A stretch of DNA of 64,000 bases from a bacterium (GTDB lineage Bacteria; Hinthialibacterota; Hinthialibacteria; Hinthialibacterales; Hinthialibacteraceae). The stretch lies in contig CAXXMV010000001.1 in NCBI GenBank assembly GCA_963662285.2, positions 96,001 to 160,000 of the forward strand, written 5' to 3'. The translations under genes were made by a program, and so were the position numbers. The notes beneath the pieces were generated by a model. The model saw only the letters and a list, made by a program, of their open reading frames with translations. It was not told where the DNA came from and did not search any database. Positions within the stretch are counted from its first letter, which is position 1. The number at the start of each line of letters is the position of its first letter. Positions 1-64,000 of this stretch are shown in pieces.

Positions 1-1238
1 ATTTCTTTGGTTGCATAACCCGGTTCGGGATTGACCATCAATTTCAGAATATACTCGCCGCCCAGGTAACTCTGTTTCTTTGGTTTATAATTACGGTCTC
101 CAGCGGACCATTGATTGGAGCGTTGCCATTTGCGCGTACCGTATATCGCATCGCCGTTAACTGCAAGCCATTTTCCAATCTGAATTAAGCGCTCTTGCAT
201 AATAACCGGGATGCTGCCGCGTCCATCTGGACCGATGTCCAACAGTAGGTTTCCACCATGGCTCACAATATCAGCCAACATCAATATCAGCACCTGCGGC
301 GAGTTGTAATCGTCTGCGTCTTCGTTTTGGTTATAACCGAATGAAAAACCCATACCCCGGCATTCTTCCCAGGGTTTATCGTAATTGGCGGTGGCGTCAT
401 ATTCGGTGGTGAAGTATCCACCATGCTTTTGCCTTACTCCTTTGCCCCAGCGGTCATTAATAACGATAGTGTCTTTGACGGATGATTCGTTGAACAGCCA
501 GGCCAGCAGTTCCTGTGATTTCCACTTTTCCGCTTCCATATCCCACTCGCCGTCGCCCCATAAAATATCCGGTTGATAGCGCTCAACCAAATCTTTAACC
601 TGAGGGTGGAAATGTTCTTTAACGAAGCGGTCTTTATCGTTCTGCCACCAGGGGTGATACCATTCATACAATGAATAATAGAAGCCCATTTTGATGCCCG
701 CCTCTTTAACCGCTGGAGTCAGTTCACCTAACAGGTCGCGCTTGGAACCAACATCAGCGCTGTTCCAGGCGAAACCACGGTCATTGGCCTGCTTATTGGG
801 CCACAGGCAGTAACCATCGTGATGCTTTGAGGTGATTACAATATATTTGGCGCCAGCGCGTTTGAATAAATCAGCCCATTCCTGCGCATCGAACAAATCC
901 GCTTTGAACTGCTCGCCGAATTTATAATAGGGAAAATCTTCACCATAAGTTTTTGTATGATAATCATAAACTTCGGTTCCCTTAAATTTACCATTGCCAG
1001 ATAATGATTTGTTTTGCAACCAATGTTGATACCATTCAGAATAAGTGCCTTTGGGCGTAAACGCTGGAACCGCGTATGGTCCCCAGTGAATAAAAATACC
1101 AAATTTGGCATCCTCAAACCATTGGGCGACCGGGCGCTGGTCTAATGATTCCCAAGTGGCTTCATAATCCGCTGAGTAAGTTGGAAGAGCGGAAAAGGCC
1201 GCGAACATGAATAAACAAATGGCTAGTATCTTTCGCAT
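1..1238 (-). CDS. alpha-L-fucosidase (GH29), secreted; 3' end runs off the window
   Basis: Not in the ORF track. Manual translation from ATG at 1238: MRKILAICLFMFAAF...YEATWESLDQRPVAQWFEDAKFGIFIHWGPYAVP...AGAKYIVITSKHHDGYCLW...ILWGDGEW...WEECRG...VSHGGNLLLDIGP. These are canonical GH29 motifs. Confidence 0.95.
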   Translation of the reverse strand, partial: MRKILAICLFMFAAFSALPTYSADYEATWESLDQRPVAQWFEDAKFGIFIHWGPYAVPAFTPKGTYSEWYQHWLQNKSLSGNGKFKGTEVYDYHTKTYGEDFPYYKFGEQFKADLFDAQEWADLFKRAGAKYIVITSKHHDGYCLWPNKQANDRGFAWNSADVGSKRDLLGELTPAVKEAGIKMGFYYSLYEWYHPWWQNDKDRFVKEHFHPQVKDLVERYQPDILWGDGEWDMEAEKWKSQELLAWLFNESSVKDTIVINDRWGKGVRQKHGGYFTTEYDATANYDKPWEECRGMGFSFGYNQNEDADDYNSPQVLILMLADIVSHGGNLLLDIGPDGRGSIPVIMQERLIQIGKWLAVNGDAIYGTRKWQRSNQWSAGDRNYKPKKQSYLGGEYILKLMVNPEPGYATKE

Positions 1239-1484
1239 CAATCAAATCCTTGTTTTTATAAGATTTCATGGTGTAATCCATCAAAAATTGTACATTTATA
1301 TTGGGCAAAACGTAATGTTCATTGTCTCTTGTATTATTAATGGTCGATTCATTTTTATATTATTTAGAAATGGCTCATAGGTTTAAGGTTTAACTTGTGG
1401 AAAAAATCAGGTACTGTTATTAGACAGTGGATATGCCGGTTTAGAATGATTGTTGATGTAATTTAATGCTTAGGAGATCGTTAA

Positions 1485-2498
1485 ATGAAAAAGAGACTGT
1501 TATGTAGATCAATGACGCTTAGAAATCTATTTATCTGTTTACTAGGATTTATCATTGCAACAACAAATGCGGTTGTGGTTTGCAGCAGTGAAGCCGAGAC
1601 CAGCGTTCCTCCAATGCCGGAGGGATATTCCAGTGAAATGATGATTAAAACGGCCTTTCTGCTTAATCAAATAAAGCTGATTGATGCCAAAAACGTCATT
1701 GTTCCCGACAATGTGATTGAACAAATGGATATCGAATATGGCAAAGCCGGGGATAAGTCATTACAGCTGGATTTATACAGCCCCAAGGAAATGAATAAAC
1801 CGGCGCCGGGGATCATCTTTATCCACGGGGGAGGCTGGAAAAGCGGTCATCGCCGGGATATGAAATTTTATACAGTCAATTTCGCCAAACGGGGATACGT
1901 ATGCGCTACGGTATCATACCGTTTAACTGGCGAGGCCCTGTTTCCCGCCGCTGTTCAGGACGTCAAATGCGCCGTACGCTGGATGCGCGCCAATGCCGGG
2001 AAATATAATATCGATCCTGATCGAATTGTCGTATCCGGGAACTCGGCTGGCGGGTACCTGTCTTTAATGACCGGCTATTCATCAGATGTTCCCGAATTGG
2101 AGGGGGATAGTGGAAATGCCGGAGTCAGCAGCCGTCCCCGGGCGGTTATCAATTTCTATGGTCCTGTAGACCTGACCACCGATTTCGCCAGGAAACAGAG
2201 TCTGGTAGTGGACTTTTTGGGGAAATCCTATGATGAAGATCCAAAACTGCATACCTTCGCTTCTCCCATATCGCATCTGACCAAGGACGATCCACCGACT
2301 TTGATTTTGCATGGAACCATTGATAGCATCGTCCCCATCAAACAAGCGGATATGCTGGCGGATAAATTGAAATCATTGGGAATCGATTATTTCTATGAAA
2401 AATATGAAGGATGGCCGCATACGATGGATTTAGCCGAAGCGGTTAACTTGCGTTGTCAGTATCAGATGGTTCAGTTTTTGGAGAAATATTTGAAGTAA
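1485..2498 (+). CDS. alpha/beta hydrolase (HSL/BD-FAE-like carbohydrate esterase), secreted
   Basis: IHGGGW oxyanion motif, GNSAGG nucleophile elbow, HGTID and terminal His; N-terminal signal-like segment. Confidence 0.9.
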   Translation: MKKRLLCRSMTLRNLFICLLGFIIATTNAVVVCSSEAETSVPPMPEGYSSEMMIKTAFLLNQIKLIDAKNVIVPDNVIEQMDIEYGKAGDKSLQLDLYSPKEMNKPAPGIIFIHGGGWKSGHRRDMKFYTVNFAKRGYVCATVSYRLTGEALFPAAVQDVKCAVRWMRANAGKYNIDPDRIVVSGNSAGGYLSLMTGYSSDVPELEGDSGNAGVSSRPRAVINFYGPVDLTTDFARKQSLVVDFLGKSYDEDPKLHTFASPISHLTKDDPPTLILHGTIDSIVPIKQADMLADKLKSLGIDYFYEKYEGWPHTMDLAEAVNLRCQYQMVQFLEKYLK

Positions 2499-2515
2499 AT
2501 GAAGTAATAGTATAG

Positions 2516-2722
2516 CATGGGTGGCAAGGACAGTGTCCTTTCTGTCCTTGACTGACAACTATGGAGATACAAAATCCACCTTGATTCTTTATAATCCAAG
2601 TACGGGTCCAATAAATTGGATTTAATTATGTCATCAACGTGGATTGATGAAAAAAAAACAATGCAAATAAATGAAGTAAACTCAATCAAGGGCAGAAAAT
2701 ACACTGCCCTTGGCACCCAGCA
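2516..2722. repeat. REPIN-like inverted pair of palindromic units (2516-2551 and 2686-2722)
   Basis: Left arm TGGGTGGCAAGGACAGTGTCCTTTCTGTCCTTGA matches the reverse complement of the right arm, TGGGTGCCAAGGGCAGTGTATTTTCTGCCCTTGA; each arm is itself a hairpin. Confidence 0.7.
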
Positions 2723-2744
2723 TTAACATAAGTGAATTGAATAT

Positions 2745-2782
2745 CCCCCTCACCCTTGCCCACTCCCGGCGGGAGAGGGGAC
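2745..2782 (+). repeat. REP-like element (CCCTCACCCT...CTCCC..GGGAGAGGG family)
   Basis: Homologous to the reverse complement of 22484-22519; GC-rich hairpin between convergent genes. Confidence 0.65.
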
Positions 2783-2806
2783 ATTCAATAATCCGGTTAT
2801 GTTGTT

Positions 2807-4504
2807 TCACCATAGATATGCGTATACCGCCGCTATGGTTAAGGTGGGGACTAACCACCATATCCAGAGATTACTGTACCATGCTGCGCCTGATGCATTC
2901 AACATACTGGAATCCCACATGTTGTCTTCAGGCGTTGTGCGCTTGATTCCCAGTAAAACAATTAGCACCGACATGGTAACCAGCACCAAGACGGCCATCA
3001 ATGTTGCGCTGAATGAGGCCATAATGAATATTGGAATTACGGTAATCGCAGAATAAATCCAACCAGACAACCAAGTGCGGTTGTAGGAAAAACAGATTAG
3101 CAATGCGATTGACGACAGCGTCATGGCGCCAGCGAAAACCAGGGGATTGGCTAAATTAGTCGGCAGAAGTTCAATGCCGTAGTCAGACAGAATAACTTTT
3201 GAAATAATAAAGGGGATGGAAAGTATTGATATCCATAAACAGATGACCGCGCCTCTCTCATTAGCCTTTTTCCAAAGAGCGCCCGCTAAAAATATGATTA
3301 CAATGGGAGCGGCCATCGGCGCCCAGATATCCTGCGCATAGCGGAATAAATTATCCCATTTCATCACGATAGGAGCGATCAAGGCCCCGATCAGCAAAGC
3401 GATTCCTCCCGACCATCTACCGATGCTCACAAGGTCTTTTTCCGCCCAATTCTTCCCCTTCCAGCGTTGAACTAAATCGAGCGTTACCAATGTTGAAACC
3501 GAATTAACCAGGCCGGAGATGGTAGACATAATAGCGCCTACTATGGCTGCGGCCACCAGTCCTCTAAGTCCGGTCGGCACTACCGCCGCCACGACCATGG
3601 GATAAGCGGCGTCAGCATCGATCAAGTTGGGATTTATTACGCGGTATACCATGCCGGGAAATGTCGTGGCCAATGGCAGAAATATCTGTAACATCATGGC
3701 AATTATGATGCCCATTTTGGCATGCCATTCATTACGCGCTGCCAGACAGCGCTGGTTGATGTACTGATTGGTGGCGTAGTACCATAGATGTGAGGTTAAC
3801 AGCATACTGGCCAAAGCGGTCCAGGGTACTTCGTGATCAGCGGGCGTTATCAAGTGCGCTTGATCTCCGGTTCCCAGGATTGCTTGGAAATCCCAACCTA
3901 TCATGGACATTCCAGCGAAAAAGACATATATGCCGCCGCCCATCAATAACACGCATTGAAACGAACTGGTCCAGGCCACAGCCGTCAATCCGCCATAGAT
4001 TGTATATAAACCCGTTATTAGAGCGATAGCCCAGACAGCGGTTAGTTGATCGATGCCCCACATCATTTCCAGAGCGTATCCTGCGGTATAAAACACCACG
4101 GCGAAATTGACCAGGACGTAACTGGCGATTAACAGGCAGGCGTACAGCGTCCTGGTTTGGCCGCCATAGCGCTTCTCCAGATATTCGGGCATGGTGGTGA
4201 CTTTGTTACGAAAATATAGCGGGATGAAAATCCATAATAGCAGAGTTAAAGCAGGGAATACCGACCATTCCCAATTGGCTACCGGCATACCCAGCTTATA
4301 GGCGTAGCCCACTTCACCGACAAATTGTTCTGAACTGATGCCCGCCGCCACAATTGAAAAACCAATGGCATAGAATGGCAGGCGGTTGCCGCCGCGAAAG
4401 TAGCCGCTGATGGTATTACGCTGCTTTCGCGCAGTGACAATACCGATAACCATTACCAGAACGAAATAACTTAAGAAGCAGACCAGGTCGATATTATTGA
4501 ACAT
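2807..4504 (-). CDS. sodium:solute symporter (SSS family, sugar/sialate-type)
   Basis: Many hydrophobic segments; motifs GYFRGG, ISSEQFVG, TMPEYLEKRYG, YTIYGGLTAVAWT, NQYINQRCLAA, AIMSTISG. Confidence 0.95.
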   Translation of the reverse strand: MFNNIDLVCFLSYFVLVMVIGIVTARKQRNTISGYFRGGNRLPFYAIGFSIVAAGISSEQFVGEVGYAYKLGMPVANWEWSVFPALTLLLWIFIPLYFRNKVTTMPEYLEKRYGGQTRTLYACLLIASYVLVNFAVVFYTAGYALEMMWGIDQLTAVWAIALITGLYTIYGGLTAVAWTSSFQCVLLMGGGIYVFFAGMSMIGWDFQAILGTGDQAHLITPADHEVPWTALASMLLTSHLWYYATNQYINQRCLAARNEWHAKMGIIIAMMLQIFLPLATTFPGMVYRVINPNLIDADAAYPMVVAAVVPTGLRGLVAAAIVGAIMSTISGLVNSVSTLVTLDLVQRWKGKNWAEKDLVSIGRWSGGIALLIGALIAPIVMKWDNLFRYAQDIWAPMAAPIVIIFLAGALWKKANERGAVICLWISILSIPFIISKVILSDYGIELLPTNLANPLVFAGAMTLSSIALLICFSYNRTWLSGWIYSAITVIPIFIMASFSATLMAVLVLVTMSVLIVLLGIKRTTPEDNMWDSSMLNASGAAWYSNLWIWWLVPTLTIAAVYAYLW

Positions 4505-4576
4505 CTTATATCCTCCGGAGAGTGTATTGAAAATGCTCTATTTAATAGTGTGTCCATTTCCATGTCAGTGATTCTT

Positions 4577-4610
4577 GGTGGGCTACGCTTTCGCTTTTAG
4601 CCCACCCTAC
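4577..4610 (-). repeat. GTAG-type REP palindrome
   Basis: Reverse complement reads GTAGGGTGGGCTAAAAGCGAAAGCGTAGCCCACC: a GTAG tetranucleotide followed by a hairpin. Confidence 0.65.
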
Positions 4611-4680
4611 GCGTAGTCTATTTCTATGTCAGTAAGCGTTTTCCGTTTGGTTCTTTTCATTGCCTTTGGCGCCCATGTGG

Positions 4681-4787
4681 TGTCATTAAGTTGAGGAATT
4701 TAAGCCTATCGTTGGTGGCTTGATCAAGGGCTGAGCGCAATGCGCTCTTGCCCTTGGCACCCAATCCTACCGCTTAAGTTAATGATA
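4681..4787. repeat. MITE-like element with imperfect terminal inverted repeats enclosing a GTAG REP (4712-4770)
   Basis: TGTCATTAAGTTGAG (4681-4695) and CTTAAGTTAATGATA (4773-4787) match 12/15 as inverted repeats. The internal unit reads GTAGGATTGGGTGCCAAGGGCA on the minus strand, sharing its core with the 2516-2722 repeats. Confidence 0.5.
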
Positions 4788-4827
4788 TCGCCCACTAGGG
4801 GGGCGCCCTATATTAAGCATTTTATGA

Positions 4828-5508
4828 TTAGTGCAAACGGTGGTTGCTGGTGAATTTTTGCATATCAAAATCCGCCAAATCATCCAATACCAAATCCGCA
4901 TGGGATAAATCCTGCATATGAACATTTTTACGTAGTAAACCAACGCAATGCATACCCGCTTGCTTGGCTGCCAGCACGCCTACGTGTGAATCCTCGAATA
5001 CGATGCAGTTTTCCGGTTTGCAGTTCATCTTTTCTGACGCCGCCAGATAGCAAGTTGGATCAGGTTTGCCGGGATGGTAATCTTCGGCGCCCAGGAAAAA
5101 ATCGAGATGAGATGCGACGCCCATCATTTCAATCCCTTCCTCAATTTCAAACCGGGGGGCGCCGGATACGATAGCTACGGAATAATCCGATGAGAGTTGT
5201 TTCAGTAGATCGATTGACGAATGAATGCGGATGTCCATTTTATCGCGCAACGCTACGAAATGCCTGCGCACTGCAATCCCCAATGATTCCATTGTAGGAA
5301 AAGCGCCAGGAAAGCGTTGATTCGTTGCTTTATAAATATCGGGCCATGATACGCCGTAAACCAATTTAATAATTTCTTCTTGTGAAATTTCGCAATCTTT
5401 CTCTGAGAATGCCTGCGTTACTGCCTCAACATAAAGTATTTCCGTATTAATCAAAGTACCGTCCATATCAAACAATACGGCGCGAATATCAATATTTTCT
5501 TTTGGCAT
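4828..5508 (-). CDS. HAD-family phosphatase (beta-PGM/CbbY-like)
   Basis: FDMDGTL motif I, VS motif II, GKPDP, VFEDS motif IV. Confidence 0.92.
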   Translation of the reverse strand: MPKENIDIRAVLFDMDGTLINTEILYVEAVTQAFSEKDCEISQEEIIKLVYGVSWPDIYKATNQRFPGAFPTMESLGIAVRRHFVALRDKMDIRIHSSIDLLKQLSSDYSVAIVSGAPRFEIEEGIEMMGVASHLDFFLGAEDYHPGKPDPTCYLAASEKMNCKPENCIVFEDSHVGVLAAKQAGMHCVGLLRKNVHMQDLSHADLVLDDLADFDMQKFTSNHRLH

Positions 5509-5566
5509 TAAATGATTCCTTAATAAATTATTTAAGCGGATAATCCACCATTATATGTCAATTTCT

Positions 5567-7585
5567 CTAGTTAGACTTGATTGAAATAGTCACTTCAAAT
5601 TCCGAGATCGTGTCGCCTTTTCGGTATTGTTTATTCTTGATGAAGTTTAGATACAGATAATCCGTTGTCCTGGCTCGCGTGGGTTTAAGTGAACTTATAT
5701 AGACTGCATTCAACGGTGATTCGCTTTGGATAGACAGTATTTGATCGATTTCAATGCGTTTCTCATTTGATTCGAGGGACTTCCCACTATGCGCCATGAT
5801 CCGGTTTTGTTTGCCATCCATGAATACATCACGATAGCCTTTTTCGTATATCCAATTTGGATTATTTAATATCCCGATCAGACCGGTTTGAACTTGATCA
5901 ATTTCAATATCATTCAATGCAATCAACTTTTCGCTTATCAACCAATTTCCATTGGGGTATGAATGGTAATGCAAATCAGCGCGAATTTGATTTTTACCAT
6001 GATCCAATTGCATACGGACATCGAATTCATTGTCAGTATGCTCTACATCAATAGTGTTGATGGAAACATCTAATGCTTTGGATTGACCATTTAAGCGGAC
6101 CGCGCCGATGCCATTACGCTGATCTGGCGAGACGATTCTATCCAGTCGGTTGGCTACAGTCTGCGCCATTACCTTTGCGCCCCAACTGAAGGTGTGAATC
6201 GCATGGGGAGTGCGGTTAATTATTATTTTACCCGTGTCTAAACGCCGGACGCCCGATCGTTCATGGTATGCATTGTGGATGGGTGGACCTATTTTTAGCG
6301 TCAGCCAGGCTCTTAATAGATAGTAGATGCAGTCGGATTGAGTGGATGCGAAGAAGAATTCTTCATCCAGATAAACCTGTCCTGATGGGGAGCGTTGCTG
6401 CATTTTCTCGTGCGTATCAAACGAGCGCATGGCCAGGGTCCATGCGTCGGGATCATGACCATACGCCGCCATTAATATGTGCGGGAAAAACCAGTCGGAA
6501 TTGTTGAAAAGACGCCAATCCTGTCCGGAAGGATATACAATGCCGCCATCGGGCAGCGAGAACCACTTAAGGTTTTCATAAATCCCTGCGACATTAAACC
6601 TGAGCGCTTCGGGCGCCCGCCGCTTGGTCATGACGTAATCAATGAAGCAACTCATCGAAAGCGTGAATGTACTCATGTAATCAGGATGAACGATACTGTG
6701 ATTTTCCAAGGTGAAGTCATCGTATACATTGGCGCCGTAAAATTGCTCTGAGACGGGACGGCCATCAACCATAACTGCTGAATTTTTATCTGCGGGACGT
6801 TGGAATGATGACAGCACCCATTTTTGAAATTCGCGTTCCCACACATCGCGTTGAGAATCCTGAGGCATCAGTAGAATGGCGACAGAAAAGATTTGCGCAT
6901 TCCAGGCATTTTCTTCGGCTTTGGTGTCATTCTTCAGTTGGCTGGGCGGCGTCTGGCCGACGAATCGTTGCGCTTCGTGTTTGACTACGCGGCGGATGCC
7001 TTCTTTTAAGTCATCCGGCAGATCATTCCAAATCCACCATCCAGCCCGTCCCAGCATGTGCGCCCAATGGGCTGACTGCCAGGCGTCGCCCCACGGTTTC
7101 CCATCGCTGGTCATGCGGTCTCCCGTGTTATGAGTAGCGACCAGATAGCGCATCATGGGAATGATTTTTTGGTTCAATAATGCGTCACGCTCCAAACCGA
7201 CAGCCGATTTATCATAAGGACCGAACTGATAGAGGAACGATAAACCCGCCACTGTTCCAGTGTTGGGACGAATCCAATGTTCGCCGCTTTTACTGTCCGT
7301 CAAGAGCAGCATTGATTCATCTTCAGGCCAGGGGTGTAACTTGGATAACAAAAAACGCGCCTGGTGTTGGATGGATTGATATACCCGGTTTGAAATATCT
7401 CCTCTAATGCCCTGCCCGTTTTCTGATGGGATGGAAAAATTCAGTGGAAGCACTGTATCTTCTTGAGCAGGCGCATTTATGGTAGCAACCATAAAATTGA
7501 TTATTAATAATGGGATAATATATTTCATATTGGTAGTTACTGCCTTTATGTTCGGTATGGAAAATTGATTAATCTGCCTTGTCAC
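5567..7585 (-). CDS. secreted hypothetical protein, possibly a lyase-like carbohydrate-active protein (probable start 7528)
   Basis: 672-aa ORF with signal peptide MKYIIPLLII...; Trp-rich motifs WGDAWQSAHW, DTKAEENAWN, TLENHSIVHPDY. Family not recognised. Confidence 0.7.
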   Translation of the reverse strand: MTRQINQFSIPNIKAVTTNMKYIIPLLIINFMVATINAPAQEDTVLPLNFSIPSENGQGIRGDISNRVYQSIQHQARFLLSKLHPWPEDESMLLLTDSKSGEHWIRPNTGTVAGLSFLYQFGPYDKSAVGLERDALLNQKIIPMMRYLVATHNTGDRMTSDGKPWGDAWQSAHWAHMLGRAGWWIWNDLPDDLKEGIRRVVKHEAQRFVGQTPPSQLKNDTKAEENAWNAQIFSVAILLMPQDSQRDVWEREFQKWVLSSFQRPADKNSAVMVDGRPVSEQFYGANVYDDFTLENHSIVHPDYMSTFTLSMSCFIDYVMTKRRAPEALRFNVAGIYENLKWFSLPDGGIVYPSGQDWRLFNNSDWFFPHILMAAYGHDPDAWTLAMRSFDTHEKMQQRSPSGQVYLDEEFFFASTQSDCIYYLLRAWLTLKIGPPIHNAYHERSGVRRLDTGKIIINRTPHAIHTFSWGAKVMAQTVANRLDRIVSPDQRNGIGAVRLNGQSKALDVSINTIDVEHTDNEFDVRMQLDHGKNQIRADLHYHSYPNGNWLISEKLIALNDIEIDQVQTGLIGILNNPNWIYEKGYRDVFMDGKQNRIMAHSGKSLESNEKRIEIDQILSIQSESPLNAVYISSLKPTRARTTDYLYLNFIKNKQYRKGDTISEFEVTISIKSN

Positions 7586-8762
7586 AAGCCTGGATAAAGC
7601 TTTGTGCGGCTGCGTCTATCTCTTCATCGGTGGAATCGATATTGACGCCAAAGGCTGAACCAAGCCCGGCGTCCACAACGCCTATGCTGATGTTGATGGA
7701 GCGTTTCAGGACATCATCGGTACGGGGAAATTCCTCGATGGTGTGAGGATAGCCGCGTTCTTTAATATAACGAACCACCTGATCCATGTTGGAATAGACA
7801 TGCCAGCCCGTATCATCAACCGTTACTGTGTTCAGCATTTGGCTTACTTTAGCGGCTTTTTCCTGCGTATCGAAGATAACTGTCAGTAGCGACCCGCATT
7901 CTCCCTCTACGTCGTGCAGCGTGCGGAATTTCATTCCTTTTACGCCTGAGATTTGTTCTTTGAACCGGTTCTTTTTCTCGCGCATGGTTGCGGTTATTTT
8001 ATCCAGTTTGCGCAACTGAGCCAGAGCGAAAGCGCCTGTCAGTTCATTCATGCGGAAATTAAGCCCCATTATGCTGGGAGGCGCAATCTCCAGGATGCCG
8101 GATTTCTTCTTATAACCTTGATCGGTCATCGAAAAGGCGTATTGGTAATGTATATCATCGTTTGTGATAAGCATCCCACCGTCGCCCGCCGTGATGGTTT
8201 TGAATATATTCAACGAGTATCCGCCCAGTTCGCCGAAGGTTCCCACTTTCCTGCCTTTATACGAAGCGCCGCAGGCCTGACAGCAGTCTTCTATAACCGG
8301 CAGACCTTTTTTATTGGCGATATCCATGATGGCGTCCATATCGCATGGGTTGCCCAGGATATGAACCGGCATAATGGCTTTGGTTTTGGGGGTGATGCGC
8401 CGTTCGATGTCAGCTGGATCAATGCACAGGCTTTCGTCTATTTCGGTAAGCACTGGAATGGCGCCGAGAAAGATGGCGGCGCCGTATGAAGCGATGAAGG
8501 TATAGGTGGGGATGATAATCTCATCATCGGGTTTGAGGCCCATGGCGCTCAATGAAATCAATAGAGTGCTGGTTCCCGAACTGGTTGCTACGCAATGCCT
8601 GGCGCCGCAGTATTGCGCAAACTCTCTTTCAAGAGATAATACTTTGTGTTTAAAACTCGTATCGTTGAGGTCGCCATAACGATTTACCTTGCCGCTTTCC
8701 AGAACATCGAGTACTTCTTTTTTCTCTTCTTCACCAATCCAATAAGCTCCGGGTCCAGGCAT
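7569..8762 (-). CDS. DegT/DnrJ/EryC1/StrS PLP-dependent aminotransferase (KdnA-like)
   Basis: SSGT, PTYTFIAS, EDCCQA, SLNIFKTITAGDGG (catalytic Lys), GLNFRMNE. Confidence 0.92.
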   Translation of the reverse strand: MPGPGAYWIGEEEKKEVLDVLESGKVNRYGDLNDTSFKHKVLSLEREFAQYCGARHCVATSSGTSTLLISLSAMGLKPDDEIIIPTYTFIASYGAAIFLGAIPVLTEIDESLCIDPADIERRITPKTKAIMPVHILGNPCDMDAIMDIANKKGLPVIEDCCQACGASYKGRKVGTFGELGGYSLNIFKTITAGDGGMLITNDDIHYQYAFSMTDQGYKKKSGILEIAPPSIMGLNFRMNELTGAFALAQLRKLDKITATMREKKNRFKEQISGVKGMKFRTLHDVEGECGSLLTVIFDTQEKAAKVSQMLNTVTVDDTGWHVYSNMDQVVRYIKERGYPHTIEEFPRTDDVLKRSINISIGVVDAGLGSAFGVNIDSTDEEIDAAAQSFIQACDKAD

Positions 8763-8959
8763 ATCATCATCTCCTTAATTCGTGAATGATTCAATTTATG
8801 GTTGTCGAATCCATACTGAGTTTCAGTCTTGAATCAGAATCTATACCTTAACACACAATGCAATGTGAACGGAATAGTAATTGCCGCTTTTTAGATCGAA
8901 AAAATTCTGTTTTTAATCGATATTTATGTATAATCAACTATTCTGATTTGAAAGAGGCC

Positions 8960-9304
8960 ATGATGAATAAACTCGAACAAATAACTCAAAAGCGCAAAGA
9001 TGCTCACGCCAAACTGCTGGCGCTGAAATCTAAAGTATACCAGGCCTTTCTCACCATGGAAAAAGCCGCTTTTTCTGATGGCGCCTTACCCAAAAAAGAG
9101 AAAGAACTGATCGCCGTCGGTATATCAGTAGTGATTGATTGTGAATCTTGTATGCAATGGCATATCGAACAGTCGGCCAAATGCGGCGCTACAATACAGG
9201 AGATTCTGGAAGCCATCGAAGTGGGCATCGAAATGGGCGGCGGCCCCGCTACCGCATCAGCGCGTTTCGCACTCGATGTAATCGAAGATGCGTTCAAGGA
9301 TTAG
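8960..9304 (+). CDS. carboxymuconolactone decarboxylase/AhpD family protein
   Basis: GALPKKEKELIAVGISVVIDCESCMQWH (CxxC), GATIQEILEAI; RBS GAGG before ATG at 8960. Confidence 0.9.
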   Translation: MMNKLEQITQKRKDAHAKLLALKSKVYQAFLTMEKAAFSDGALPKKEKELIAVGISVVIDCESCMQWHIEQSAKCGATIQEILEAIEVGIEMGGGPATASARFALDVIEDAFKD

Positions 9305-9332
9305 AGTATATGAAATAACGAAAGGAAATATC

Positions 9333-9773
9333 ATGATTACTCAAAAAATTTTGGCGTTGAACCTTGGATTCATCATCATAGTATTGCTGTGCGCTTTGTA
9401 TATGATCTCAAGCCCCAAGACTGCTGATACCAAAGAGCCGACCAAACTGGCGGTTGTGTGGAGCAGCGACGATCCCTATGTGGCGCACCGCGTCTGCCTG
9501 ATGTATACCCATGCCGCCCGGAATCAGAAATGGTTCGATGAAGTTGAACTGGTAGTCTGGGGGCCATCGGCCAAATTGCTCAGCGAAGACCAGGAACTGC
9601 AAAAGAAAGTCAAAGCCATGATGAATGATGGCGTAATTGTTGAAGCATGCGTCGCCTGCGCCAATGCTTATGGCGTTAGCGATGATCTGCGCGAGTTGGG
9701 GATAACCGTCAAAGGAATGGGCAAGCCGTTAACCGATTTCTTGCAGAAAGGCTGGAAAGTATTGACCTTTTAG
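9333..9773 (+). CDS. DsrE-family protein with N-terminal signal/TM segment
   Basis: WFDEVELVVWGPSAKLL, ACVACA; RBS AAGGA before ATG at 9333. Confidence 0.85.
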   Translation: MITQKILALNLGFIIIVLLCALYMISSPKTADTKEPTKLAVVWSSDDPYVAHRVCLMYTHAARNQKWFDEVELVVWGPSAKLLSEDQELQKKVKAMMNDGVIVEACVACANAYGVSDDLRELGITVKGMGKPLTDFLQKGWKVLTF

Positions 9774-9792
9774 ATATATCCCCTTCCTCTAA

Positions 9793-9814
9793 CTCCCCCC
9801 AAACTTGGGGGGAG
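9793..9814. terminator. GC-rich hairpin between convergent genes
   Basis: CTCCCCCCAA-AC-TTGGGGGGAG. Confidence 0.55.
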
Positions 9815-9826
9815 AATTTTACTTAC

Positions 9827-11140
9827 TCATACAATCCAGGGATCGCGCTTGGTCAATGACAGCATTTTGTTGGCTTCGTCATCATTGATGAAGCATTCTT
9901 TTATTGGATCCCATTTCAATTTACGGTTCAATTGCTTGGCGATGCCGCCGAGTAACATAACGCTGGCGGAGTGATGGGCTACGTTGACATTACAGATGGT
10001 TTGCTTACGGGTTTTGATGCATTCCAGGAAATTGCCCGAATGGCTGTCGCTGTGATAGACCTGGATATTATTGGCGCCCAGCGGCTTTTCAAGGATGCTG
10101 GGGGGTTTGGAAAGCAGATGTTCACGGTCGACGCCGATGCAGCCTTCTGATCCGAAATACCACCCGCCGCCGGTTTCACCGATTTTGTCGTCTTGATAGG
10201 GACGGCCATAAACTTTAACGCCATTCGCGTATACATAGACGGCGCTGCCATTTTCGATGCTGATCTCAACCGGGCCGGTTTTATCTGCATCCAGACACCA
10301 TTGTACAATATCATAATGATGCTGCCCCCAATTGATCCCGCCAAAACCAAATAAGTGAGCGTCTGAGCGGCCCTGATAGGGCATATCGGGCGCTGGTCCG
10401 AGCCATAAATCCCAATCCAATTCTTTGGGGATGGGTTGTTCCGCTTCGTGAGTTGTAGGCCAGATGGCGCCGCCGCCGTCGCGGAATGTATATATCTCTT
10501 TCAAATCGCCGATCCGTTGATTGCGCATGTACTCGCAGGCCACCCTGAACCGGGCGTCATATTCTGAGCGCTGCTGGGTTCCCGCCTGAAAGATGCATTT
10601 GTTTTCGGTGACGGCTTTAACCATCGCCTGACTTTCCGCGATGCAGACCGAGGTCGGTTTTTCGCAATAAATATCTTTCCCGGCTTTGGCGGCCAAGATC
10701 GCCATAGTGGCGTGCCAGTGGATGGGAGTGGCGATAAGAACGGCGTCTATATCTTTACGCGCCAGCACCTCACGGAAATCTTTATAGGCGGTAACTGATT
10801 GATATTCGCCTTTTTGATAGCGCTTGGCATAGAACTTATTAGCGCGGTAGCGAGAAACCTCACGCTTATTTTCCCAAACATCGCAAACCGCCAGGGTTTG
10901 AACGTCTTTACGTCCTATATATCCTTCGGGAAGATATGTCCATGCCTCGCCGAATAGATGCCCGTTGCCCATAGTTCCCATGCCGATAAAGGCCATGGTG
11001 ATCCGTTCGCTCGGCGCAACAGATTTATCGAGTCCCAGCGCGGAAGATGGTATTACGCTTGGCGCAGCCAAGGCCATTCCTACCAGGCTTCCACTATATT
11101 TGAGAAAATTCCGGCGTTTGATATTTTTGGATTGATCCAT
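9827..11140 (-). CDS. Gfo/Idh/MocA oxidoreductase, Tat-exported
   Basis: KRRNFLK Tat motif, IGMGTMG, ATPIHWH, YCEKP, GTQQRS, DWDLWLGPAP. Confidence 0.93.
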   Translation of the reverse strand: MDQSKNIKRRNFLKYSGSLVGMALAAPSVIPSSALGLDKSVAPSERITMAFIGMGTMGNGHLFGEAWTYLPEGYIGRKDVQTLAVCDVWENKREVSRYRANKFYAKRYQKGEYQSVTAYKDFREVLARKDIDAVLIATPIHWHATMAILAAKAGKDIYCEKPTSVCIAESQAMVKAVTENKCIFQAGTQQRSEYDARFRVACEYMRNQRIGDLKEIYTFRDGGGAIWPTTHEAEQPIPKELDWDLWLGPAPDMPYQGRSDAHLFGFGGINWGQHHYDIVQWCLDADKTGPVEISIENGSAVYVYANGVKVYGRPYQDDKIGETGGGWYFGSEGCIGVDREHLLSKPPSILEKPLGANNIQVYHSDSHSGNFLECIKTRKQTICNVNVAHHSASVMLLGGIAKQLNRKLKWDPIKECFINDDEANKMLSLTKRDPWIV

Positions 11141-11349
11141 TGAACTCTATTCCTTTGCAGAGCGTTTGTTCCACATGCAGGCGATGCAGAAACATTTTAT
11201 ATATGGTTGAATTGATTCTCTCATAAAAAAGAGAGTCTTGTCAATCTGCCTTTTACTATAATTCACCTTAAAGAGAGGAGTAACTCCATTAACAGTATCG
11301 TATGCCTCTAAAGAGTTGAGCGTAGATCACATATTCTGGTAGTTTTTTT

Positions 11350-11379
11350 TTGACATGATCTAGTTTTGCATAGTATAAT
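11350..11379 (+). promoter_or_regulatory. sigma70 promoter with consensus hexamers
   Basis: TTGACA (11350-11355), 18-bp spacer, TATAAT (11374-11379), upstream of GGAG RBS and GTG at 11418. Confidence 0.75.
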
Positions 11380-11417
11380 GTTAAGGTAATTATTACCCGG
11401 GAATGGAGTAAGAAAAA

Positions 11418-11645
11418 GTGAAGACTGCAGAAGAATATATTATTGGCTTCAATAAGCTTCCCCCGGAAGAGAAACAAATAGTCGTTGACTTTGTGATCTC
11501 TACCGAGGAAGAGGTATTCAAGGAAACCAAATATTCAGAAGAAGATTTGGCTTTACTCGACCAACGTTATGAAGAAGCCAAAAAAGGGATCAATGTAGAT
11601 AGATTTTCCTCGATGGAAGAAGCGATTAACTCAAAACTAGTTTGA
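11418..11645 (+). CDS. small acidic protein, putative type II antitoxin/addiction-module component
   Basis: 75 aa; LPPEEKQIVVDFV and LLDQRYEEAKKG..VDRFSSMEEAI resemble addiction-module antitoxins; has its own promoter and RBS. Confidence 0.55.
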   Translation: MKTAEEYIIGFNKLPPEEKQIVVDFVISTEEEVFKETKYSEEDLALLDQRYEEAKKGINVDRFSSMEEAINSKLV

Positions 11646-11726
11646 ACAGAATTACTTATCTGTCGTTGGTCTATTATTGAATTTCCAGCATTACAATTAT
11701 TATTTGTAGAGAAGGATAAATCATTA

Positions 11727-12611
11727 CTAGGGAGTTGTAGAAGAATTAACACTACATGAATTCATTATTTCTATTTCAAGTTTTTTATTCTCAAGTAGTG
11801 ATGGTGGTTTAACTATTTCATTCCCAGTCGGTATCTGTGGTTCAATTAGGGATTCAGAGAGTTCAACATTACTTTGTGAATCTTTTAATTGCTCTCGTAT
11901 TTTATTGTTATTATTTTTCAACTCTCTTGAATCATTGTCGATAACCATAAAAGCACATAAAAGCATAAATGATAAAAGACCTAATGTAATAGCTCTACAT
12001 GAAGCTCTAAAGACTCCTATTCTATAGTTATTACACTCTGAAAGTTTGTCGCCACAGTGAAAAAACTCTTGTACAAAGAATCTCTTAACCTTATTAAGGT
12101 CAGCAAAAGACATGACTCTTTTCTGATTTGGGACGTAAACCGTTTGTACTCCAAAATGTACAAGAACAAGAAAGATCGCGCTTGTAATTAGTATTAAAGG
12201 AATTAAGATTAGCCATTTTATTTTTATATTTGGACTAACGAATGCAAGTGCAGTAATTAATAGAGCCGCTATGGTAAGAATAATCTTATTCTTCTCATCA
12301 ATGATTTGGCTTCTCTTTTCTTCATCATCATAATGGGAATGGGATGAACTTAATTGTATATCAAGAATCGCTGGATCAATTGACTCTTCGTTCTCTCCCA
12401 ATTGTTCGCTCTCTTCCCCTTGTTCTAAAGAAGTAAACATGCGATTTTTTTCTACTTCCTGATACGTATGTCCTGGATTAAGGATAAAGAGTAATATCCA
12501 AGTTATTCTATTTAAGCATTTTTCGTACCATTTCTCAAAAGTTTCAAATAATTTATTTATTCTATTGTTTAAGAGTATTAATAAAGGCATCTGAAATATT
12601 TGCTCCTCCAA
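11727..12611 (-). CDS. membrane protein (about 3 TM) in the graspetide locus; start uncertain (ATG at 12440 possible)
   Basis: Hydrophobic segments IILTIAALLITALAFV, WLILIPLILITSAIFLVLV, AITLGLLSFMLLCAFMVI; abuts or overlaps the ligase stop. Confidence 0.75.
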   Translation of the reverse strand: MEEQIFQMPLLILLNNRINKLFETFEKWYEKCLNRITWILLFILNPGHTYQEVEKNRMFTSLEQGEESEQLGENEESIDPAILDIQLSSSHSHYDDEEKRSQIIDEKNKIILTIAALLITALAFVSPNIKIKWLILIPLILITSAIFLVLVHFGVQTVYVPNQKRVMSFADLNKVKRFFVQEFFHCGDKLSECNNYRIGVFRASCRAITLGLLSFMLLCAFMVIDNDSRELKNNNNKIREQLKDSQSNVELSESLIEPQIPTGNEIVKPPSLLENKKLEIEIMNSCSVNSSTTP

Positions 12612-13515
12612 AAATATCTAGCCAAGCCCATTGTCCATTGGGGTTGATTTCAAAGAAATACCATTCCCCCAATTCTGTTACACCAAAGTCAAGTGCAGCA
12701 AATCGTAACTTGTAACTACGCAGAAGATTTCTTATAGCAATAGAAATCTTCATTGGTATATCGATTGGGAAATATTCCACATTATCCATATTATCGCGAC
12801 GAATGTCTAATTGTTCAATATTGTTTTTTAATCCCATGCCAACTAGAGTATTGTCAATTACTGTTACCCTGACATCAAATATCTTCTCTATTTGTGATTG
12901 GAAGAGAATAGGGCATGTGCTAATTTTTTCCAAGAGAATATGGTGTTCCTCTTTGAAAAGATTAGTATAGATAATTGTGTCGTTATCAAGATGATCTCTC
13001 TCAATGTAGCCACTAGCCAGAGGTTTCACGATTATGCCGTTTGGTTCTGAATGGATAAAATTTTTAGCTTCTTCAATGTTGTTTGTGACTATAGTTCGGG
13101 GAATCATCAAACCATATTTCTTAGCTCGACTTAATTGTTCGATCTTGTGGCTAGCACAAGAGTTTCGTGCAGGATGATTGATCCAATATTCTTCTTCAAT
13201 ATGCGCCAAAAATCCTTCAATTGATTCTGACCATTCCCCTGCAGTATGCATTTCTGCGTATTCATCTTCTATCTTTTCAATATTAATGGGCTTGGGTCTT
13301 CTTAAGATTACGGTTTTTATCTGTTCCGGTTGTATTGAATCAAAAGCCCATTTTAGGTTCAATGATTCAGGCTTGTAAGAAAATAACGATGTACAACAAT
13401 CAATATCTGTATTAAATCGGCAAAAAGGTAAATCATGCTCTTCTAGCCGCATGCAGAGATAATCTGATGTTGTATCTTCTGAATTTGTAAGTATAAAAAC
13501 CTTATTAGTGTTCAT
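12562..13515 (-). CDS. ATP-grasp peptide maturase (graspetide synthetase, MvdC/MvdD/RimK-like)
   Basis: WINHP...HKIEQL...GLMIPRTIVTN, IVKPL, PILFQSQIEK..DVRVTV, LDIRR, FAALDF, WYFFEINPNGQWAWLD. Confidence 0.93.
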   Translation of the reverse strand: MNTNKVFILTNSEDTTSDYLCMRLEEHDLPFCRFNTDIDCCTSLFSYKPESLNLKWAFDSIQPEQIKTVILRRPKPINIEKIEDEYAEMHTAGEWSESIEGFLAHIEEEYWINHPARNSCASHKIEQLSRAKKYGLMIPRTIVTNNIEEAKNFIHSEPNGIIVKPLASGYIERDHLDNDTIIYTNLFKEEHHILLEKISTCPILFQSQIEKIFDVRVTVIDNTLVGMGLKNNIEQLDIRRDNMDNVEYFPIDIPMKISIAIRNLLRSYKLRFAALDFGVTELGEWYFFEINPNGQWAWLDIFGGANISDAFINTLKQ

Positions 13516-13826
13516 GATTTGTGGGTTTGGGGTATAGAGAAAAAATTCCGATTGCTTTCGTCTTGGTCGTTCTCCTCTCGCGCTTCTGTAAGTGTTTTTG
13601 TTTGTAAATCTGTTTTGAGTGGCAACGCATTATAACTAGCGTTTTCTCTATTTTGTTCAGGTTCTTCCCGAGCTTTCGTAATCGTTTTAGATGCATTATA
13701 CATAAGCCTATAATCCTGTTGCCCTTGTTGTTTCGTTAGTGTTTTATTCCCTTCAGTAGAATCTTGTTTATCAGGAACTACCTTCTCTTCAAAAATGGAC
13801 CAAAATCTACTTTCAATCATTTTCAT
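13512..13826 (-). CDS. graspetide precursor peptide (multi-core)
   Basis: 104 aa with RBS GAGG; stop overlaps ligase start (ATGA). Repeats NKTLTKQQGQQD, SKTITKAREEPEQ, TKTLTEAREENDQD; leader-like RFWSIFEE. Confidence 0.85.
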   Translation of the reverse strand: MKMIESRFWSIFEEKVVPDKQDSTEGNKTLTKQQGQQDYRLMYNASKTITKAREEPEQNRENASYNALPLKTDLQTKTLTEAREENDQDESNRNFFSIPQTHKS

Positions 13827-14054
13827 TCCTCTCAGTTTTTTTAGATATGGTATCTTTCTAAAATTATTGTAGTTAGATTTTTAAACAATACTTCATTTGT
13901 ATAATTTATTATACACGACTTTATAATAATTATTATACAATGTCTAGTTTTCATAATATTTTCGTGTTAATAAAATATGTGGGAAAAATTACTTTTCAAA
14001 AGAATAGATATTAAATGAAGATTTATTTCAATCTAACGTTGAAACTGAAGGATT

Positions 14055-14089
14055 TGTTCAAAGCCCCAATATTTCGGAGGCTTTGAACA
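14055..14089. terminator. hairpin/terminator downstream of the 14131-15339 gene
   Basis: TGTTCAAAGCC...GGCTTTGAACA; same outer stem as 19858-19893. Confidence 0.6.
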
Positions 14090-14130
14090 TGAATTATTAA
14101 ATATGATATTTGGAGAAGCGCTCTAACAGT

Positions 14131-15339
14131 TTATTTTTCAAGAGCGCGTAATTTTTTAGTTGCCAGTTTCAAATCTATCGGGTGCACCTGATTTACGATC
14201 TCTTCACGCATGGCTTTTCCTGCTTCGGTTTGTTGGGGGTAGGATATAAAACCGAGTTGCAAATCGAGTTTCCTGGCCAGACGCCGCGTAATGGCCGGCC
14301 AAATCAAACCCAGGTCGCCGATAACCGGCAGACTGTTGGGCAGCCGGGCGAAGCCTGACATCTCCATGCGGAACGGGATTTTGAACATTTTGGTTTTGGG
14401 CTGCCCGTCAGCGATAGCTTTTTGAACGCTGCCGCCTTCCCTTTCGATCTGCCATGCTTTATCAAGAGCGGGATCTAAATCGATGCGGATGATGGTTTTG
14501 CCTTCGAGCGAATAGGTGGGGTGTCCCTGCCAGGCAGACCACATGCCATGTCCGGTATAACGTTCCAGTGGTCCGTCGTGAATCTCTTGAGTCAATGCCA
14601 CGCCGGATTCAATAATGATATCAGCTTCGCTAAGCAAATCAGCTAAACGGTTGGCTCGTTCGGTGATGCTGATGCTATCGCCGATGCATAGACCAACCAT
14701 CCCGCCGCCGATCAGTTGGGGAATGGTCACCATAACTGGAATGTTCTTTTTGGCGCCCATACCGATCATGGTTCGTTCGCTGGCGCCAAGCCCGGCGACC
14801 TCTTCAAAGCACATGCCGTGTGAACGAGCCAGCATGACGATTTCCATTGATACGCGTTCGAGCCATAGGCCAACCGGATAACCAAGATTACCCGCCGCCT
14901 TAATGATGGTTTTACCTTCGGCTTGCTTGAGCCGTTCCATCAATTCCCGGTCGATCGGCATATACTCTTCAATATCTTGGAGTACTTTCGGGCTGAGTTC
15001 AGTCAGTTCAAAGTCGCCGCCATAAGGTAATAGATGAGGCGATACGCCGACCGATTCGCCCTGACAGCGTTTGACCTTATCTAACGTCCCGCCCATTTCA
15101 TGAGCTATGACCGCAGAACTTGTGGTGACTCCATCAATAATGCCCAAACTCATTAGTTCGGCGATTAAGGTAGTGACGCCTTCATGGACGTTAGGGCCGC
15201 TGCCAGTGACCACTACTACCTTTTTGCCATTCTGTTTTGCGTTAACAATAAGATCAGCGGATTGATTAATCCGGTCTAAGGTTTTGGAATCTAATATTTC
15301 TTCCGATTTTTCAATAATCTGATTGTAATTCTTGTCCAT
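14131..15339 (-). CDS. hypothetical enzyme, possibly deoxyhypusine-synthase-like NAD-binding fold
   Basis: 402 aa directly downstream of kdsB; VVVVTGSGPNVHEGV...IIDGVTTSSAVIAHE resembles a DHS-like N-terminal region (inference). Confidence 0.6.
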   Translation of the reverse strand: MDKNYNQIIEKSEEILDSKTLDRINQSADLIVNAKQNGKKVVVVTGSGPNVHEGVTTLIAELMSLGIIDGVTTSSAVIAHEMGGTLDKVKRCQGESVGVSPHLLPYGGDFELTELSPKVLQDIEEYMPIDRELMERLKQAEGKTIIKAAGNLGYPVGLWLERVSMEIVMLARSHGMCFEEVAGLGASERTMIGMGAKKNIPVMVTIPQLIGGGMVGLCIGDSISITERANRLADLLSEADIIIESGVALTQEIHDGPLERYTGHGMWSAWQGHPTYSLEGKTIIRIDLDPALDKAWQIEREGGSVQKAIADGQPKTKMFKIPFRMEMSGFARLPNSLPVIGDLGLIWPAITRRLARKLDLQLGFISYPQQTEAGKAMREEIVNQVHPIDLKLATKKLRALEK

Positions 15340-15357
15340 GCTATATCGGCCTTCTTC

Positions 15358-16134
15358 TTACTTAAGATTACGTTCGAGCAACATTGCTTCCGCTCGTAGA
15401 GCATCCTCTTCAGTGTCAATATTGAATCCATGAAACTCAGTGTTTTGGCATTTAGACTCGATCACCCGTAACTTATAGCCGTTTTCAAGTACCCGTAATT
15501 GCTCTAATGACTCAATCTGCTCCAGAGGAGTAGGAGACAAACCAGCGAGTTTAATCAAAAAATCTTTGGTATAGACGTACATTCCAACGTGTTCAAATAC
15601 AGAATGGGCAAAATCTTTTTGAGGATAGGGAATCAAAGAACGGGAAAAATATAAAGCGTTGCCATGTAAATCTGTAACAACTTTTACAATCCCCGGATCA
15701 TGCATATCCGCTTCATTTTTGATGGGATGCATCAATGTACACATATTAATCGAATCATCATCAAGTAAGGGTTGTACGCCTTCATCAATCATGACGGGAT
15801 CAATAAAAGGCTGGTCACCCTGAATATTTACTACTATATCCATATCTATGGTTTGAACCGCCTCAGCTATGCGGTCCGTTCCGCTCACGTGATCAACTGA
15901 CGTCATAATGGCTTTACCACCGAAAGATTCAACTACAGACGATATGCGCTGATCGTCGGTGACAACATAAACCTCTTGCAGAGACGTACATTTTATCACT
16001 CGTTCATAAACTCTTTGAATCATGGGAACGCCTAGAATCGGCCTCAGCGCTTTTCCGGGCAACCGGGTTGATCCATATCGAGCAGGGATAAAACCTACAA
16101 CCTTTTTTTGATTCATAATCAATGTCCTTCTCAT
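15358..16134 (-). CDS. kdsB: 3-deoxy-manno-octulosonate cytidylyltransferase (CMP-Kdo synthetase)
   Basis: IPARYGSTRLPGKAL, SGTDR, VNIQGDQP, ALYFSRSLIP, HVGMY, ESLEQLRVLENG. Confidence 0.92.
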   Translation of the reverse strand: MRRTLIMNQKKVVGFIPARYGSTRLPGKALRPILGVPMIQRVYERVIKCTSLQEVYVVTDDQRISSVVESFGGKAIMTSVDHVSGTDRIAEAVQTIDMDIVVNIQGDQPFIDPVMIDEGVQPLLDDDSINMCTLMHPIKNEADMHDPGIVKVVTDLHGNALYFSRSLIPYPQKDFAHSVFEHVGMYVYTKDFLIKLAGLSPTPLEQIESLEQLRVLENGYKLRVIESKCQNTEFHGFNIDTEEDALRAEAMLLERNLK

Positions 16135-16141
16135 GCAATTT

Positions 16142-16190
16142 AAAAAAAATATATAGTCGCCGCCAGAAAGCTTCTAACGACGACTATATT
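16142..16190 (-). terminator. Rho-independent terminator
   Basis: ATATAGTCG...CGACTATAT stem followed by a T8 run on the minus strand. Confidence 0.6.
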
Positions 16191-16283
16191 AATAATATTG
16201 TACATCGCTTACCAGGAGGTTGAATCATATGTTGCTACTCTCATTTTTGAAAGAGAAAGCCACATTATTATTTGTCAATATCG

Positions 16284-17255
16284 TTATTCAATAGACCAAT
16301 CCGCCACAGCGGTTGGCTCTTCGCCAATAGCCCACTGTACGCAGCGTTGTAAAACTGCTTTGCCGGCAGGCGTCATATAATCCAGAACCACTACCCATTT
16401 CATTGGTTGTTCGGCTCCGTTAATAGGACGAACTTGTCCTCCACCGAAGAATGGCATTACCCTTCGGGCAGGAGCTGTTGTTCCATCAGAAAGTGCATCG
16501 CCCGCTTCAACTACGGCAAGAGCTGCCTTGGAAGGATCAGAAGTCCATACAGCCAGAACCTGGGTTCCTGAACCGGCGTTTGCGACTAAATCAGAAATTC
16601 CCTGCCATGCATCGCCTGGATTTTCTGGAGGTCCATCCGGGCCATCACCAAAAATAATGATTTCTTCTGGCAATCCTTTTGTCAAAGGATGAGTTTTACC
16701 AGCTTCGGTGAGCGTGATTGATTGTGCGCCTTCGCCACCCATGTCACCGCTTTGGTCGCCGCTAAAGATAAAAGTTGATCCCAGTTTGTTATCTCTGGAA
16801 CCGAGATTAGCATGTTCTCCCTGGATAACAGGTACAGGTACTTCTTTCAAAGCCGGGCCAATAGTTGACCAGCAGGTTCCTGTATTCCATATTAATGCAT
16901 ATCCTTCATCCTGGAAGAAAGTTGGATAAGCCATGTAGACGCCGTCATCCACCCAATTAAAATAATCGGCGTCATCACCAAGTGGAAATGGAACAAATCC
17001 TTCATTCATCATATATTGCACAACATAATCCGGCATGAGAATCGGGAAATATCCCCATTCTTGAGCAATGTATCTTAGAGTTTCGTCATCCATTGAAAAA
17101 TGAGGCATTACAGCGAAGTCTCTGTCAATTGTGTTGCCATCGCTGCCCGGCGCCCATGATATGCGTCCTGAAAGCGCAATTTTCTTGGGTTGCGCATCTG
17201 CAATAATTACGCTAAACGCCAAAAACAGAATGATAAAAGGCACTAGTTTTCTCAT
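16284..17255 (-). CDS. secreted hypothetical protein with C-terminal TAVADWSIE tail
   Basis: Signal peptide MRKLVPFIILFLAFSVIIADA, RBS GGGAG; family not recognised. Confidence 0.8.
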   Translation of the reverse strand: MRKLVPFIILFLAFSVIIADAQPKKIALSGRISWAPGSDGNTIDRDFAVMPHFSMDDETLRYIAQEWGYFPILMPDYVVQYMMNEGFVPFPLGDDADYFNWVDDGVYMAYPTFFQDEGYALIWNTGTCWSTIGPALKEVPVPVIQGEHANLGSRDNKLGSTFIFSGDQSGDMGGEGAQSITLTEAGKTHPLTKGLPEEIIIFGDGPDGPPENPGDAWQGISDLVANAGSGTQVLAVWTSDPSKAALAVVEAGDALSDGTTAPARRVMPFFGGGQVRPINGAEQPMKWVVVLDYMTPAGKAVLQRCVQWAIGEEPTAVADWSIE

Positions 17256-17393
17256 GATAATATTCTCCCTTTTTTATTTACTAAGATGATGTTTCAAGAA
17301 TTATTGTTGCATTAACTTTGTCGTTCTATTTATCTACATCTGTAAGCAAAAAACTTTTCTTTACCTCCTTTCAAATATTTTTTTAAAAATTCA

Positions 17394-18158
17394 TTAGGGA
17401 ATGATTACTTTTTCATCAAATTGTTCTTCAGATTCTTCATGAAATGCGTCCGAAAGCGTATTTCTGATATGATTCACCATGATGGTGATTGATTTCCCCG
17501 AATCCCGTTGAGCCAAGGCTTCTACAAGTTTCATGTGATCGGTCATATCTTTGCTGGTGGGCAATGTTCGATGATGGCCATCCAATGAGGATTCATTGAA
17601 ATATTCCACCAGAATTGCATGGAATTGCTCGGTGAATTCACAACCGGCGGCATTAAAGATTATTTGGTGGAACTCAACTTCCAGTTGGGCGATTTTCTCT
17701 TCAATTTCTCTTGTAATTGGTTGAGTTGAACTAAATAATTCCTGCATCTCTTCAGCCAGCTGACGCATGCGTTCTATCTGTTCATCTGTTGCCAGTTCTA
17801 TAGCTAAGGGAATCGATCCGATTTCCAATACAAACCGCAAATGACACAGCCTGTTCCAGGATTCTTTATCCCCGGCTATGGGCGCCAGAATTTTTTCGAT
17901 TTTATTAATGGCGTCGCCGTTGGTGACGCATAATCCCAGACCCTGCCGACTTTCAACGATGCCTAATCCCCGCAATTGCCCGATTGCTTCTCTGATTACA
18001 GTTCGAGATACCTTAAACTGAGCAGCTAACATCGCCTCGGTACCCAGTACAGTACCTGGCGTTTTATGCTTTTCCCGAATCCATTTGCTTAGGCGATTGG
18101 CAATCTCCGTGCTAAGGGCATTGCGGGAATGAAGTAAATCTCGAAGTTTTGATGTCAT
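17394..18158 (-). CDS. GntR/FadR-family transcriptional regulator (FCD domain)
   Basis: TEAMLAAQFKVSRTVIREA...GIVESRQGLG HTH; LRFVLE, EFHQII, DHMKLVEAL. Confidence 0.93.
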   Translation of the reverse strand: MTSKLRDLLHSRNALSTEIANRLSKWIREKHKTPGTVLGTEAMLAAQFKVSRTVIREAIGQLRGLGIVESRQGLGLCVTNGDAINKIEKILAPIAGDKESWNRLCHLRFVLEIGSIPLAIELATDEQIERMRQLAEEMQELFSSTQPITREIEEKIAQLEVEFHQIIFNAAGCEFTEQFHAILVEYFNESSLDGHHRTLPTSKDMTDHMKLVEALAQRDSGKSITIMVNHIRNTLSDAFHEESEEQFDEKVIIP

Positions 18159-18593
18159 TATTACCGATCTTTCAATATTTCCGGCTCATTTAATTAAGAA
18201 TTGTCACCTATCACTATTATTATTAACTCGATTGTATGATAATCTCATAATATGATAATAACGAATGATTCTCAAGAGCAGTTTCATAAATTGGATAAAT
18301 TTATTTAAACTATTTTTATTATGATTAAAGCGGTTTTTTTTAAACATGAATATAAACAATATTTCAATGTCTCCAATTGAAAAAACATTGAGTTAATTCC
18401 ATGCTTCTAGAGTAGTTATCATAATAATGTTCTGATTGGCGATTCGAAAAACCAGAAAAGATTGGCTTTTTCGAAGACCAAAAGTAATAATAAACGAACA
18501 TATTTTTGATAATCGCTCTAATATTCATGATTTTAGGATTAACCGCAATAATCTGTATTAAAAGCATATATAAGATAATGGAGAAAAAGATCG

Positions 18594-19835
18594 ATGCGAA
18601 AAACTCATGTCTTACCAGATTTCATTTATTCAAAGGATTCATGTAAATTAGAGATGTACGGCAAAATAATGATAATTAACCTGTTTATTTGTATTGGGTT
18701 ATCTGCTTCAGCCGAACCGTTTCTTGCTGGAGAACTGATCTTCCCTACCCAGGAGAAGCATGTGCATTCCAGTTGCATTGTTGAGTGTCCCAATGGCGAC
18801 ATAATGGCCTGTTGGTTTTATGGAACAGGCGAAAGAAGATCATCAGACGTAGTAATTCAAGGCGCTCGATTAAAAAAAGGTTCCAAAAAATGGAGTCCTG
18901 TTTTTCAAATGGCGGATACTCCCGACATCCCGGACTGTAATCCGGTTCTTTTTGTTGATAAAAAGGATGAATTATGGCTGTTGTGGATCGCAGTTTTAGC
19001 CACTCGATGGGAAGACTCTATCCTCAAATACCGCAAATCCAATGATTACTACAGTAAGGGAGCGCCCAAGTGGTACTGGCAGGATGATATTATCTTGAAG
19101 CCGGGGGAACAATTCGCCAAAGATATGGAAAAAGGCTTTGAAGATATGAACTATCCCGAAATTGATTTCGGTAGTTATGCGCCGCATCCTTTGGAAGCGC
19201 TGGTGGAAGCGGCCAAAAACAGCAGTTACCGTCAACGAGGGTGGATGACCCGTACTCATCTGAATGTTCTTCCCGATGGCCGTATTCTTATTCCTCTCTA
19301 TTCTGATGGATTCTATGTCTGCCTGATGGCAATATCCGATAATGATGGCGAGACATGGAGAGCAAGTTCTCCAATAGTGGGAGTTGGATTAAATCAACCC
19401 AGCGTGGTTAGAAAGCAAGATGGTACGTTGGTGGCCTACATGCGTGATGAAGGTCCGGCGCCGAAGCGTATACAGGTCAGCGAATCTAAAGACAACGGTG
19501 AAACATGGTCTCTGGCGCGTGAAAGCGACATCCAAAATCCTGATGCCAGCATAGAAGCGATTGCGTTGCAAGATTCCCGCTGGGTTATGGCTTTTAATGA
19601 TCAAGAGGATGGCCGCGACCGACTGGCCCTGGCTATGTCGGATGATGAAGGCGAAACCTGGAAGTGGAAACGCCATATAGAAATGAAAAGCGGCTGCGCT
19701 TACCATTATCCATCAATCATACAAACCAGAGATGGATTAATTCATGTAAGCTATACCTATGATGTCGGCGGCAAAGCAGGCCGTTCTATCAAACATGTCG
19801 TCCTAAACGCTGATTGGATTCTGGAAGGCGACTGA
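18594..19835 (+). CDS. BNR-repeat exo-alpha-sialidase-like protein
   Basis: Asp boxes SDNDGETW, SKDNGETW, SDDEGETW; YHYPSIIQ; signal-like segment. Confidence 0.88.
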   Translation: MRKTHVLPDFIYSKDSCKLEMYGKIMIINLFICIGLSASAEPFLAGELIFPTQEKHVHSSCIVECPNGDIMACWFYGTGERRSSDVVIQGARLKKGSKKWSPVFQMADTPDIPDCNPVLFVDKKDELWLLWIAVLATRWEDSILKYRKSNDYYSKGAPKWYWQDDIILKPGEQFAKDMEKGFEDMNYPEIDFGSYAPHPLEALVEAAKNSSYRQRGWMTRTHLNVLPDGRILIPLYSDGFYVCLMAISDNDGETWRASSPIVGVGLNQPSVVRKQDGTLVAYMRDEGPAPKRIQVSESKDNGETWSLARESDIQNPDASIEAIALQDSRWVMAFNDQEDGRDRLALAMSDDEGETWKWKRHIEMKSGCAYHYPSIIQTRDGLIHVSYTYDVGGKAGRSIKHVVLNADWILEGD

Positions 19836-19857
19836 AGTGGTTACTGCAAATAATCAA

Positions 19858-19893
19858 TGTTCAAAGTCCCTGGAATAAAAGGGACTTTGAACA
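19858..19893. terminator. bidirectional terminator-like hairpin
   Basis: Perfect 14-bp stem TGTTCAAAGTCCCT/AGGGACTTTGAACA between convergent genes. Confidence 0.7.
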
Positions 19894-19914
19894 ATATCTC
19901 ATGATGTCAATATT

Positions 19915-20511
19915 CTATAATCCTACTAAAGCATCATCGCATGGATAAGACGATCTGGCGCCGAGTCTGATTAAATCACCCATACTGCTTAAACCATTGG
20001 AAACTTGATAGGTAACAGTGTTGCCCCATGTATTAGTGTAATCAGGACCAGCGCTGGTAACTTTATAGTCGCAGCAACGCGCCTGTGGAGGTAAAACAGT
20101 CAATTTACCAAAATTAATCCGGCTCCAGCCATCGGTATAGTCATAAGTTATATATGCGGCATCCTGCTCATCGTTCAGGCGTTGTCCGGGAGCGCCATAG
20201 AGAAACGGGTCTTGGGGAACGGTTGGCATATAAGAGACAGGAGTGGTTAAAGGAATAAGCCGTCGGTTAACCGGATTCTTTTGCACCCCGCTTGCATCAA
20301 GCCAAGGAGGGTAAATATTGTTATCGATTTTATAACTCTCAAGAGCAGTAGCGATAGTACGTAATTCGGATTCGGCTTTGGCAATCTTGGAACGAATCAT
20401 GGCATTGATGAAATTCGGTACCGCGATAGCAGCCAATATTCCAATGATTGCGACTACTATCAGCAATTCAATTAAGGTAAACGCTTGCTTCTTTTCAATA
20501 ATAGAAAACAT
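19915..20511 (-). CDS. prepilin-type N-methylation domain protein (GspG-like pseudopilin)
   Basis: AFTLIELLIVVAIIGILAAIAVPNF; LTTPVSY...DPF, SAGPD, Y.VSNGL.S.GD. Confidence 0.9.
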   Translation of the reverse strand: MFSIIEKKQAFTLIELLIVVAIIGILAAIAVPNFINAMIRSKIAKAESELRTIATALESYKIDNNIYPPWLDASGVQKNPVNRRLIPLTTPVSYMPTVPQDPFLYGAPGQRLNDEQDAAYITYDYTDGWSRINFGKLTVLPPQARCCDYKVTSAGPDYTNTWGNTVTYQVSNGLSSMGDLIRLGARSSYPCDDALVGL

Positions 20512-20614
20512 CCGTAACCTCCTGGATAATGTGATTTTTTTATTATCTCACAATAAGATATACTTGGAAACAGGAAATTTTGTTATTGAGCCAACTAAAT
20601 TAATAGTTAAACCG

Positions 20615-21601
20615 TCAACCTTCCACAATCCGATGCTCGATTTTGGCAATATCATTAGTCCCTAATCCAAGTTTCGCCGCTTCGGCGATGTACTTGGCTG
20701 GACGCCCCACTTCAGCAAATGGCAGAAGTTCTTTGGATTCTCGGACGGCCTCTATGCGGGATGTACCGATAGTATCAAGCGCGACGCGGTCAGCGGCGAT
20801 ATAAAGAGAATCATAATTGAATAGGCCTGATGGATTATATCCTGGTCCTTTATCAAAACATCCCTGAAAAGCGTCGAGGATGGTCAAACGATATTTCTGC
20901 TGAACCAAAGGCGTTGCGTTGACCTCTGCAATTTGGGGGCAACAATTGTTTTCATGAAATTTATTGGAACTATTGGTAATGCCATGCGAAATATTTTTCA
21001 TTGAGATCGTTGATCCCGAATGACGGTGATCTTTCAAAATGGGTAGATTAATAAAAGCAGTAATTTGTTGAGCCAGAATTTTGGTAATATTGGCGGATAC
21101 AGAACCGAATTTGTATTCTTTTTCATCCCATCCGATGGAAGGATGGTCGGTTGGATACACGCGGACGCCGGTGTCGCCCATATTCTCATCCATGCCGATG
21201 GAACGAATGCATCTTTGCCGGTCATCCCACACGATGATGTTGTTTTCTTTAACGCCAAACTCCACTAATCGTTTGATGATTGCGAAAACCAATTCTTTCT
21301 TGGTAGATAAATTGGGGCCGCCCAGTCCATTAACTTTTAATCCTACTACATCGTCTTTCTTTATGAATTTGGCCCATTGATCTTTGGTGGATTTCTGGCC
21401 GGTGAATTCCATCATGGCTTTATCCAGCATTTGCTGGACGCCGATGGCATCAGGCCGATTATCTTGTCCTGTGATTCCCGGACGATGAACTTCGACAATC
21501 AGACTTTTGTCTTGAGCGGCGTATGAATTAAGCGCTAAAGCGCCAGCAGCGGCAGGGATGGTTTTGATGAATCCACGGCGGTTAATGGAAGGATGATTCA
21601 T
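20615..21601 (-). CDS. DUF362 domain protein, Tat-exported
   Basis: NRRGFIK Tat motif after ATG at 21601; VGLKVN, INLPILKDH, SMKN, DRVALD. Confidence 0.85.
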   Translation of the reverse strand: MNHPSINRRGFIKTIPAAAGALALNSYAAQDKSLIVEVHRPGITGQDNRPDAIGVQQMLDKAMMEFTGQKSTKDQWAKFIKKDDVVGLKVNGLGGPNLSTKKELVFAIIKRLVEFGVKENNIIVWDDRQRCIRSIGMDENMGDTGVRVYPTDHPSIGWDEKEYKFGSVSANITKILAQQITAFINLPILKDHRHSGSTISMKNISHGITNSSNKFHENNCCPQIAEVNATPLVQQKYRLTILDAFQGCFDKGPGYNPSGLFNYDSLYIAADRVALDTIGTSRIEAVRESKELLPFAEVGRPAKYIAEAAKLGLGTNDIAKIEHRIVEG

Positions 21602-21860
21602 ATCATTTATCCTTTGGGAGAAATAGTAATTGATTGAAAAGATTATATATTCCTTTATCAATCCAACAAGGATATTTTTGAGAAACACTCTAACTGCAAT
21701 ATATAACGCTATTTTTTCATCACAACAAATGTTAGACTTTGACTTATGACAAATGTGCTAATAAACCAATTCCTCAGGAAATTTCTCCTTATGGAATTCA
21801 TGTAAAAATAGTGTAAATTTGTGTGAAACATTGGCAATTAACCATAACAAGGAGTTGAAA

Positions 21861-22463
21861 ATGAAAAGATATAGTTGCAAGGCATTTACCCTTATAGAGT
21901 TATTGATCGTCGTAGCCATTATCGGGATTCTGGCGGCCATTGCCGTACCCAATTTTTTGAATGCCCAGGTTCGGGCTAAAATCGCACGGGTTGATAGCGA
22001 CCTGCGCACCCTGGCGGTAGCCATGGACTCTTACCGTATTGACCGGGGCGCCTATCCACCTGACTGGATTGGCGCTGGAGGCGGCAGCGTTCAAGAAAAA
22101 GGTTTTATCCGGGCGATGTACAATTTAACCACCCCGGTAGCCTATCTTTCCAGCGTTGATCTTTCTGATCCGTTTTACACTGGCGCTGCAAAAAACGTTA
22201 CTTTCAATGGGGGCGGCTATGATCAAGCCACTTACCGCTACTTCTGCTATCGTTATGGTTGGGGAGACGCAGTCAATTATGTCAAAGATGGCTATGCCAT
22301 ACTCTCTTACGGCCCGGATAAAATTGAAAGTTATGGTGAATGGTGCGGCATCCCAAGGGGAAAAGGTTGGGATGGAATTTATAGTTCTTCCAATGGACTT
22401 CGCAGCATGGGCGATATTGTAAGGGCTGGCGGGGCGGTCAACGTAAATGGATGGCAGCAATAA
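21861..22463 (+). CDS. prepilin-type N-methylation domain protein (GspG-like pseudopilin)
   Basis: AFTLIELLIVVAIIGILAAIAVPNF; LTTPVAY...DPF, SYGPD, YSSSNGLRSMGD; RBS AAGGAG. Confidence 0.9.
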   Translation: MKRYSCKAFTLIELLIVVAIIGILAAIAVPNFLNAQVRAKIARVDSDLRTLAVAMDSYRIDRGAYPPDWIGAGGGSVQEKGFIRAMYNLTTPVAYLSSVDLSDPFYTGAAKNVTFNGGGYDQATYRYFCYRYGWGDAVNYVKDGYAILSYGPDKIESYGEWCGIPRGKGWDGIYSSSNGLRSMGDIVRAGGAVNVNGWQQ

Positions 22464-22483
22464 GCAATACACTAGATGTACAA

Positions 22484-22519
22484 GTTCCCTCGCCCACCGG
22501 GAGAGCTAGGGTGAGGGTG
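22484..22519 (-). repeat. REP-like element, second copy
   Basis: Reverse complement CACCCTCACCCTAGCTCTCCCGGTGGGCGAGGGAAC matches 2745-2782. Confidence 0.65.
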
Positions 22520-22588
22520 AATTTAATAATACCTATTCACTACCAACACTAAAAAAACTTATTGTTAAACACGGGGAGGCAAGCAGTC

Positions 22589-25500
22589 ATGCGTAATCTA
22601 TTATTATTTGTACTATCTATTTCATTTATTCTCACTGGATCAATACTGCAGACGGACGCAGCTGACGTGGAGGCGCCGATTCAACTAACCTGCGAATATC
22701 TAAACAATCCTATGGGGATTGATGAGCCTGCACCACGTTTTTCATGGCAAATCAATGACGTCCGACGCGGCGCTGTTCAAAGCGCATATCAGATTGTGGT
22801 CTCTACTAACCGCGGCAAACTGCTTAAAGATCAGGGCGATGTTTGGGATACAGGGAAAGTCCAATCACAACGCAGCATTCTAGTGCCTTATGATGGTATA
22901 ACTCTTCAAAGTAATACCCGGTATTTTTGGAAAGTCCGCACTTGGGACGGCGATGGGAAACCATCCCCTTATAGTAAAATTGCCTTTTGGCAAATGGGTT
23001 TGCTCCAGGAATTTGAATGGCAAGCCAAGTGGATCGGATTCGGAGGACAACTGCCTGATCCCCAACGGCGCCATAATGGGTATCATAGTAAAATCAGTAA
23101 TACGCCCGATACAACCAAATGGGTAGTCGTAGATTTATCCAAAGTCCAACAGTTCAATGCGGTCAGGCTTTATCCCGCGCATCCTTTTAATTTCAAGGAT
23201 ACTCCCGGCTTTCTATATCCGGTTCGGTTTAGAATTGATGTTTCCCGTGAACCCGGCTTTGATTCGTTTGATACAGTAGTTGATAAAACAGGTAGTGATG
23301 TCATCAATCCGGGTGATGCAGCGCAACTTTATCAGTTTGATGCAGTCAGCGCCCGCTACGTGAGGCTCCAGGTTTCCAAACTGGCGCATCGTGAAAAGCA
23401 GGAGTATGGCTTCGCCTTAGCGGAGATGCAGGTTCTGAACCAGGATGATAATCTGGCGCAAGGCAAGATCGTAACAGGTCTTGATACTATAGATGATGAT
23501 TCATGGTCTCAGGATCGCTTAACTGATGGCGTGACAATTGCGGTTAATCCCGGTAAAAATTGGAGTCCCCATCCATCACCCATGTTGCGCAAGGATTTTA
23601 ACCTGCCTGCTCCCATTAAACGCGCCGCTCTTTCTGCGACTGCGCTGGGGCTTTATGAAATATTCATTAACGGCCAACGCATCAGCGATAATCTCCTAGC
23701 GCCTGAATGGACCGATTATAATACCCGCATTCAATACCAAACCTATGACGTCACCGCCCAACTCAACCAGGGGCAGAACGCCATTGGCGCCATGCTGGGC
23801 GATGGTTGGTACGCAGGCCGCATTGGTCTGATCGGGTTACGCGTTTACGGCGACCAACTGGCTCTGTTGGCTCAACTGGATGTTACCTGCACCGATGGCA
23901 GCCGCCATCTGATCACGACGGATTCAAGTTGGCGCGGGACATTGGAAGGTCCAATCCGCGGCGCCGATATCATTCATGGTGAGATGCATGACGCCCGGCG
24001 GGTGATTCCTGATTGGAACAAGCCTTCTTTTGATGACGCCGATTGGGGTGCGGTGAATATCCTGCCTAAACCACAGGCCAAGTTAGTTCCGCAGATTAAT
24101 CAACCAATTCAAATCACCCAAAAGATAAAACCACTCAAAGTTACCGAACCCAAACCGGATGTATTTGTATACGATCTTGGTCAGAACATGGTTGGTTGGT
24201 GCCGTCTTATTCTACAGGGCGAGGCGGGAACGAAAGTAACCTTGCGCTATGCGGAAATGCTTGATCCCAATGGCGCGGCGTATATGGATAATATGCGCGG
24301 CCCGTTTCAAATCGATGAGTTCATTCTGGATGGTTCCAACGACTGCGTCTTTGAACCGTGTTTTACTTATCATGGCTTCCGCTATTTAGAGGTGACTGGT
24401 CTGACTGAAGCGCTTCCTCTGGAGAATATCACCGGGATGGTTTTTCATTCCGCTTCCCCGATGGTCAGTTCGTTTGAATGCTCCAGCCCCATGTTGAATC
24501 GGTTGATGAAGAACATTCTATGGACTCAACGCGGCAACATGCACAGCACGCCGACCGATTGTCCCCAACGCGATGAACGTCTGGGTTGGATGGGCGACGC
24601 CCAAATCTTTTCTCAGGCTGCCTGTTTCAATATGAACATGGCCGCTTTCCATAACAAGTGGCTTCAGGATGTACGCGACGCCCAGACCGATAAAGGGCAG
24701 TATTCCGATTTTTCTCCCAATCCAGTCATGGATAAAGAGCAGTTTGTCGCGGCGCCCGCCTGGGCTGATGCGGGAGTGATCATCCCCTGGCGCATGTACG
24801 TCAATTATGGTGATAAGCGAATCATCGCGCGTCATTATGCATCCATGAAGCGATGGGTGGATTATGTGCAGAAAAACTCGGTGGATTACATCTGGACGGA
24901 GGGGCGCGGCAACGATTACGGCGATTGGCTCAACGCTGATACGTTGATTCTAGAGAACTGGCCTAAGGAAGGCGGCGCCATCTCCAAAGAACAGATAGCA
25001 ACCGCATTCGCAGCTCATTCGGTTGATCTCTTATCGCGTATGGCGCAGGTTATCGGCAAAGAGAGCGATGCGCAGAAATACGCTGAGCTGTTTAAGAATA
25101 TCCGTCATGCATTTATTCAGAAATATTTCGAGGCCAATGGACGTAATAAGGAAGATAACCAGACCGCCTACGCCCTGGCTCTGCATTTCAATTTGATACC
25201 CACCGATCAGCGCTCAGAGGCGGTTCAGAGCATCTTGCGTAAAATAAAGGATTACAATGGCCATATCTCCACTGGCATCCAGGCTACCAACCGCATGATG
25301 CTGGAACTGACCAACGAAGGTCAGAACGATGCAGCCTATCAATTACTCAATAACCGCACCATTCCATCTTTGGGTTATATGATTGACAATGGCGCCACCA
25401 CGATCTGGGAGCGTTGGGATGGTTGGGTCGATGGGCGCGGATTCCAAAATACCGGTATGAACTCTTTCAACCATTACGCCTTAGGTGCTGTCTGCGAATG

Positions 25501-25861
25501 GATGTTCAGAAACATAGCGGGCATTAATCCCGATCCATCAGAACCGGGCTATAAACATTTCATAATTCATCCCCGCCCCGGTGGAGGCGTCACCTATGCT
25601 AATACCACCTATAACTCAATACGCGGCCCCATTATCACCAAATGGCGCATAGAAAATAAAACGTTTACGCTGGATGTAACCATTCCAGCCAATACCAGCG
25701 CCGCCATTGTTCTGCCCACTTCAGAAATAAGTCAGGTAACAGAAAACCAAGGTACACTGAAAGACTCTAAATTCATTGAGATTATGAAATCGGGAGATGA
25801 TGGCGTAACGCTGAAGACGTCTTCAGGTCAGTACAAGTTTTTGGTAAAGTTAGAGGATTAA
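22589..25861 (+). CDS. alpha-L-rhamnosidase (GH78) with inserted discoidin/CBM-like domain
   Basis: PRFSW, DLGQNMVG, FTYHGFRY, PTDCPQRDERLGWMGDA, GATTIWERW, MNSFNHYA. Confidence 0.95.
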   Translation: MRNLLLFVLSISFILTGSILQTDAADVEAPIQLTCEYLNNPMGIDEPAPRFSWQINDVRRGAVQSAYQIVVSTNRGKLLKDQGDVWDTGKVQSQRSILVPYDGITLQSNTRYFWKVRTWDGDGKPSPYSKIAFWQMGLLQEFEWQAKWIGFGGQLPDPQRRHNGYHSKISNTPDTTKWVVVDLSKVQQFNAVRLYPAHPFNFKDTPGFLYPVRFRIDVSREPGFDSFDTVVDKTGSDVINPGDAAQLYQFDAVSARYVRLQVSKLAHREKQEYGFALAEMQVLNQDDNLAQGKIVTGLDTIDDDSWSQDRLTDGVTIAVNPGKNWSPHPSPMLRKDFNLPAPIKRAALSATALGLYEIFINGQRISDNLLAPEWTDYNTRIQYQTYDVTAQLNQGQNAIGAMLGDGWYAGRIGLIGLRVYGDQLALLAQLDVTCTDGSRHLITTDSSWRGTLEGPIRGADIIHGEMHDARRVIPDWNKPSFDDADWGAVNILPKPQAKLVPQINQPIQITQKIKPLKVTEPKPDVFVYDLGQNMVGWCRLILQGEAGTKVTLRYAEMLDPNGAAYMDNMRGPFQIDEFILDGSNDCVFEPCFTYHGFRYLEVTGLTEALPLENITGMVFHSASPMVSSFECSSPMLNRLMKNILWTQRGNMHSTPTDCPQRDERLGWMGDAQIFSQAACFNMNMAAFHNKWLQDVRDAQTDKGQYSDFSPNPVMDKEQFVAAPAWADAGVIIPWRMYVNYGDKRIIARHYASMKRWVDYVQKNSVDYIWTEGRGNDYGDWLNADTLILENWPKEGGAISKEQIATAFAAHSVDLLSRMAQVIGKESDAQKYAELFKNIRHAFIQKYFEANGRNKEDNQTAYALALHFNLIPTDQRSEAVQSILRKIKDYNGHISTGIQATNRMMLELTNEGQNDAAYQLLNNRTIPSLGYMIDNGATTIWERWDGWVDGRGFQNTGMNSFNHYALGAVCEWMFRNIAGINPDPSEPGYKHFIIHPRPGGGVTYANTTYNSIRGPIITKWRIENKTFTLDVTIPANTSAAIVLPTSEISQVTENQGTLKDSKFIEIMKSGDDGVTLKTSSGQYKFLVKLED

Positions 25862-25933
25862 GGATTTGTATACATGACTCATCTTTTAAGATGATTGAGC
25901 TATATTTATTACAATTCAATGAGGAGAAACAAC

Positions 25934-28522
25934 ATGTTTAAGCGATTATGTCTACTAGCCCTCGCCTTATCATCCATTGTCAGTTTGTCATATAGCGAAA
26001 TACCAACCTATGACAATCAACCCTCATCCGCCTTTCTGCGTAATTGGCTGTTATGCGGTCCTTTCCCTAATCCGGCGGCCGTTTATAGCAAGCGTGAAAA
26101 GCATACGCCCGGGTTTTATTTTGATTATTTGCAGGCGCATGGCGGCGAGACCAATCTCTCGGTTAAAGCGGGGCAGCAGGAACAATTCGGTGATGCTTCG
26201 TTGGAGTGGGTTGAATATCAATCCGAGAATAACTCGATTGATCTGGATAAAGCGGTCTCTATTAAACCTCATGTGCTGGCCTACGCTTACTGTGAAATAG
26301 AATCATCTGTGGAAAAACCCTGCTTCTTAGCTTTGGGCAGCAATGACGGGGCGCGGGTCTGGTTTAATGGCGAGCAGATACTCGACCTGCCGGTGGAGCG
26401 TGGATTACGTAGCGACGACAACATTATCCCTGTCGTCTTAAAAAAAGGCCGCAATTCTGTACTATTGAAGATTGCTGAGACGGAGAATATGTGGGGATTC
26501 TGCTGCCGTATGGTTCCGTTTGATCTGAAGCGTCTCGGTAATGACCAGAGTCTTTTCCGGGTATACACCAATAAAGCTGGTGAAGCCTCACTCTCTTATA
26601 CCGGTTCAAAGTCGTTGATCGGCAAGGTTCTTAAGAAGATTGATTTACAGATATCACCTTCGAGTAACCCCGATGAAGTGATATGGAAAAAACAATGGTC
26701 GAAACAGGATAAGACCGCCCTTGATATTGCTTCTAATGAATATGGCGAATATATATTAGAAATTACCATCACGTTGCTTGATGACAGTCAACAATTAATA
26801 TCCATGCCTTTTTTCGTTGGACAACGGATGGATTATAGCCTCTTCGAAAATAACAAAACCGATTACTCAATCGTCGTTGGAGAAGATGCCTCTGAATCAG
26901 AACAATGGGCTGCTAAAGAGTTGCAGCATTGGCTCGAAGAAGTCAGCGGCGCTGCACTCAGCATCAAGTCTGATAACGAAACGCAGACGCCTAATCAGAT
27001 TATCATCGGCTTAAACCGGCATAGCAGATCATTGCTCGGTAAAGATCAAAGCAAAGAACTCCAGGAACTCGATGAATCTTTCACTTATCGCAATGTCGGG
27101 CCTTCAATTGTGATATGGGGCGGCAAAGCGCGGGGAACCATGTATGGCGTGTTCTCTTTTCTCGAAAACGATCTGGGCTGCCGTTGGTACACTCCTGAGG
27201 TTACTGTTATCCCAAGCAGGGAGCGTTACGCTTTTCATCACTTAAACCATAGCGAAGCGCCCGGCATCCGGGTCAGGAATGATTTCTATTTTGAAGCCTT
27301 CAATCCCATCTGGGCGGCCAGGAACAGAGTTAACGGCGCTATGGGATACCGTGAGCAACCGGGCGGGGTTGAAAGTTATTGGGCGGTGCACACTTTTTAC
27401 CCCATGATGCCGCCATCTGAATTTTTTGAAGATCATCCCGAATATTACAGTTTGATTGATGGTAAAAGGGTGCATAACCGCGCTCAACTATGCCTAACCA
27501 ATCCCGACGTTCTGCGCATCATAACCGAGCGTACGTTGGAAACAATCCGCCAGAATCCTAAAAATCTGATCTATTCAGTTTCGCAGAACGACTGGGCCGG
27601 GCCATGCCAATGCGAGGCCTGTCAGGCTATAGCCAAAAGAGAAGAGAGCGAATCGGGGCCGGTAATCTGGTTCGTCAATCAAGTGGCCGAAGCGGTCGAG
27701 AAAGAGTTTCCCGATAAATTCATCGGTACCCTGGCTTATCAATACACCCGCAAGCCCTGCAAGACCCTGCGTCCCCGTCATAACGTTGTGGTGCGATTTT
27801 GCAGCATCGAATGCTGCTTCGCCCATGATTTCGAGCATTGCCCGGAAAACGTTTCGTTTGTAGAAGATATCGAAGGCTGGTCGGCCATCGCGCCCAAACT
27901 TTATATATGGGATTACGTGGTCAATTTCTCTCATTACGTAATGCCTTATCCCAACTTCAATGTGCTGCAACCCAATATCCAGTTTTTCCGCAAGCACAAT
28001 TCCATCGGAATCATGGAGCAGGCCGCCTATCAAAGCAGAGGAGGCGAATTCTCTGAATTACGGGCTTACCTGATTGCCAAACTTTTATGGAATCCCGATT
28101 GCGACGTCCAAGCAGTTATCAATGATTTCATGTACGGCTACTATGGCCGCAGCGGGCAGTATATCAGAAACTATTTTGATCTGCTGCATGACCAATTGAC
28201 TCCTGACACCCATATCCACCTGGGGCTGCAACCTGATGATCCATTGTTCTCTGAAGAGTTCATCACGCAAGCCGATCTGATTTTCGATCAGGCCGAAATC
28301 GTGGCGGATAATGATGAAATCAAAAAACGGGTAGAGATGACCCGCCTGCCTCTTATGTATCTAAAGTGTAAGCGAGATGCTCAAAAAGCCATCCAGGATG
28401 GAACCTATCAGCGCTTCTCTGAAATCACCGAACGCGAAGCAGTCCATAATTTCGCCGAAGTCGGCGCCAAACACCGTGAAGCCTTTCACGCCGCCATGCG
28501 CAATGAGATGGAGCAGGAATGA
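25934..28522 (+). CDS. DUF4838 domain protein (GH20-like N-domain), secreted
   Basis: RGTMYGVFSFLE..LGCRWY, HTF, QLCLTNP, SQND...CQCEAC, LAYQYT, LYIWDY; RBS GAGGAG. Confidence 0.85.
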   Translation: MFKRLCLLALALSSIVSLSYSEIPTYDNQPSSAFLRNWLLCGPFPNPAAVYSKREKHTPGFYFDYLQAHGGETNLSVKAGQQEQFGDASLEWVEYQSENNSIDLDKAVSIKPHVLAYAYCEIESSVEKPCFLALGSNDGARVWFNGEQILDLPVERGLRSDDNIIPVVLKKGRNSVLLKIAETENMWGFCCRMVPFDLKRLGNDQSLFRVYTNKAGEASLSYTGSKSLIGKVLKKIDLQISPSSNPDEVIWKKQWSKQDKTALDIASNEYGEYILEITITLLDDSQQLISMPFFVGQRMDYSLFENNKTDYSIVVGEDASESEQWAAKELQHWLEEVSGAALSIKSDNETQTPNQIIIGLNRHSRSLLGKDQSKELQELDESFTYRNVGPSIVIWGGKARGTMYGVFSFLENDLGCRWYTPEVTVIPSRERYAFHHLNHSEAPGIRVRNDFYFEAFNPIWAARNRVNGAMGYREQPGGVESYWAVHTFYPMMPPSEFFEDHPEYYSLIDGKRVHNRAQLCLTNPDVLRIITERTLETIRQNPKNLIYSVSQNDWAGPCQCEACQAIAKREESESGPVIWFVNQVAEAVEKEFPDKFIGTLAYQYTRKPCKTLRPRHNVVVRFCSIECCFAHDFEHCPENVSFVEDIEGWSAIAPKLYIWDYVVNFSHYVMPYPNFNVLQPNIQFFRKHNSIGIMEQAAYQSRGGEFSELRAYLIAKLLWNPDCDVQAVINDFMYGYYGRSGQYIRNYFDLLHDQLTPDTHIHLGLQPDDPLFSEEFITQADLIFDQAEIVADNDEIKKRVEMTRLPLMYLKCKRDAQKAIQDGTYQRFSEITEREAVHNFAEVGAKHREAFHAAMRNEMEQE

Positions 28523-29478
28523 TGCAATACACTATTCATCAATCAACCTTGATTCGTGAAACAAGTATGAAATTAGTCTCTTTTTGCTTGTTTGTTTTGT
28601 TGTTGATAATTCCATGTTTTTCGATATTGGCCGACGATCTTCCAGACGGATGGGAATCCAGTTTTGCTGAAGTTAATGGTCTGAAATTGCATGTTATAAG
28701 AACCAGCGGTGATAAACAGCCAATCGTTATGGCGCACGGTGGTTTATCGAATGGTGTTTTATGTTGGGAATATCTGGCAAAAGCATTTCAAAAGCAATAT
28801 GACGTAATCATGTATGATTCCCGCGGGCATGGCGATTCGCAGAGAGCCAAACATGATTATTCTTTGCATACTCTTGCGAAAGATCTTGCCGGTTTAATTC
28901 AAAATCAACAGTTGAATAAGCCGATATTGATTGGACATAGTATGGGTTCGTACGCTACTTTATTTTGCACAGCCGAGAATCCTGAACTCCCTCGCGCTAT
29001 TGTTCTGATTGATCCATTAATACGTAGTTACCCATCGAAAGATGATAAGGATGGTTTGGTTGTATTTAATAAGTGGGTTAGGGATACGAAGAAGGAGTTC
29101 GTTAAATGGAAAAGTATGTCACGGGATGAACTGCTTGAATATTTTCCTCCAATTGATCCATTGATAAGCAAACAAGGGCGAACGGTGGAAAAGAGAATTA
29201 ATAGTATACAAAAATTAGATATTAATGCCTTATCAGTCATCGATCATATCGGCAAAATGCGTTTTGAAGATTTTAAGAACATGTTCAAAAAGATCACTTG
29301 TCCAGTTTTGATTTTAAGTGCGGACGTTCAAGGCGAAGATAAAGAGAAAGAGTGTCGGTTGGTTGCCGAATTTCCTAACATCAACATTGTTCATATTGTC
29401 GGCGCCGGTCATAACGTACATCATGATCGTGCGGATGAATGCATTAAATTGATTTCTGATTTTCTCGAAAAGAATTAA
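28519..29478 (+). CDS. alpha/beta hydrolase
   Basis: HGG, DSRGHGDS, GHSMG, GAGHNVH. Confidence 0.9.
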   Translation: MMQYTIHQSTLIRETSMKLVSFCLFVLLLIIPCFSILADDLPDGWESSFAEVNGLKLHVIRTSGDKQPIVMAHGGLSNGVLCWEYLAKAFQKQYDVIMYDSRGHGDSQRAKHDYSLHTLAKDLAGLIQNQQLNKPILIGHSMGSYATLFCTAENPELPRAIVLIDPLIRSYPSKDDKDGLVVFNKWVRDTKKEFVKWKSMSRDELLEYFPPIDPLISKQGRTVEKRINSIQKLDINALSVIDHIGKMRFEDFKNMFKKITCPVLILSADVQGEDKEKECRLVAEFPNINIVHIVGAGHNVHHDRADECIKLISDFLEKN

Positions 29479-29545
29479 ACAATCTTTCTAAAAAGAAGAA
29501 TGATGGATTGTGTATCGCTTTAAGAATTTCAACACGAACAAGAAT

Positions 29546-29585
29546 AAACCGCCCGTTGAGATCATTCTCACCGGGCGGTTTTTTT
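29546..29585 (+). terminator. Rho-independent terminator
   Basis: AAACCGCCCG...CGGGCGGTTTTTTT. Confidence 0.75.
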
Positions 29586-29687
29586 GTACAAAACGTTTAT
29601 GTTTTGCTACCTTTTTCCCCGCTTGAACGTCTTTATATATGATAGGCTGTATTCCGGCAAAGGTATAAGCGCGGGTGGAGAGAAACT

Positions 29688-30248
29688 TTGGATCGATTCA
29701 TTGAGAAGGATTTACGTAAAGGGAAACAGCAGGCCTTCGCGCATTTGTTCGAACTGCATGCCGATAAACTGCTGCGTCTGGGATACGCATTGCTGTTCAA
29801 TCAAACCGATGCTGAAGACGTGGTTCAGGATGCGTTGATCGGATTTGTTGACGCTTTGCGGGATGGGCGTTTTCGCGGCGGCAATGGCGTTGTCGAAGCC
29901 TATTTGAGACGCAGCGTCCGCAATCGGTGCATCGATAAACTACGCCAGTCGGGAAGACTGCCAACCTCGCAGGTTGCAAATATCGATTGCGAATTATATA
30001 CGCGACATAAACCGATATTGCCTTCAGGGGTATTAGAAGAAAAACGGATGCAGGCATTGATAGAGGCGGCCATTCAAAACTTACCCGATGCGCAACGAGC
30101 CGTCATTGTGTTGCGCTTACTGGAAGATTACTCCTACCAACAGATCGCAGACGAATTACGAATCTCTCTCGATTATGTAAAGAACCTCATGGCGCGCGCC
30201 CGTAAGCATCTGCGTCAGGAATTAGACCCTTTTGTGGAGGATAAATAA
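29688..30248 (+). CDS. ECF RNA polymerase sigma factor
   Basis: DAEDVVQDA, RNRCID, LPDAQRAVIVLR...SYQQIADEL...VKNLMARAR. Confidence 0.93.
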   Translation: MDRFIEKDLRKGKQQAFAHLFELHADKLLRLGYALLFNQTDAEDVVQDALIGFVDALRDGRFRGGNGVVEAYLRRSVRNRCIDKLRQSGRLPTSQVANIDCELYTRHKPILPSGVLEEKRMQALIEAAIQNLPDAQRAVIVLRLLEDYSYQQIADELRISLDYVKNLMARARKHLRQELDPFVEDK

Positions 30249-30253
30249 GTCTG

Positions 30254-30826
30254 ATGGATAAACATACCGACCAATTCAAGCAGGAAGATGATTTGATTCG
30301 TGACGCTTTGCAGCAGATGGATATTCCAACCCAAAGGGAATCCATGAAACAGGCTTTTATCGAACGCGCTAGGAATCGTTATACGCCATCAAAAAGCCAG
30401 GGCGGTCTATGGGTTAAACGTTTAGCGCTGGGTGGAGTGGTTTGTTACGCCATGCTTACATTGGCGTACTTATGGGTAGTATTCAACGCTTCCGCAGTGC
30501 AGAGCATTCGAGGAATCAATGCGAATGATTGGCGAATTCATTATAAAGCAGCTTTGGGTGATGCAGTTCAATACAAAAAAGGCGACCAATTACTATTAAC
30601 CGACGGATCGACTATAGCATGTCTGGATGATTCCGCCTTGAGCGTTATTTATACCAATAAACAAAGGCTGATTGAGCTGCGGCAGGGGACGATAGAGATT
30701 GAAGCGGCGCATAACCGGAATTATCCAATGGTAGTTTATAGCGGTGATGCAGAAATACGGGTGACTGGAACAAAATTTGTGGTTTCCACGGGCGAAGCAT
30801 ATTGGGAGAAGGAGAGAGGGCTATGA
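30254..30826 (+). CDS. FecR-type anti-sigma factor (C-terminally short FecR domain)
   Basis: Single TM, then LTDGSTI.L...S.L, RLIELRQG, IRVTGTKFVV. Confidence 0.82.
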   Translation: MDKHTDQFKQEDDLIRDALQQMDIPTQRESMKQAFIERARNRYTPSKSQGGLWVKRLALGGVVCYAMLTLAYLWVVFNASAVQSIRGINANDWRIHYKAALGDAVQYKKGDQLLLTDGSTIACLDDSALSVIYTNKQRLIELRQGTIEIEAAHNRNYPMVVYSGDAEIRVTGTKFVVSTGEAYWEKERGL

Positions 30827-33800
30827 CTCGTGGGAAATGGACGCTTGTGATATCGCTAGTCATCTTCATCACATCAGGATTGATGTATCTAAATTCGCTG
30901 TCGCTTCAAGATACAGCGACGCCGGAGAATATGTATGTTGAAGTCATTGATGGATCAGTAGAACTGTACAACAAAAAGGGGATGGTTGACCTTAAGGCAG
31001 ACGACCGGGCCTTGAGTCGACCGGGAGAAGCGCCAAAGGTTTTTTCTACAGTAAAACCGACGCCGGTAAAAGCGCCAACCCAACCTCCCCAAGTGATTGC
31101 TTTCGCGGTCAATGTGATTAACGATGTTTCGCAACCCGTGAAAGGCGCCAACGTCCTGGTGCGTGAGGGAAGCGCCGTCATCGCATCGGCGTCCAGCGAT
31201 GAAACAGGCTTTGCATCATTTACTCTTAAACTCAGCAATGACGCCAGCGTTTTAGCTCAGCAGAAGGAACATTTCGATAGCAAGCCAATCTCTGTTTTAG
31301 GAAAAGAAAAATGGATTTTGACCTTGGATCGCAAACTATCTATTCAAGGCAAGGTTATTGATCAAAACCAGAATGAGGTCATAGACGCGGTTGTTTCCAT
31401 TGCTGGAGCATCTAATGTTCAATCTTCAACCAGTTCACCTTTTCTATTTGCTTCTCTTCATCCTGGAACCTATCACGTCCAGGCCAGCCATGCAACACTG
31501 CTTGGCGAAGAACAAACCGTTCAGGCGGGGGATGAAATCGTGTTGCATCTGGCAACCAGCGCAACGGTTATTGCCTCAGTATCCACCTTACGCGGTGAAG
31601 CGGTAGGTGGGGCGGTATTGGATATGACCTCCAAACGGGGCAGCGGTTTTATTTTCTCAGAAAAACAGAATACCAACACCAAAGGCATCGCCAGTTTCAG
31701 TGATATCCAACGGGGAACCTATTCTATCGGCATCAAACATCCCTGGTATCAAAGTCTGAAACGCACTGACGTCCTGGTCGATTCAGTGACGGAAGAGATA
31801 TCTATCATATTACCCGATAAAAACCATTCTATATCAGGACATGTTTTCGACGCCAAAACGAACCAGCCAATCGCCAACGCTCCAGTTGTGTGCGGTTTGG
31901 ATTGGGGCAGTAAAGAATCGCTTCTTATGCTAATGGGTATTGAGAAAAATACTGGACCCTTATCGGCTACCTATACCGTCTATACCAATGAAGATGGTTT
32001 TTATCGCTTCGATGACCTATGGAGCGGCTTATATATCCTTTACGTTGATAAAGTTGCAGGATATATCTCAGGAGACGCTTCACTCATCGAACATTCCGGC
32101 GCCCAAAAGTTAAAACGCGTCTTGCTTTCACAGGATGAGGATATTGAATCGGTCGATTTCTATTTGAAACAATGCTGGAAAATATCAGGACATGTTTTCG
32201 ATCCTGATGGTGAACCACTGGCCGGTATCAATGTCATGGCTCGACTCAGTTATACAAATCCTGCGGAAGGACGCTATAGAACGAGTTTATTAGAAAAAAT
32301 TGGCGCTGAATGCATAACTGACGAATCGGGGTATTATGAAATATCCGGTCCAATTGAATTGCTGTCTGATAGTAGTATTTCCAGTCTTTATGTTGAAGGA
32401 AATCACGAAAAATACGGGAGGGCGAAGAGCGATAAGTTTTATCTCAATCCTGGAGAATCAAAAGAAGACGTTGATCTTAAATTTACCTATTGTGCGATTG
32501 TACAAGGTACGGTCTGCGATGAAGATAACAATCCAATTTCCGGCGCCAAGGTGCTGATCTGGCGGGAACCAAAAATAACAGTGAAAAGAGCAGGAGCGCC
32601 AAGACATGAAATTGAATATGAAGACTGGAATAATTTATGGACGCGTACTCAGTCCACAGACGAAAAAGGTTTTTACCAGTTTCATTTAATGGATCAAACA
32701 GGAATACATTTTATCTATGCTCTTGCAGAGGGTTATCATAACAGCGCTGAGAACAATCTGGAAAAACAAATTACTTTAGAGTCTGGCGCCGATCCCATTC
32801 TATGTAATTTCACGCTCCAAAGTGGGATAACGGAAACGTTGGAAGGCGTGGTAGTGAATGAAGATAACCAACCGCTTCCGGATATCGTTCTAAGTCTTTC
32901 AGCGCAAAACACGGGTATTGATACACGCCTAATTTATAAAAAAACGGATATTAATGGCCGTTTCTGCTTCGATCTCGGATTGCATCATCGATCCTTGATG
33001 TCTTTTACGTCCCGGAAAAATCCTAAGATTCTACCTCTTGATTTACGCGCTCCTGAATTACGCAATCCATTTAGTCTCCAGGTTTACGAAACAGATGAAT
33101 ATGAATATACCGGGGATATTAAATATTACGATAATCAACGGGTGCATTTTCCGATATATTATGATTGGGGAGAGAAAGATATCCATATCGTAATGACCCG
33201 CAAGAAGGAAGTCGGCCTTGTTTCTTTCCGGGGGCGGGTTTTGGATTCTAACAGCCAGCCGCTGGTTAATTATGATATTCTCGTCGTCCCCGGCTTTGCG
33301 CCTAATATGTTTGAGCAAGGCAGTATGTATTACCGCTGGACTCCGGTTCATTCAAATGACGGCACGTTCTTTCTCGAAAATATTCCCGCAGAACATGGGT
33401 TGTTCCGCATCGCAGTGCGCTCGAAAGAGCATGGTTTCGCCAGCACCGATTTGTTAAATCCTCAAGCCGATGAAATAATAGAAGATATCGTGATCCAAGT
33501 TGGCAAAGGCGCCATGTTAAGCGGCGTAGTCCGCGACAAAGATACTGGAGAACCTATAGCGGATGCGGAGGTATACACCATGCTGCCGCCTTCCCCATTA
33601 CAGCAACAACAGTTGAATTCACGTCTTGGTATAATGTTTGGCGTCCCCAGGGCGCAAGCGCAACTTACTGGAGACCTGGCATCCACCAAAACCAATGAGA
33701 AAGGTGAATACGAGTTGCATAACGTCTGCGTCCCTGCGGTGCGGCTGCGGGTAATGAAATGGAAATATAACGATTGTTATCTTCCAGTGATGAATTTGCA

Positions 33801-33861
33801 GCATGGAGAGATGCGAAATCTGGATGACGCCCACTTAACGCCAAAGAAGAGTCAGCCATGA
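30823..33861 (+). CDS. large membrane-anchored protein with carboxypeptidase-regulatory-like beta-sandwich repeats
   Basis: ATG overlaps the FecR stop (ATGA), RBS AAGGAG; N-terminal TM; repeated ISGHVFD..G.P/T..DG.Y units. Confidence 0.85.
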   Translation: MTRGKWTLVISLVIFITSGLMYLNSLSLQDTATPENMYVEVIDGSVELYNKKGMVDLKADDRALSRPGEAPKVFSTVKPTPVKAPTQPPQVIAFAVNVINDVSQPVKGANVLVREGSAVIASASSDETGFASFTLKLSNDASVLAQQKEHFDSKPISVLGKEKWILTLDRKLSIQGKVIDQNQNEVIDAVVSIAGASNVQSSTSSPFLFASLHPGTYHVQASHATLLGEEQTVQAGDEIVLHLATSATVIASVSTLRGEAVGGAVLDMTSKRGSGFIFSEKQNTNTKGIASFSDIQRGTYSIGIKHPWYQSLKRTDVLVDSVTEEISIILPDKNHSISGHVFDAKTNQPIANAPVVCGLDWGSKESLLMLMGIEKNTGPLSATYTVYTNEDGFYRFDDLWSGLYILYVDKVAGYISGDASLIEHSGAQKLKRVLLSQDEDIESVDFYLKQCWKISGHVFDPDGEPLAGINVMARLSYTNPAEGRYRTSLLEKIGAECITDESGYYEISGPIELLSDSSISSLYVEGNHEKYGRAKSDKFYLNPGESKEDVDLKFTYCAIVQGTVCDEDNNPISGAKVLIWREPKITVKRAGAPRHEIEYEDWNNLWTRTQSTDEKGFYQFHLMDQTGIHFIYALAEGYHNSAENNLEKQITLESGADPILCNFTLQSGITETLEGVVVNEDNQPLPDIVLSLSAQNTGIDTRLIYKKTDINGRFCFDLGLHHRSLMSFTSRKNPKILPLDLRAPELRNPFSLQVYETDEYEYTGDIKYYDNQRVHFPIYYDWGEKDIHIVMTRKKEVGLVSFRGRVLDSNSQPLVNYDILVVPGFAPNMFEQGSMYYRWTPVHSNDGTFFLENIPAEHGLFRIAVRSKEHGFASTDLLNPQADEIIEDIVIQVGKGAMLSGVVRDKDTGEPIADAEVYTMLPPSPLQQQQLNSRLGIMFGVPRAQAQLTGDLASTKTNEKGEYELHNVCVPAVRLRVMKWKYNDCYLPVMNLQHGEMRNLDDAHLTPKKSQP

Positions 33862-33892
33862 TTGCAATCATGACTTGATATTATTGATGTAC

Positions 33893-33946
33893 AAACAAAA
33901 AAAACAGGGTGGTATGCGCTATCGCGCTCCCATCCTGTTTTTGTTT
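33893..33946. terminator. bidirectional terminator
   Basis: A-run, CAGGGTGG...CCATCCTG stem, T-run, between convergent genes. Confidence 0.65.
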
Positions 33947-34005
33947 TGATAATTGAATTGTCTATCTCTCCACATAGATAACAATGCTTAAGTTGTTATA
34001 TCCTA

Positions 34006-35070
34006 CTAACGGGCTTCAATGATCGATTGGATGAGTTGTTTCATATTTCCTTCCGACGTTTTCAGCGCGCCTTTTAGTTTTTCATCTACAGGTGCGCCTT
34101 TCATGCCGATCAGGGCTTCTTTCGCCGCGTGTTGCACTTTGGGTGAATCATTGCTCAAACCTGATAGGATAATTGATGCGGCGCTGGATGTTCCAGTTTT
34201 CCCAAGGCTGACCATAATAGCGCATTTGATATGTTCTTCATTGGTATAACCTAGAATTTTTTCCAGCGCCTCTTCTCCATCGTAGATATTGCCTTGCTGA
34301 ATCTGCGCATCAATATAGCGTAGCCAACTATCGGCATAAGCTAACTGATCACGATAAGAGAGAGATTCAAAATCAGGCAGCGTAACATCACCTTCAGGTT
34401 GTTTACCGATAGAGGCCACAGCTTTCATGGCCGGGATAGCGATCTTAGCGTCATAAGCCCCCATCTCATTAACCAAAGCATCCTTGGCCAGTTCGTCTTT
34501 GCGGTGGCCAAGGGCGGCGATGATTCGGGGTTTGAAATCTCCGGGGGCGTCTTTGAGCGCTTTAAGCAGCGCGTTGGTAGATTCCTCTCCGGTTATCCGC
34601 TCCAGACAGAATACGGCTTCTTCCCGTAGCGCTTTATCATTCAGCAATTCAGCTGCAGTAGGCGTAGCGTCGGCGTCGCCTATAGTAGAAAGATGGCGCA
34701 GGGCTTCAATGCGCGTCTTTTGGGCTTGATCTTTCGATGTGAGTTTGACTAACGCATTCATCACGTTCTTGCGTTTCTTCTCATCCCAATTCCTGGCGGC
34801 GCTATGAACCAAAACGCGCAACGCTTCGCCCGAAGATTTTGCGATGCCGGGATTTTCAGAAACCAAAAGTTTCCCTAGTTCCAATACGGCTTTGGCGCCG
34901 ACTGTGTTTGCTTTCTGCACCGTGGCGTAACGTACTTCGGCATCGTTGCTTTTAATATTGGTTAGAAATTCATCCAAGCGTTTGCTGGCGGCCTGGCTTT
35001 GGGAGGCAGCTGCGATAAACGCTCCGGTCGAGACGGTCTTGGTAAAGCATTTGGTAGATTGTTTTATCAT
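34006..35070 (-). CDS. HEAT-repeat protein
   Basis: Repeated helical units (RIEALRHLSTIG, REEAVFCLERI, IIAALGHR); RBS AAGGAG before ATG at 35070. Confidence 0.85.
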   Translation of the reverse strand: MIKQSTKCFTKTVSTGAFIAAASQSQAASKRLDEFLTNIKSNDAEVRYATVQKANTVGAKAVLELGKLLVSENPGIAKSSGEALRVLVHSAARNWDEKKRKNVMNALVKLTSKDQAQKTRIEALRHLSTIGDADATPTAAELLNDKALREEAVFCLERITGEESTNALLKALKDAPGDFKPRIIAALGHRKDELAKDALVNEMGAYDAKIAIPAMKAVASIGKQPEGDVTLPDFESLSYRDQLAYADSWLRYIDAQIQQGNIYDGEEALEKILGYTNEEHIKCAIMVSLGKTGTSSAASIILSGLSNDSPKVQHAAKEALIGMKGAPVDEKLKGALKTSEGNMKQLIQSIIEAR

Positions 35071-35095
35071 CGTTTTCTCTTTCTCCTTTCCTGGT

Positions 35096-36376
35096 TTACA
35101 GATGCCAGGGTCCACGGCCGGGACGACTGAGGAGGCGGTTGGCTTCTTCATCGTTTTTCACTTTTTCGGCGACTGGGTCCCACTCCAATGGACGCCCCAA
35201 GACGTAGGCGATGTTGCCCAGGATGCAGAGGGTTGCCACGCGGTGGCCGGCTTCGATGTGCATCAACGGTTTTTCACGGGTCTTGATGCAATCGAGCCAG
35301 TTCTCGAAATGGCCGGGGCTGCGGAAGACTTTGGCGCCGTTGGCTGGCGGTTCATATTTCATGGCTTTTTCTTCAGTGCCGCATCCCCCATCCCCGCCGG
35401 TTACGATAAGGGTGTCCTTATCTCCCCAGTACTTGGCGCCAAAACTCGCATCCATCAATTTTTCCCCTGGCTGAGTCCAGGTCATGGTCCAATCGGGGTT
35501 TTTGAATGTATATTTGATATCCATCTTGGTCGGGCAGTCCCATATTCCTTCACGCGGCGCTTCGCCAGTGGCTTCGACGCGAACCGGACCGGTCTTATCG
35601 GCATCCATACACCAGAAAGCCACGCTCATGACATGAGCGCCCCGGTCGCGGATTTGGCCCCCGCCGAAATCGAGCAGCCAGCGGAAATTGAAATGTACTT
35701 TATTGGGGTTATAGGGCATCCAACGCGCTGGTCCGAGCCATAAATCCCAATCGAGGGTGGGAGGTGGATCACAATCGGGCGTCCAATCTCCTACCGGATT
35801 TTCGTAATGCCAGCATGCAACTTTGCTGATTTTGCCCAGGTTGCCATTCCTGATATAGCGGCAGGCATGATAGGCGGCGTTGGTCGAGCGGCCTTGTGAA
35901 CCGACCTGGACAACCCGCGAATAACGCTTGGCGGCGTTGACCATAGCCCGGCCTTCTTCGATAGTCTTGCTGGCGGGTTTTTCGACGTAAACGTCTTTAC
36001 CCGCCTCGCAGGCGTGAACCATCATCAGTCCATGCCAGTGATCCGGAGCGCCGATGGTGACAGCGTCTATATCTTTGCGGTCAAGCAGGTCACGGTAATC
36101 CTTGTATAAACCGGGATTGCCGCCCACCCGTTCGGCTGCGCTTTTGAGATGATTTTGATCCACGTCACAGATCGCCGCCGTAACGCCGGGTCGAAGAAAT
36201 GCTGAACCGCGCCCTCCCACGCCTATACTGCCCAGTACGATAGTATCGCTCGGCGCAGGATTTCCATCCGCGCCGAGTACGCGGCGCGGTACTATAGAGA
36301 ACGCCAATGCGCCTGCGGACGCTGTAGTGGCGCTTGATAGAAACGAACGTCTGCTGATTTTGCCCTTATTTGTCAT
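35096..36376 (-). CDS. Gfo/Idh/MocA oxidoreductase, Tat-exported
   Basis: SRRSFL Tat motif, IGVGGRG, APDHWH, YVEKP, DWDLWLGPA. Confidence 0.93.
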   Translation of the reverse strand: MTNKGKISRRSFLSSATTASAGALAFSIVPRRVLGADGNPAPSDTIVLGSIGVGGRGSAFLRPGVTAAICDVDQNHLKSAAERVGGNPGLYKDYRDLLDRKDIDAVTIGAPDHWHGLMMVHACEAGKDVYVEKPASKTIEEGRAMVNAAKRYSRVVQVGSQGRSTNAAYHACRYIRNGNLGKISKVACWHYENPVGDWTPDCDPPPTLDWDLWLGPARWMPYNPNKVHFNFRWLLDFGGGQIRDRGAHVMSVAFWCMDADKTGPVRVEATGEAPREGIWDCPTKMDIKYTFKNPDWTMTWTQPGEKLMDASFGAKYWGDKDTLIVTGGDGGCGTEEKAMKYEPPANGAKVFRSPGHFENWLDCIKTREKPLMHIEAGHRVATLCILGNIAYVLGRPLEWDPVAEKVKNDEEANRLLSRPGRGPWHL

Positions 36377-36636
36377 AATTGATTCACCCTTCCTATCGAA
36401 TCCGCTAAATGCGCTTCGATATGATGAATTCAATTCTAACATATATTCAAACGATGAGTAAACCTGAAAGCGTTGGTTCAAGCAGTTATCATGATTATAT
36501 TAGTTTATAGAAATATAATCATTAAAACACTAAAGTATCTTTCAATCATGTTTTTGTTTGTTTACTATTGACAAGATATGTCTACATGTACCATCATCCA
36601 ATCTACAAGTAACAATGACTGTTTCAGGAGAAAATC

Positions 36637-38757
36637 ATGCTAATCAAAACAAAACGTTTATCAATTTTTTTGATATTAACTGTAGTAATCGCAATATCCA
36701 CTATCGCGGAAGAAGCCAAACGAACCGTCATCAACCTGAATGGGACATGGAATATCGCCGAAGGCGGTATGGATGCCGTGCCTGATGCTTTTACCTATAA
36801 GGCGCCAGTTCCGGGATTGGTTGATATGAGTTCGCCTGACTTTTTTGAGGTGGGCATCGAGAGCGAGCGCCGCGAGGCGTTTTGGTATCAACGAACTTTC
36901 AAAGTGGCTGGCGATATCCCGGCTTCGGCGATTTTGAAAATCCATAAAGCCAAGTATGGAACCAAGGTCTACTTAAACGGCAGCCTAGTAGGTCAGCATC
37001 TGCCATGTTTCACTCCCGGATATTTCAATATTAAGCCATATCTCAAAGGCGCCAACCAACCCAACCAATTGGTTATCCGGGTCGGCGCCCATTTAACATC
37101 GGTTCCCAAGTCGATCCCTAACGGGTGGGATTTTGAAAAGTATAAGTATATCCCCGGCATCTATGACGACGTGGAGGTAATTCTGTGCGGCGCCCAGCGC
37201 ATCGTCAACATCCAGACTGCGCCGGATATAGATAAACAGGTGGTGCGCATTCAGGCTGAGATCGAAAGCGAAGAGCAAGACGATAACCTATGCTTGACCT
37301 ATCGCATATCCGAAGTCGCCTCAGGTAATATCGTGGCAACTGGAAAAACGCAAGCCGCCGAAATATCCGCTAATACAATCAAGGTCATTGATTTCAATGT
37401 GCCAATGGCCGATTGTCAACTATGGTCGCCGGAGAATCCCTTTTTGTACAAACTGGAAATAGAGACGCCAGCAGATTCTTTATCAACCAGATTCGCCATG
37501 CGTTCATTCCGTTTTGACGAAAAAACCGGACGGGCCATATTGAATGGCAAGCCCTACATGATGCGAGGTACCAATGTCTGCATCTACCGATTCTTCGAAG
37601 ACGCCGCGCGGGGAAGTTTGCCCTGGAACAAAGAATGGGTTCGCAACCTGCATAAAAAGTTCCAAAGCATGAACTGGAACTGCATACGCTATTGCATCGG
37701 CTTCCCTCCGGAGTTCTGGTATGACATCGCTGACGAGTTAGGAATCCTGATCCAGGATGAATTCCCCATCTGGTCACTCAGTGAATGGCCCAAAGAACTG
37801 AAAGCCGACGCCATTGCACGGGAATATCAAGAATGGATGCGGGAGCGTTGGAATCACCCCTGCGTGGTTTGGTGGGATGCGCAGAATGAATCAGTCACCG
37901 AAGAGACTGGTAAAGCCTTGATGAAAGTTCGCCAACTTGATTTATCCAACCGCCCCTGGGATAACGGCTGGGGAATGCCCCAAGCTAAAAGCGACACTCT
38001 CGAATCGCATCCCTATTATTTCCAACAAGCATGGAAAAAAGTTATTCCTATAAATATGGAGAAATTCGGCGCCGGAAATGGAATTCCAAACGTGCGCAGC
38101 ATCCAGAATGATTTACCAAATCCGATAATTATCAACGAATACGGTTGGTTATGGATCAACCGCGACGCCTCGGTCACCTCGCTGACCAATTATGTATATG
38201 AAAGTCTTCTCGGCCCTGACTCGACTGGCGCCGAGCGGCGGGAGTTATACGCCCGTTATCTGGCCGAATTAACCGAATTCTGGCGGGTCAAACGTAAATG
38301 CGCGGCGGTAATGCACTTTTGTGGATTAGGTTACTCGCGTCCCGGAGGCACAGTACGCCCCGTAGCAGGCGCCACCAGCGACCACTTCACCGATGTAGCC
38401 CATCTAAAATTCGAGCCGAATTTTTGGAAATACGTAAGAGATTCCTTCGCCCCGGTCGGTCTGATGATCGATGTCTGGAAGGAAAAATTCTCATCTGGTC
38501 AATCAATATCAGTCCCGGTCGATGTAATAAATGACCTTAATCCAACCTGGAATGGATTAATCCGTCTACGGATTACACAGGATAACCAAATCCTATCCGA
38601 GCAATCCCAAACCTGCCGCGTCGAGGGGTTAGGTCACGCACGGCTGGAATTTTCAGTAACGCTCCCGAAAGAGCCGGGTAAATACGATATAATCGCAGAA
38701 TTGGTAAAACCTGAAGAAGAATCAGTCTTCAGCTACCGTTTCTTTACCATTGAATAG
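36637..38757 (+). CDS. glycoside hydrolase family 2 protein
   Basis: NLNGTW, WYQRTF, GIYDDV, LWSPENPFLY, LNGKP..MRG, ADELGIL, WDAQNE, INEYG. Confidence 0.9.
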   Translation: MLIKTKRLSIFLILTVVIAISTIAEEAKRTVINLNGTWNIAEGGMDAVPDAFTYKAPVPGLVDMSSPDFFEVGIESERREAFWYQRTFKVAGDIPASAILKIHKAKYGTKVYLNGSLVGQHLPCFTPGYFNIKPYLKGANQPNQLVIRVGAHLTSVPKSIPNGWDFEKYKYIPGIYDDVEVILCGAQRIVNIQTAPDIDKQVVRIQAEIESEEQDDNLCLTYRISEVASGNIVATGKTQAAEISANTIKVIDFNVPMADCQLWSPENPFLYKLEIETPADSLSTRFAMRSFRFDEKTGRAILNGKPYMMRGTNVCIYRFFEDAARGSLPWNKEWVRNLHKKFQSMNWNCIRYCIGFPPEFWYDIADELGILIQDEFPIWSLSEWPKELKADAIAREYQEWMRERWNHPCVVWWDAQNESVTEETGKALMKVRQLDLSNRPWDNGWGMPQAKSDTLESHPYYFQQAWKKVIPINMEKFGAGNGIPNVRSIQNDLPNPIIINEYGWLWINRDASVTSLTNYVYESLLGPDSTGAERRELYARYLAELTEFWRVKRKCAAVMHFCGLGYSRPGGTVRPVAGATSDHFTDVAHLKFEPNFWKYVRDSFAPVGLMIDVWKEKFSSGQSISVPVDVINDLNPTWNGLIRLRITQDNQILSEQSQTCRVEGLGHARLEFSVTLPKEPGKYDIIAELVKPEEESVFSYRFFTIE

Positions 38758-38772
38758 GGTTAACTCTAAACG

Positions 38773-38810
38773 ATACAAGCCCTTATCTATCGATAGATAA
38801 GGGCTTGTAT
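38773..38810. repeat. perfect 38-bp palindrome
   Basis: ATACAAGCCCTTATCTATCGATAGATAAGGGCTTGTAT equals its own reverse complement. Confidence 0.9.
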
Positions 38811-38849
38811 TTTACTTATAGAACAGTGCAAAAAGGAATTAGAGCAACA

Positions 38850-39578
38850 ATGCCCGAAAATTCAATAATCATTGATATTCCCCTTCTAACATCCAACGCA
38901 AAACCACTTGAACTGGCGTTAATTCCCGCAGGCTCATTCACTATGGGCAGCCCCGATCATGAAAAGGATCGACGTAACGATGAAGGTCCAGTCCATCAAG
39001 TGACAATCACCAAACCATTCTACCTGGGGAAATTCCCCATCACTCAAATCCAATGGCAAACCGTAATGGGTAATAATCCTTCACTTTTCCAGGGAATGAA
39101 CCGTCCGGTTACACGAATATCCTGGGATCATTGTCAAACGTTCATCCATAAAATCAACCAGAAGGGCGCCGGGATATTCCGCTTGCCAACCGAGGCCGAG
39201 TGGGAGTATGCCTGCCGGGCGGGAACATCCACCCGTTTTTATTGGGGGGATGATGCAGATTGCAGAGAAATTGACCTAAATGCCTGGTATTCCAACAATT
39301 CAGGCGGGACGCCCCATGAAGTTGGATTAAAGAAACCCAATCCCTGGGGGTTGTTCGATATGAGCGGCAACGTATGCGAATGGTGTCAGGATTGGAAGGG
39401 AGATTATCCTTCTGCTGATGTAGTTGATCCACAAGGCCCTGATAGCGGCGAGTTCCATGTAATACGCGGCGGCGCCTTTGGCTATTATTCCGGAGACTGC
39501 CGGTCGGCCATACGCTGCTTCGGAAGGCCAGCCTACCTATTTTACGGCAATAGTTTTCGTTTAGTTAAAATGGCATAA
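38850..39578 (+). CDS. formylglycine-generating enzyme (FGE-sulfatase) domain protein
   Basis: IPAGSFTMGS, RLPTEAEWEYACRAG, NPWGLFDMSGNVCEW, RGG, FRL. Confidence 0.92.
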   Translation: MPENSIIIDIPLLTSNAKPLELALIPAGSFTMGSPDHEKDRRNDEGPVHQVTITKPFYLGKFPITQIQWQTVMGNNPSLFQGMNRPVTRISWDHCQTFIHKINQKGAGIFRLPTEAEWEYACRAGTSTRFYWGDDADCREIDLNAWYSNNSGGTPHEVGLKKPNPWGLFDMSGNVCEWCQDWKGDYPSADVVDPQGPDSGEFHVIRGGAFGYYSGDCRSAIRCFGRPAYLFYGNSFRLVKMA

Positions 39579-39894
39579 AATGGCAACATCATGCCATTTT
39601 ACAATTTTTCCCCTCAATTCCGCTTATGGATGGTTACAAAAACAAGTCTTGTATTATAGAATCTTTTCTAACAATTGTGGAATAAGAAATGATTTTATGG
39701 ATTGGGGATGATTTCGTCTTGCTCTCCTTTTAATTATATTTCTTACCATTTAATTCATCTTGGTTATAGCGGAAGTTTCACCCTCCCCTATTGGCATTAG
39801 GGAAAGAGATGACCGCGCATATTTTTTTAAGTGTGAGAGTTCTTCTACTTTACTAAATTTTACTAAATAAAAGAAACGAGAGGAAAGTATTTCA

Positions 39895-42800
39895 ATGCCC
39901 AGACGCGAAGACATTAAAAAAGTATTGATTATAGGTTCTGGACCCATCGTGATCGGCCAGGCGTGTGAGTTCGACTATTCTGGAACTCAGGCCTGCAAGG
40001 CTCTGCGCGAATTAGGATACGAAATTGTCCTGGTTAACTCCAATCCAGCTACTATTATGACCGATCCGGGAATGGCCGATGTCACCTACATCGAACCGCT
40101 CGAACTAGATTCGATCACCAAGATTATCGAAAAAGAACGCCCCGACGCACTGCTGCCAAACCTGGGCGGGCAATCGGCGTTGAATCTGGCGTCGGAACTC
40201 CACAAGGCCGGCGTTCTGGAAAAGTATGACGTCAAAGTCATCGGCGTTCAGGTAGATGCCATCGAACGCGGCGAAGATCGCGTGGCCTTTAAGCAAACTA
40301 TGGACTCGCTGGGCATCGAAATGCCCAAAAGCACAGCGGTTTACAATGTCGAAGACGCCGAAAAAGTTGCGGCGGAACTGGAATATCCGGTAGTGATTCG
40401 TCCCGCTTACACTATGGGCGGCACCGGAGGCGGTCTGGTATATAACGTGGAAGAGTTACGAGTTATAGCCAGTCGTGGTTTGGCGGTCAGCTTGATCCAT
40501 CAGATTCTGGTTGAAGAATCGGTGCTGGGCTGGGAAGAGTTGGAACTGGAAGTAGTGCGCGACGCCAAGAACCAGTTGATTACTGTCTGCTTCATCGAAA
40601 ACGTTGACGCCATGGGCGTACATACCGGAGATTCATATTGCACCGCCCCCATGTTGACCATCTCTCCAGAACTTCAGGCCAAATTGCAAGATTATTCATA
40701 CCGCATCGTCGAAGCCATTCAAGTTATCGGTGGAACCAATGTCCAGTTCGCCCATAATCCCAAAGACGGACGGGTAGTGGTCATCGAGATTAATCCGCGC
40801 ACCTCACGTTCATCAGCCTTAGCCTCAAAAGCGACTGGATTCCCCATAGCCCTTATTTCATCCAAACTGGCAGCGGGATTAACTATGGATGAAATCCCCT
40901 ATTGGCGCGACGGAACATTGGAAAAGTATACCCCGTCTGGTGATTATGTAGTTGTCAAGTTCGCTCGCTGGGCTTTCGAGAAATTCAAGGACGCGGAAGA
41001 CAAACTAGGAACCCAGATGCGGGCCGTCGGCGAAGTAATGTCCATCGGCAAAAACTATAAAGAAGCATTCCAGAAAGCCATCCGCTCGCTCGAACAAGGG
41101 CGCTATGGGCTTGGATTCGCCAAGGATTTCAACACGCTGCCGCTGGAAAAGTTGATGAAACGGCTCAACGAACCCAGCAGCGAACGCCAGTTCCTGATGT
41201 ACGAAGCGCTTCGTAAAGGAGCGACTGTCGAGGAACTATTCGAAAAAACCTACATCAAAGCCTGGTTCATTGAACAGATGAAGGAACTGGTTGAACTTGA
41301 GGAGCAGATTCTGAAATATAAAGGCAAACTGCCTCCCGACGAGCTGCTGATTCAGGCTAAAAAAGATGGATTCGCTGATAAGTACCTATCGAAACTGCTA
41401 GGCGTCTCAGAAGAGACCATCCGCAATCAACGCATCGCGCTTGGCCTTAAGGAAGCATGGGAGCCAGTCCCGGTATCCGGTGTGGAAGACGCCGCCTATT
41501 ATTTCTCCACCTATAATGCTCCTGACGCAGTTAAGACTACTAGCAACAAGAAAGTCATGGTGCTGGGTGGTGGACCAAACCGCATCGGCCAGGGCATCGA
41601 ATTCGATTACTGCTGCGTCCACGCCGCTTTTGCTGCGCGCGATGCTGGATACGAAACAATTATCGTCAACTGCAATCCGGAAACAGTTTCCACTGATTAT
41701 GACACCTCCGACAAACTCTATTTTGAACCGTTGACGGTTGAGGATGTCTTAAGTATTTACGAAAAAGAGAAGCCCGAAGGCGCAATCGTTCAGTTCGGCG
41801 GCCAGACGCCGCTCAATATCGCTGAAGAGTTAGAGAAGAATGGCGTCAAGATTCTGGGAACCTCGCCCGCCACTATCGAAATGGCTGAGGATCGCGACAT
41901 ATTCCGCAAGATGATGGAAAAACTGGGCATTCCCATGCCAGCGGCCGCGATGGCTTCCAACCTGGAGCAAGCCCTGACAGCGGCGGAACGCATCGGCTAC
42001 CCGCTTATGCTGCGGCCTTCGTTCGTGCTGGGCGGACGCGGTATGGAGATTATCTACGACGAAAATATGCTGCGCGAATACGTAATGACCGCTGTTGGAG
42101 TAACCCCGGAACGTCCTATCCTGATTGACAAGTTCCTGGAGAACGCAGTTGAGATGGAGACCGACGCCATTTCCGATGGAACCGATGTGTTTATTCCAGC
42201 TATCATGGAGCACATCGAACAGGCTGGAGTGCATTCAGGAGATTCGGCCTGCGTCATCCCACCGATCAGCATACCCGAAAAGCACCTGAAGACTATTTCC
42301 GAATACACCAAAAAGATTGCTCAGGAACTAAATGTAGTTGGATTAATGAACATGCAGTACGCCATCGCCGACGAAGTGGTCTACGTGCTCGAAGCCAATC
42401 CACGCGCCTCACGCACCGTGCCGCTGGTTTCTAAAGTATGCAATATCTCCATGGCAAGAATCGCCACTGAGATCATGCTGGGCAAAAAACTGTCCGACAT
42501 GAATTTGACCCACAAAAAGATACCTCATTTCGGCGTCAAGGAATCGGTCTTCCCCTTCTCCATGTTCCCCGAAGTCGATCCGGTCTTAGGGCCGGAAATG
42601 CGTTCTACTGGCGAAGTGCTGGGCATAGCCGATTCGTTCGGAATGGCCTTTTTCAAATCGCAAGCGGGCGCCAAGCAAACCCTGCCTACTGAAGGCGCGG
42701 TTCTTATGAGCCTGACCGACAAGGATAATCCGCAGGTACTAAAGGCGGCGCAGAAATTCGTTGACCTTGGTTTCACCATCAAAGCCACTCAGGGAACTCA

Positions 42801-43095
42801 TGATTACCTGACCAGCAAGGGATTTAAGACAGAGTCGATTCTCAAACTGCACGAAGGACGTCCTAATATCGAGGACGGCATCAAGAACAACGAGATTCAA
42901 TTGGTTATCAACACTCCCATAGGCCGCCTGGGTCAACACGACGATTCATACATCCGTAAGACAGCCGTAAAATACAAAGTGCCATACATCACCACCCTGG
43001 CCGCAGCGGTAGCAGCCGCCGAAGGCATAGCCGCCCGCCGCACCAGCGGAAACGAAGTAAAATCCCTACAAAGATACCACCAGGATATTAAGTAA
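39895..43095 (+). CDS. carB: carbamoyl-phosphate synthase large subunit
   Basis: MPRREDIKKVLIIGSGPIVIGQACEFDYSG, duplicated ATP-grasp halves, GPNRIGQGIEFDYCCVH, C-terminal MGS domain. Confidence 0.98.
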   Translation: MPRREDIKKVLIIGSGPIVIGQACEFDYSGTQACKALRELGYEIVLVNSNPATIMTDPGMADVTYIEPLELDSITKIIEKERPDALLPNLGGQSALNLASELHKAGVLEKYDVKVIGVQVDAIERGEDRVAFKQTMDSLGIEMPKSTAVYNVEDAEKVAAELEYPVVIRPAYTMGGTGGGLVYNVEELRVIASRGLAVSLIHQILVEESVLGWEELELEVVRDAKNQLITVCFIENVDAMGVHTGDSYCTAPMLTISPELQAKLQDYSYRIVEAIQVIGGTNVQFAHNPKDGRVVVIEINPRTSRSSALASKATGFPIALISSKLAAGLTMDEIPYWRDGTLEKYTPSGDYVVVKFARWAFEKFKDAEDKLGTQMRAVGEVMSIGKNYKEAFQKAIRSLEQGRYGLGFAKDFNTLPLEKLMKRLNEPSSERQFLMYEALRKGATVEELFEKTYIKAWFIEQMKELVELEEQILKYKGKLPPDELLIQAKKDGFADKYLSKLLGVSEETIRNQRIALGLKEAWEPVPVSGVEDAAYYFSTYNAPDAVKTTSNKKVMVLGGGPNRIGQGIEFDYCCVHAAFAARDAGYETIIVNCNPETVSTDYDTSDKLYFEPLTVEDVLSIYEKEKPEGAIVQFGGQTPLNIAEELEKNGVKILGTSPATIEMAEDRDIFRKMMEKLGIPMPAAAMASNLEQALTAAERIGYPLMLRPSFVLGGRGMEIIYDENMLREYVMTAVGVTPERPILIDKFLENAVEMETDAISDGTDVFIPAIMEHIEQAGVHSGDSACVIPPISIPEKHLKTISEYTKKIAQELNVVGLMNMQYAIADEVVYVLEANPRASRTVPLVSKVCNISMARIATEIMLGKKLSDMNLTHKKIPHFGVKESVFPFSMFPEVDPVLGPEMRSTGEVLGIADSFGMAFFKSQAGAKQTLPTEGAVLMSLTDKDNPQVLKAAQKFVDLGFTIKATQGTHDYLTSKGFKTESILKLHEGRPNIEDGIKNNEIQLVINTPIGRLGQHDDSYIRKTAVKYKVPYITTLAAAVAAAEGIAARRTSGNEVKSLQRYHQDIK

Positions 43096-43108
43096 TTAAG
43101 AAAATCAC

Positions 43109-43146
43109 ACCATAATCCTTCCCCTCTATAGGGGGAGGATTATGGT
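43109..43146. terminator. hairpin downstream of carB
   Basis: ACCATAATCCT...AGGATTATGGT stem. Confidence 0.65.
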
Positions 43147-43256
43147 AATATCATTAAATCCCCTTCCCACTCTTCTGCAATTTATTTACAGGATTGAATT
43201 TCACTTTCATACATCATCTTTTCATTTTTTGTTGCATAACATCATACAAACTCTTT

Positions 43257-43795
43257 GTAACGATTTAGTTGTTTGAAGGCAGGGTAGGCGGTAGAGGGGG
43301 CAATTGACCGGTGCAGATGGCGGTTTTCAGCGCATCCACCACTTCGCCCGACGTATTGTAGCCACGGCGTTTGAGTGTGCGAAAAACCGTCATCAGAATG
43401 GACTGCGTTTTCGCTCCCGCTTCGCTTTGGTTGCCCTGAATCATCTTGCGCATAATGACCTCCGGTTGGATATTGGCCGGAATGTCTTCGATCACGCGGG
43501 TACGTTTGGCGCTTTCGCTTTGGCAAGGCGTGACGGGCCCTCCGCAATCCGGGCATCTCTCCAGCGGAGGATGCTGTACTCGATTCGTGATTTTCGTATT
43601 TTTCTTACGCCCGCTTCCAGGATCTTTCTGAATGAGAGCGAGAATCGCCTCTTCGGTCAGTCCCCTACGCCCTACAGAATTTCCTGGAGAATTCTCTGAG
43701 CGGTTTCTTGGTTATGGTTCATACCACATATAAATTCAAAACCGCCTCTGAAGTAACGCTAGGTGTAATCTATTTTTTTGGATATACAACTACCG
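43257..43795 (-). mobile_element. internally deleted IS66-family element (copy A)
   Basis: Terminus GTAACGATTTAGT at 43257; fragment VIMRKMIQGNQSEAGAKTQSILMTVFRTLKRRGYN resembles the TnpC C-terminus. Homologous to 57250-57587 in inverted orientation; the inner end is degenerate and its coordinate approximate. Confidence 0.8.
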
Positions 43796-43943
43796 TTTTT
43801 TTATGGGAAAAAGGATGCGAATTATTCCATGAAATAATTCATCTAAATCGTTGTTTTAATCTAGTAATGAATCTTCTGTTATGATATAGAATACTCCAAA
43901 AATCGAATTATTTAAATTCCATGACAATTCCAAAGGAAAAACC

Positions 43944-46424
43944 ATGCCAAAGATTCTATTTGCTTTATTAATAAGTTTATTAGTAGTACATAGTTCCATT
44001 GTAATGAGTCAAGATTCAACCTCAGTGATTAACTATATCGGTGTTTTAACTGATGATGGATTGTCGGCCAATGGTGAATATGATCTAATATTTACGCTGT
44101 TTGATAAACAGACAAATGGAGTTCAAATCGGTAACTCTATGACATTTGAAAACGAATACGTTCAAACTGGCCGCATAATTCTTGACCTCGATTTTGGAAT
44201 CGGCGTGTTTGATGGGAATCCCCGATTTCTCCAAATTGCGATTCGAAGAGGAAACGACGAAGGATCGTATACCGAGCTGACTCCCCGGCAAGAAATAAAA
44301 CCCTCCCCTTACGCTATATACGCTCAAAATGCGCCCAGGAAAGTCAATGGAACCGACGGCATCGGTTTTGAGGTCGTCAATAAGAATTCCAGCGGCGTCG
44401 GTATAATCGGGCAAGCGGGAAGTTCCGAGGGTAATTCCCCCATACAGTCCGCTTCGAATAAGAAAGTTTCGGGCTTAGAGAGTTCTACGGAGAGAAACGC
44501 GCCTCTCCTTGATCCAACTCAAGGCATAGGCGTGTTGGGACGCGGGGAAATTGGCGTCAAGGGTGAAGGAAAACTTGGAGTGCTGGGAGAAAGCAGCGCT
44601 GAAAACGGTTCGGGCGTAGGGGGAGCCAGCGAAGGAGCGGAGGGTTCGGGCGTGGAAGGGATGGCGTATCATGCAAGCGCCGTTTCCTATGGCGTCAGAG
44701 GGAGCGCAATCAGTGCATTGGGATACGGGGTATACGGCGAAAACCTCTCGAAATCCGATATAGGAATCGGCGTATACGGTAAAAGCGAAAATGGCTTCGG
44801 CGTCAACGGCGATGGGAAGATCGGCGTCGGGGGCATGAGCGAGGTGGAGGGCGGAATTGGAGTTGCCGGTTCCGCGATTAGCGCTCAAGGCGAATCGTCC
44901 GGGGTGGAAGGCGAAACTAACAGTCCAAGGGGATACGGAGTATTCGGCGTCAATAATTCGCAATTGGAAGGCGGAACGGCTGTGGGAGTAAAAGGTTTGA
45001 GTTCCAAGGGAATCGGCGTACTCGGCGAAGGAGCCGTCGGTGTTTTGGGAGAAAGCAGCGCCGAAAACGGTTCGGGCGTAGGGGGAACCAGCGAAGGATC
45101 GGAGGGCGTGGGTGTGGAAGGGATGGCGTATCACGCAAGCGCCGTTTCCTATGGCGTCAGAGGGAGCGCAATCAGTGCGTTGGGATACGGGGTATACGGC
45201 GAAAACCTCTCGAAATCCGATATAGGAATCGGCGTATACGGTAAAAGCGAAAATGGCTTCGGCGTCACTGGCGATGGGAAGATCGGCGTCGGGGGCATGA
45301 GCGAGGTGGAGGGCGGAATTGGAGTTGCCGGTTCCGCGATTAGCGCTCAAGGCGAATCGTCCGGGGTGGAAGGCGAAACTAACAGTCCAAGGGGATACGG
45401 AGTATTCGGCGTCAATAATTCGCAATTGGAAGGCGGAACGGCTGTGGGAGTAAAAGGTTTGAGTTCCAAGGGAATCGGCGTACTCGGCGAAGGAGCCGTC
45501 GGTGTTTTGGGAGAAAGCAGCGCCGAAAACGGTTCGGGCGTAGGGGGAACCAGCGAAGGAGCGGAGGGCTCGGGCGTGGAAGGGATGGCGTATCATGCAA
45601 GCGCGGTTTCCTACGGCGTCAGAGGGAGCGCAATCAGTGCGTTAGGATACGGAGTGCACGGCGAGAACCTCTCGAAGTCTGATCTGGGAATCGGCGTACA
45701 CGGAAAAAGCGAAAACGGAACCGGCGTTGACGGAGAGGGAAAGATCGGCGTTGCAGGAATGAGCGATAATGAAGAAGGCATTGGTGTTTGCGGCGCTTCA
45801 TTGGGTAAAAATGGAGTCGGCGTTGCAGGAGATGGAGGCGCCAATAACGTGGGTGGGCGTTTTATGAGTACCAATAACGTAGCGCTTCTCGCCCAAAGCG
45901 AGAAAGGAAATCCCTTCGAAGCCTGGAACGGCAACGAAGCGGTATTCCGCGTTAGCAACAGCGGAAATGTCTATGCCGATGGAACGTACCAAAGCCCCGC
46001 TGCCGATTTTGCAGAAATGCTTCCCGCCGCCGAGGGCTTAGAACCGGGAGACGTTCTTTCCATCTCCCCCGAAGGAAAAGCGATCCTATCCGATGTGGAC
46101 AAGGCCAGTTCTATTATGGGCGTCTATTCCACTAAACCAGCCTTTCTTGGAGGAATTTCCGGATCGGAAACAGGAAGCCATAAAGTTCCGGTGGCCATCA
46201 TGGGCGTGGTTCCCGTAAAGACATCGAATGAGAACGGCCCCGTTCGCCCCAACGATGTTTTGACCGCCAGCTCTAAATATCCAGGTCACGCCTGCAAGGC
46301 GAAACCGCTATTGACAACCGAAAACGGACAGGCGATCTATGCGGGGGGAACGATTCTCGGACGTGCTCTATCCTCGCTGGATGGCGAAACAGGTCTGGTG
46401 AAGGCGCTCATTCAATTGCGATAA
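43944..46424 (+). CDS. secreted fibre-like protein: N-terminal Y.G.L...G.YD..F.L domain, GVxG repeats, C-terminal ADFAE chaperone-like domain
   Basis: Signal peptide; 154-aa tandem repeats; C-terminal YADGTYQSPAADFAEM...GDV...GVYSTKP...G.VPVK...ILGRAL. Confidence 0.85.
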   Translation: MPKILFALLISLLVVHSSIVMSQDSTSVINYIGVLTDDGLSANGEYDLIFTLFDKQTNGVQIGNSMTFENEYVQTGRIILDLDFGIGVFDGNPRFLQIAIRRGNDEGSYTELTPRQEIKPSPYAIYAQNAPRKVNGTDGIGFEVVNKNSSGVGIIGQAGSSEGNSPIQSASNKKVSGLESSTERNAPLLDPTQGIGVLGRGEIGVKGEGKLGVLGESSAENGSGVGGASEGAEGSGVEGMAYHASAVSYGVRGSAISALGYGVYGENLSKSDIGIGVYGKSENGFGVNGDGKIGVGGMSEVEGGIGVAGSAISAQGESSGVEGETNSPRGYGVFGVNNSQLEGGTAVGVKGLSSKGIGVLGEGAVGVLGESSAENGSGVGGTSEGSEGVGVEGMAYHASAVSYGVRGSAISALGYGVYGENLSKSDIGIGVYGKSENGFGVTGDGKIGVGGMSEVEGGIGVAGSAISAQGESSGVEGETNSPRGYGVFGVNNSQLEGGTAVGVKGLSSKGIGVLGEGAVGVLGESSAENGSGVGGTSEGAEGSGVEGMAYHASAVSYGVRGSAISALGYGVHGENLSKSDLGIGVHGKSENGTGVDGEGKIGVAGMSDNEEGIGVCGASLGKNGVGVAGDGGANNVGGRFMSTNNVALLAQSEKGNPFEAWNGNEAVFRVSNSGNVYADGTYQSPAADFAEMLPAAEGLEPGDVLSISPEGKAILSDVDKASSIMGVYSTKPAFLGGISGSETGSHKVPVAIMGVVPVKTSNENGPVRPNDVLTASSKYPGHACKAKPLLTTENGQAIYAGGTILGRALSSLDGETGLVKALIQLR
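44577..45765 (+). repeat. intragenic 462-bp tandem repeat, about 2.6 copies
   Basis: Units start at 44577, 45039 and 45501 (GVLGESSAENGSGVGG); near-identical DNA. Confidence 0.92.
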
Positions 46425-46477
46425 ATTCAACGCCACTCGACCGGGTCAGTAAAACATCCAGATATTGGGGAAGAACA

Positions 46478-48238
46478 ATGACTGCTTTCAATCGTTATTT
46501 CATGCTATTAATACTATCACTCGTATCACTCGCGACGGCGATACAGACATACGGAGCGGGGGAAACGCCGCCGTTTCCGAAATACACTACAGTCGATTTG
46601 GGAGATTTCGAACCCATCGCGATTAATAATGTGGGGAATGCGATCGGAGCTATTCGCGATACCCAAACTAACGCCGTCAAATACGCATTTTGGAAACAAG
46701 GCGAAACTTTCGAAATAAAGGGCTTGAGCGGAGAAATGATCCAACTGAGGGATATCAACGATCTGGATCAGGTCGTTGGAGGAGATTACAAACTGTTCGA
46801 GGACGGCGCCAAGAAGTTTCACGCGTTTCTTTGGGAAAACGGCGCGACGACCGATCTACATCCCACCGAGTTGGAAGATAAATTCAATTTATATCTAAAC
46901 GATCCAGATTACATCGTTAAAACGGACGTAGCGATGCATAACAGCAGCGACGCGTGGGGGATCAACAATCAGGGCGCGATAGTTGGCTATTCCTTGGGCC
47001 AATTCACAGAGCCATTTTACGAACTCCTCTTCACCGACATAACGAACGATAATAAAGAGGTGAAACACATATCCATTAACTTACAAACTTTAATGGGAGC
47101 GATGTGGCAAAATGGAGAGCAACACGTTGTAGGATATCCGATGAAACAAGACGAGAACAATGTTTACCCATTTTACTTTTATCCCTATTGGTATCCAACG
47201 AGCATTAACGACTTGGGCGACGTAACGGGAAGGATGTTTTTCGGTCGAGGCGCGCCGCCGACGGATTGGACGCTTTTGAATCAAAAATATGCATTTGTTG
47301 TCAGGAACGGATCGATATCGATTTTGAAAGGCCCCGATGGAGAAGAAAGCGAAGGAGTAAAGATCAATAATTCAGGATACGTGCTGGGACATTACGATTC
47401 CAGCTTGGGAGAAGGGTACCGCGTTTGTTATTGGTATGACGGACGATGCGTCTCGTTGCACCAATCCTCGTGGCTAACCGAATATGCCTACGATATCAAC
47501 GACGCCACCCCGTCACCTCAAATCGTAGGATTTGCGATGGACCAAGAGGCAACGAATATGTTCGCCTTTCTGGCGCAAAACGATACTGTCATCAATCTGA
47601 ACGAATTGATCGACGCCGATTCGGGTTGGTATTTAGAAACGGCGCAATCGATCAACGATCAGGGGTGGATAGCCGGTTCGGGTATTTATCAAAACCAACG
47701 ACGGGGATTTCTCTTAAAACCAGAGTCCGGGCCTATATTTAAGATCGACAATAAGGGTAACGTTTTCGCGGATGGAACCTATCAAACGCCCGCCGCCGAT
47801 TTCGCCGAACGATGGCTGGTCAGTTCGTCCATCGATCCAACGGAATTGAGCGCCGGTCACGTTCTGTCTCTGAACTCCGATGGCGGCGTGCAATTAGCCC
47901 ATGCAAGGGAATCCATTGCGATTCTTGGAATCTATGCCTCAAAACCAGGATTGCTTGCGGGTTCGCCAAAATTGCCGACGAAATCAAACCGAGGCGCGGT
48001 GTACGTTCCGGTGGCAATGACAGGCATCGTCCCGGCCAAAGCCTGTTGTGAAAACGGTCCTATCATTCCGGGCGACTTGTTATCAATCAGTCGAGAGAAG
48101 CCAGGATATCTTGCTAAAAGCGTTCCGCAAACATTGGGGGAACTCGACTTTCATCCAGTGGGTTCGATTGTGGGGAAAGCGCTCGCTCCCCTGACGGAAG
48201 AAGAAGGGCTCATTCGAATCCTTCTCATCATGCCTTAG
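46478..48238 (+). CDS. secreted HAF-repeat protein with the same C-terminal ADFAE domain
   Basis: Repeats INN.G..VG, HAFLWENG, A..IND.G.I.G; C-terminal VFADGTYQTPAADFAE...IVGKAL. Confidence 0.85.
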   Translation: MTAFNRYFMLLILSLVSLATAIQTYGAGETPPFPKYTTVDLGDFEPIAINNVGNAIGAIRDTQTNAVKYAFWKQGETFEIKGLSGEMIQLRDINDLDQVVGGDYKLFEDGAKKFHAFLWENGATTDLHPTELEDKFNLYLNDPDYIVKTDVAMHNSSDAWGINNQGAIVGYSLGQFTEPFYELLFTDITNDNKEVKHISINLQTLMGAMWQNGEQHVVGYPMKQDENNVYPFYFYPYWYPTSINDLGDVTGRMFFGRGAPPTDWTLLNQKYAFVVRNGSISILKGPDGEESEGVKINNSGYVLGHYDSSLGEGYRVCYWYDGRCVSLHQSSWLTEYAYDINDATPSPQIVGFAMDQEATNMFAFLAQNDTVINLNELIDADSGWYLETAQSINDQGWIAGSGIYQNQRRGFLLKPESGPIFKIDNKGNVFADGTYQTPAADFAERWLVSSSIDPTELSAGHVLSLNSDGGVQLAHARESIAILGIYASKPGLLAGSPKLPTKSNRGAVYVPVAMTGIVPAKACCENGPIIPGDLLSISREKPGYLAKSVPQTLGELDFHPVGSIVGKALAPLTEEEGLIRILLIMP

Positions 48239-48250
48239 AGAGGTGGAAAG

Positions 48251-48523
48251 ATGAATCAATTGTGTAAATCCATTTTGGGATGCGTCTTGATTTTGGCTGT
48301 GTTGATTCCGTTGCTATCCTTCTCTGCGGAGTCATTCGATATACCGTTCTGGACTTTCCACTCCAACGCGGGAACATCCGAAGGGGGAGAATACAAAATC
48401 CAATCCACAATCGGTCAAACAGTGAGTGAGACATCGCGCGGAGGCTCGTTCGTCATCAAGGCGGGCGTTTTAGATTATTTTTCCGGTTTTGAAGTCGACG
48501 TGAGAGATTGGATGATTTATTAA
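48251..48523 (+). CDS. small secreted Gly-rich protein with VRDWMIY tail
   Basis: Signal peptide, RBS GAGG; motif F.I..WT....G.S.GG.Y...STIGQ....S.GG.F...G. Confidence 0.8.
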   Translation: MNQLCKSILGCVLILAVLIPLLSFSAESFDIPFWTFHSNAGTSEGGEYKIQSTIGQTVSETSRGGSFVIKAGVLDYFSGFEVDVRDWMIY

Positions 48524-48977
48524 AATCTGATACTCAATCGATTATTACTACAATGGTCTAGGATCACGAAATATAATTCATAATCGCCTTGGGAAATCAG
48601 AAAGATTAGTGGTTTCCATGTGGAGTGTGCGGATCACTCGACCGAGTCCTAGACCGGCTCACAGATAGAATCAATAGATATGTTTTGATATGAGAATTAA
48701 ACTTGAGATTCGCCATCATCAGATTCTCGCTCGATACCCCCAATGACAATCAATGAAAGTAAAGGCTTTTCAGTTTGGAGTTTACTGGAACAACATACAA
48801 AGAGCGTTTTGGTAATTCGCTATATATCGATTTGAGCATCGCGAGATGGGTTCGATTCTTTGCTGTGGGATTAACAAGATTTCCCGGAGAAAAGGCTAAG
48901 AATACAAGACTTTCAGAAAGTTATCTACCGGCCAGAGTGTATAGCCAAGGCCATTTGAATGTTTTTTAAACATAGAG

Positions 48978-49006
48978 TTGACTTAAGGCAAACAATATTG
49001 TCTAAT
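48978..49006 (+). promoter_or_regulatory. possible sigma70 promoter of the giant protein gene
   Basis: TTGACT, 17-bp spacer, TCTAAT. Confidence 0.4.
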
Positions 49007-49074
49007 ATTAAAGATTAAACAATTTGGTGCTATTTAATTAAGCACATGGAGCTATATAAAAAAAGGTTCGGATC

Positions 49075-52000
49075 ATGAATAACAAATCCTATGTTTTTTC
49101 AGTCTTTTTACTGTTGGTCATATTTTTCTTATTTCCTTCGTCCATTCTTTTGGCGCAGACTGGCCTATTAAAAGGCGATGTTACACGAGATGGAACAATC
49201 GACGGCCGGGATGCTTTACGCATCCTTCAACATATTGAAGGCGTTATTACCCTATCGGACGATCAGGTTCAGCAAGGCGATGTTTATCCATTGCCAGACG
49301 GTAATGGTGCATCCGGCGGCGATGGCATTTTGAGCCAGGATGATGCGCTAACTATTCTGCGAATCGGCGTTGGTTTAATCACTGCTGGAGACATATCGAA
49401 CAATTTTAACGAATCTCCTCCGGTCATCGATGATTTCGAACCCCAAAGCGCAATCTCCGGGGAAACAATAACCATCACAGGTTCGAATTTTCCCACAGCG
49501 CATCCAACGGAAACCATCTTATTGATCGGCAGCCTTCCCGTGGAGATTCTCTCCATCGAAAACAATGCTATAAAATTCCTGATTCCTGAAATAGCCCAAA
49601 GCGGGATTCTTCGCCTTTTTACTCCAGGGGGGGTCGCCGAAAGTTCCAACCCGTTATTCATCCTGACGGGAACGCCAGGCGTCCTGAAACTAGAAGAGAA
49701 TTCCAATCTCAAAGATTTCATGGTATTCACGCCTTATGACGCCGTGGAGATTGAAAATACAAACGGCTTATTTACGCTTCACTTACCACTGGATACGATG
49801 GTGCTTATCGGCGCGTCTTCCAGTGCGGAAAATCGACCGGGCATCTATCTTTACTTGCGTTTGCCTGATGAAGCGGCTTCGACTCAACCGTTTCAGATCG
49901 ATGAGTATTCCACCGCCAAAGCCCTGGTCTTTTTTCATCCCTTTTTATCAACGAGAGATACCAATAGCGCGCGCTACCTTTTTAATCTGATGGAGCAGAC
50001 GCCGGAAGTGCAGGCGCTGGCCGACACCATCGCGCAACGCTATCCCCTTGGAGCCGATGGCCTCGACGACCCGGAAGTTGGCACCGCATGGGAAAAGGCC
50101 GCTTCCGTAATACTGAACAAAGCCATCCAAAATCAAGCAGCCTTAGTGACGCAACAATCCGTATCCGTGAAATCCCCCCGGCGTGCAGCGTCGTATACAC
50201 AGTCCTCCAATATCGCTAACAAAATTAACTCTACGCCAGCTTTTCAAGATTCGGCCAAGATGGTTAAACCAATGGCCGAAGATTCCGGCGAACTACCAGT
50301 AAAAATTTATGGCATAGACGCCTTGTTTATCGCCCCGGAATACATCCCAGAAAAACACGGCATTAAGATGAAACTGGATAATTACAGCCCGATCGATTGG
50401 GTATCCACCCTATACCGTCTGGATACCAACGATATGCCGCGCGGCATCAACGAGTCGTTTCTCGGCATGAGAAACCGGGGCGTTCGCACGACGGGGTACG
50501 AAATATCCACTGTCGTGCCCGCCAATCAATGGACGGCTAAAATCGATCTGTTGTATTTCGCCGTCGATTGGTCGATTAATTCGATCCTGGAAAAATTCGT
50601 GGAAGGGGGAAACGTCCTTCCGCTTGAAGAAGGCGCCTTTAACCGCTTGGAAGACAGCGTGTATCTTCTTCATTCGTTCAGTGGATCGCTCTACACGGGC
50701 CTCGAACATGAAAAACCGGATTTCAAGGCCATCCAAGCGCTTAATACAGGAAATACGATGGCCCTCTATTCCACCTCTATAAACATCACGATCGCCGCCG
50801 TCGATCTCTGGGATCTGCTTACCGGCGAATCCAAGCGTTGGACGCGCGCCGCCATGAAAAAAGGCATTCAAAACGCCGTTCGTAAAATCTCACAACGGCT
50901 TTCCAATGTGTCTTTGGAAACAGTAACAGCTAGTGATATTATCGGAATACTTTTAGAAGGAACCGTTGAAGCCGTCAAAGGCGGTCTTACCTCGGCTCCC
51001 CAGGGCTTAATCACCTGGAGTCATAAAAAACTGGGTGAAGAAGCAGAGGAAAAACTTAAGCAAGCCCAAGGCAAATTACAAAAATCATGCTTGCAATGCA
51101 TGAGCCGCGCCAATGCCGTACTTGGAGCGTTGGACAAAATATCGTCATTCGGCCGCGTCGCCGAGCGGCTTCTGGGATTGATTGGCCGCTTGATCAACGT
51201 CTACGATTTCGAACTGTCCGAAGCTGTTTCGCCGCTCGAATCCCATCTCATTGTTGTCGGCGATCCCTTCAGTCCCTCGGCCTATTCCATGGCGCCCACC
51301 GAAGGCGCACCCGGTACAGAAGTTACCATTCTGGGCTATCTCTTCGCCTCCAAACCCGAAGACAACACTGTTCTGTTCGGCAATAGAGAAGCCAAAGTTT
51401 TATCGGTTGATAAAAGAGAAAAACTAGTGGTGGAGGTTCCTCAAGGCCTGAATTACAACTACGAACAGCAAATCAGCATTGAAACTCCCGCAATGATGAA
51501 AGCGGCCATCGTACCTCAAAAATTCAAGATAAAACGAATTCCCTACATTACATCTGTAACCCCCCTTCGAGTCTTCTCATCTGTTGCCAATGATGATCCC
51601 GGTCCCTTTGCCGGAATGTTTTCCTCCATCTCAATCAAAGGTTCGGGTCTTAGATCGACCACCGAAACGCCCGATAGAGTCTTTCTGGACGATCTGGAAT
51701 TGACGAATCTATACATAACGGCCAATGAGATACAGGCTACGCTTCCGCCGAATCTGCCATCGAAAAACTACCTGGTTACCATTGTTTCTCCCGACAACGA
51801 CGATTATCGAGCTATAGGTCCCTATATCGATATCATGGGCAAACCGGTAGCGCAAAAACTTTCACCCGCCGAAGCCAGAGCCGGACAATACATCACCATC
51901 ACCGGCTATGACTTTGGCTCCACAACCATCGCCGTCAAAGTAGGCGGCGTTCTCTCACCGGAAATCAAGAAAGTCAGTGATACCGAGGTCATCTTTCGCA

Positions 52001-55000
52001 TGCCCACTGTGGGGAAGGAAGGCGAATCCCTGTCGGTCGTCGTAATCACTCCAGCCGGAACCAGCGGCAATCTTTCCATCAAACGCGCGGCGGGTTACGA
52101 AGATACTCTCGCACCTGGCACTGAACGCTTTATTATTAACGTGAATTCTTACAAAAGCGGCGTCGACGCCGACGGCGAATTGACCCTGGATGAAGCCGCA
52201 AACATCGCACGAGGCGATATCGATCCTTTTGCGCCTCCCTGGGACGATAAAAACGAAATCTGGACGCACAACTTTTTTCAGGTTAAACGATACGATGATC
52301 AAGGCAACCCTTATTATATCTGGGAAGAAGGTGATATCGAAAAAGAAATGAAAGCCGGTGGTCTCGGCTTGGAACAAATCGAACATTACCGCATCGATCG
52401 TTATCACATGGATAATGGGGGAACTAAATCCGACAAATATTTCGTAAAAACAGAATCGCTTGACGAGGAAGGCTCTAAGGAAGAGGGCGATTTTGTCTCT
52501 TCTCTGTATACGGGCGAGTATTCCGGTGGACAAGGTTACGCTGACAGGATTCAGATTTCCGACGATATAGACGGAAACAGTACTTTTCATGCGGTTGACC
52601 TGGTCCTTACCGACTACGACTCCTTGATTTTGCCTCACGAATCCCTGCTCTCCCTGGGAGGCCGTGGCATTCAAATTACCAAAGGAAGCCTAATTGATAT
52701 CGGTAAGGTCGTGTGTGAAACTGGTGACGCTCTCACCATCACGGGCATAAAGAATGACGTTAATCTTCATATCCTGAATTCCGGCGCCAACGGAATCATT
52801 ATGCAAGAGGCGGTCGGCAACACAATCCGTGGAGAAGTTGAAAATTGCAAAGAGTATGGCGTAAAGGTTGAAAAAGGCGGAGACAACCGTATTTTCGCCG
52901 ATATCCGCAATGCTGGGAAACACGGTATTTTACTCGACCGCAGCAACCAAAACCGGATTGGAACGTCTTTCGATAAACAGATCATCGAAGGTTGCGGTTC
53001 ACATGGCATCTATATCAAAGAATCCAACCAGACAAGAATCAGCGAGACCGTCGTCTCTGAAAACCAGGGAGACGGTATCGTGCTGGAGAATAGTTCGCTT
53101 TGCGAATTCTACAGTTTACAACTTGCGGGCAACAACAGCGGCTTAGTTTTGTTTGGCCCCAATACCGTCAATAATACCATTTCTTCCGTCTATATCGGTT
53201 ACATCGACTCAAATCTCAAAGACAACCAGACAAAGAAACTGATAAAAATGCACAATCAATACGGAGTGCATCTTTATGGAAAAGCTTCGTCTAATACCTT
53301 GAGCGGCATCAATATCTTTCAGACGGGCGATCATGGCATGTTGATAGAAGACGATGGAACCACCTTGAACTCATTTAACCATTGCTCTGTCGGGATGCCA
53401 TCAGAATGGCTCTCTCTTCTTAATGGCGATGCAATCCAATGGCCAGCCGCCAGCGCCGCAGATGGTCTGGTAGTTCAGAAAGGCGCTAAACAAAACCGCT
53501 TTTATCGAGTAGATATCAATCACCAAACCGGCAACGGCATAGTGTTGAAAGACGCAGGTACAGATAACAATGTCTTCGACAGCCTGCAAATTGGACTATA
53601 CATGGAATCAAATAAGGCCAACAAAAATTTATTTAAAAACGGCGGCTGGGGCGCCGTTGTCAAAGAAGGACCGCTAAACACACTCTTTACCAACTGTTAC
53701 GGCGGGTATAACGAAAAAGGCGGTTTCCAGGTCGATTCCAACCAAATCGATGCACCGGTCGATGCGCACAACACCACCTTCACGTTTTGCTATGCCGGTT
53801 ATACGATGGATGACAACTATAAACCCAAATATTACGTCGAAGGTCTTCCCACTGGGGTTGGATTCGATCTTCTAAATTGTTCGAATGTCTTTGTGGATCG
53901 ATGCAATTCGTGGGGCTATCAATACGGTCTGTCCATTTCCGGCGCCCTGTCCGTCAATAATGACATCTGGTCTGGTCTATACCGCGACGCCGCCGATGCG
54001 GGCATCCTGGCATTTCAACTGACCAGTCCCAACCGGATCGCGAATTCCAGTTTCATGGAATGCAGCAAAGTCGGGATTCTTGTGAAAGAGTGCAGCGATC
54101 AAACTCTGTTGATGTGCCGTTCGTCGGGATTTAACGCCCTCAAGGATAACAGCGTCAATCTTCGAATTGAAAAATCGCAGAACATTCGCGTTGAAGACGC
54201 CAGTTTCGGAAACACCCTGCTGAACGGCGTCGAAATTGATAATTCCAATACCATTTCTTTTCTCGATCTCTGGACGAGTCAAGCCGGGAATCATGGCGTG
54301 ATGATTACGGGAGAATCCCGAAAAATCTCACTAGAGAATTGCACCGTCAACGAGAATTACGGCGACGGACTACATGTTGTCTCCTCCCAGGATATAACAT
54401 TTCTTTCGGGACGCATCGATCGAAACGGTTTGTCCGGTATTTCGTTCGAGAATGTGACTAATGCGCAGATTGTAGACGCAGAGATTAATCAGAATTCCAA
54501 CCACGGTATTACTATTTCCGGCGAAAACACCGAAAACATTTCAGTGCGTGGTTCTTCCATTGCAAGCAATACCTTGAATGGGATATACGCTCTGCAAGGC
54601 AAGGGAATTCACATTGGCGACGCTTTAACCGGTTCTGAGCAGAAAAACTATTTTGAATGCAACGAAGCTGCGGGAATTTACGCGGAAGGAAACGGGACGC
54701 AAATCTCTATCGTGAATAATAAAATCGGATCCGGCCGCTACTCTTCCTCGTACAGTTATAGTTCCGGCAATAAAACAGGAATCGTTCTAGCGAAAGGAAT
54801 CCAATCAACCCTCATCCAGAACAACACCATCACGAAGAATACGGGCGAAGGAATTATACTTCGGGAAGGAGCCAACCGCCATTATATCGTGAATAACGAT
54901 ATCCAACAAAATGGAGGACACGGCGTACTGGTTGACGGATCTGATACCATCCGCAACACCATCACGATGAACTCCATTTCCGAAAATGGGGGAAAAGGCA

Positions 55001-57060
55001 TCGCACTCGTCAACGGCGGTAACGAATCGCTTCAAGCCCCCATTATCGATAAAGTCACCTGGATGGGTGAAAACATCTGGGGCGACGCGTCCGTCCCGGA
55101 TGGAAGCTCCATCGAAGTATATTTCGATCCCGATGACGAAGGACTGTTTGTCGCTGGCGTTGGAAAGGTTTTCAAGGATCGTTTCAACGTGGCGGGCGGG
55201 TACGATCCATCCATGAAACTGCACGGCATCGTCATCGATCCCAGTGGCAACACCTCAGAGTTCGGCCCTACCGATATCCAACCGGAACGATCCGATTCTT
55301 TCGTCTATACCGCCGAACAGAATGGCGGCAAGGATATCTATTATAAACCAAGCGGAAACGAATTACCCATCCAATTGACTACCCATCCTGCGGCGGATTA
55401 CTCGCCCTTCGCTTCCAGCGACGGTTCATCCATCCTCTTCGTTTCAGAACGACAGGGGAATCCCGATCTATGGCTGTACAATACCAAAAATGGCGAAGAA
55501 AGTCCGCTCACCACTTCCACCGCCGCAGAAATCGATCCGTACCTGGAACCGGATGGCGAGAATTTATTGTACGCTTCAAATGAAAGCGGAAAATTCAATA
55601 TTTATCGGATGCCTTTATCCAGCAATGGCTCAGGCAACTCAGTCGCATTCACAGATGGCCCCATAGATAGCGGCATCGCCGCGCTGAAAGATTCTCAATA
55701 CGCCATTCGCATCCTGACCGAAAAAGCAGGCGTGCTGGATAAAATCTCGTTCTTCATTCAAGGCGATCCCGCTCCCTTTGCCTGGATGGTAACCGATTGG
55801 AATGTTTCCGAACCCGGCGAAACTGTTTTTGCCGAAGATATTGCATCGCCAAACGAAACCGGTTGGTTTGAGATCGATATCGAAGACCTTTCTCTTCCCG
55901 CCGATTTCGCTATCCATGTCAAAATGCTCGAAGATAACAAACCAGTGTTGGGGAAAGCGCCGGCTGCGATGGGCATGTTCTCCTGGACTTATTTTCTCTC
56001 TTCCTTGGATTCCTGGAACACCTTAGGCATGGAAATCATGCTCCGGGCCGATTTCTTGTCTTCTGAACCTCCGCGATTAACCCAAAACGATGGAGACAAT
56101 CGGCAACCCGCTGTATCGCCGGAAGGAAACGAAATCGCATACTCTTCCAATAGCGCAGGTTCTTTCGATATTTGGATCATGGATTCTAACGGTTTGAATC
56201 CCCGCAAAATCACCGATGGCAAGGGTAGTAATACACATCCTGTATGGACTTCCGACAGTGAGAAAATCGTCTTCGCTTCTGATCGGGACGGTCAATCCGA
56301 TCTGTATCAAATCAACGCCGACGGCAGTGGTTTAATCCGCTTAACCCAGAACCAAGGCTTCGACGGTGATCCGGCATGGAGCCTCGATGGCAAACGGATT
56401 CTCTTCACTTCCGATCGGGATGCAGGAGCGGAAATTTACTCGATGATATCAGGAGAAACCCGCATCGAACGCCTGACGTTTTCGATCGACGGAGTAAGTC
56501 AACCCCATGCCGCGCCCTCGATTACGATAGTTACAGTGAATACAAAGTCGATGATCGTATCAAAGGCCGCTGCAACGGACGAAAATCTGCTGAATCCAAT
56601 GAGCGCACCGACCGAACTCTACTTAGAAGTCTCTCCCGCTAAAGCCAAACCCGGCGAGACCGTCAAACTTTCCATTCAGGCCGTCAATGCTGAAAAACTT
56701 GGGAATGTCGCATTCGATGTGAGATTCGATCCCGATTTATTGAACCTGTCTAAAATGACGCTGAGTTCAACATTCCAATCCGGTTCGCTTCATGTCATGA
56801 ACCCGGAATCTCTGTCTGATGTCAATGGTATATTGCGATGGAACTGGATTCATTCCTTTGGCGCTTCGGGTGATCCCGAAATAATGTCACTGGAATTCGA
56901 AATCGATGGCAATGCGGATAGTGAAACTACTTATGTTAAGATATCCAATGCGCATTGGTTCAACGCAGATATATATCCTTTGGATATTCAACCGGCCAGT
57001 ATCCAGGTTGTTATCGAAAAAGAAGAAACGTCTATCGAGCAATGGTTTCTCTATGAATAA
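49075..57060 (+). CDS. giant secreted multidomain protein: dockerin, IPT/TIG, parallel beta-helix, PD40/TolB-like propeller, cohesin
   Basis: GDVTRDGTIDGRDAL (dockerin); PGTEVTILG/GQYITITG (IPT); N.G.GI repeats; P.WS.DG..I.F.SDRDG; AKPGETVKLSI...FDVRFDP (cohesin); tail TSIEQWFLYE. Confidence 0.9.
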   Translation: MNNKSYVFSVFLLLVIFFLFPSSILLAQTGLLKGDVTRDGTIDGRDALRILQHIEGVITLSDDQVQQGDVYPLPDGNGASGGDGILSQDDALTILRIGVGLITAGDISNNFNESPPVIDDFEPQSAISGETITITGSNFPTAHPTETILLIGSLPVEILSIENNAIKFLIPEIAQSGILRLFTPGGVAESSNPLFILTGTPGVLKLEENSNLKDFMVFTPYDAVEIENTNGLFTLHLPLDTMVLIGASSSAENRPGIYLYLRLPDEAASTQPFQIDEYSTAKALVFFHPFLSTRDTNSARYLFNLMEQTPEVQALADTIAQRYPLGADGLDDPEVGTAWEKAASVILNKAIQNQAALVTQQSVSVKSPRRAASYTQSSNIANKINSTPAFQDSAKMVKPMAEDSGELPVKIYGIDALFIAPEYIPEKHGIKMKLDNYSPIDWVSTLYRLDTNDMPRGINESFLGMRNRGVRTTGYEISTVVPANQWTAKIDLLYFAVDWSINSILEKFVEGGNVLPLEEGAFNRLEDSVYLLHSFSGSLYTGLEHEKPDFKAIQALNTGNTMALYSTSINITIAAVDLWDLLTGESKRWTRAAMKKGIQNAVRKISQRLSNVSLETVTASDIIGILLEGTVEAVKGGLTSAPQGLITWSHKKLGEEAEEKLKQAQGKLQKSCLQCMSRANAVLGALDKISSFGRVAERLLGLIGRLINVYDFELSEAVSPLESHLIVVGDPFSPSAYSMAPTEGAPGTEVTILGYLFASKPEDNTVLFGNREAKVLSVDKREKLVVEVPQGLNYNYEQQISIETPAMMKAAIVPQKFKIKRIPYITSVTPLRVFSSVANDDPGPFAGMFSSISIKGSGLRSTTETPDRVFLDDLELTNLYITANEIQATLPPNLPSKNYLVTIVSPDNDDYRAIGPYIDIMGKPVAQKLSPAEARAGQYITITGYDFGSTTIAVKVGGVLSPEIKKVSDTEVIFRMPTVGKEGESLSVVVITPAGTSGNLSIKRAAGYEDTLAPGTERFIINVNSYKSGVDADGELTLDEAANIARGDIDPFAPPWDDKNEIWTHNFFQVKRYDDQGNPYYIWEEGDIEKEMKAGGLGLEQIEHYRIDRYHMDNGGTKSDKYFVKTESLDEEGSKEEGDFVSSLYTGEYSGGQGYADRIQISDDIDGNSTFHAVDLVLTDYDSLILPHESLLSLGGRGIQITKGSLIDIGKVVCETGDALTITGIKNDVNLHILNSGANGIIMQEAVGNTIRGEVENCKEYGVKVEKGGDNRIFADIRNAGKHGILLDRSNQNRIGTSFDKQIIEGCGSHGIYIKESNQTRISETVVSENQGDGIVLENSSLCEFYSLQLAGNNSGLVLFGPNTVNNTISSVYIGYIDSNLKDNQTKKLIKMHNQYGVHLYGKASSNTLSGINIFQTGDHGMLIEDDGTTLNSFNHCSVGMPSEWLSLLNGDAIQWPAASAADGLVVQKGAKQNRFYRVDINHQTGNGIVLKDAGTDNNVFDSLQIGLYMESNKANKNLFKNGGWGAVVKEGPLNTLFTNCYGGYNEKGGFQVDSNQIDAPVDAHNTTFTFCYAGYTMDDNYKPKYYVEGLPTGVGFDLLNCSNVFVDRCNSWGYQYGLSISGALSVNNDIWSGLYRDAADAGILAFQLTSPNRIANSSFMECSKVGILVKECSDQTLLMCRSSGFNALKDNSVNLRIEKSQNIRVEDASFGNTLLNGVEIDNSNTISFLDLWTSQAGNHGVMITGESRKISLENCTVNENYGDGLHVVSSQDITFLSGRIDRNGLSGISFENVTNAQIVDAEINQNSNHGITISGENTENISVRGSSIASNTLNGIYALQGKGIHIGDALTGSEQKNYFECNEAAGIYAEGNGTQISIVNNKIGSGRYSSSYSYSSGNKTGIVLAKGIQSTLIQNNTITKNTGEGIILREGANRHYIVNNDIQQNGGHGVLVDGSDTIRNTITMNSISENGGKGIALVNGGNESLQAPIIDKVTWMGENIWGDASVPDGSSIEVYFDPDDEGLFVAGVGKVFKDRFNVAGGYDPSMKLHGIVIDPSGNTSEFGPTDIQPERSDSFVYTAEQNGGKDIYYKPSGNELPIQLTTHPAADYSPFASSDGSSILFVSERQGNPDLWLYNTKNGEESPLTTSTAAEIDPYLEPDGENLLYASNESGKFNIYRMPLSSNGSGNSVAFTDGPIDSGIAALKDSQYAIRILTEKAGVLDKISFFIQGDPAPFAWMVTDWNVSEPGETVFAEDIASPNETGWFEIDIEDLSLPADFAIHVKMLEDNKPVLGKAPAAMGMFSWTYFLSSLDSWNTLGMEIMLRADFLSSEPPRLTQNDGDNRQPAVSPEGNEIAYSSNSAGSFDIWIMDSNGLNPRKITDGKGSNTHPVWTSDSEKIVFASDRDGQSDLYQINADGSGLIRLTQNQGFDGDPAWSLDGKRILFTSDRDAGAEIYSMISGETRIERLTFSIDGVSQPHAAPSITIVTVNTKSMIVSKAAATDENLLNPMSAPTELYLEVSPAKAKPGETVKLSIQAVNAEKLGNVAFDVRFDPDLLNLSKMTLSSTFQSGSLHVMNPESLSDVNGILRWNWIHSFGASGDPEIMSLEFEIDGNADSETTYVKISNAHWFNADIYPLDIQPASIQVVIEKEETSIEQWFLYE

Positions 57061-57249
57061 TGCTGAAAATTGATCGCCAATGATTTCGAAGAAGATATGA
57101 AAGCCGAACGCAATCTCTGTTGCATCCGCGTACGGATATTCTCAATACCATTATTAGTAATTGCTTCTGATTCGCTGCAAATCAAGATCAAACAAATTTA
57201 CAACAAATATCTACTACCAAGACCGTAAATAAGGGCTTATTCATCCTTA

Positions 57250-57587
57250 GTAACGATTTAGTCTTCCAAAAAAATAAAATACACTAAGCGTTACTTCTAA
57301 GCTGGTTTTGAAGTTATATGTGGTATGAACCGTAACCAAGAAACCGCTCTGCAAATTCTCCAGGAAATTCTGGAGAGCGTACGGGAAATGACCGAAGAGG
57401 CGATTCCCCCTCTCATTCAGGAAGCGGGAGCGAGAACACAGTCCGTTCTGATGACGGTTTTTCGCACACTCAAACGTCGTGGCTACAATCCGTCGGACGA
57501 AGTGGTAGACGCTCTAAAAACCGCCATCCGCACCAGTCAATTACCCCCTCTACCGCCTCCCCTGCCTTCAAACAACTAAATCGTTAC
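57250..57587 (+). mobile_element. IS66-derived MITE (338 bp, copy B)
   Basis: Perfect 13-bp TIRs GTAACGATTTAGT (57250-57262) and ACTAAATCGTTAC (57575-57587); internal 84-aa ORF joins an N-terminal piece to a TnpC-like C-terminus. Confidence 0.85.
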
Positions 57588-57790
57588 AGTTTTTTATTGG
57601 CCATCCAGGGGTAGTTGATATTTTGGTATTTCTCCATTTCACTCAATAATGCGGGTCGCCAGTTGCCGGATGGGTTTATCATAATCTTTGATCATCACTT
57701 TTTCTTCATGAATTTTCAAGAGCCTTCCTTTACCATCCGATCCCATAACCCGTATTTGGCGTTGGCTTCGCCTGTGGTTTATATACCAAA
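57588..57790 (-). pseudogene. possible remnant of a second transposase
   Basis: Two out-of-frame fragments RQIRVMGSDGKGRLLKIHEEKVMIKDYDKPIRQLA and PALLSEMEKYQNINYPWMANKKL abut the MITE end; the resemblance to a putative transposase family is from memory only. Confidence 0.35.
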
Positions 57791-58235
57791 ATATATTCTG
57801 AAACGGTCATACGATTCTTAAACCTATAACATTGATTTGTTAAAACTTAGGCGAGAGTTGTGGGAAATTAATGATAGAATAATTTGGGGTGGATAGTCTC
57901 ATGAAAATCGGTGATTATGAATGGATTATGCAAGTCTGGAGATACATTTTGCTTAGAGGTATTGCCGGTTGATCTGAGATCATTTCTAGTAATCCCGTTT
58001 AAATTCCTCCGTTATCTCCCCCATCCAATCAAAAAAATCATCGCCCAATAGGCTTTCCCCCAACTATTGCCCACTATGCCGCTTCATCGCGGCATAAATC
58101 AAACCGCCCTAAACGGAATAAAAATATTAGAGAGCAACAACAGCCGATAATTTATTAACAATTGTATCCATAGATCATGAAACAGAAAAATACTATGAAC
58201 ACATCATTCTTCGCTTGGGAACAAAAAATAATAGA

Positions 58236-61200
58236 TTAATACAACATCCAAGAATTCACACTTGTTTCATTCCCGCTAATTGTGATAACTGCATCTTTTG
58301 CAATTACAGATACGGGCGTTAAATTCACACTGTATGCTTCTGCGTTATTGATAGAAACTACCGTGTCAGGATGAATCGTTTTTTCGTTAATCATGAAATT
58401 CAAACGGATTTCCGAGAGGTCTGACGTCAATCCTTCCGCGCCAATCCAATTCAACCGTACGGGTGTTAAGTGAGCCGGATAATCGGGCGGATTGATTTCA
58501 TAAAGAGAATGTTCCGTTTGAAATTCCAGCGATGGAGATTCAACAAGACTGAGAATAACGGGATTATAGGCAATTTCCAAATCTAAATTACCGAGGGATT
58601 GAGCCCCGATTAATTGAAGAAGAATTTCCGCCACCGATCCCGGTTTGGCTTCCGCATCCATCATTTGCAAAGCGATCTCACCTACTGTCAGCGGTTCCAA
58701 TACGCTCATGGTTTGAGTTGTTTTTGTCAGCATGGGTTTGTTGGGAATCCGATTTTCCAGACTCTGAGCTTCAAATGCACCCGTTTCGGGATATCGCGCA
58801 TCCAATGTTCCGATCGTCACACGATGGGGAACGGGATTGTAAACGTTCAACGAATTGATTTCATAATTCCCCAAGCGGTTCGTTGAATAGAGTATGCGGT
58901 CGCCGCTCTGGCTCCATCCCGGATCCGTGTCATCCGCTTCATTCTGAGTCAATCGAACGGCGTCGCCGCCATCCACGTTCATCATGTAGATTTCCGGGTT
59001 TCCATCTCGATCCGATACAAAACCGATCTTCGAGCCTTGTGGAGACCAGGAAGGCTGACGGCTGTTGCCATTGCCCTGGGTGAGGTTGATAAGATTGCTG
59101 CCATCCGTATTCATCAGCCAGATGTCCTCATTCCCCGCCCGGGTGGAAGTAAAAGCGACCGTATTCCCGTCTGGAGAAATGGCCGGATACCGGTCGATGC
59201 CGGGATCATTGGTAAGCCGCGTTGGACCCGCAGGTGCAGGATCTACAGCAATGGCCTTCATCATGACGTACTGAGCGAACGATTTGGATAAATTCCATTG
59301 ATCGAAATTCTCAAAATACCGGTGCATCCAGGTATGCCCCTCTTCGCCAGCGCTGGCGATTCCCAACTGAGGTTTGTAATCTTCCTCAAAATAAATCATG
59401 ACAATATATTGCTCGGGCACTTGCAATTCCCCAACGCTGATCGTGTGCCAGCCTGTCTCCGTGATATTCTCTTCACCTTCCGCGAGTATTTCATCCGGCT
59501 TGGCTTGCCAATTCGCATACGGGAAGATTTTCCACCGGATGGGCGCTGGATCGGCGGAAATGTATACCTGAAATTCAGTAAGCAATTCCGGTCCATAATT
59601 AAACTGAGTTCCCAGGCCATTCCCCATCGTATCAGACCGCGCGTAAATCTCGGCGTTGGGATCGTCTCCTCCGCTAAAATAAGAAAGTACGATACTGTCC
59701 CCGCCTTCTCCTCCACCGGATTCCGAAACGGCTTGCATGTAAATTTCGGGATTCCCATCCCGGTCTGAAACAAAAAGAAAATGATCGCCGTCCGCCATCC
59801 AAACGGGATCGTAATCGGGCGCCGTATTGTTCGTGAGCGAAGTGAGATCGAACGAATCCAATGTCAAATGCCAGATATCTGGATTGCCGCTCCGGCTGGA
59901 AACAAACAATACGTTATTCTGATCTTCGGATAGGCTTGGATCGTAATCTTTCGCGGGATCGTTCGTAATCCGCGCGGGACGTTTCAGCGTATCGTTGTAC
60001 AAATACAGATCGGTATTTCCGCCTGACGTTTCCGAGAATAGGAATGGATCGGTTTTGATATCGATAACGGTAGGCCCAAACTCAGATGTGTTGCCGTCAG
60101 GATGAGTGATGGTAGCATGGTATTTCATCCCTTTCGGGACAAATCCTTGGCAGATAAATTTCTTGCCAAACAGCATTCCAAGCCCAATCAGGATTTCTCC
60201 TTCATCATCCATATCGGCAAACACTTCGACAATGCTTCCATCGGGCGCGTCTTGGTTTACTTTTCCAAACACCTGGCGTTGTTGACGCTCGACTTTGGTA
60301 ATGATCGGAGACTCGACCATGTCGTTGCCCCCGTTCAGCCGAATCCCCGCTCCATCGTTGTTGTATATGCTGTTTTGCGAGATATGATTAAACCGGGAAG
60401 CCGCTCCTTCAACATGGATGCCATTCTCTCCATTCGACTTGATTCGATTTCTCGTAATCGAGTTCGTGTTGGCGCCATCTCTGATGTAAATGCCATGACG
60501 CTTATTCAAGAGAAAAAGATTGCCTTGAATCAGATTGTGCTTTGCGCCTTGCTCTAAGACCACTCCGTCCTGATTTCCCCAGGAGGCCATGGGATCTTTT
60601 TCATACCGTGCGGGAACGCCAATCGCGTTCCCTAGAATGCGGACTCTTGTATTCTCTCCCTGAACGAGAACGCCTGCGTTGTCGTTCATCTCGATGTAAT
60701 TGCCCCACTTATCATTGTTCGAGCCGATGGTGATATCCTGTCCTCCCTGAATCAAGCAAGCGGCTTCGTTTTCCGAGCGGTGAATATTGCAATTTATCAC
60801 TTGTACGTTTCTGGTTTGATCGCCGGTAATCCATAGACTTGTTCCTCCACCGGATAACGAGCCTCCCAAGCCGTTTTCGCCCATGATAATGTCCTGGCAA
60901 TTATCGATTTTAATACAGCCTTCTTCATTTTGGTTCATTTGGAATCCCCATTTAAAGTTCAAAGAACGTGATTCACCGATGAGTTCGACGTTCTTGGAAT
61001 TCTCCATCCAAATTCCCCAGGCTAGACTCTTCACGATTTCAAACATATCGAATACGAAATTCTTACAACCATTCAAAACGAAACCGTTTTGATCACTTTC
61101 GGATACCCAGAAATCCTTGAAATTGACCGTATCGCAATTGACCGCCCGAACTCCGTCTTTCCCATTGCGAGAAATATAGGCGTTTGTTACGCTGATATTT

Positions 61201-64000
61201 TTACAATCTTCCATATACAGGCCGTATCCATCATTGCCGCCAGTGGAATTGTTCCAGAAGTTATATAAAGGAAGCAATTCCGACAAGAATTCCGCGTTTT
61301 CTATATTCGATAAGTGAATGCCATCATCACCCGCGCCATTAACCGTAAACAGTTCAATATGGAAACCATCCGTATTTGTGACGTATAGCCCTTTCCCTTC
61401 CGGGAAATACACATAGGTATTATCAAAACGCAGTGATTCGTTGTTGCCGACAATCTTTATCCCGTCTTCATGAAGAAAGGTGAAGATAGTATCAAACTCT
61501 GCATATTTAACGTTCTCGCATTCAATCGCCGATCCACCGGTTTTGGTTCTTTTTGTTAACCGGACCTCTGATTTTTGCAAGTTCGTGCCGATCTTGCAAT
61601 TCCGCATGAGGATCGAAATGTTCTCTTCAGAGTAATCGGAACTGTCCAAATTCCGAATTAACACGCCGCCCTCTGCGTTGTAACCCAAGGTGCACGAATT
61701 GATGTAGGTTCCGACAGCGTTGTTGGTTATGATGATTCCCCGACCCTTGTTATACCAGGCTATATCATCATCCTCATTATACACACGCCCGATCCAGCAT
61801 TCTTCAATGATGGTCTCTACACCGCCGTCGATGTAAATCCCATTGTTGACCGTTGAAATTTCAGAATCCCGAATAACTGTTTCACTGGCTCCATTTTCAA
61901 TATGGATGCCGTCACCTGTCATTGTATTGACAAAATCCAGGTCAAAATCTTTCTTGTAATCCATATCCGTTATTCTGTTCCCGGTTGTGTTAGGGCCGGA
62001 AATCAGAATTGCATGACCTTTGTTCAACGAGGCTATGAATCCGTTGATGGAATTGTGGGATGCGCCATTCATCAGCACTAAACCGTGCCCGTTGCCCATA
62101 GGACTTCCATTACCCTCAACTTCCATCCATTCAAAAATATTTTGCGCGTTGCCTTCTCCGCTTAAAACAATACCGTTTTTATCGTTGTTCCTTACATGAA
62201 CACTCGTAAACCGGTTGCCTCCCGATTCGTCTTCCATCAAAAAACCATTCTTTTTATTTCCTTCCACAATGACGCTTTCAAAAACATTGCCGTCTCCATT
62301 CACTATGTGGATGCCTTCTCCTCCGTTATTCATAACATGGATATTTTCAAATTTATGAAATCCTCCGCCAGTCAAATCGATTCCATTTTCACGGCAGTTC
62401 CGGATGCCGTGTTCGTCATCAATACTGGAAAGCGTGATATTTTCGGAATTCGTCCCATAAATTCCGTTCTGGCAGGAATCGATTGACAGGCGCAGCGTAA
62501 TAGCCTGAATGTCCTCCAGTGTTACGCCATTCCCGCTGCACTTAGAGATTGAATTATAAATGTTGATATTGTTTTGCTGGCTGCTGGTAATTCGGACTCC
62601 ATCGCCATTTGCGTCTTGAATCTTTTCCACGGAAATTTCATTCAGACCGCCGTTCTTGATATCAATGGCGTGACCCGGTGAATTAAGTATTGTATCTACC
62701 GTAACCTTCGCGCCAATCGCATCCTGCAACAGAATCTGAGCGTTTTCCACTGTTGCGGCGGAAATGGATGAACTATTTCCTAACTCAATGGAACCTTCCA
62801 TCTGTATTGAACCGGTTTTCATCAAACCCATGGGGATTTTTATAGCGCCAGTAACTTGAAGGCTCGATTTCCTGTCGATCTCGATTTCATCCTGGGGACC
62901 CAATTCAAATCCTGGACTGCGTATGGCATGTTCTCCTTGGATAGATATCCGTTCCCGTTTTTCGGCTGAAGGAATGCCCGAAAACCGGTCGCCTTCTTCC
63001 CGGTCGTCATCGGTTGCATCTTTCGATTCTGTTCGAATATTGGTCCGGGAGATTTCATTTCCTTGTTCGTCTCTGAGGACTTTCTCATATACTCTATATT
63101 CTAAGCCCACTCCGCCCGGAGACCGACTCGATCTATCTCCAACCTTGACTTCGACATAGTAATAGATGGGATTGTGATCGTCATCGTACCGGACGCGCCT
63201 TTCATTCTCCCAGATTTCTTCATGCAGTTCGTTGTCGTCGTCCCACCCATCAAGAAAAGGATTCGCCTCACCTTTTGCGAACATCACCGCCTCCGCGAGA
63301 GAAAGATGGCCATTTTTTACGATTCCATTCGTATAATCGGTTACGGTGATTCCACTTCCGGATGGCAGTCTTTCATAATCGGGACGCTCCAAACCCGGTT
63401 CCCGGATGATTTGCGTCCGGGCGGAACCACTCGGCGTCCAGATCGTGATTGGGACCGGCTCATTCTCCTCCCCCGATCCATTCATTTCGACGATAATTCG
63501 ATTCACAAACGTCTGGTAAACGGTTGCAAAATAATCCCCGATCATCACTTTGGCGTTGAGCAGATTATCACCGGCTATTTCAAAACGCTGTCCTTCTTTC
63601 GCTCGCTCCGCGGATAATCGGCTAATTTCAGGTTGGTCGAAAATATGGAAGGTCAGTTCGTTGCTCCTCTCGCCAGTATTTGGATTGAGAACATGTACCG
63701 GTACGTCTCCCCTCAGGCCTTCATGAACGTAGGAATACATCAGGTGATCATATCGACCGATTGTGTCTGTTTGACGCCAATCAAAAAACACCTCGTAAGG
63801 TTCTTCATCCGCGTCTTCTTGAAAGTTCATGCCTTCAATGCTGACCAGAGTTGAATCTTCATCATAAAATGGATTATCCGGATCGGTGGGTTTTGAATAT
63901 CCCCAATTGGGTTCGAGACGGCTAATAATGGGCTGGGCAGTTACATAAAACCGTTCACTGGCCGTCGCCCCGCTAGACGCCGCCGTCGTCTCTAAGCGGA
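58236..64000 (-). CDS. giant secreted multidomain protein, paralogue of 49075-57060; 5' end lies beyond the window
   Basis: Frame stays open from 63830 to 64000 (RLETTAASSGATASERFYVTAQPIISRLEP...). Same IPT, beta-helix, GNTSEFGPT, PD40, cohesin order; tail TSVNSWMLY. Confidence 0.9.
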   Translation of the reverse strand, partial: RLETTAASSGATASERFYVTAQPIISRLEPNWGYSKPTDPDNPFYDEDSTLVSIEGMNFQEDADEEPYEVFFDWRQTDTIGRYDHLMYSYVHEGLRGDVPVHVLNPNTGERSNELTFHIFDQPEISRLSAERAKEGQRFEIAGDNLLNAKVMIGDYFATVYQTFVNRIIVEMNGSGEENEPVPITIWTPSGSARTQIIREPGLERPDYERLPSGSGITVTDYTNGIVKNGHLSLAEAVMFAKGEANPFLDGWDDDNELHEEIWENERRVRYDDDHNPIYYYVEVKVGDRSSRSPGGVGLEYRVYEKVLRDEQGNEISRTNIRTESKDATDDDREEGDRFSGIPSAEKRERISIQGEHAIRSPGFELGPQDEIEIDRKSSLQVTGAIKIPMGLMKTGSIQMEGSIELGNSSSISAATVENAQILLQDAIGAKVTVDTILNSPGHAIDIKNGGLNEISVEKIQDANGDGVRITSSQQNNINIYNSISKCSGNGVTLEDIQAITLRLSIDSCQNGIYGTNSENITLSSIDDEHGIRNCRENGIDLTGGGFHKFENIHVMNNGGEGIHIVNGDGNVFESVIVEGNKKNGFLMEDESGGNRFTSVHVRNNDKNGIVLSGEGNAQNIFEWMEVEGNGSPMGNGHGLVLMNGASHNSINGFIASLNKGHAILISGPNTTGNRITDMDYKKDFDLDFVNTMTGDGIHIENGASETVIRDSEISTVNNGIYIDGGVETIIEECWIGRVYNEDDDIAWYNKGRGIIITNNAVGTYINSCTLGYNAEGGVLIRNLDSSDYSEENISILMRNCKIGTNLQKSEVRLTKRTKTGGSAIECENVKYAEFDTIFTFLHEDGIKIVGNNESLRFDNTYVYFPEGKGLYVTNTDGFHIELFTVNGAGDDGIHLSNIENAEFLSELLPLYNFWNNSTGGNDGYGLYMEDCKNISVTNAYISRNGKDGVRAVNCDTVNFKDFWVSESDQNGFVLNGCKNFVFDMFEIVKSLAWGIWMENSKNVELIGESRSLNFKWGFQMNQNEEGCIKIDNCQDIIMGENGLGGSLSGGGTSLWITGDQTRNVQVINCNIHRSENEAACLIQGGQDITIGSNNDKWGNYIEMNDNAGVLVQGENTRVRILGNAIGVPARYEKDPMASWGNQDGVVLEQGAKHNLIQGNLFLLNKRHGIYIRDGANTNSITRNRIKSNGENGIHVEGAASRFNHISQNSIYNNDGAGIRLNGGNDMVESPIITKVERQQRQVFGKVNQDAPDGSIVEVFADMDDEGEILIGLGMLFGKKFICQGFVPKGMKYHATITHPDGNTSEFGPTVIDIKTDPFLFSETSGGNTDLYLYNDTLKRPARITNDPAKDYDPSLSEDQNNVLFVSSRSGNPDIWHLTLDSFDLTSLTNNTAPDYDPVWMADGDHFLFVSDRDGNPEIYMQAVSESGGGEGGDSIVLSYFSGGDDPNAEIYARSDTMGNGLGTQFNYGPELLTEFQVYISADPAPIRWKIFPYANWQAKPDEILAEGEENITETGWHTISVGELQVPEQYIVMIYFEEDYKPQLGIASAGEEGHTWMHRYFENFDQWNLSKSFAQYVMMKAIAVDPAPAGPTRLTNDPGIDRYPAISPDGNTVAFTSTRAGNEDIWLMNTDGSNLINLTQGNGNSRQPSWSPQGSKIGFVSDRDGNPEIYMMNVDGGDAVRLTQNEADDTDPGWSQSGDRILYSTNRLGNYEINSLNVYNPVPHRVTIGTLDARYPETGAFEAQSLENRIPNKPMLTKTTQTMSVLEPLTVGEIALQMMDAEAKPGSVAEILLQLIGAQSLGNLDLEIAYNPVILSLVESPSLEFQTEHSLYEINPPDYPAHLTPVRLNWIGAEGLTSDLSEIRLNFMINEKTIHPDTVVSINNAEAYSVNLTPVSVIAKDAVITISGNETSVNSWMLY

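Follow-up and report, generated by a model that had tools for sequence, protein, structure and literature searches.

A graspetide cassette with a conserved membrane gene: a possible peptide-gated effector in phage defence

A short reading frame that ends inside the start of an ATP-grasp ligase gene, in an AT-rich island of a bacterial genome, raises the question of what its modified peptide is for. The window analysed here is the whole 64,000-nucleotide stretch of contig CAXXMV010000001.1 (positions 96,001 to 160,000). The earlier note on it had described a minimal graspetide locus, with no protease, transporter or tailoring gene present. A third co-oriented gene, conserved in the family, was however found next to the ligase gene, and the locus is a three-gene cassette of precursor, ATP-grasp ligase and membrane protein. 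Its features, in window positions, are:

11200 to 14100, no strand: low-GC island holding the cassette (GC content; integrase and repeat search)
13512 to 13826, minus strand: graspetide precursor, 104 aa, leader and three repeats (46 of 52 close ligases have a homologous precursor upstream)
13785 to 13805, minus strand: leader motif FWSIFEE, F8–E14 (F, W, F, E and E invariant in 14 aligned precursors)
13713 to 13748, minus strand: repeat 1, N27–D38, degenerate, QGQ in place of REE (precursor alignment)
13650 to 13691, minus strand: repeat 2, S46–N59, partial core (precursor alignment)
13560 to 13601, minus strand: repeat 3, T76–D89, complete core TxTxTxxREExDxD (precursor alignment)
12562 to 13515, minus strand: MvdC/MvdD-type ATP-grasp ligase, 317 aa (family profiles, PDB relatives)
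11727 to 12590, minus strand: three-helix membrane protein, 287 aa (ORF, profile, structure, conservation)
12234 to 12284, minus strand: transmembrane helix TM1 of the membrane protein
12150 to 12215, minus strand: TM2
11940 to 11993, minus strand: TM3

The TGA stop of the precursor overlaps the ATG of the ligase gene as ATGA, as had been noticed, and the membrane ORF starts at 12590, 29 nt inside the ligase end and behind a GGAGG; a protein collection calls the same gene. The AT-rich island was likewise borne out: its GC content is 0.332, compared with 0.44 for the whole genome, and of 2512 stretches of the same size 11 are as low. At the island (11200–14100) no integrase, terminal repeat, att-like repeat or terminator was found, and promoter-like sites occur at chance level except for one perfect TTGACA-18-TATAAT site (11350–11379) that serves a neighbouring ORF. 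The latter (11418–11645, plus strand) encodes a 75-aa acidic antitoxin-like protein with no toxin adjoining; it has six paralogues in the genome and 0 matches in Pfam, NCBIfam and PADLOC, converges on the cassette and is probably not part of it. In a public run, which may represent the source sample itself, a single contig covers the whole cassette stretch with 0 differences. Elsewhere in the window lie two prepilin-type ORFs with AFTLIELLIVVAIIGILAAIAVPNF starts (19915–20511, minus strand; 21819–22463, plus strand).

The chemistry of the cassette can be read with some assurance from the ligase. The motifs LDIRR and FEINPNGQWAW reported for it were confirmed, and the family profiles gave TIGR04187 at E 5.5e-66 (223 bits) and MvdC at E 5e-46 (157 bits) as against 28 bits for RimK, all three scores lying under the curated cut-offs (350 for TIGR04187). 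RimK membership was rejected on these scores, and the grouping with RimK-like enzymes that the earlier note had named as contrary evidence was not found. The best solved relatives in the PDB are AMdnB and CdnC. Among 818 homologues found, the closest are ∼60% identical; K124, K164, Q206, R216, D276, E289 and N291, which from work on MdnC we take to be the catalytic residues, are invariant in 52 aligned homologues. No longer ligase forms of 598–2000 aa were seen, a range that leaves out two ligase-membrane fusions considered below. The ligase groups with MvdC/MvdD-type maturases and adjoins a precursor with a leader and donor/acceptor cores, so that the graspetide reading holds at the level of sequence, and formation of esters between Thr/Ser and downstream Glu/Asp by this enzyme is very probable. 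The window genome carries one graspetide ligase, and none was found in the 40 related genomes searched (19 of the same family). In a quick likelihood tree, the window ligase falls among loci labelled Sedimentisphaerales and Bacteroidetes, in a clade scattered over many phyla, which fits horizontal transfer.

Precursors similar to that of the window accompany the ligase in most of its close relatives, and the other contrary outcome named earlier, homologous ligases without an upstream peptide, did not materialize. Among the 52 close loci (L001–L051 and L053), a full precursor lies directly upstream of the ligase in 46 and a partial one in 1; four have no upstream DNA, and at L048 no precursor was found. 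At L013–L015, L021, L023, L025, L027, L030 and L038–L040, another precursor-like ORF, which is shorter and has the same leader, lies before the main one. The aromatic leader motif had been correctly recognized; the form F[WILV]xx[FY]xE is found in 43 of 47 precursors, and by analogy with PFFARFL, FWSIFEE is the probable ligase-binding helix. A double-glycine site is absent from the window precursor. Both FWxxFEE and TxTxTxxxEExDxD are rare, with 2 and 1 occurrences, respectively, in 14.57 million six-frame genome residues, the patterns themselves having been derived from the cassette family.

The three spaced repeats proposed in the earlier note are all present as quoted, but they are unequal and the third alone is complete. 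In repeat 1, which is short or degenerate in several relatives as well, at most one ester is predicted. Repeat 2, in which the first T is replaced by S, a D by E and the last D by N, may form up to two. The donor and acceptor residues for three esters occur in repeat 3 alone, where T80–E85 (or E84), T78–D87 and T76–D89 are predicted to be nested, because OEP6-1, a Group 6 graspetide, has three nested esters according to the available part of its description (PMC12291112). For the whole precursor, about 3–6 dehydrations (losses of 18 Da) are predicted. The precursors of the closest subclade repeat TxTxTxxREExDQD, followed by a [YF]xAIP linker.

Graspetides are sorted into groups, Group 6 among them, by a scheme that reportedly stems from Lee 2020. 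The lineage had been thought probably unexplored for such peptides, a view that does not stand, as a catalogue includes close relatives: in the accessible part of a 2026 RODEO supplement table (PMC13097080), Group 6 contains the precursors of L003, L011 and L018, while the window precursor's own leader has no match among the rows listed there. The window ligase shares 51% identity with the L003 ligase and falls with those of L003, L011 and L018 in a clade with a support of 99 in the quick tree. The RiPP class and group are already known and, as judged indirectly from its ligase, the window precursor is a new Group 6 member, with a core spacing shorter than in two published examples.

The membrane gene, in turn, is strictly linked to the ligase. 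In 48 of the 52 close loci, the gene after the ligase encodes a homologue (the membrane profile was built from 42 of these, and the other six match it at E ≤ 2e-29); the four loci without it are two with broken ligases (L017 and L051) and two that begin at a contig end (L045 and L049). A metagenome search from the membrane side found a ligase directly upstream in 25 of 27 cases, the other two starting at a contig end, and the ligase always comes before the membrane gene where this is testable (25/25). In all 38 genomes searched, the membrane gene is single-copy and sits at the cassette. Broken cassettes were also observed (L013, L017, L019, L051 and L124), with a split membrane gene, an insertion-sequence-like ORF in the ligase end and frameshifted ligases. 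R93 and K100 are invariant in the long, probably cytoplasmic stalk of the protein; its Lys/Arg counts modestly fit an N-in topology, and its core is predicted by AlphaFold to be all-helical (pLDDT 93). The profile matches 795 representatives (50% identity), and among the best 150 of these, 83 end in a Gly-X-Y tail of five or more triplets, a tail that the window protein does not have. One member of the family (P0181, 464 aa) carries an extra C-terminal domain of ∼200 aa.

In two proteins from different subclades, P0185 and P0191, the ligase is fused to the membrane protein; each is known from a single database sequence, keeps a Met where the two parts join, and could reflect stop-loss or an assembly error. 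These fusions place the ligase at the N-terminus of the membrane protein and, together with the Gly-X-Y runs, would suit a scaffold with no pore activity, which anchors the ligase or peptide to the membrane or presents the peptide through a collagen-like tail. The tail is nevertheless missing from many members, the window protein included, and the thuringinin and OEP6-1 ligases reportedly work in heterologous hosts without the membrane protein; we regard such a scaffold as very improbable. It could also be asked whether the cassette copy in the window is decaying, irrespective of the role of the family, since two of its three repeats are degenerate, it has no Gly-X-Y tail and no counterpart was found in the 40 relatives searched. 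The three ORFs are intact, however, with the catalytic residues of the ligase, the leader, the last core and R93/K100 all kept, and a poor first repeat is shared with several relatives, so that decay appears improbable.

The membrane family extends beyond the close clade. Homologues adjoin the ligase in a thuringinin-type locus of Bacillus thuringiensis and in Group 5 loci of a Pseudomonas aeruginosa plasmid, a Leptospira phage and an Escherichia coli chromosome, and the profile of these proteins aligns to that of the window family with an hhalign probability of 98.5% (E 3e-14). One B. thuringiensis thuringinin-type ligase (L118, 5668–6849) has its N-terminus replaced by a PH-domain fragment, with an IS6 transposase adjoining and an insecticidal crystal-protein gene upstream. 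In the part of the 2022 survey by Makarova that is accessible (PMC8939145), cluster 18 is a family of membrane proteins that occurs 198 times, specifically at thuringinin loci, and it pairs with precursor cluster 13 in the thuringinin branch. We infer that cluster 18 is the window membrane family, in which case the three-gene layout is already known. The membrane gene of this branch has been published as being of unknown function or as a probable transporter.

What the membrane protein resembles bears directly on its function. The PADLOC profile for the Pycsar effector PycTM is matched by 13 of 43 members at E ≤ 0.1 (best 3.8e-8), with every other family matched by at most one member; the window protein alone reaches E 0.05–0.07 and has no match to Pfam PF18967 at E ≤ 0.001. 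Alignment of the family profile to 25 PF18967 proteins is colinear over the three helices with a score of 35 (probability 57%, or 77% for a broader profile), as compared with 12–22 for one reversed and 20 block-shuffled controls. In the ESM Atlas the Pycsar effector cluster came first among the named ones (0.88), which serves as a lead only. The LLFFGNF (FFG) loop motif of the sampled PF18967 proteins corresponds to a gap or no match in the family alignment. A search of PDB sequences with the membrane profile returned nothing below E 0.17, and Foldseek on the core gave 0 matches at E ≤ 0.001 and generic helical bundles at Z ≤ 8.8, a result that excludes no family. These comparisons suggest that the membrane family is weakly and distantly related to PycTM, which is described as disrupting the membrane once its ligand is made (PMC11224242, in the part available). 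Of 201 genomes from one phylum, 81 carry PF18967 itself, many of the proteins being ∼400-aa fusions and others of ∼190 aa (L178–L202), which suggests widespread non-Pycsar use; being common in one phylum and often fused, the domain alone is no proof of defence.

The main rival to a role in defence is a conventional natural-product cluster, in which the peptide inhibits proteases outside the cell and the membrane protein exports it or shields the producer. Characterized graspetides have been described as protease inhibitors, and the accessible part of the Makarova survey proposes peptide transport for cluster 18, whose loci are without other exporters (PMC8939145). Strict linkage and the absence of a C39 exporter fit export or immunity as well, and an island location fits any mobile cargo. 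On the other hand, the 43 members have no consistent transporter family in Pfam or among PDB sequences, PycTM being their sole consistent family match; the cassette includes no ATPase subunit or peptidase, and a fusion of ligase and exporter without leader removal would go unexplained. We consider export or immunity rather unlikely, and a part in phage defence, as opposed to a secreted inhibitor, is about evenly balanced between true and false.

The genes around the cassettes provide a further line of evidence. ORFs of at least 120 aa up to 6 kb on each side were compared with PADLOC at E ≤ 1e-20, with short contigs counted as misses; under a strict rule, chosen after the first data, the best match had to cover at least 70% of both profile and ORF. 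The first control set (L052 and L054–L080) was unclean, with a membrane homologue in 7 of 28. These seven distant loci were inspected and then reassigned to the test group, and regions of 10.5 kb placed at random in 18 of the same genomes served as controls instead. Strict defence matches were found at 14/48 close-clade cassettes, 6/7 distant loci and 2/31 random regions, and at 3/21 graspetide loci without the membrane gene (p 0.09 versus 20/55). With the rule fixed first, a prospective set of new metagenome loci gave 5/12 (two near-copies dropped) and five further random regions 0/5, the latter too few alone (p 0.24). Pooled strict matches amount to 25/67 cassettes versus 2/36 random regions (Fisher p 3e-4) and matches of any kind to 33/67 versus 9/36 (p 0.02), enrichments that are inflated by the kinship of the cassettes and the general clustering of mobile genes. 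For any match, the close clade alone gave 20/48 versus 8/31 (p 0.23), and loci without the membrane gene 7/21.

The systems found beside cassettes include RM, CBASS, BREX, AbiE, IetAS and Pycsar; among the 10 genes that flank the window cassette, there is no defence gene. At L173 (5922–8336), a PycC, a second PycC-like ORF and a PycTIR lie directly after the cassette on the opposite strand. Loci L058, L060, L076 and L078–L080, which have no membrane gene and some of which are methyltransferase-linked actinobacterial loci, are also near defence genes.

Cassettes were also found in mobile contexts. The membrane gene is present at 7 of 13 ligase loci scanned in IMG/VR (two near-copies of 15 left out), and a single-protein scan of viral contigs found nothing. 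The Leptospira phage (KF114876.1; L120, 5685–7586) has a complete cassette whose precursor is annotated with a truncated start. In the E. coli chromosome (NZ_CP076270.1, 4777122–4779227; L203, 10706–12811), a complete but unannotated cassette of Group 5 type lies on an integrative element that encodes a relaxase and an integrase. SIR2, DUF3223, His-Xaa-Ser (hxsDBCA) and HerA genes adjoin it, and 2 of 5426 E. coli genomes have this cassette. Thuringinin-branch rows for E. coli are present among the first 30 of the 63 E. coli rows in the Makarova table (PMC8939145).

A patchy spread that includes plasmids and prophage-like contigs would also be expected of an addiction module or a non-phage stress switch, in which a membrane toxin neutralized by the modified peptide stabilizes a mobile element with no anti-phage role, and the likeness to a pore effector and the translational coupling of the genes are in keeping with it. 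Many toxin-antitoxin pairs are themselves anti-phage, however, and broken copies exist at the five loci listed above, with the ligase disrupted or the membrane gene split, which does not discriminate between the readings. An addiction role without an anti-phage function is improbable, somewhat more so than export.

How might such a cassette act in phage defence? In the mechanism that we put forward, the cassette would be a mobile unit of precursor, ATP-grasp ligase and membrane effector. The ligase would bind the FWxxFEE leader and, driven by ATP, join Thr/Ser hydroxyls to downstream Glu/Asp in esters that close hairpin rings, one inside another; the last repeat would hold three such rings, and repeats 1 and 2 fewer. 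The stapled polypeptide would stay in the cytoplasm, because there is no double-glycine site and no C39 exporter was found (no C39 peptidase was detected in the window genome, which is 92.5% complete). The three-helix protein would be its dedicated partner, a coupling that is genetic and from which the function is deduced, and the stapled acidic peptide would replace a cyclic nucleotide as the effector's ligand. In the most likely version, the peptide, as a guard or decoy, keeps the effector closed for as long as no phage protein binds, cleaves or depletes the peptide; alternatively, the peptide may open the effector on infection. In either case the membrane would then be disrupted and the infection aborted. 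Restraint is favoured over activation because nothing in the cassette resembles a phage sensor, and constitutive production with loss on infection is simpler.

Gating of a membrane effector by an intracellular stapled peptide during phage infection is a tentative proposal that falls short of an even chance. The wider suggestion that the thuringinin-branch clusters (Groups 3, 5 and 6) form an unrecognized, widespread anti-phage system, in which a stapled multi-core peptide gates a Pycsar-related pore, we hold with similar reserve. Literature searches showed no paper linking the cassette to defence or to PycTM, and subscription papers and supplements may bear on the point. If gating in Groups 3, 5 and 6 is real, protease-inhibitor activity in vitro may reflect bait for phage proteases, or be incidental. 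Should the membrane protein prove to be an effector related to Pycsar, a large and already known branch of RiPPs would turn out to be an immune system with the peptide as its gating ligand; should it instead serve export or producer protection, the window adds one more Group 6 precursor with shorter ring spacing. What is new is a testable reinterpretation of the membrane partner of graspetides, peptides so far studied for their chemistry; testing it would cost little, since E. coli natively carries a complete relative of 2.1 kb.

The cassette can finally be set against known systems. With microviridins (Group 1) it shares a homologous ATP-grasp fold, but these have two ligases, a PFFARFL leader and double-glycine cleavage, all of which the window cassette lacks; microviridin membership was rejected, as the genome has one ligase and the precursor neither PFFARFL nor GG. 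The thuringinin branch (Group 3) has the same three gene types and homologous membrane genes, although its gene order is ligase-membrane-precursor rather than precursor-ligase-membrane. The thuringinin core pattern is TxxTxxxExxDxD; its TxxT spacing occurs in 0 of 47 precursors, and membership in this core class was rejected. Group 6 is the nearest, with a single ligase, a multi-core precursor, TxTxT donors and E/D/D acceptors. In Figure S2B of the Makarova survey, as far as that source is accessible, both Group 6 examples have a 15-residue TxTxTxxxxExxDxD core (PMC8939145), whereas the window subclade has a 14-residue TxTxTxxREExDxD core, an FWxxFEE leader and a [YF]xAIP linker.

On the side of defence, Pycsar likewise places an enzyme beside a three-helix membrane protein, and the two families share a DxK...LL start of helix 1. 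Pycsar has a PycC cyclase, however, and the window cassette has none, the partner being a peptide and its ligase; Pycsar membership was rejected, as there is no PycC match on the ligase, the precursor or the 10 flanking genes. With Panoptes (OptS/OptE), the likeness is one of logic, with no homology claimed: in the available part of its description, a constitutive ligand keeps a membrane effector in check as long as phage does not remove that ligand (PMC13712596), which is a nucleotide, where the cassette would use a stapled peptide.

Follow-up and report, generated by a model that had tools for sequence, protein, structure and literature searches.

PorU-type sorting, in which PorU forms an amide between a cargo protein and an amino-sugar acceptor such as LPS, is thought to be bound to the T9SS and a folded CTD. 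The T9SS type A CTD (TIGR04183/PF18962) and PorU (NF033707; PDB entry 6ZA2) are the closest described counterparts of the tail reported here, which is similarly a TM-less C-terminal signal borne by many unrelated Sec-exported, surface-type proteins, has the same apparent junction (T/small-[VI]) and is accompanied by a PorU-like C25 peptidase with intact His and Cys in every genome examined. It differs in comprising about ten residues, as opposed to a beta-sandwich of 40-80. The LPXTG/sortase, PEP-CTERM/exosortase, GlyGly-CTERM/rhombosortase and MYXO-CTERM systems are alike in that a short tag directs many targets to one dedicated peptidase (here a candidate), and tripartite signals are likewise lineage-wide, with dozens to hundreds of targets. 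Tripartite signals, however, combine a signature motif with a TM helix and a basic cluster, whilst the present tail has neither helix nor cluster, so that processing in the inner membrane is not possible.

Within the window (the whole 64,000-nucleotide stretch of DNA that was analysed), 4 of the 38 ORFs scored for the tail, exactly those named in a preliminary description of this DNA, and the C-termini given there, EPTAVADWSIE, EVDVRDWMIY, EETSIEQWFLYE and NETSVNSWMLY, were exact (Table 1). The two giant proteins are indeed paralogues, with 28% identity over their length; the gene of the larger one starts outside the window, at G000:C1:162389 (G000 being the genome studied here, 92.5% complete). 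Signal peptides had been assigned to the three proteins with visible N-termini, and the fourth protein (2,717 aa) also opens with a signal-peptide-like stretch. The identities of CarB, KdsB, GntR and the ECF sigma factor, cited previously as cytoplasmic proteins devoid of the tail, were confirmed, and none of them carries it.

Table 1. Coordinates of the tail-bearing proteins, their tails and the candidate machinery.
Feature	Coordinates	Strand	Remarks
323-aa exported protein, tail-bearing	16284..17255	-	no Pfam family; 28 homologues
Tail PTAVADWSIE	16287..16316	-	PSSM 21.6 bits; predicted cut after T, placed by the PorU junction
90-aa exported protein, small Gly-rich domain	48251..48523	+	other C-terminal tags on the domain in other lineages
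Tail EVDVRDWMIY	48491..48520	+	PSSM 23.9 bits
2,661-aa exported protein	49075..57060	+	dockerin-like, TIG, right-handed beta-helix, PD40 propeller and cohesin-like domains
Tail ETSIEQWFLYE	57025..57057	+	PSSM 18.6 bits
2,717-aa paralogue of the 2,661-aa protein	58236..64000	-	C-terminal 1,920 aa in window
Tail ETSVNSWMLY	58239..58268	-	PSSM 27.3 bits
Long PorU-like C25 peptidase, 1,831 aa	G000:C8:485880-491375		
Shorter PorU-like C25 peptidase, 1,267 aa	G000:C2:500515-504318		
TPR-bearing secretin	G000:C8:420422-423595		
Membrane-anchored TPR-PilB/GspE fusion	G000:C2:31651-34290		

The ten-residue consensus of the tail in this genome is P-T-[SAPDNG]-[VI]-x-[DNE]-W-x-[LI]-[YFH]-COOH, in which the upstream P-T-small extends the [VI]-x-x-W-x-[LI]-[YE] motif first proposed. 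An iterated PSSM located the tail in 182 of 5,419 ORFs of at least 80 aa, versus 0-1 at eight internal pseudo-termini and two hits among 6,428 shadow ORFs in the same scan; another 20 ORFs have F/Y in place of the W, bringing the total to about 200 proteins. The original strict regular expression matched 74 of 5,159 ORFs of at least 100 aa, with none at any of six pseudo-termini placed inside the proteins and a single match among 22,880 shadow ORFs. The tail occurs at a frequency far beyond chance. Its [VI]-x-x-W core was upheld among orthologues of the 323-aa protein, since [VI]-x-x-[WF] followed by 3-4 residues is retained in 25 of 28. The [LI]-[YE] end is variable, with [LI][YEF] kept in just one.

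Rather than being equally frequent on cytoplasmic proteins, the tail is concentrated on those predicted to be exported. Of the 2,418 ORFs to which a heuristic assigned a signal peptide, 169 carry the tail, whereas it occurs on 13 of the other 3,001 (Fisher p 4e-45); this heuristic over-calls, CarB for one being flagged. Comparison of 23 tail fragments with the characterised sorting-signal models of NCBIfam and Pfam gave no match, nor did whole tail proteins, in keeping with the novelty proposed earlier. No tripartite tails were detected in this genome by regular expression. The suggestion of lineage specificity is also borne out, as the tail is restricted to two phyla, Hinthialibacterota and Sumerlaeota. 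A DNA pattern applied at the level of the phylum was noisy, as it counted TGG as a ‘stop’, and barely exceeded the control in three genomes (G027, G029 and G030). No description of the tail was found in the openly accessible papers searched; the main text of the description of Hinthialibacterota (PMC9324843) contains no occurrence of ‘C-terminal’, ‘secretion’ or ‘sortase’. The tail, which about 200 proteins of this genome carry, probably serves as a C-terminal sorting signal.

The proteins bearing the tail are mostly unrelated, and 28 of 53 scanned had Pfam matches, among them LamG, CBM9, CotH+LTD, FG-GAP, beta-helix, subtilase and an MtrC-like cytochrome. This cargo is Lys-poor and Asp-rich and, judging by its sequences, looks extracellular, although the periplasmic-binding-protein domains of two tail proteins count against a surface model. 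Homologues of the 90-aa protein, the longer of which were recovered by a full HMMER search and not by a word search, have other endings: [YF]LPL[IV], a small domain ending in xFRL, a dockerin-like repeat, or PTAVT followed by a TM segment and KRR. This exchange of the tail with other C-terminal tags supports the reading as a sorting signal, and [YF]LPL[IV] and the other short tags at the same position may be sister signals.

The same dockerin-like repeat, along with the cohesin- and dockerin-like domains in the giants of the window, would also suit a tail that acts like a minimal dockerin, a strand by which many proteins dock non-covalently onto a common scaffold at the surface or in the periplasm. 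We consider this quite improbable, given that a multi-copy scaffold was not identified and that the C-terminal register is strict, with W at -4 in 147 and at -5 in 34 of the 182 tails; such a position points to a role for processing or for a free carboxylate end. Periplasmic C-terminal processing proteases of the PDZ/S41 type read short hydrophobic C-termini, and the tail might be a degron or a substrate tag of such an enzyme; its exchange with anchoring-type tags, and its presence with a PorU-like junction on large adhesin-like proteins, render this very unlikely. The tail could also be read as a beta-signal of the BAM type, or as the last strand of a barrel, that targets proteins to the outer membrane; BAM beta-signals are comparably short and frequently have an aromatic end, as do 114 of the 182 tails (Y or F). 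This reading is largely excluded, since hydrophobic residues occupy -1, -2, -4 and -7 of the tails and polar ones -3 (0.24) and -5 (0.07), whereas 16 barrel-like proteins, selected by their -1 and -3 residues, show an alternating pattern (-5, 1.0; -2, 0.06). Orthologues can also do without the terminal aromatic, and the cargo proteins are not barrels.

At the level of sequence, the first six residues of the tail match the T9SS/PorU cleavage junction. When a PSSM of these six columns was run along the stretches that precede 52 T9SS CTDs in one Bacteroidota genome, it peaked 13-16 residues before the start of the CTD model in 38 of the 52, with a median score of 5.2 versus 3.2 in 500 shuffles (maximum 4.97). 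Scores of at least 6 were obtained in 23 of the 52 upstream stretches (shuffle maximum 16), with the caveats that windows within the CTD itself reached this score in 15 of 52 and that PT/S-V linkers are of low complexity. In passages of PMC4560394 and PMC11969387 the PorU sites are given as X/(GSA)(VLI) and PT/GI, a motif which the tails fit: P1 is T in 113, P1' is G/S/A in 89 and P2' is V/I/L in 174 of the 182. Against the reading as a cleavage site, a passage of PMC4804311 describes the cleavage of RgpB by PorU as sequence-independent. According to passages of PMC11969387, the shortest published CTDs have 40-55 aa. The preliminary description had set the tail apart from T9SS signals; the absence of an Ig-like CTD stands, but the tail is less unrelated to the T9SS than was supposed there, as its first half matches the CTD cleavage junction.

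The receptor, which had been left unidentified, can be narrowed to a candidate that is new here, namely a PorU-like C25 peptidase. The C25 family (PF01364) is present in 35/35 Hinthialibacterota, 69/69 Sumerlaeota and 0/14 control genomes, counts for which a tail-free genome as negative control is lacking within either phylum. C25 proteins are also common in the tail-free Anaerolineae, Planctomycetia, Poribacteria and Calditrichaeota, so their presence is not specific. The two enzymes in this genome match PF01364 with 245 and 226 bits, and the catalytic dyad, His plus Cys (H853, C892), shows no variation in the aligned rows (21/21 and 30/30). Their matches to the PorU model NF033707 (232 and 193 bits) are below its 420-bit cut-off; nevertheless, the long enzyme aligns to model positions 5 to 743 and has PorU 6ZA2 as its sole PDB match, whilst for the two cargo-like C25s that have full catalytic matches the alignment begins only at about position 350.

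In a careful tree the two enzymes were not sister to PorU, and the housekeeping paralogues of the two phyla grouped weakly (78/98), apart from PorU plus the cargo-like C25s; a single clade of long enzymes that had appeared in a quick tree was gone. In further departures from PorU, both enzymes carry added CARDB and CBM-like domains, have no CTD of their own and are without the tail, which is also absent from 41 of 41 close homologues of the long enzyme, as would fit resident machinery. Since they are without it, the tail does not account for their own passage to the surface, and they may act in the periplasm. Across 20 C25 neighbourhoods from 12 genomes, neither a conserved secretion operon nor clustering with secretion genes was found. 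Several of the neighbours encode glycosyltransferases.

The C-terminal extension of the long C25 is predicted to adopt a CBM35-like jelly-roll fold (pLDDT 84; Z 10.9, rmsd 3.1, 118 aligned), an earlier fold from 8 sequences having been poor (pLDDT 54); a Foldseek search with the extension returned nothing clear. From this model, the CBM-like extension may hold the acceptor. Extension and tail were associated in Sumerlaeota (44/46 versus 5/23 genomes, by DNA pattern), with kin genomes not independent. This co-distribution was dropped as evidence, being confounded because variant W tails also occur in genomes devoid of the extension: a reporter protein ends in a W tail in all six of them with a complete ORF (G040, G043, G044, G049, G055 and G106), and the tails of G102 and G106 have a longer V-to-W spacing. 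In G086 a contig end interrupts the long C25. The extension tracks the canonical V-to-W spacing only.

The T9SS core was not found, while controls worked. SprA_N (PF14349) was found in none of 27 genomes from the two phyla but in 3/3 Bacteroidota controls; the type A CTD (TIGR04183) had no matches in G000 and G101, whereas three Bacteroidota genomes gave 16, 53 and 150; and PorP and GldM (PF11751, TIGR03517), the barrel and motor components covered by the search, were found in 0/3 versus 2/2 control genomes. FadL-like (PorV-like) barrels matched NF033709 weakly (60, 45 and 20 bits; cut-off 90). The genome does encode eight secretin matches and 115 pilin-like ORFs, and both a TPR-bearing secretin and a TPR-PilB/GspE fusion are present. 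TPRs typically bind free C-terminal peptides in a fixed register. The tail might thus stay uncleaved and serve as the tag by which a type II or type IV-pilus-like machine recognises its cargo, read for instance by the TPRs of these two proteins, with the C25s doing something else. This we judge unlikely, for it leaves unexplained why P-T-small-[VI], which matches the PorU junction, is the best-conserved part in orthologues while the last three residues drift, and the N-terminal region of the fusion has weak, mostly partial and uninformative matches in Sumerlaeota. A tag of this kind is compatible with the model preferred below.

The best model, to which we give about an even chance, combines Sec export, a type II-like exit and PorU-type transpeptidation onto a surface glycan. 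Proteins would be exported by Sec with a cleavable signal peptide, as the heuristic prediction and the observed enrichment suggest. To judge from its conservation, the W-x-L-Y end, whose distance from the C-terminus is constant, would be read by sorting machinery. The outer membrane would be crossed without a T9SS, probably via one of the secretin machines, resembling type II systems or type IV pili, that the genome encodes. By analogy with PorU, one of the two C25s would then cut the tail after Thr or Ser (T/small-[VI]) and link the protein by an amide bond to an amino-sugar acceptor, LPS for instance. We tentatively propose, at somewhat less than even confidence, that two uncultured phyla run a T9SS-free PorU-type sortase in which the CTD is cut down to its cleavage site plus W-x-L-Y, exit is type II-like, and glycan-binding C25s anchor about 3-4% of the proteome.

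The tail offers a rule with which the surface proteomes of both phyla can be annotated at once, and whether or not the enzyme link holds, it is apparently undescribed in the literature searched. If the proposal is true, the attachment module can stand alone, without SprA and with a ten-residue TM-less tag, which would be the shortest bacterial covalent-anchoring tag known to us. Should the other short tags prove to be sister signals, C25 ‘sortases’ would constitute a widespread, T9SS-independent sorting class. The pairing of C25 and tail peptide is cheap to assay in vitro and is possibly a new tool for protein ligation.

The four C-termini of the window in which a shared tail had been noticed (genes at 16284-17255, 48251-48523 and 49075-57060, and from 58236 onward) were re-read and are as the preliminary description gave them; the fourth gene encodes 2,717 aa in full, and the protein starts, beyond the window edge, with a stretch resembling a signal peptide. 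Genome-wide counts were made on our own ORF set from the whole genome of the organism, G000 (7.29 Mb, 92.5% complete). Trp was found 244 times at position -4 of the ORF C-termini, relative to approximately 70 times at positions further upstream. The strict pattern proposed earlier matched 74 of 5,159 ORFs and no internal pseudo-terminus, whilst an iterated PSSM retrieved 182 of 5,419 ORFs (controls 0-1), and in another 20 the W is replaced by F or Y (controls 0). The consensus of the 182 tails is P-T-[SAPDNG]-[VI]-x-[DNE]-W-[SEM]-[LI]-[YFH], the W being located at -4 in 147 and at -5 in 34; these ORFs form 102 sequence groups, including 84 singletons.

The suggested association with secreted proteins was also borne out, the tail being present on 169 of 2,418 ORFs with a signal peptide, as called by a heuristic that over-calls, versus 13 of 3,001 without. 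When these 13 were judged by eye, four had a missed signal and the others resembled partial ORFs. Pfam matches were obtained for 28 of 53 tail proteins, picked because they are located in clusters, and were mostly to extracellular-type domains, with the exception of two periplasmic-binding-protein domains. Tail proteins are Asp-rich and Lys-poor. None of the 115 pilin-like ORFs of G000 carries the tail; these ORFs, defined by a type IV pilin N-methylation motif, make the pilin/pseudopilin repertoire of the genome very large, and 8 secretin matches accompany them.

Excluding the query, a search with the 90-aa protein (48251-48523) gave 43 homologues (E<=0.001), of which a few are spurious. In them the small domain is kept and the C-terminal continuation varies. 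The commonest replacement of the tail is [YF]LPL[IV]xx, others being an xFRL-ending small domain, a dockerin-like repeat, P-T-A-V-T followed by a TM segment and KRR, and another W tail. Orthologues of the 323-aa protein (16284-17255) retain the core P-T-[AP]-V-x-x-W in 25 of 28 cases, with drift in the final three residues. Judged from such sequence comparisons, the tail behaves as a tag. A short [YF]-L-P-[LI]-[IVL]-x-[RK] tail recurs on many homologues among P0035-P0074 and P0117-P0195, some named Anaerolineae, and PorU-like C25 proteins are among its bearers. A scan of 16 proteins turned up no NCBIfam model for this tail, and it may be a sister tag of the W tail.

A conserved G000 protein has close homologues labelled Candidatus Hinthialibacter, at 74% identity, and the window is placed in Hinthialibacterota (OLB16) on that basis. 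The DNA pattern of the tail matched all 35 Hinthialibacterota genomes, most clearly above the control and three marginally. A collection scan returned 33 loci, 20 of them at the end of a long ORF and assigned by title to Sumerlaeota (12), Omnitrophota (2, one being OLB16, another name of Hinthialibacterota) or simply 'bacterium' (6); none of the 13 loci from other taxa ended a long ORF. The pattern is common among 69 Sumerlaeota genomes, and those missing it often have spacing variants instead. The tail is a real short C-terminal tag across both phyla.

No Pfam or NCBIfam model matched 23 tail fragments, and no description of the tail was found in titles and abstract beginnings, though supplementary genome-annotation tables could bear on its novelty; it is undescribed in the sources searched. 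It lacks a TM segment and a basic cluster, as previously stated. Identity with a T9SS CTD was rejected, and the T9SS core (SprA, PorP, GldM, CTD) was not found in the Hinthialibacterota and Sumerlaeota genomes searched; the positive-control genomes did give matches. By analogy, the tail may be likened to T9SS-type sorting in its working, yet it is not a T9SS member. That it is a beta-signal is scarcely credible, since its hydrophobic register differs, and a role as a protease tag is very improbable. TPR domains typically bind free C-terminal peptides in a fixed register, PDZ/S41 proteases recognise short hydrophobic C-termini, and a beta-signal has alternating hydrophobic residues at -1, -3 and -5.

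Experimental mapping of PorU sites gave X/(GSA)(VLI) for P. gingivalis and PT/GI for P. intermedia (PMC4560394 and PMC11969387). Likeness to such junctions was assessed independently of published site sequences, using a PSSM from the first six columns of the tail slid across 32 residues around the CTD match start in 52 CTDs of one Bacteroidota genome (those of about 150 matches lying inside the stretches analysed). The best position was -13 to -16 for 38 of the 52, and the median score exceeded all 500 composition-preserving shuffles. The junction effect is real but modest, because windows within the CTD score in between (median 3.9). PMC4804311 describes PorU cleavage as sequence-independent, which was counted against a PorU link. 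A secretion tag that stays uncleaved is a less probable reading that retains some weight.

G000 encodes two C25 peptidases (1,831 and 1,267 aa). Both carry a signal peptide, keep the GHG...C dyad intact and contain CARDB domains, and neither has the W tail. C25 matches occurred in 35/35 Hinthialibacterota, 69/69 Sumerlaeota and 0/14 control genomes, mostly as size-conserved paralogues in both phyla; C25 proteins are widespread in other lineages, there with the lineage's own tags, a point against the link to the tail. Both G000 enzymes fall below the cut-off of the PorU model (NF033707), to which the long one aligns from the model's N-terminal region onward, and PorU is its sole PDB match; PorU orthology was not supported by the tree. 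The C-terminal extension of the long enzyme, 350 residues, is present in most Hinthialibacterota and 46/69 Sumerlaeota; co-distribution with the tail was dropped as evidence once variant tails turned up. The structure model of the extension (pLDDT 84) contains a predicted CBM35-like jelly roll (Z 10.9), compatible with a putative role in binding a glycan acceptor. No partner barrel scored above cut-off in G000. That the tail is a docking strand is rather unlikely.

Neighbouring and genome-wide features
Feature	Location	Strand	Description
Low-GC (33.5%) three-gene island	window 11727-13826	-	graspetide-like cluster
Two adjoining exported proteins	window 43944-46424 and 46478-48238	+	common C-terminal domain
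Pilin/pseudopilin repertoire	G000 genome-wide; window 19915-20511 and 21819-22463		ORFs with type IV pilin N-methylation motif; secretin matches
L047, 879-aa PilB/GspE ATPase fusion	G000:C2:31651-34290	-	N-terminal exported TPR region, one predicted TM segment
L060, 1,057-aa secretin	G000:C8:420422-423595	-	N-terminal TPR region
Large exported protein family (at least 8 members)	G000:C8:1017932-1054799 and paralogues		common C-terminal domain, other than the tail
L012, cohesin/dockerin-like protein	G000:C3:327247-331306		long PT-rich linker; directly upstream of PorV-like barrel

In the island, an acidic, precursor-like ORF of 104 aa repeats the motif [TS]KT[LI]T..[RQ]E. Another of its genes encodes a peptide maturase of the ATP-grasp type, which matches TIGR04187 at 223 bits, below the cut-off, and an ORF of 294 aa had no match; together they resemble a cluster for a graspetide (omega-ester peptide). 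The adjoining exported pair lacks the W tail and closely precedes the 90-aa gene that has it; the C-terminal domain that the two share, roughly 100 aa long (E 5e-14), is present in no other G000 ORF. The domain of the large exported family, about 170 aa and ending ...YPG.LF..., may be another sorting signal, and the gene of one family member directly precedes that of a FadL/BamG-like barrel (L013). The L012 arrangement, with its PorV-like barrel (NF033709, 60 bits), is reminiscent of type B CTD/PorP pairs.

G000 has type II-like machinery (its 8 secretin matches and several Gsp-like gene clusters), and the TPR secretin L060 is a candidate reader of C-terminal peptides. KdsB is encoded in the window, and LPS is therefore indicated. 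The tail is very probably a sorting or docking signal of some kind. The most likely reading, to which we give about an even chance, is a full chain in which tail proteins would be exported by Sec and cross the outer membrane via a type II-like machine, the W-containing end would be recognised, cleavage would occur between T and small-V/I, and a C25 enzyme would form an amide linkage to a surface glycan.
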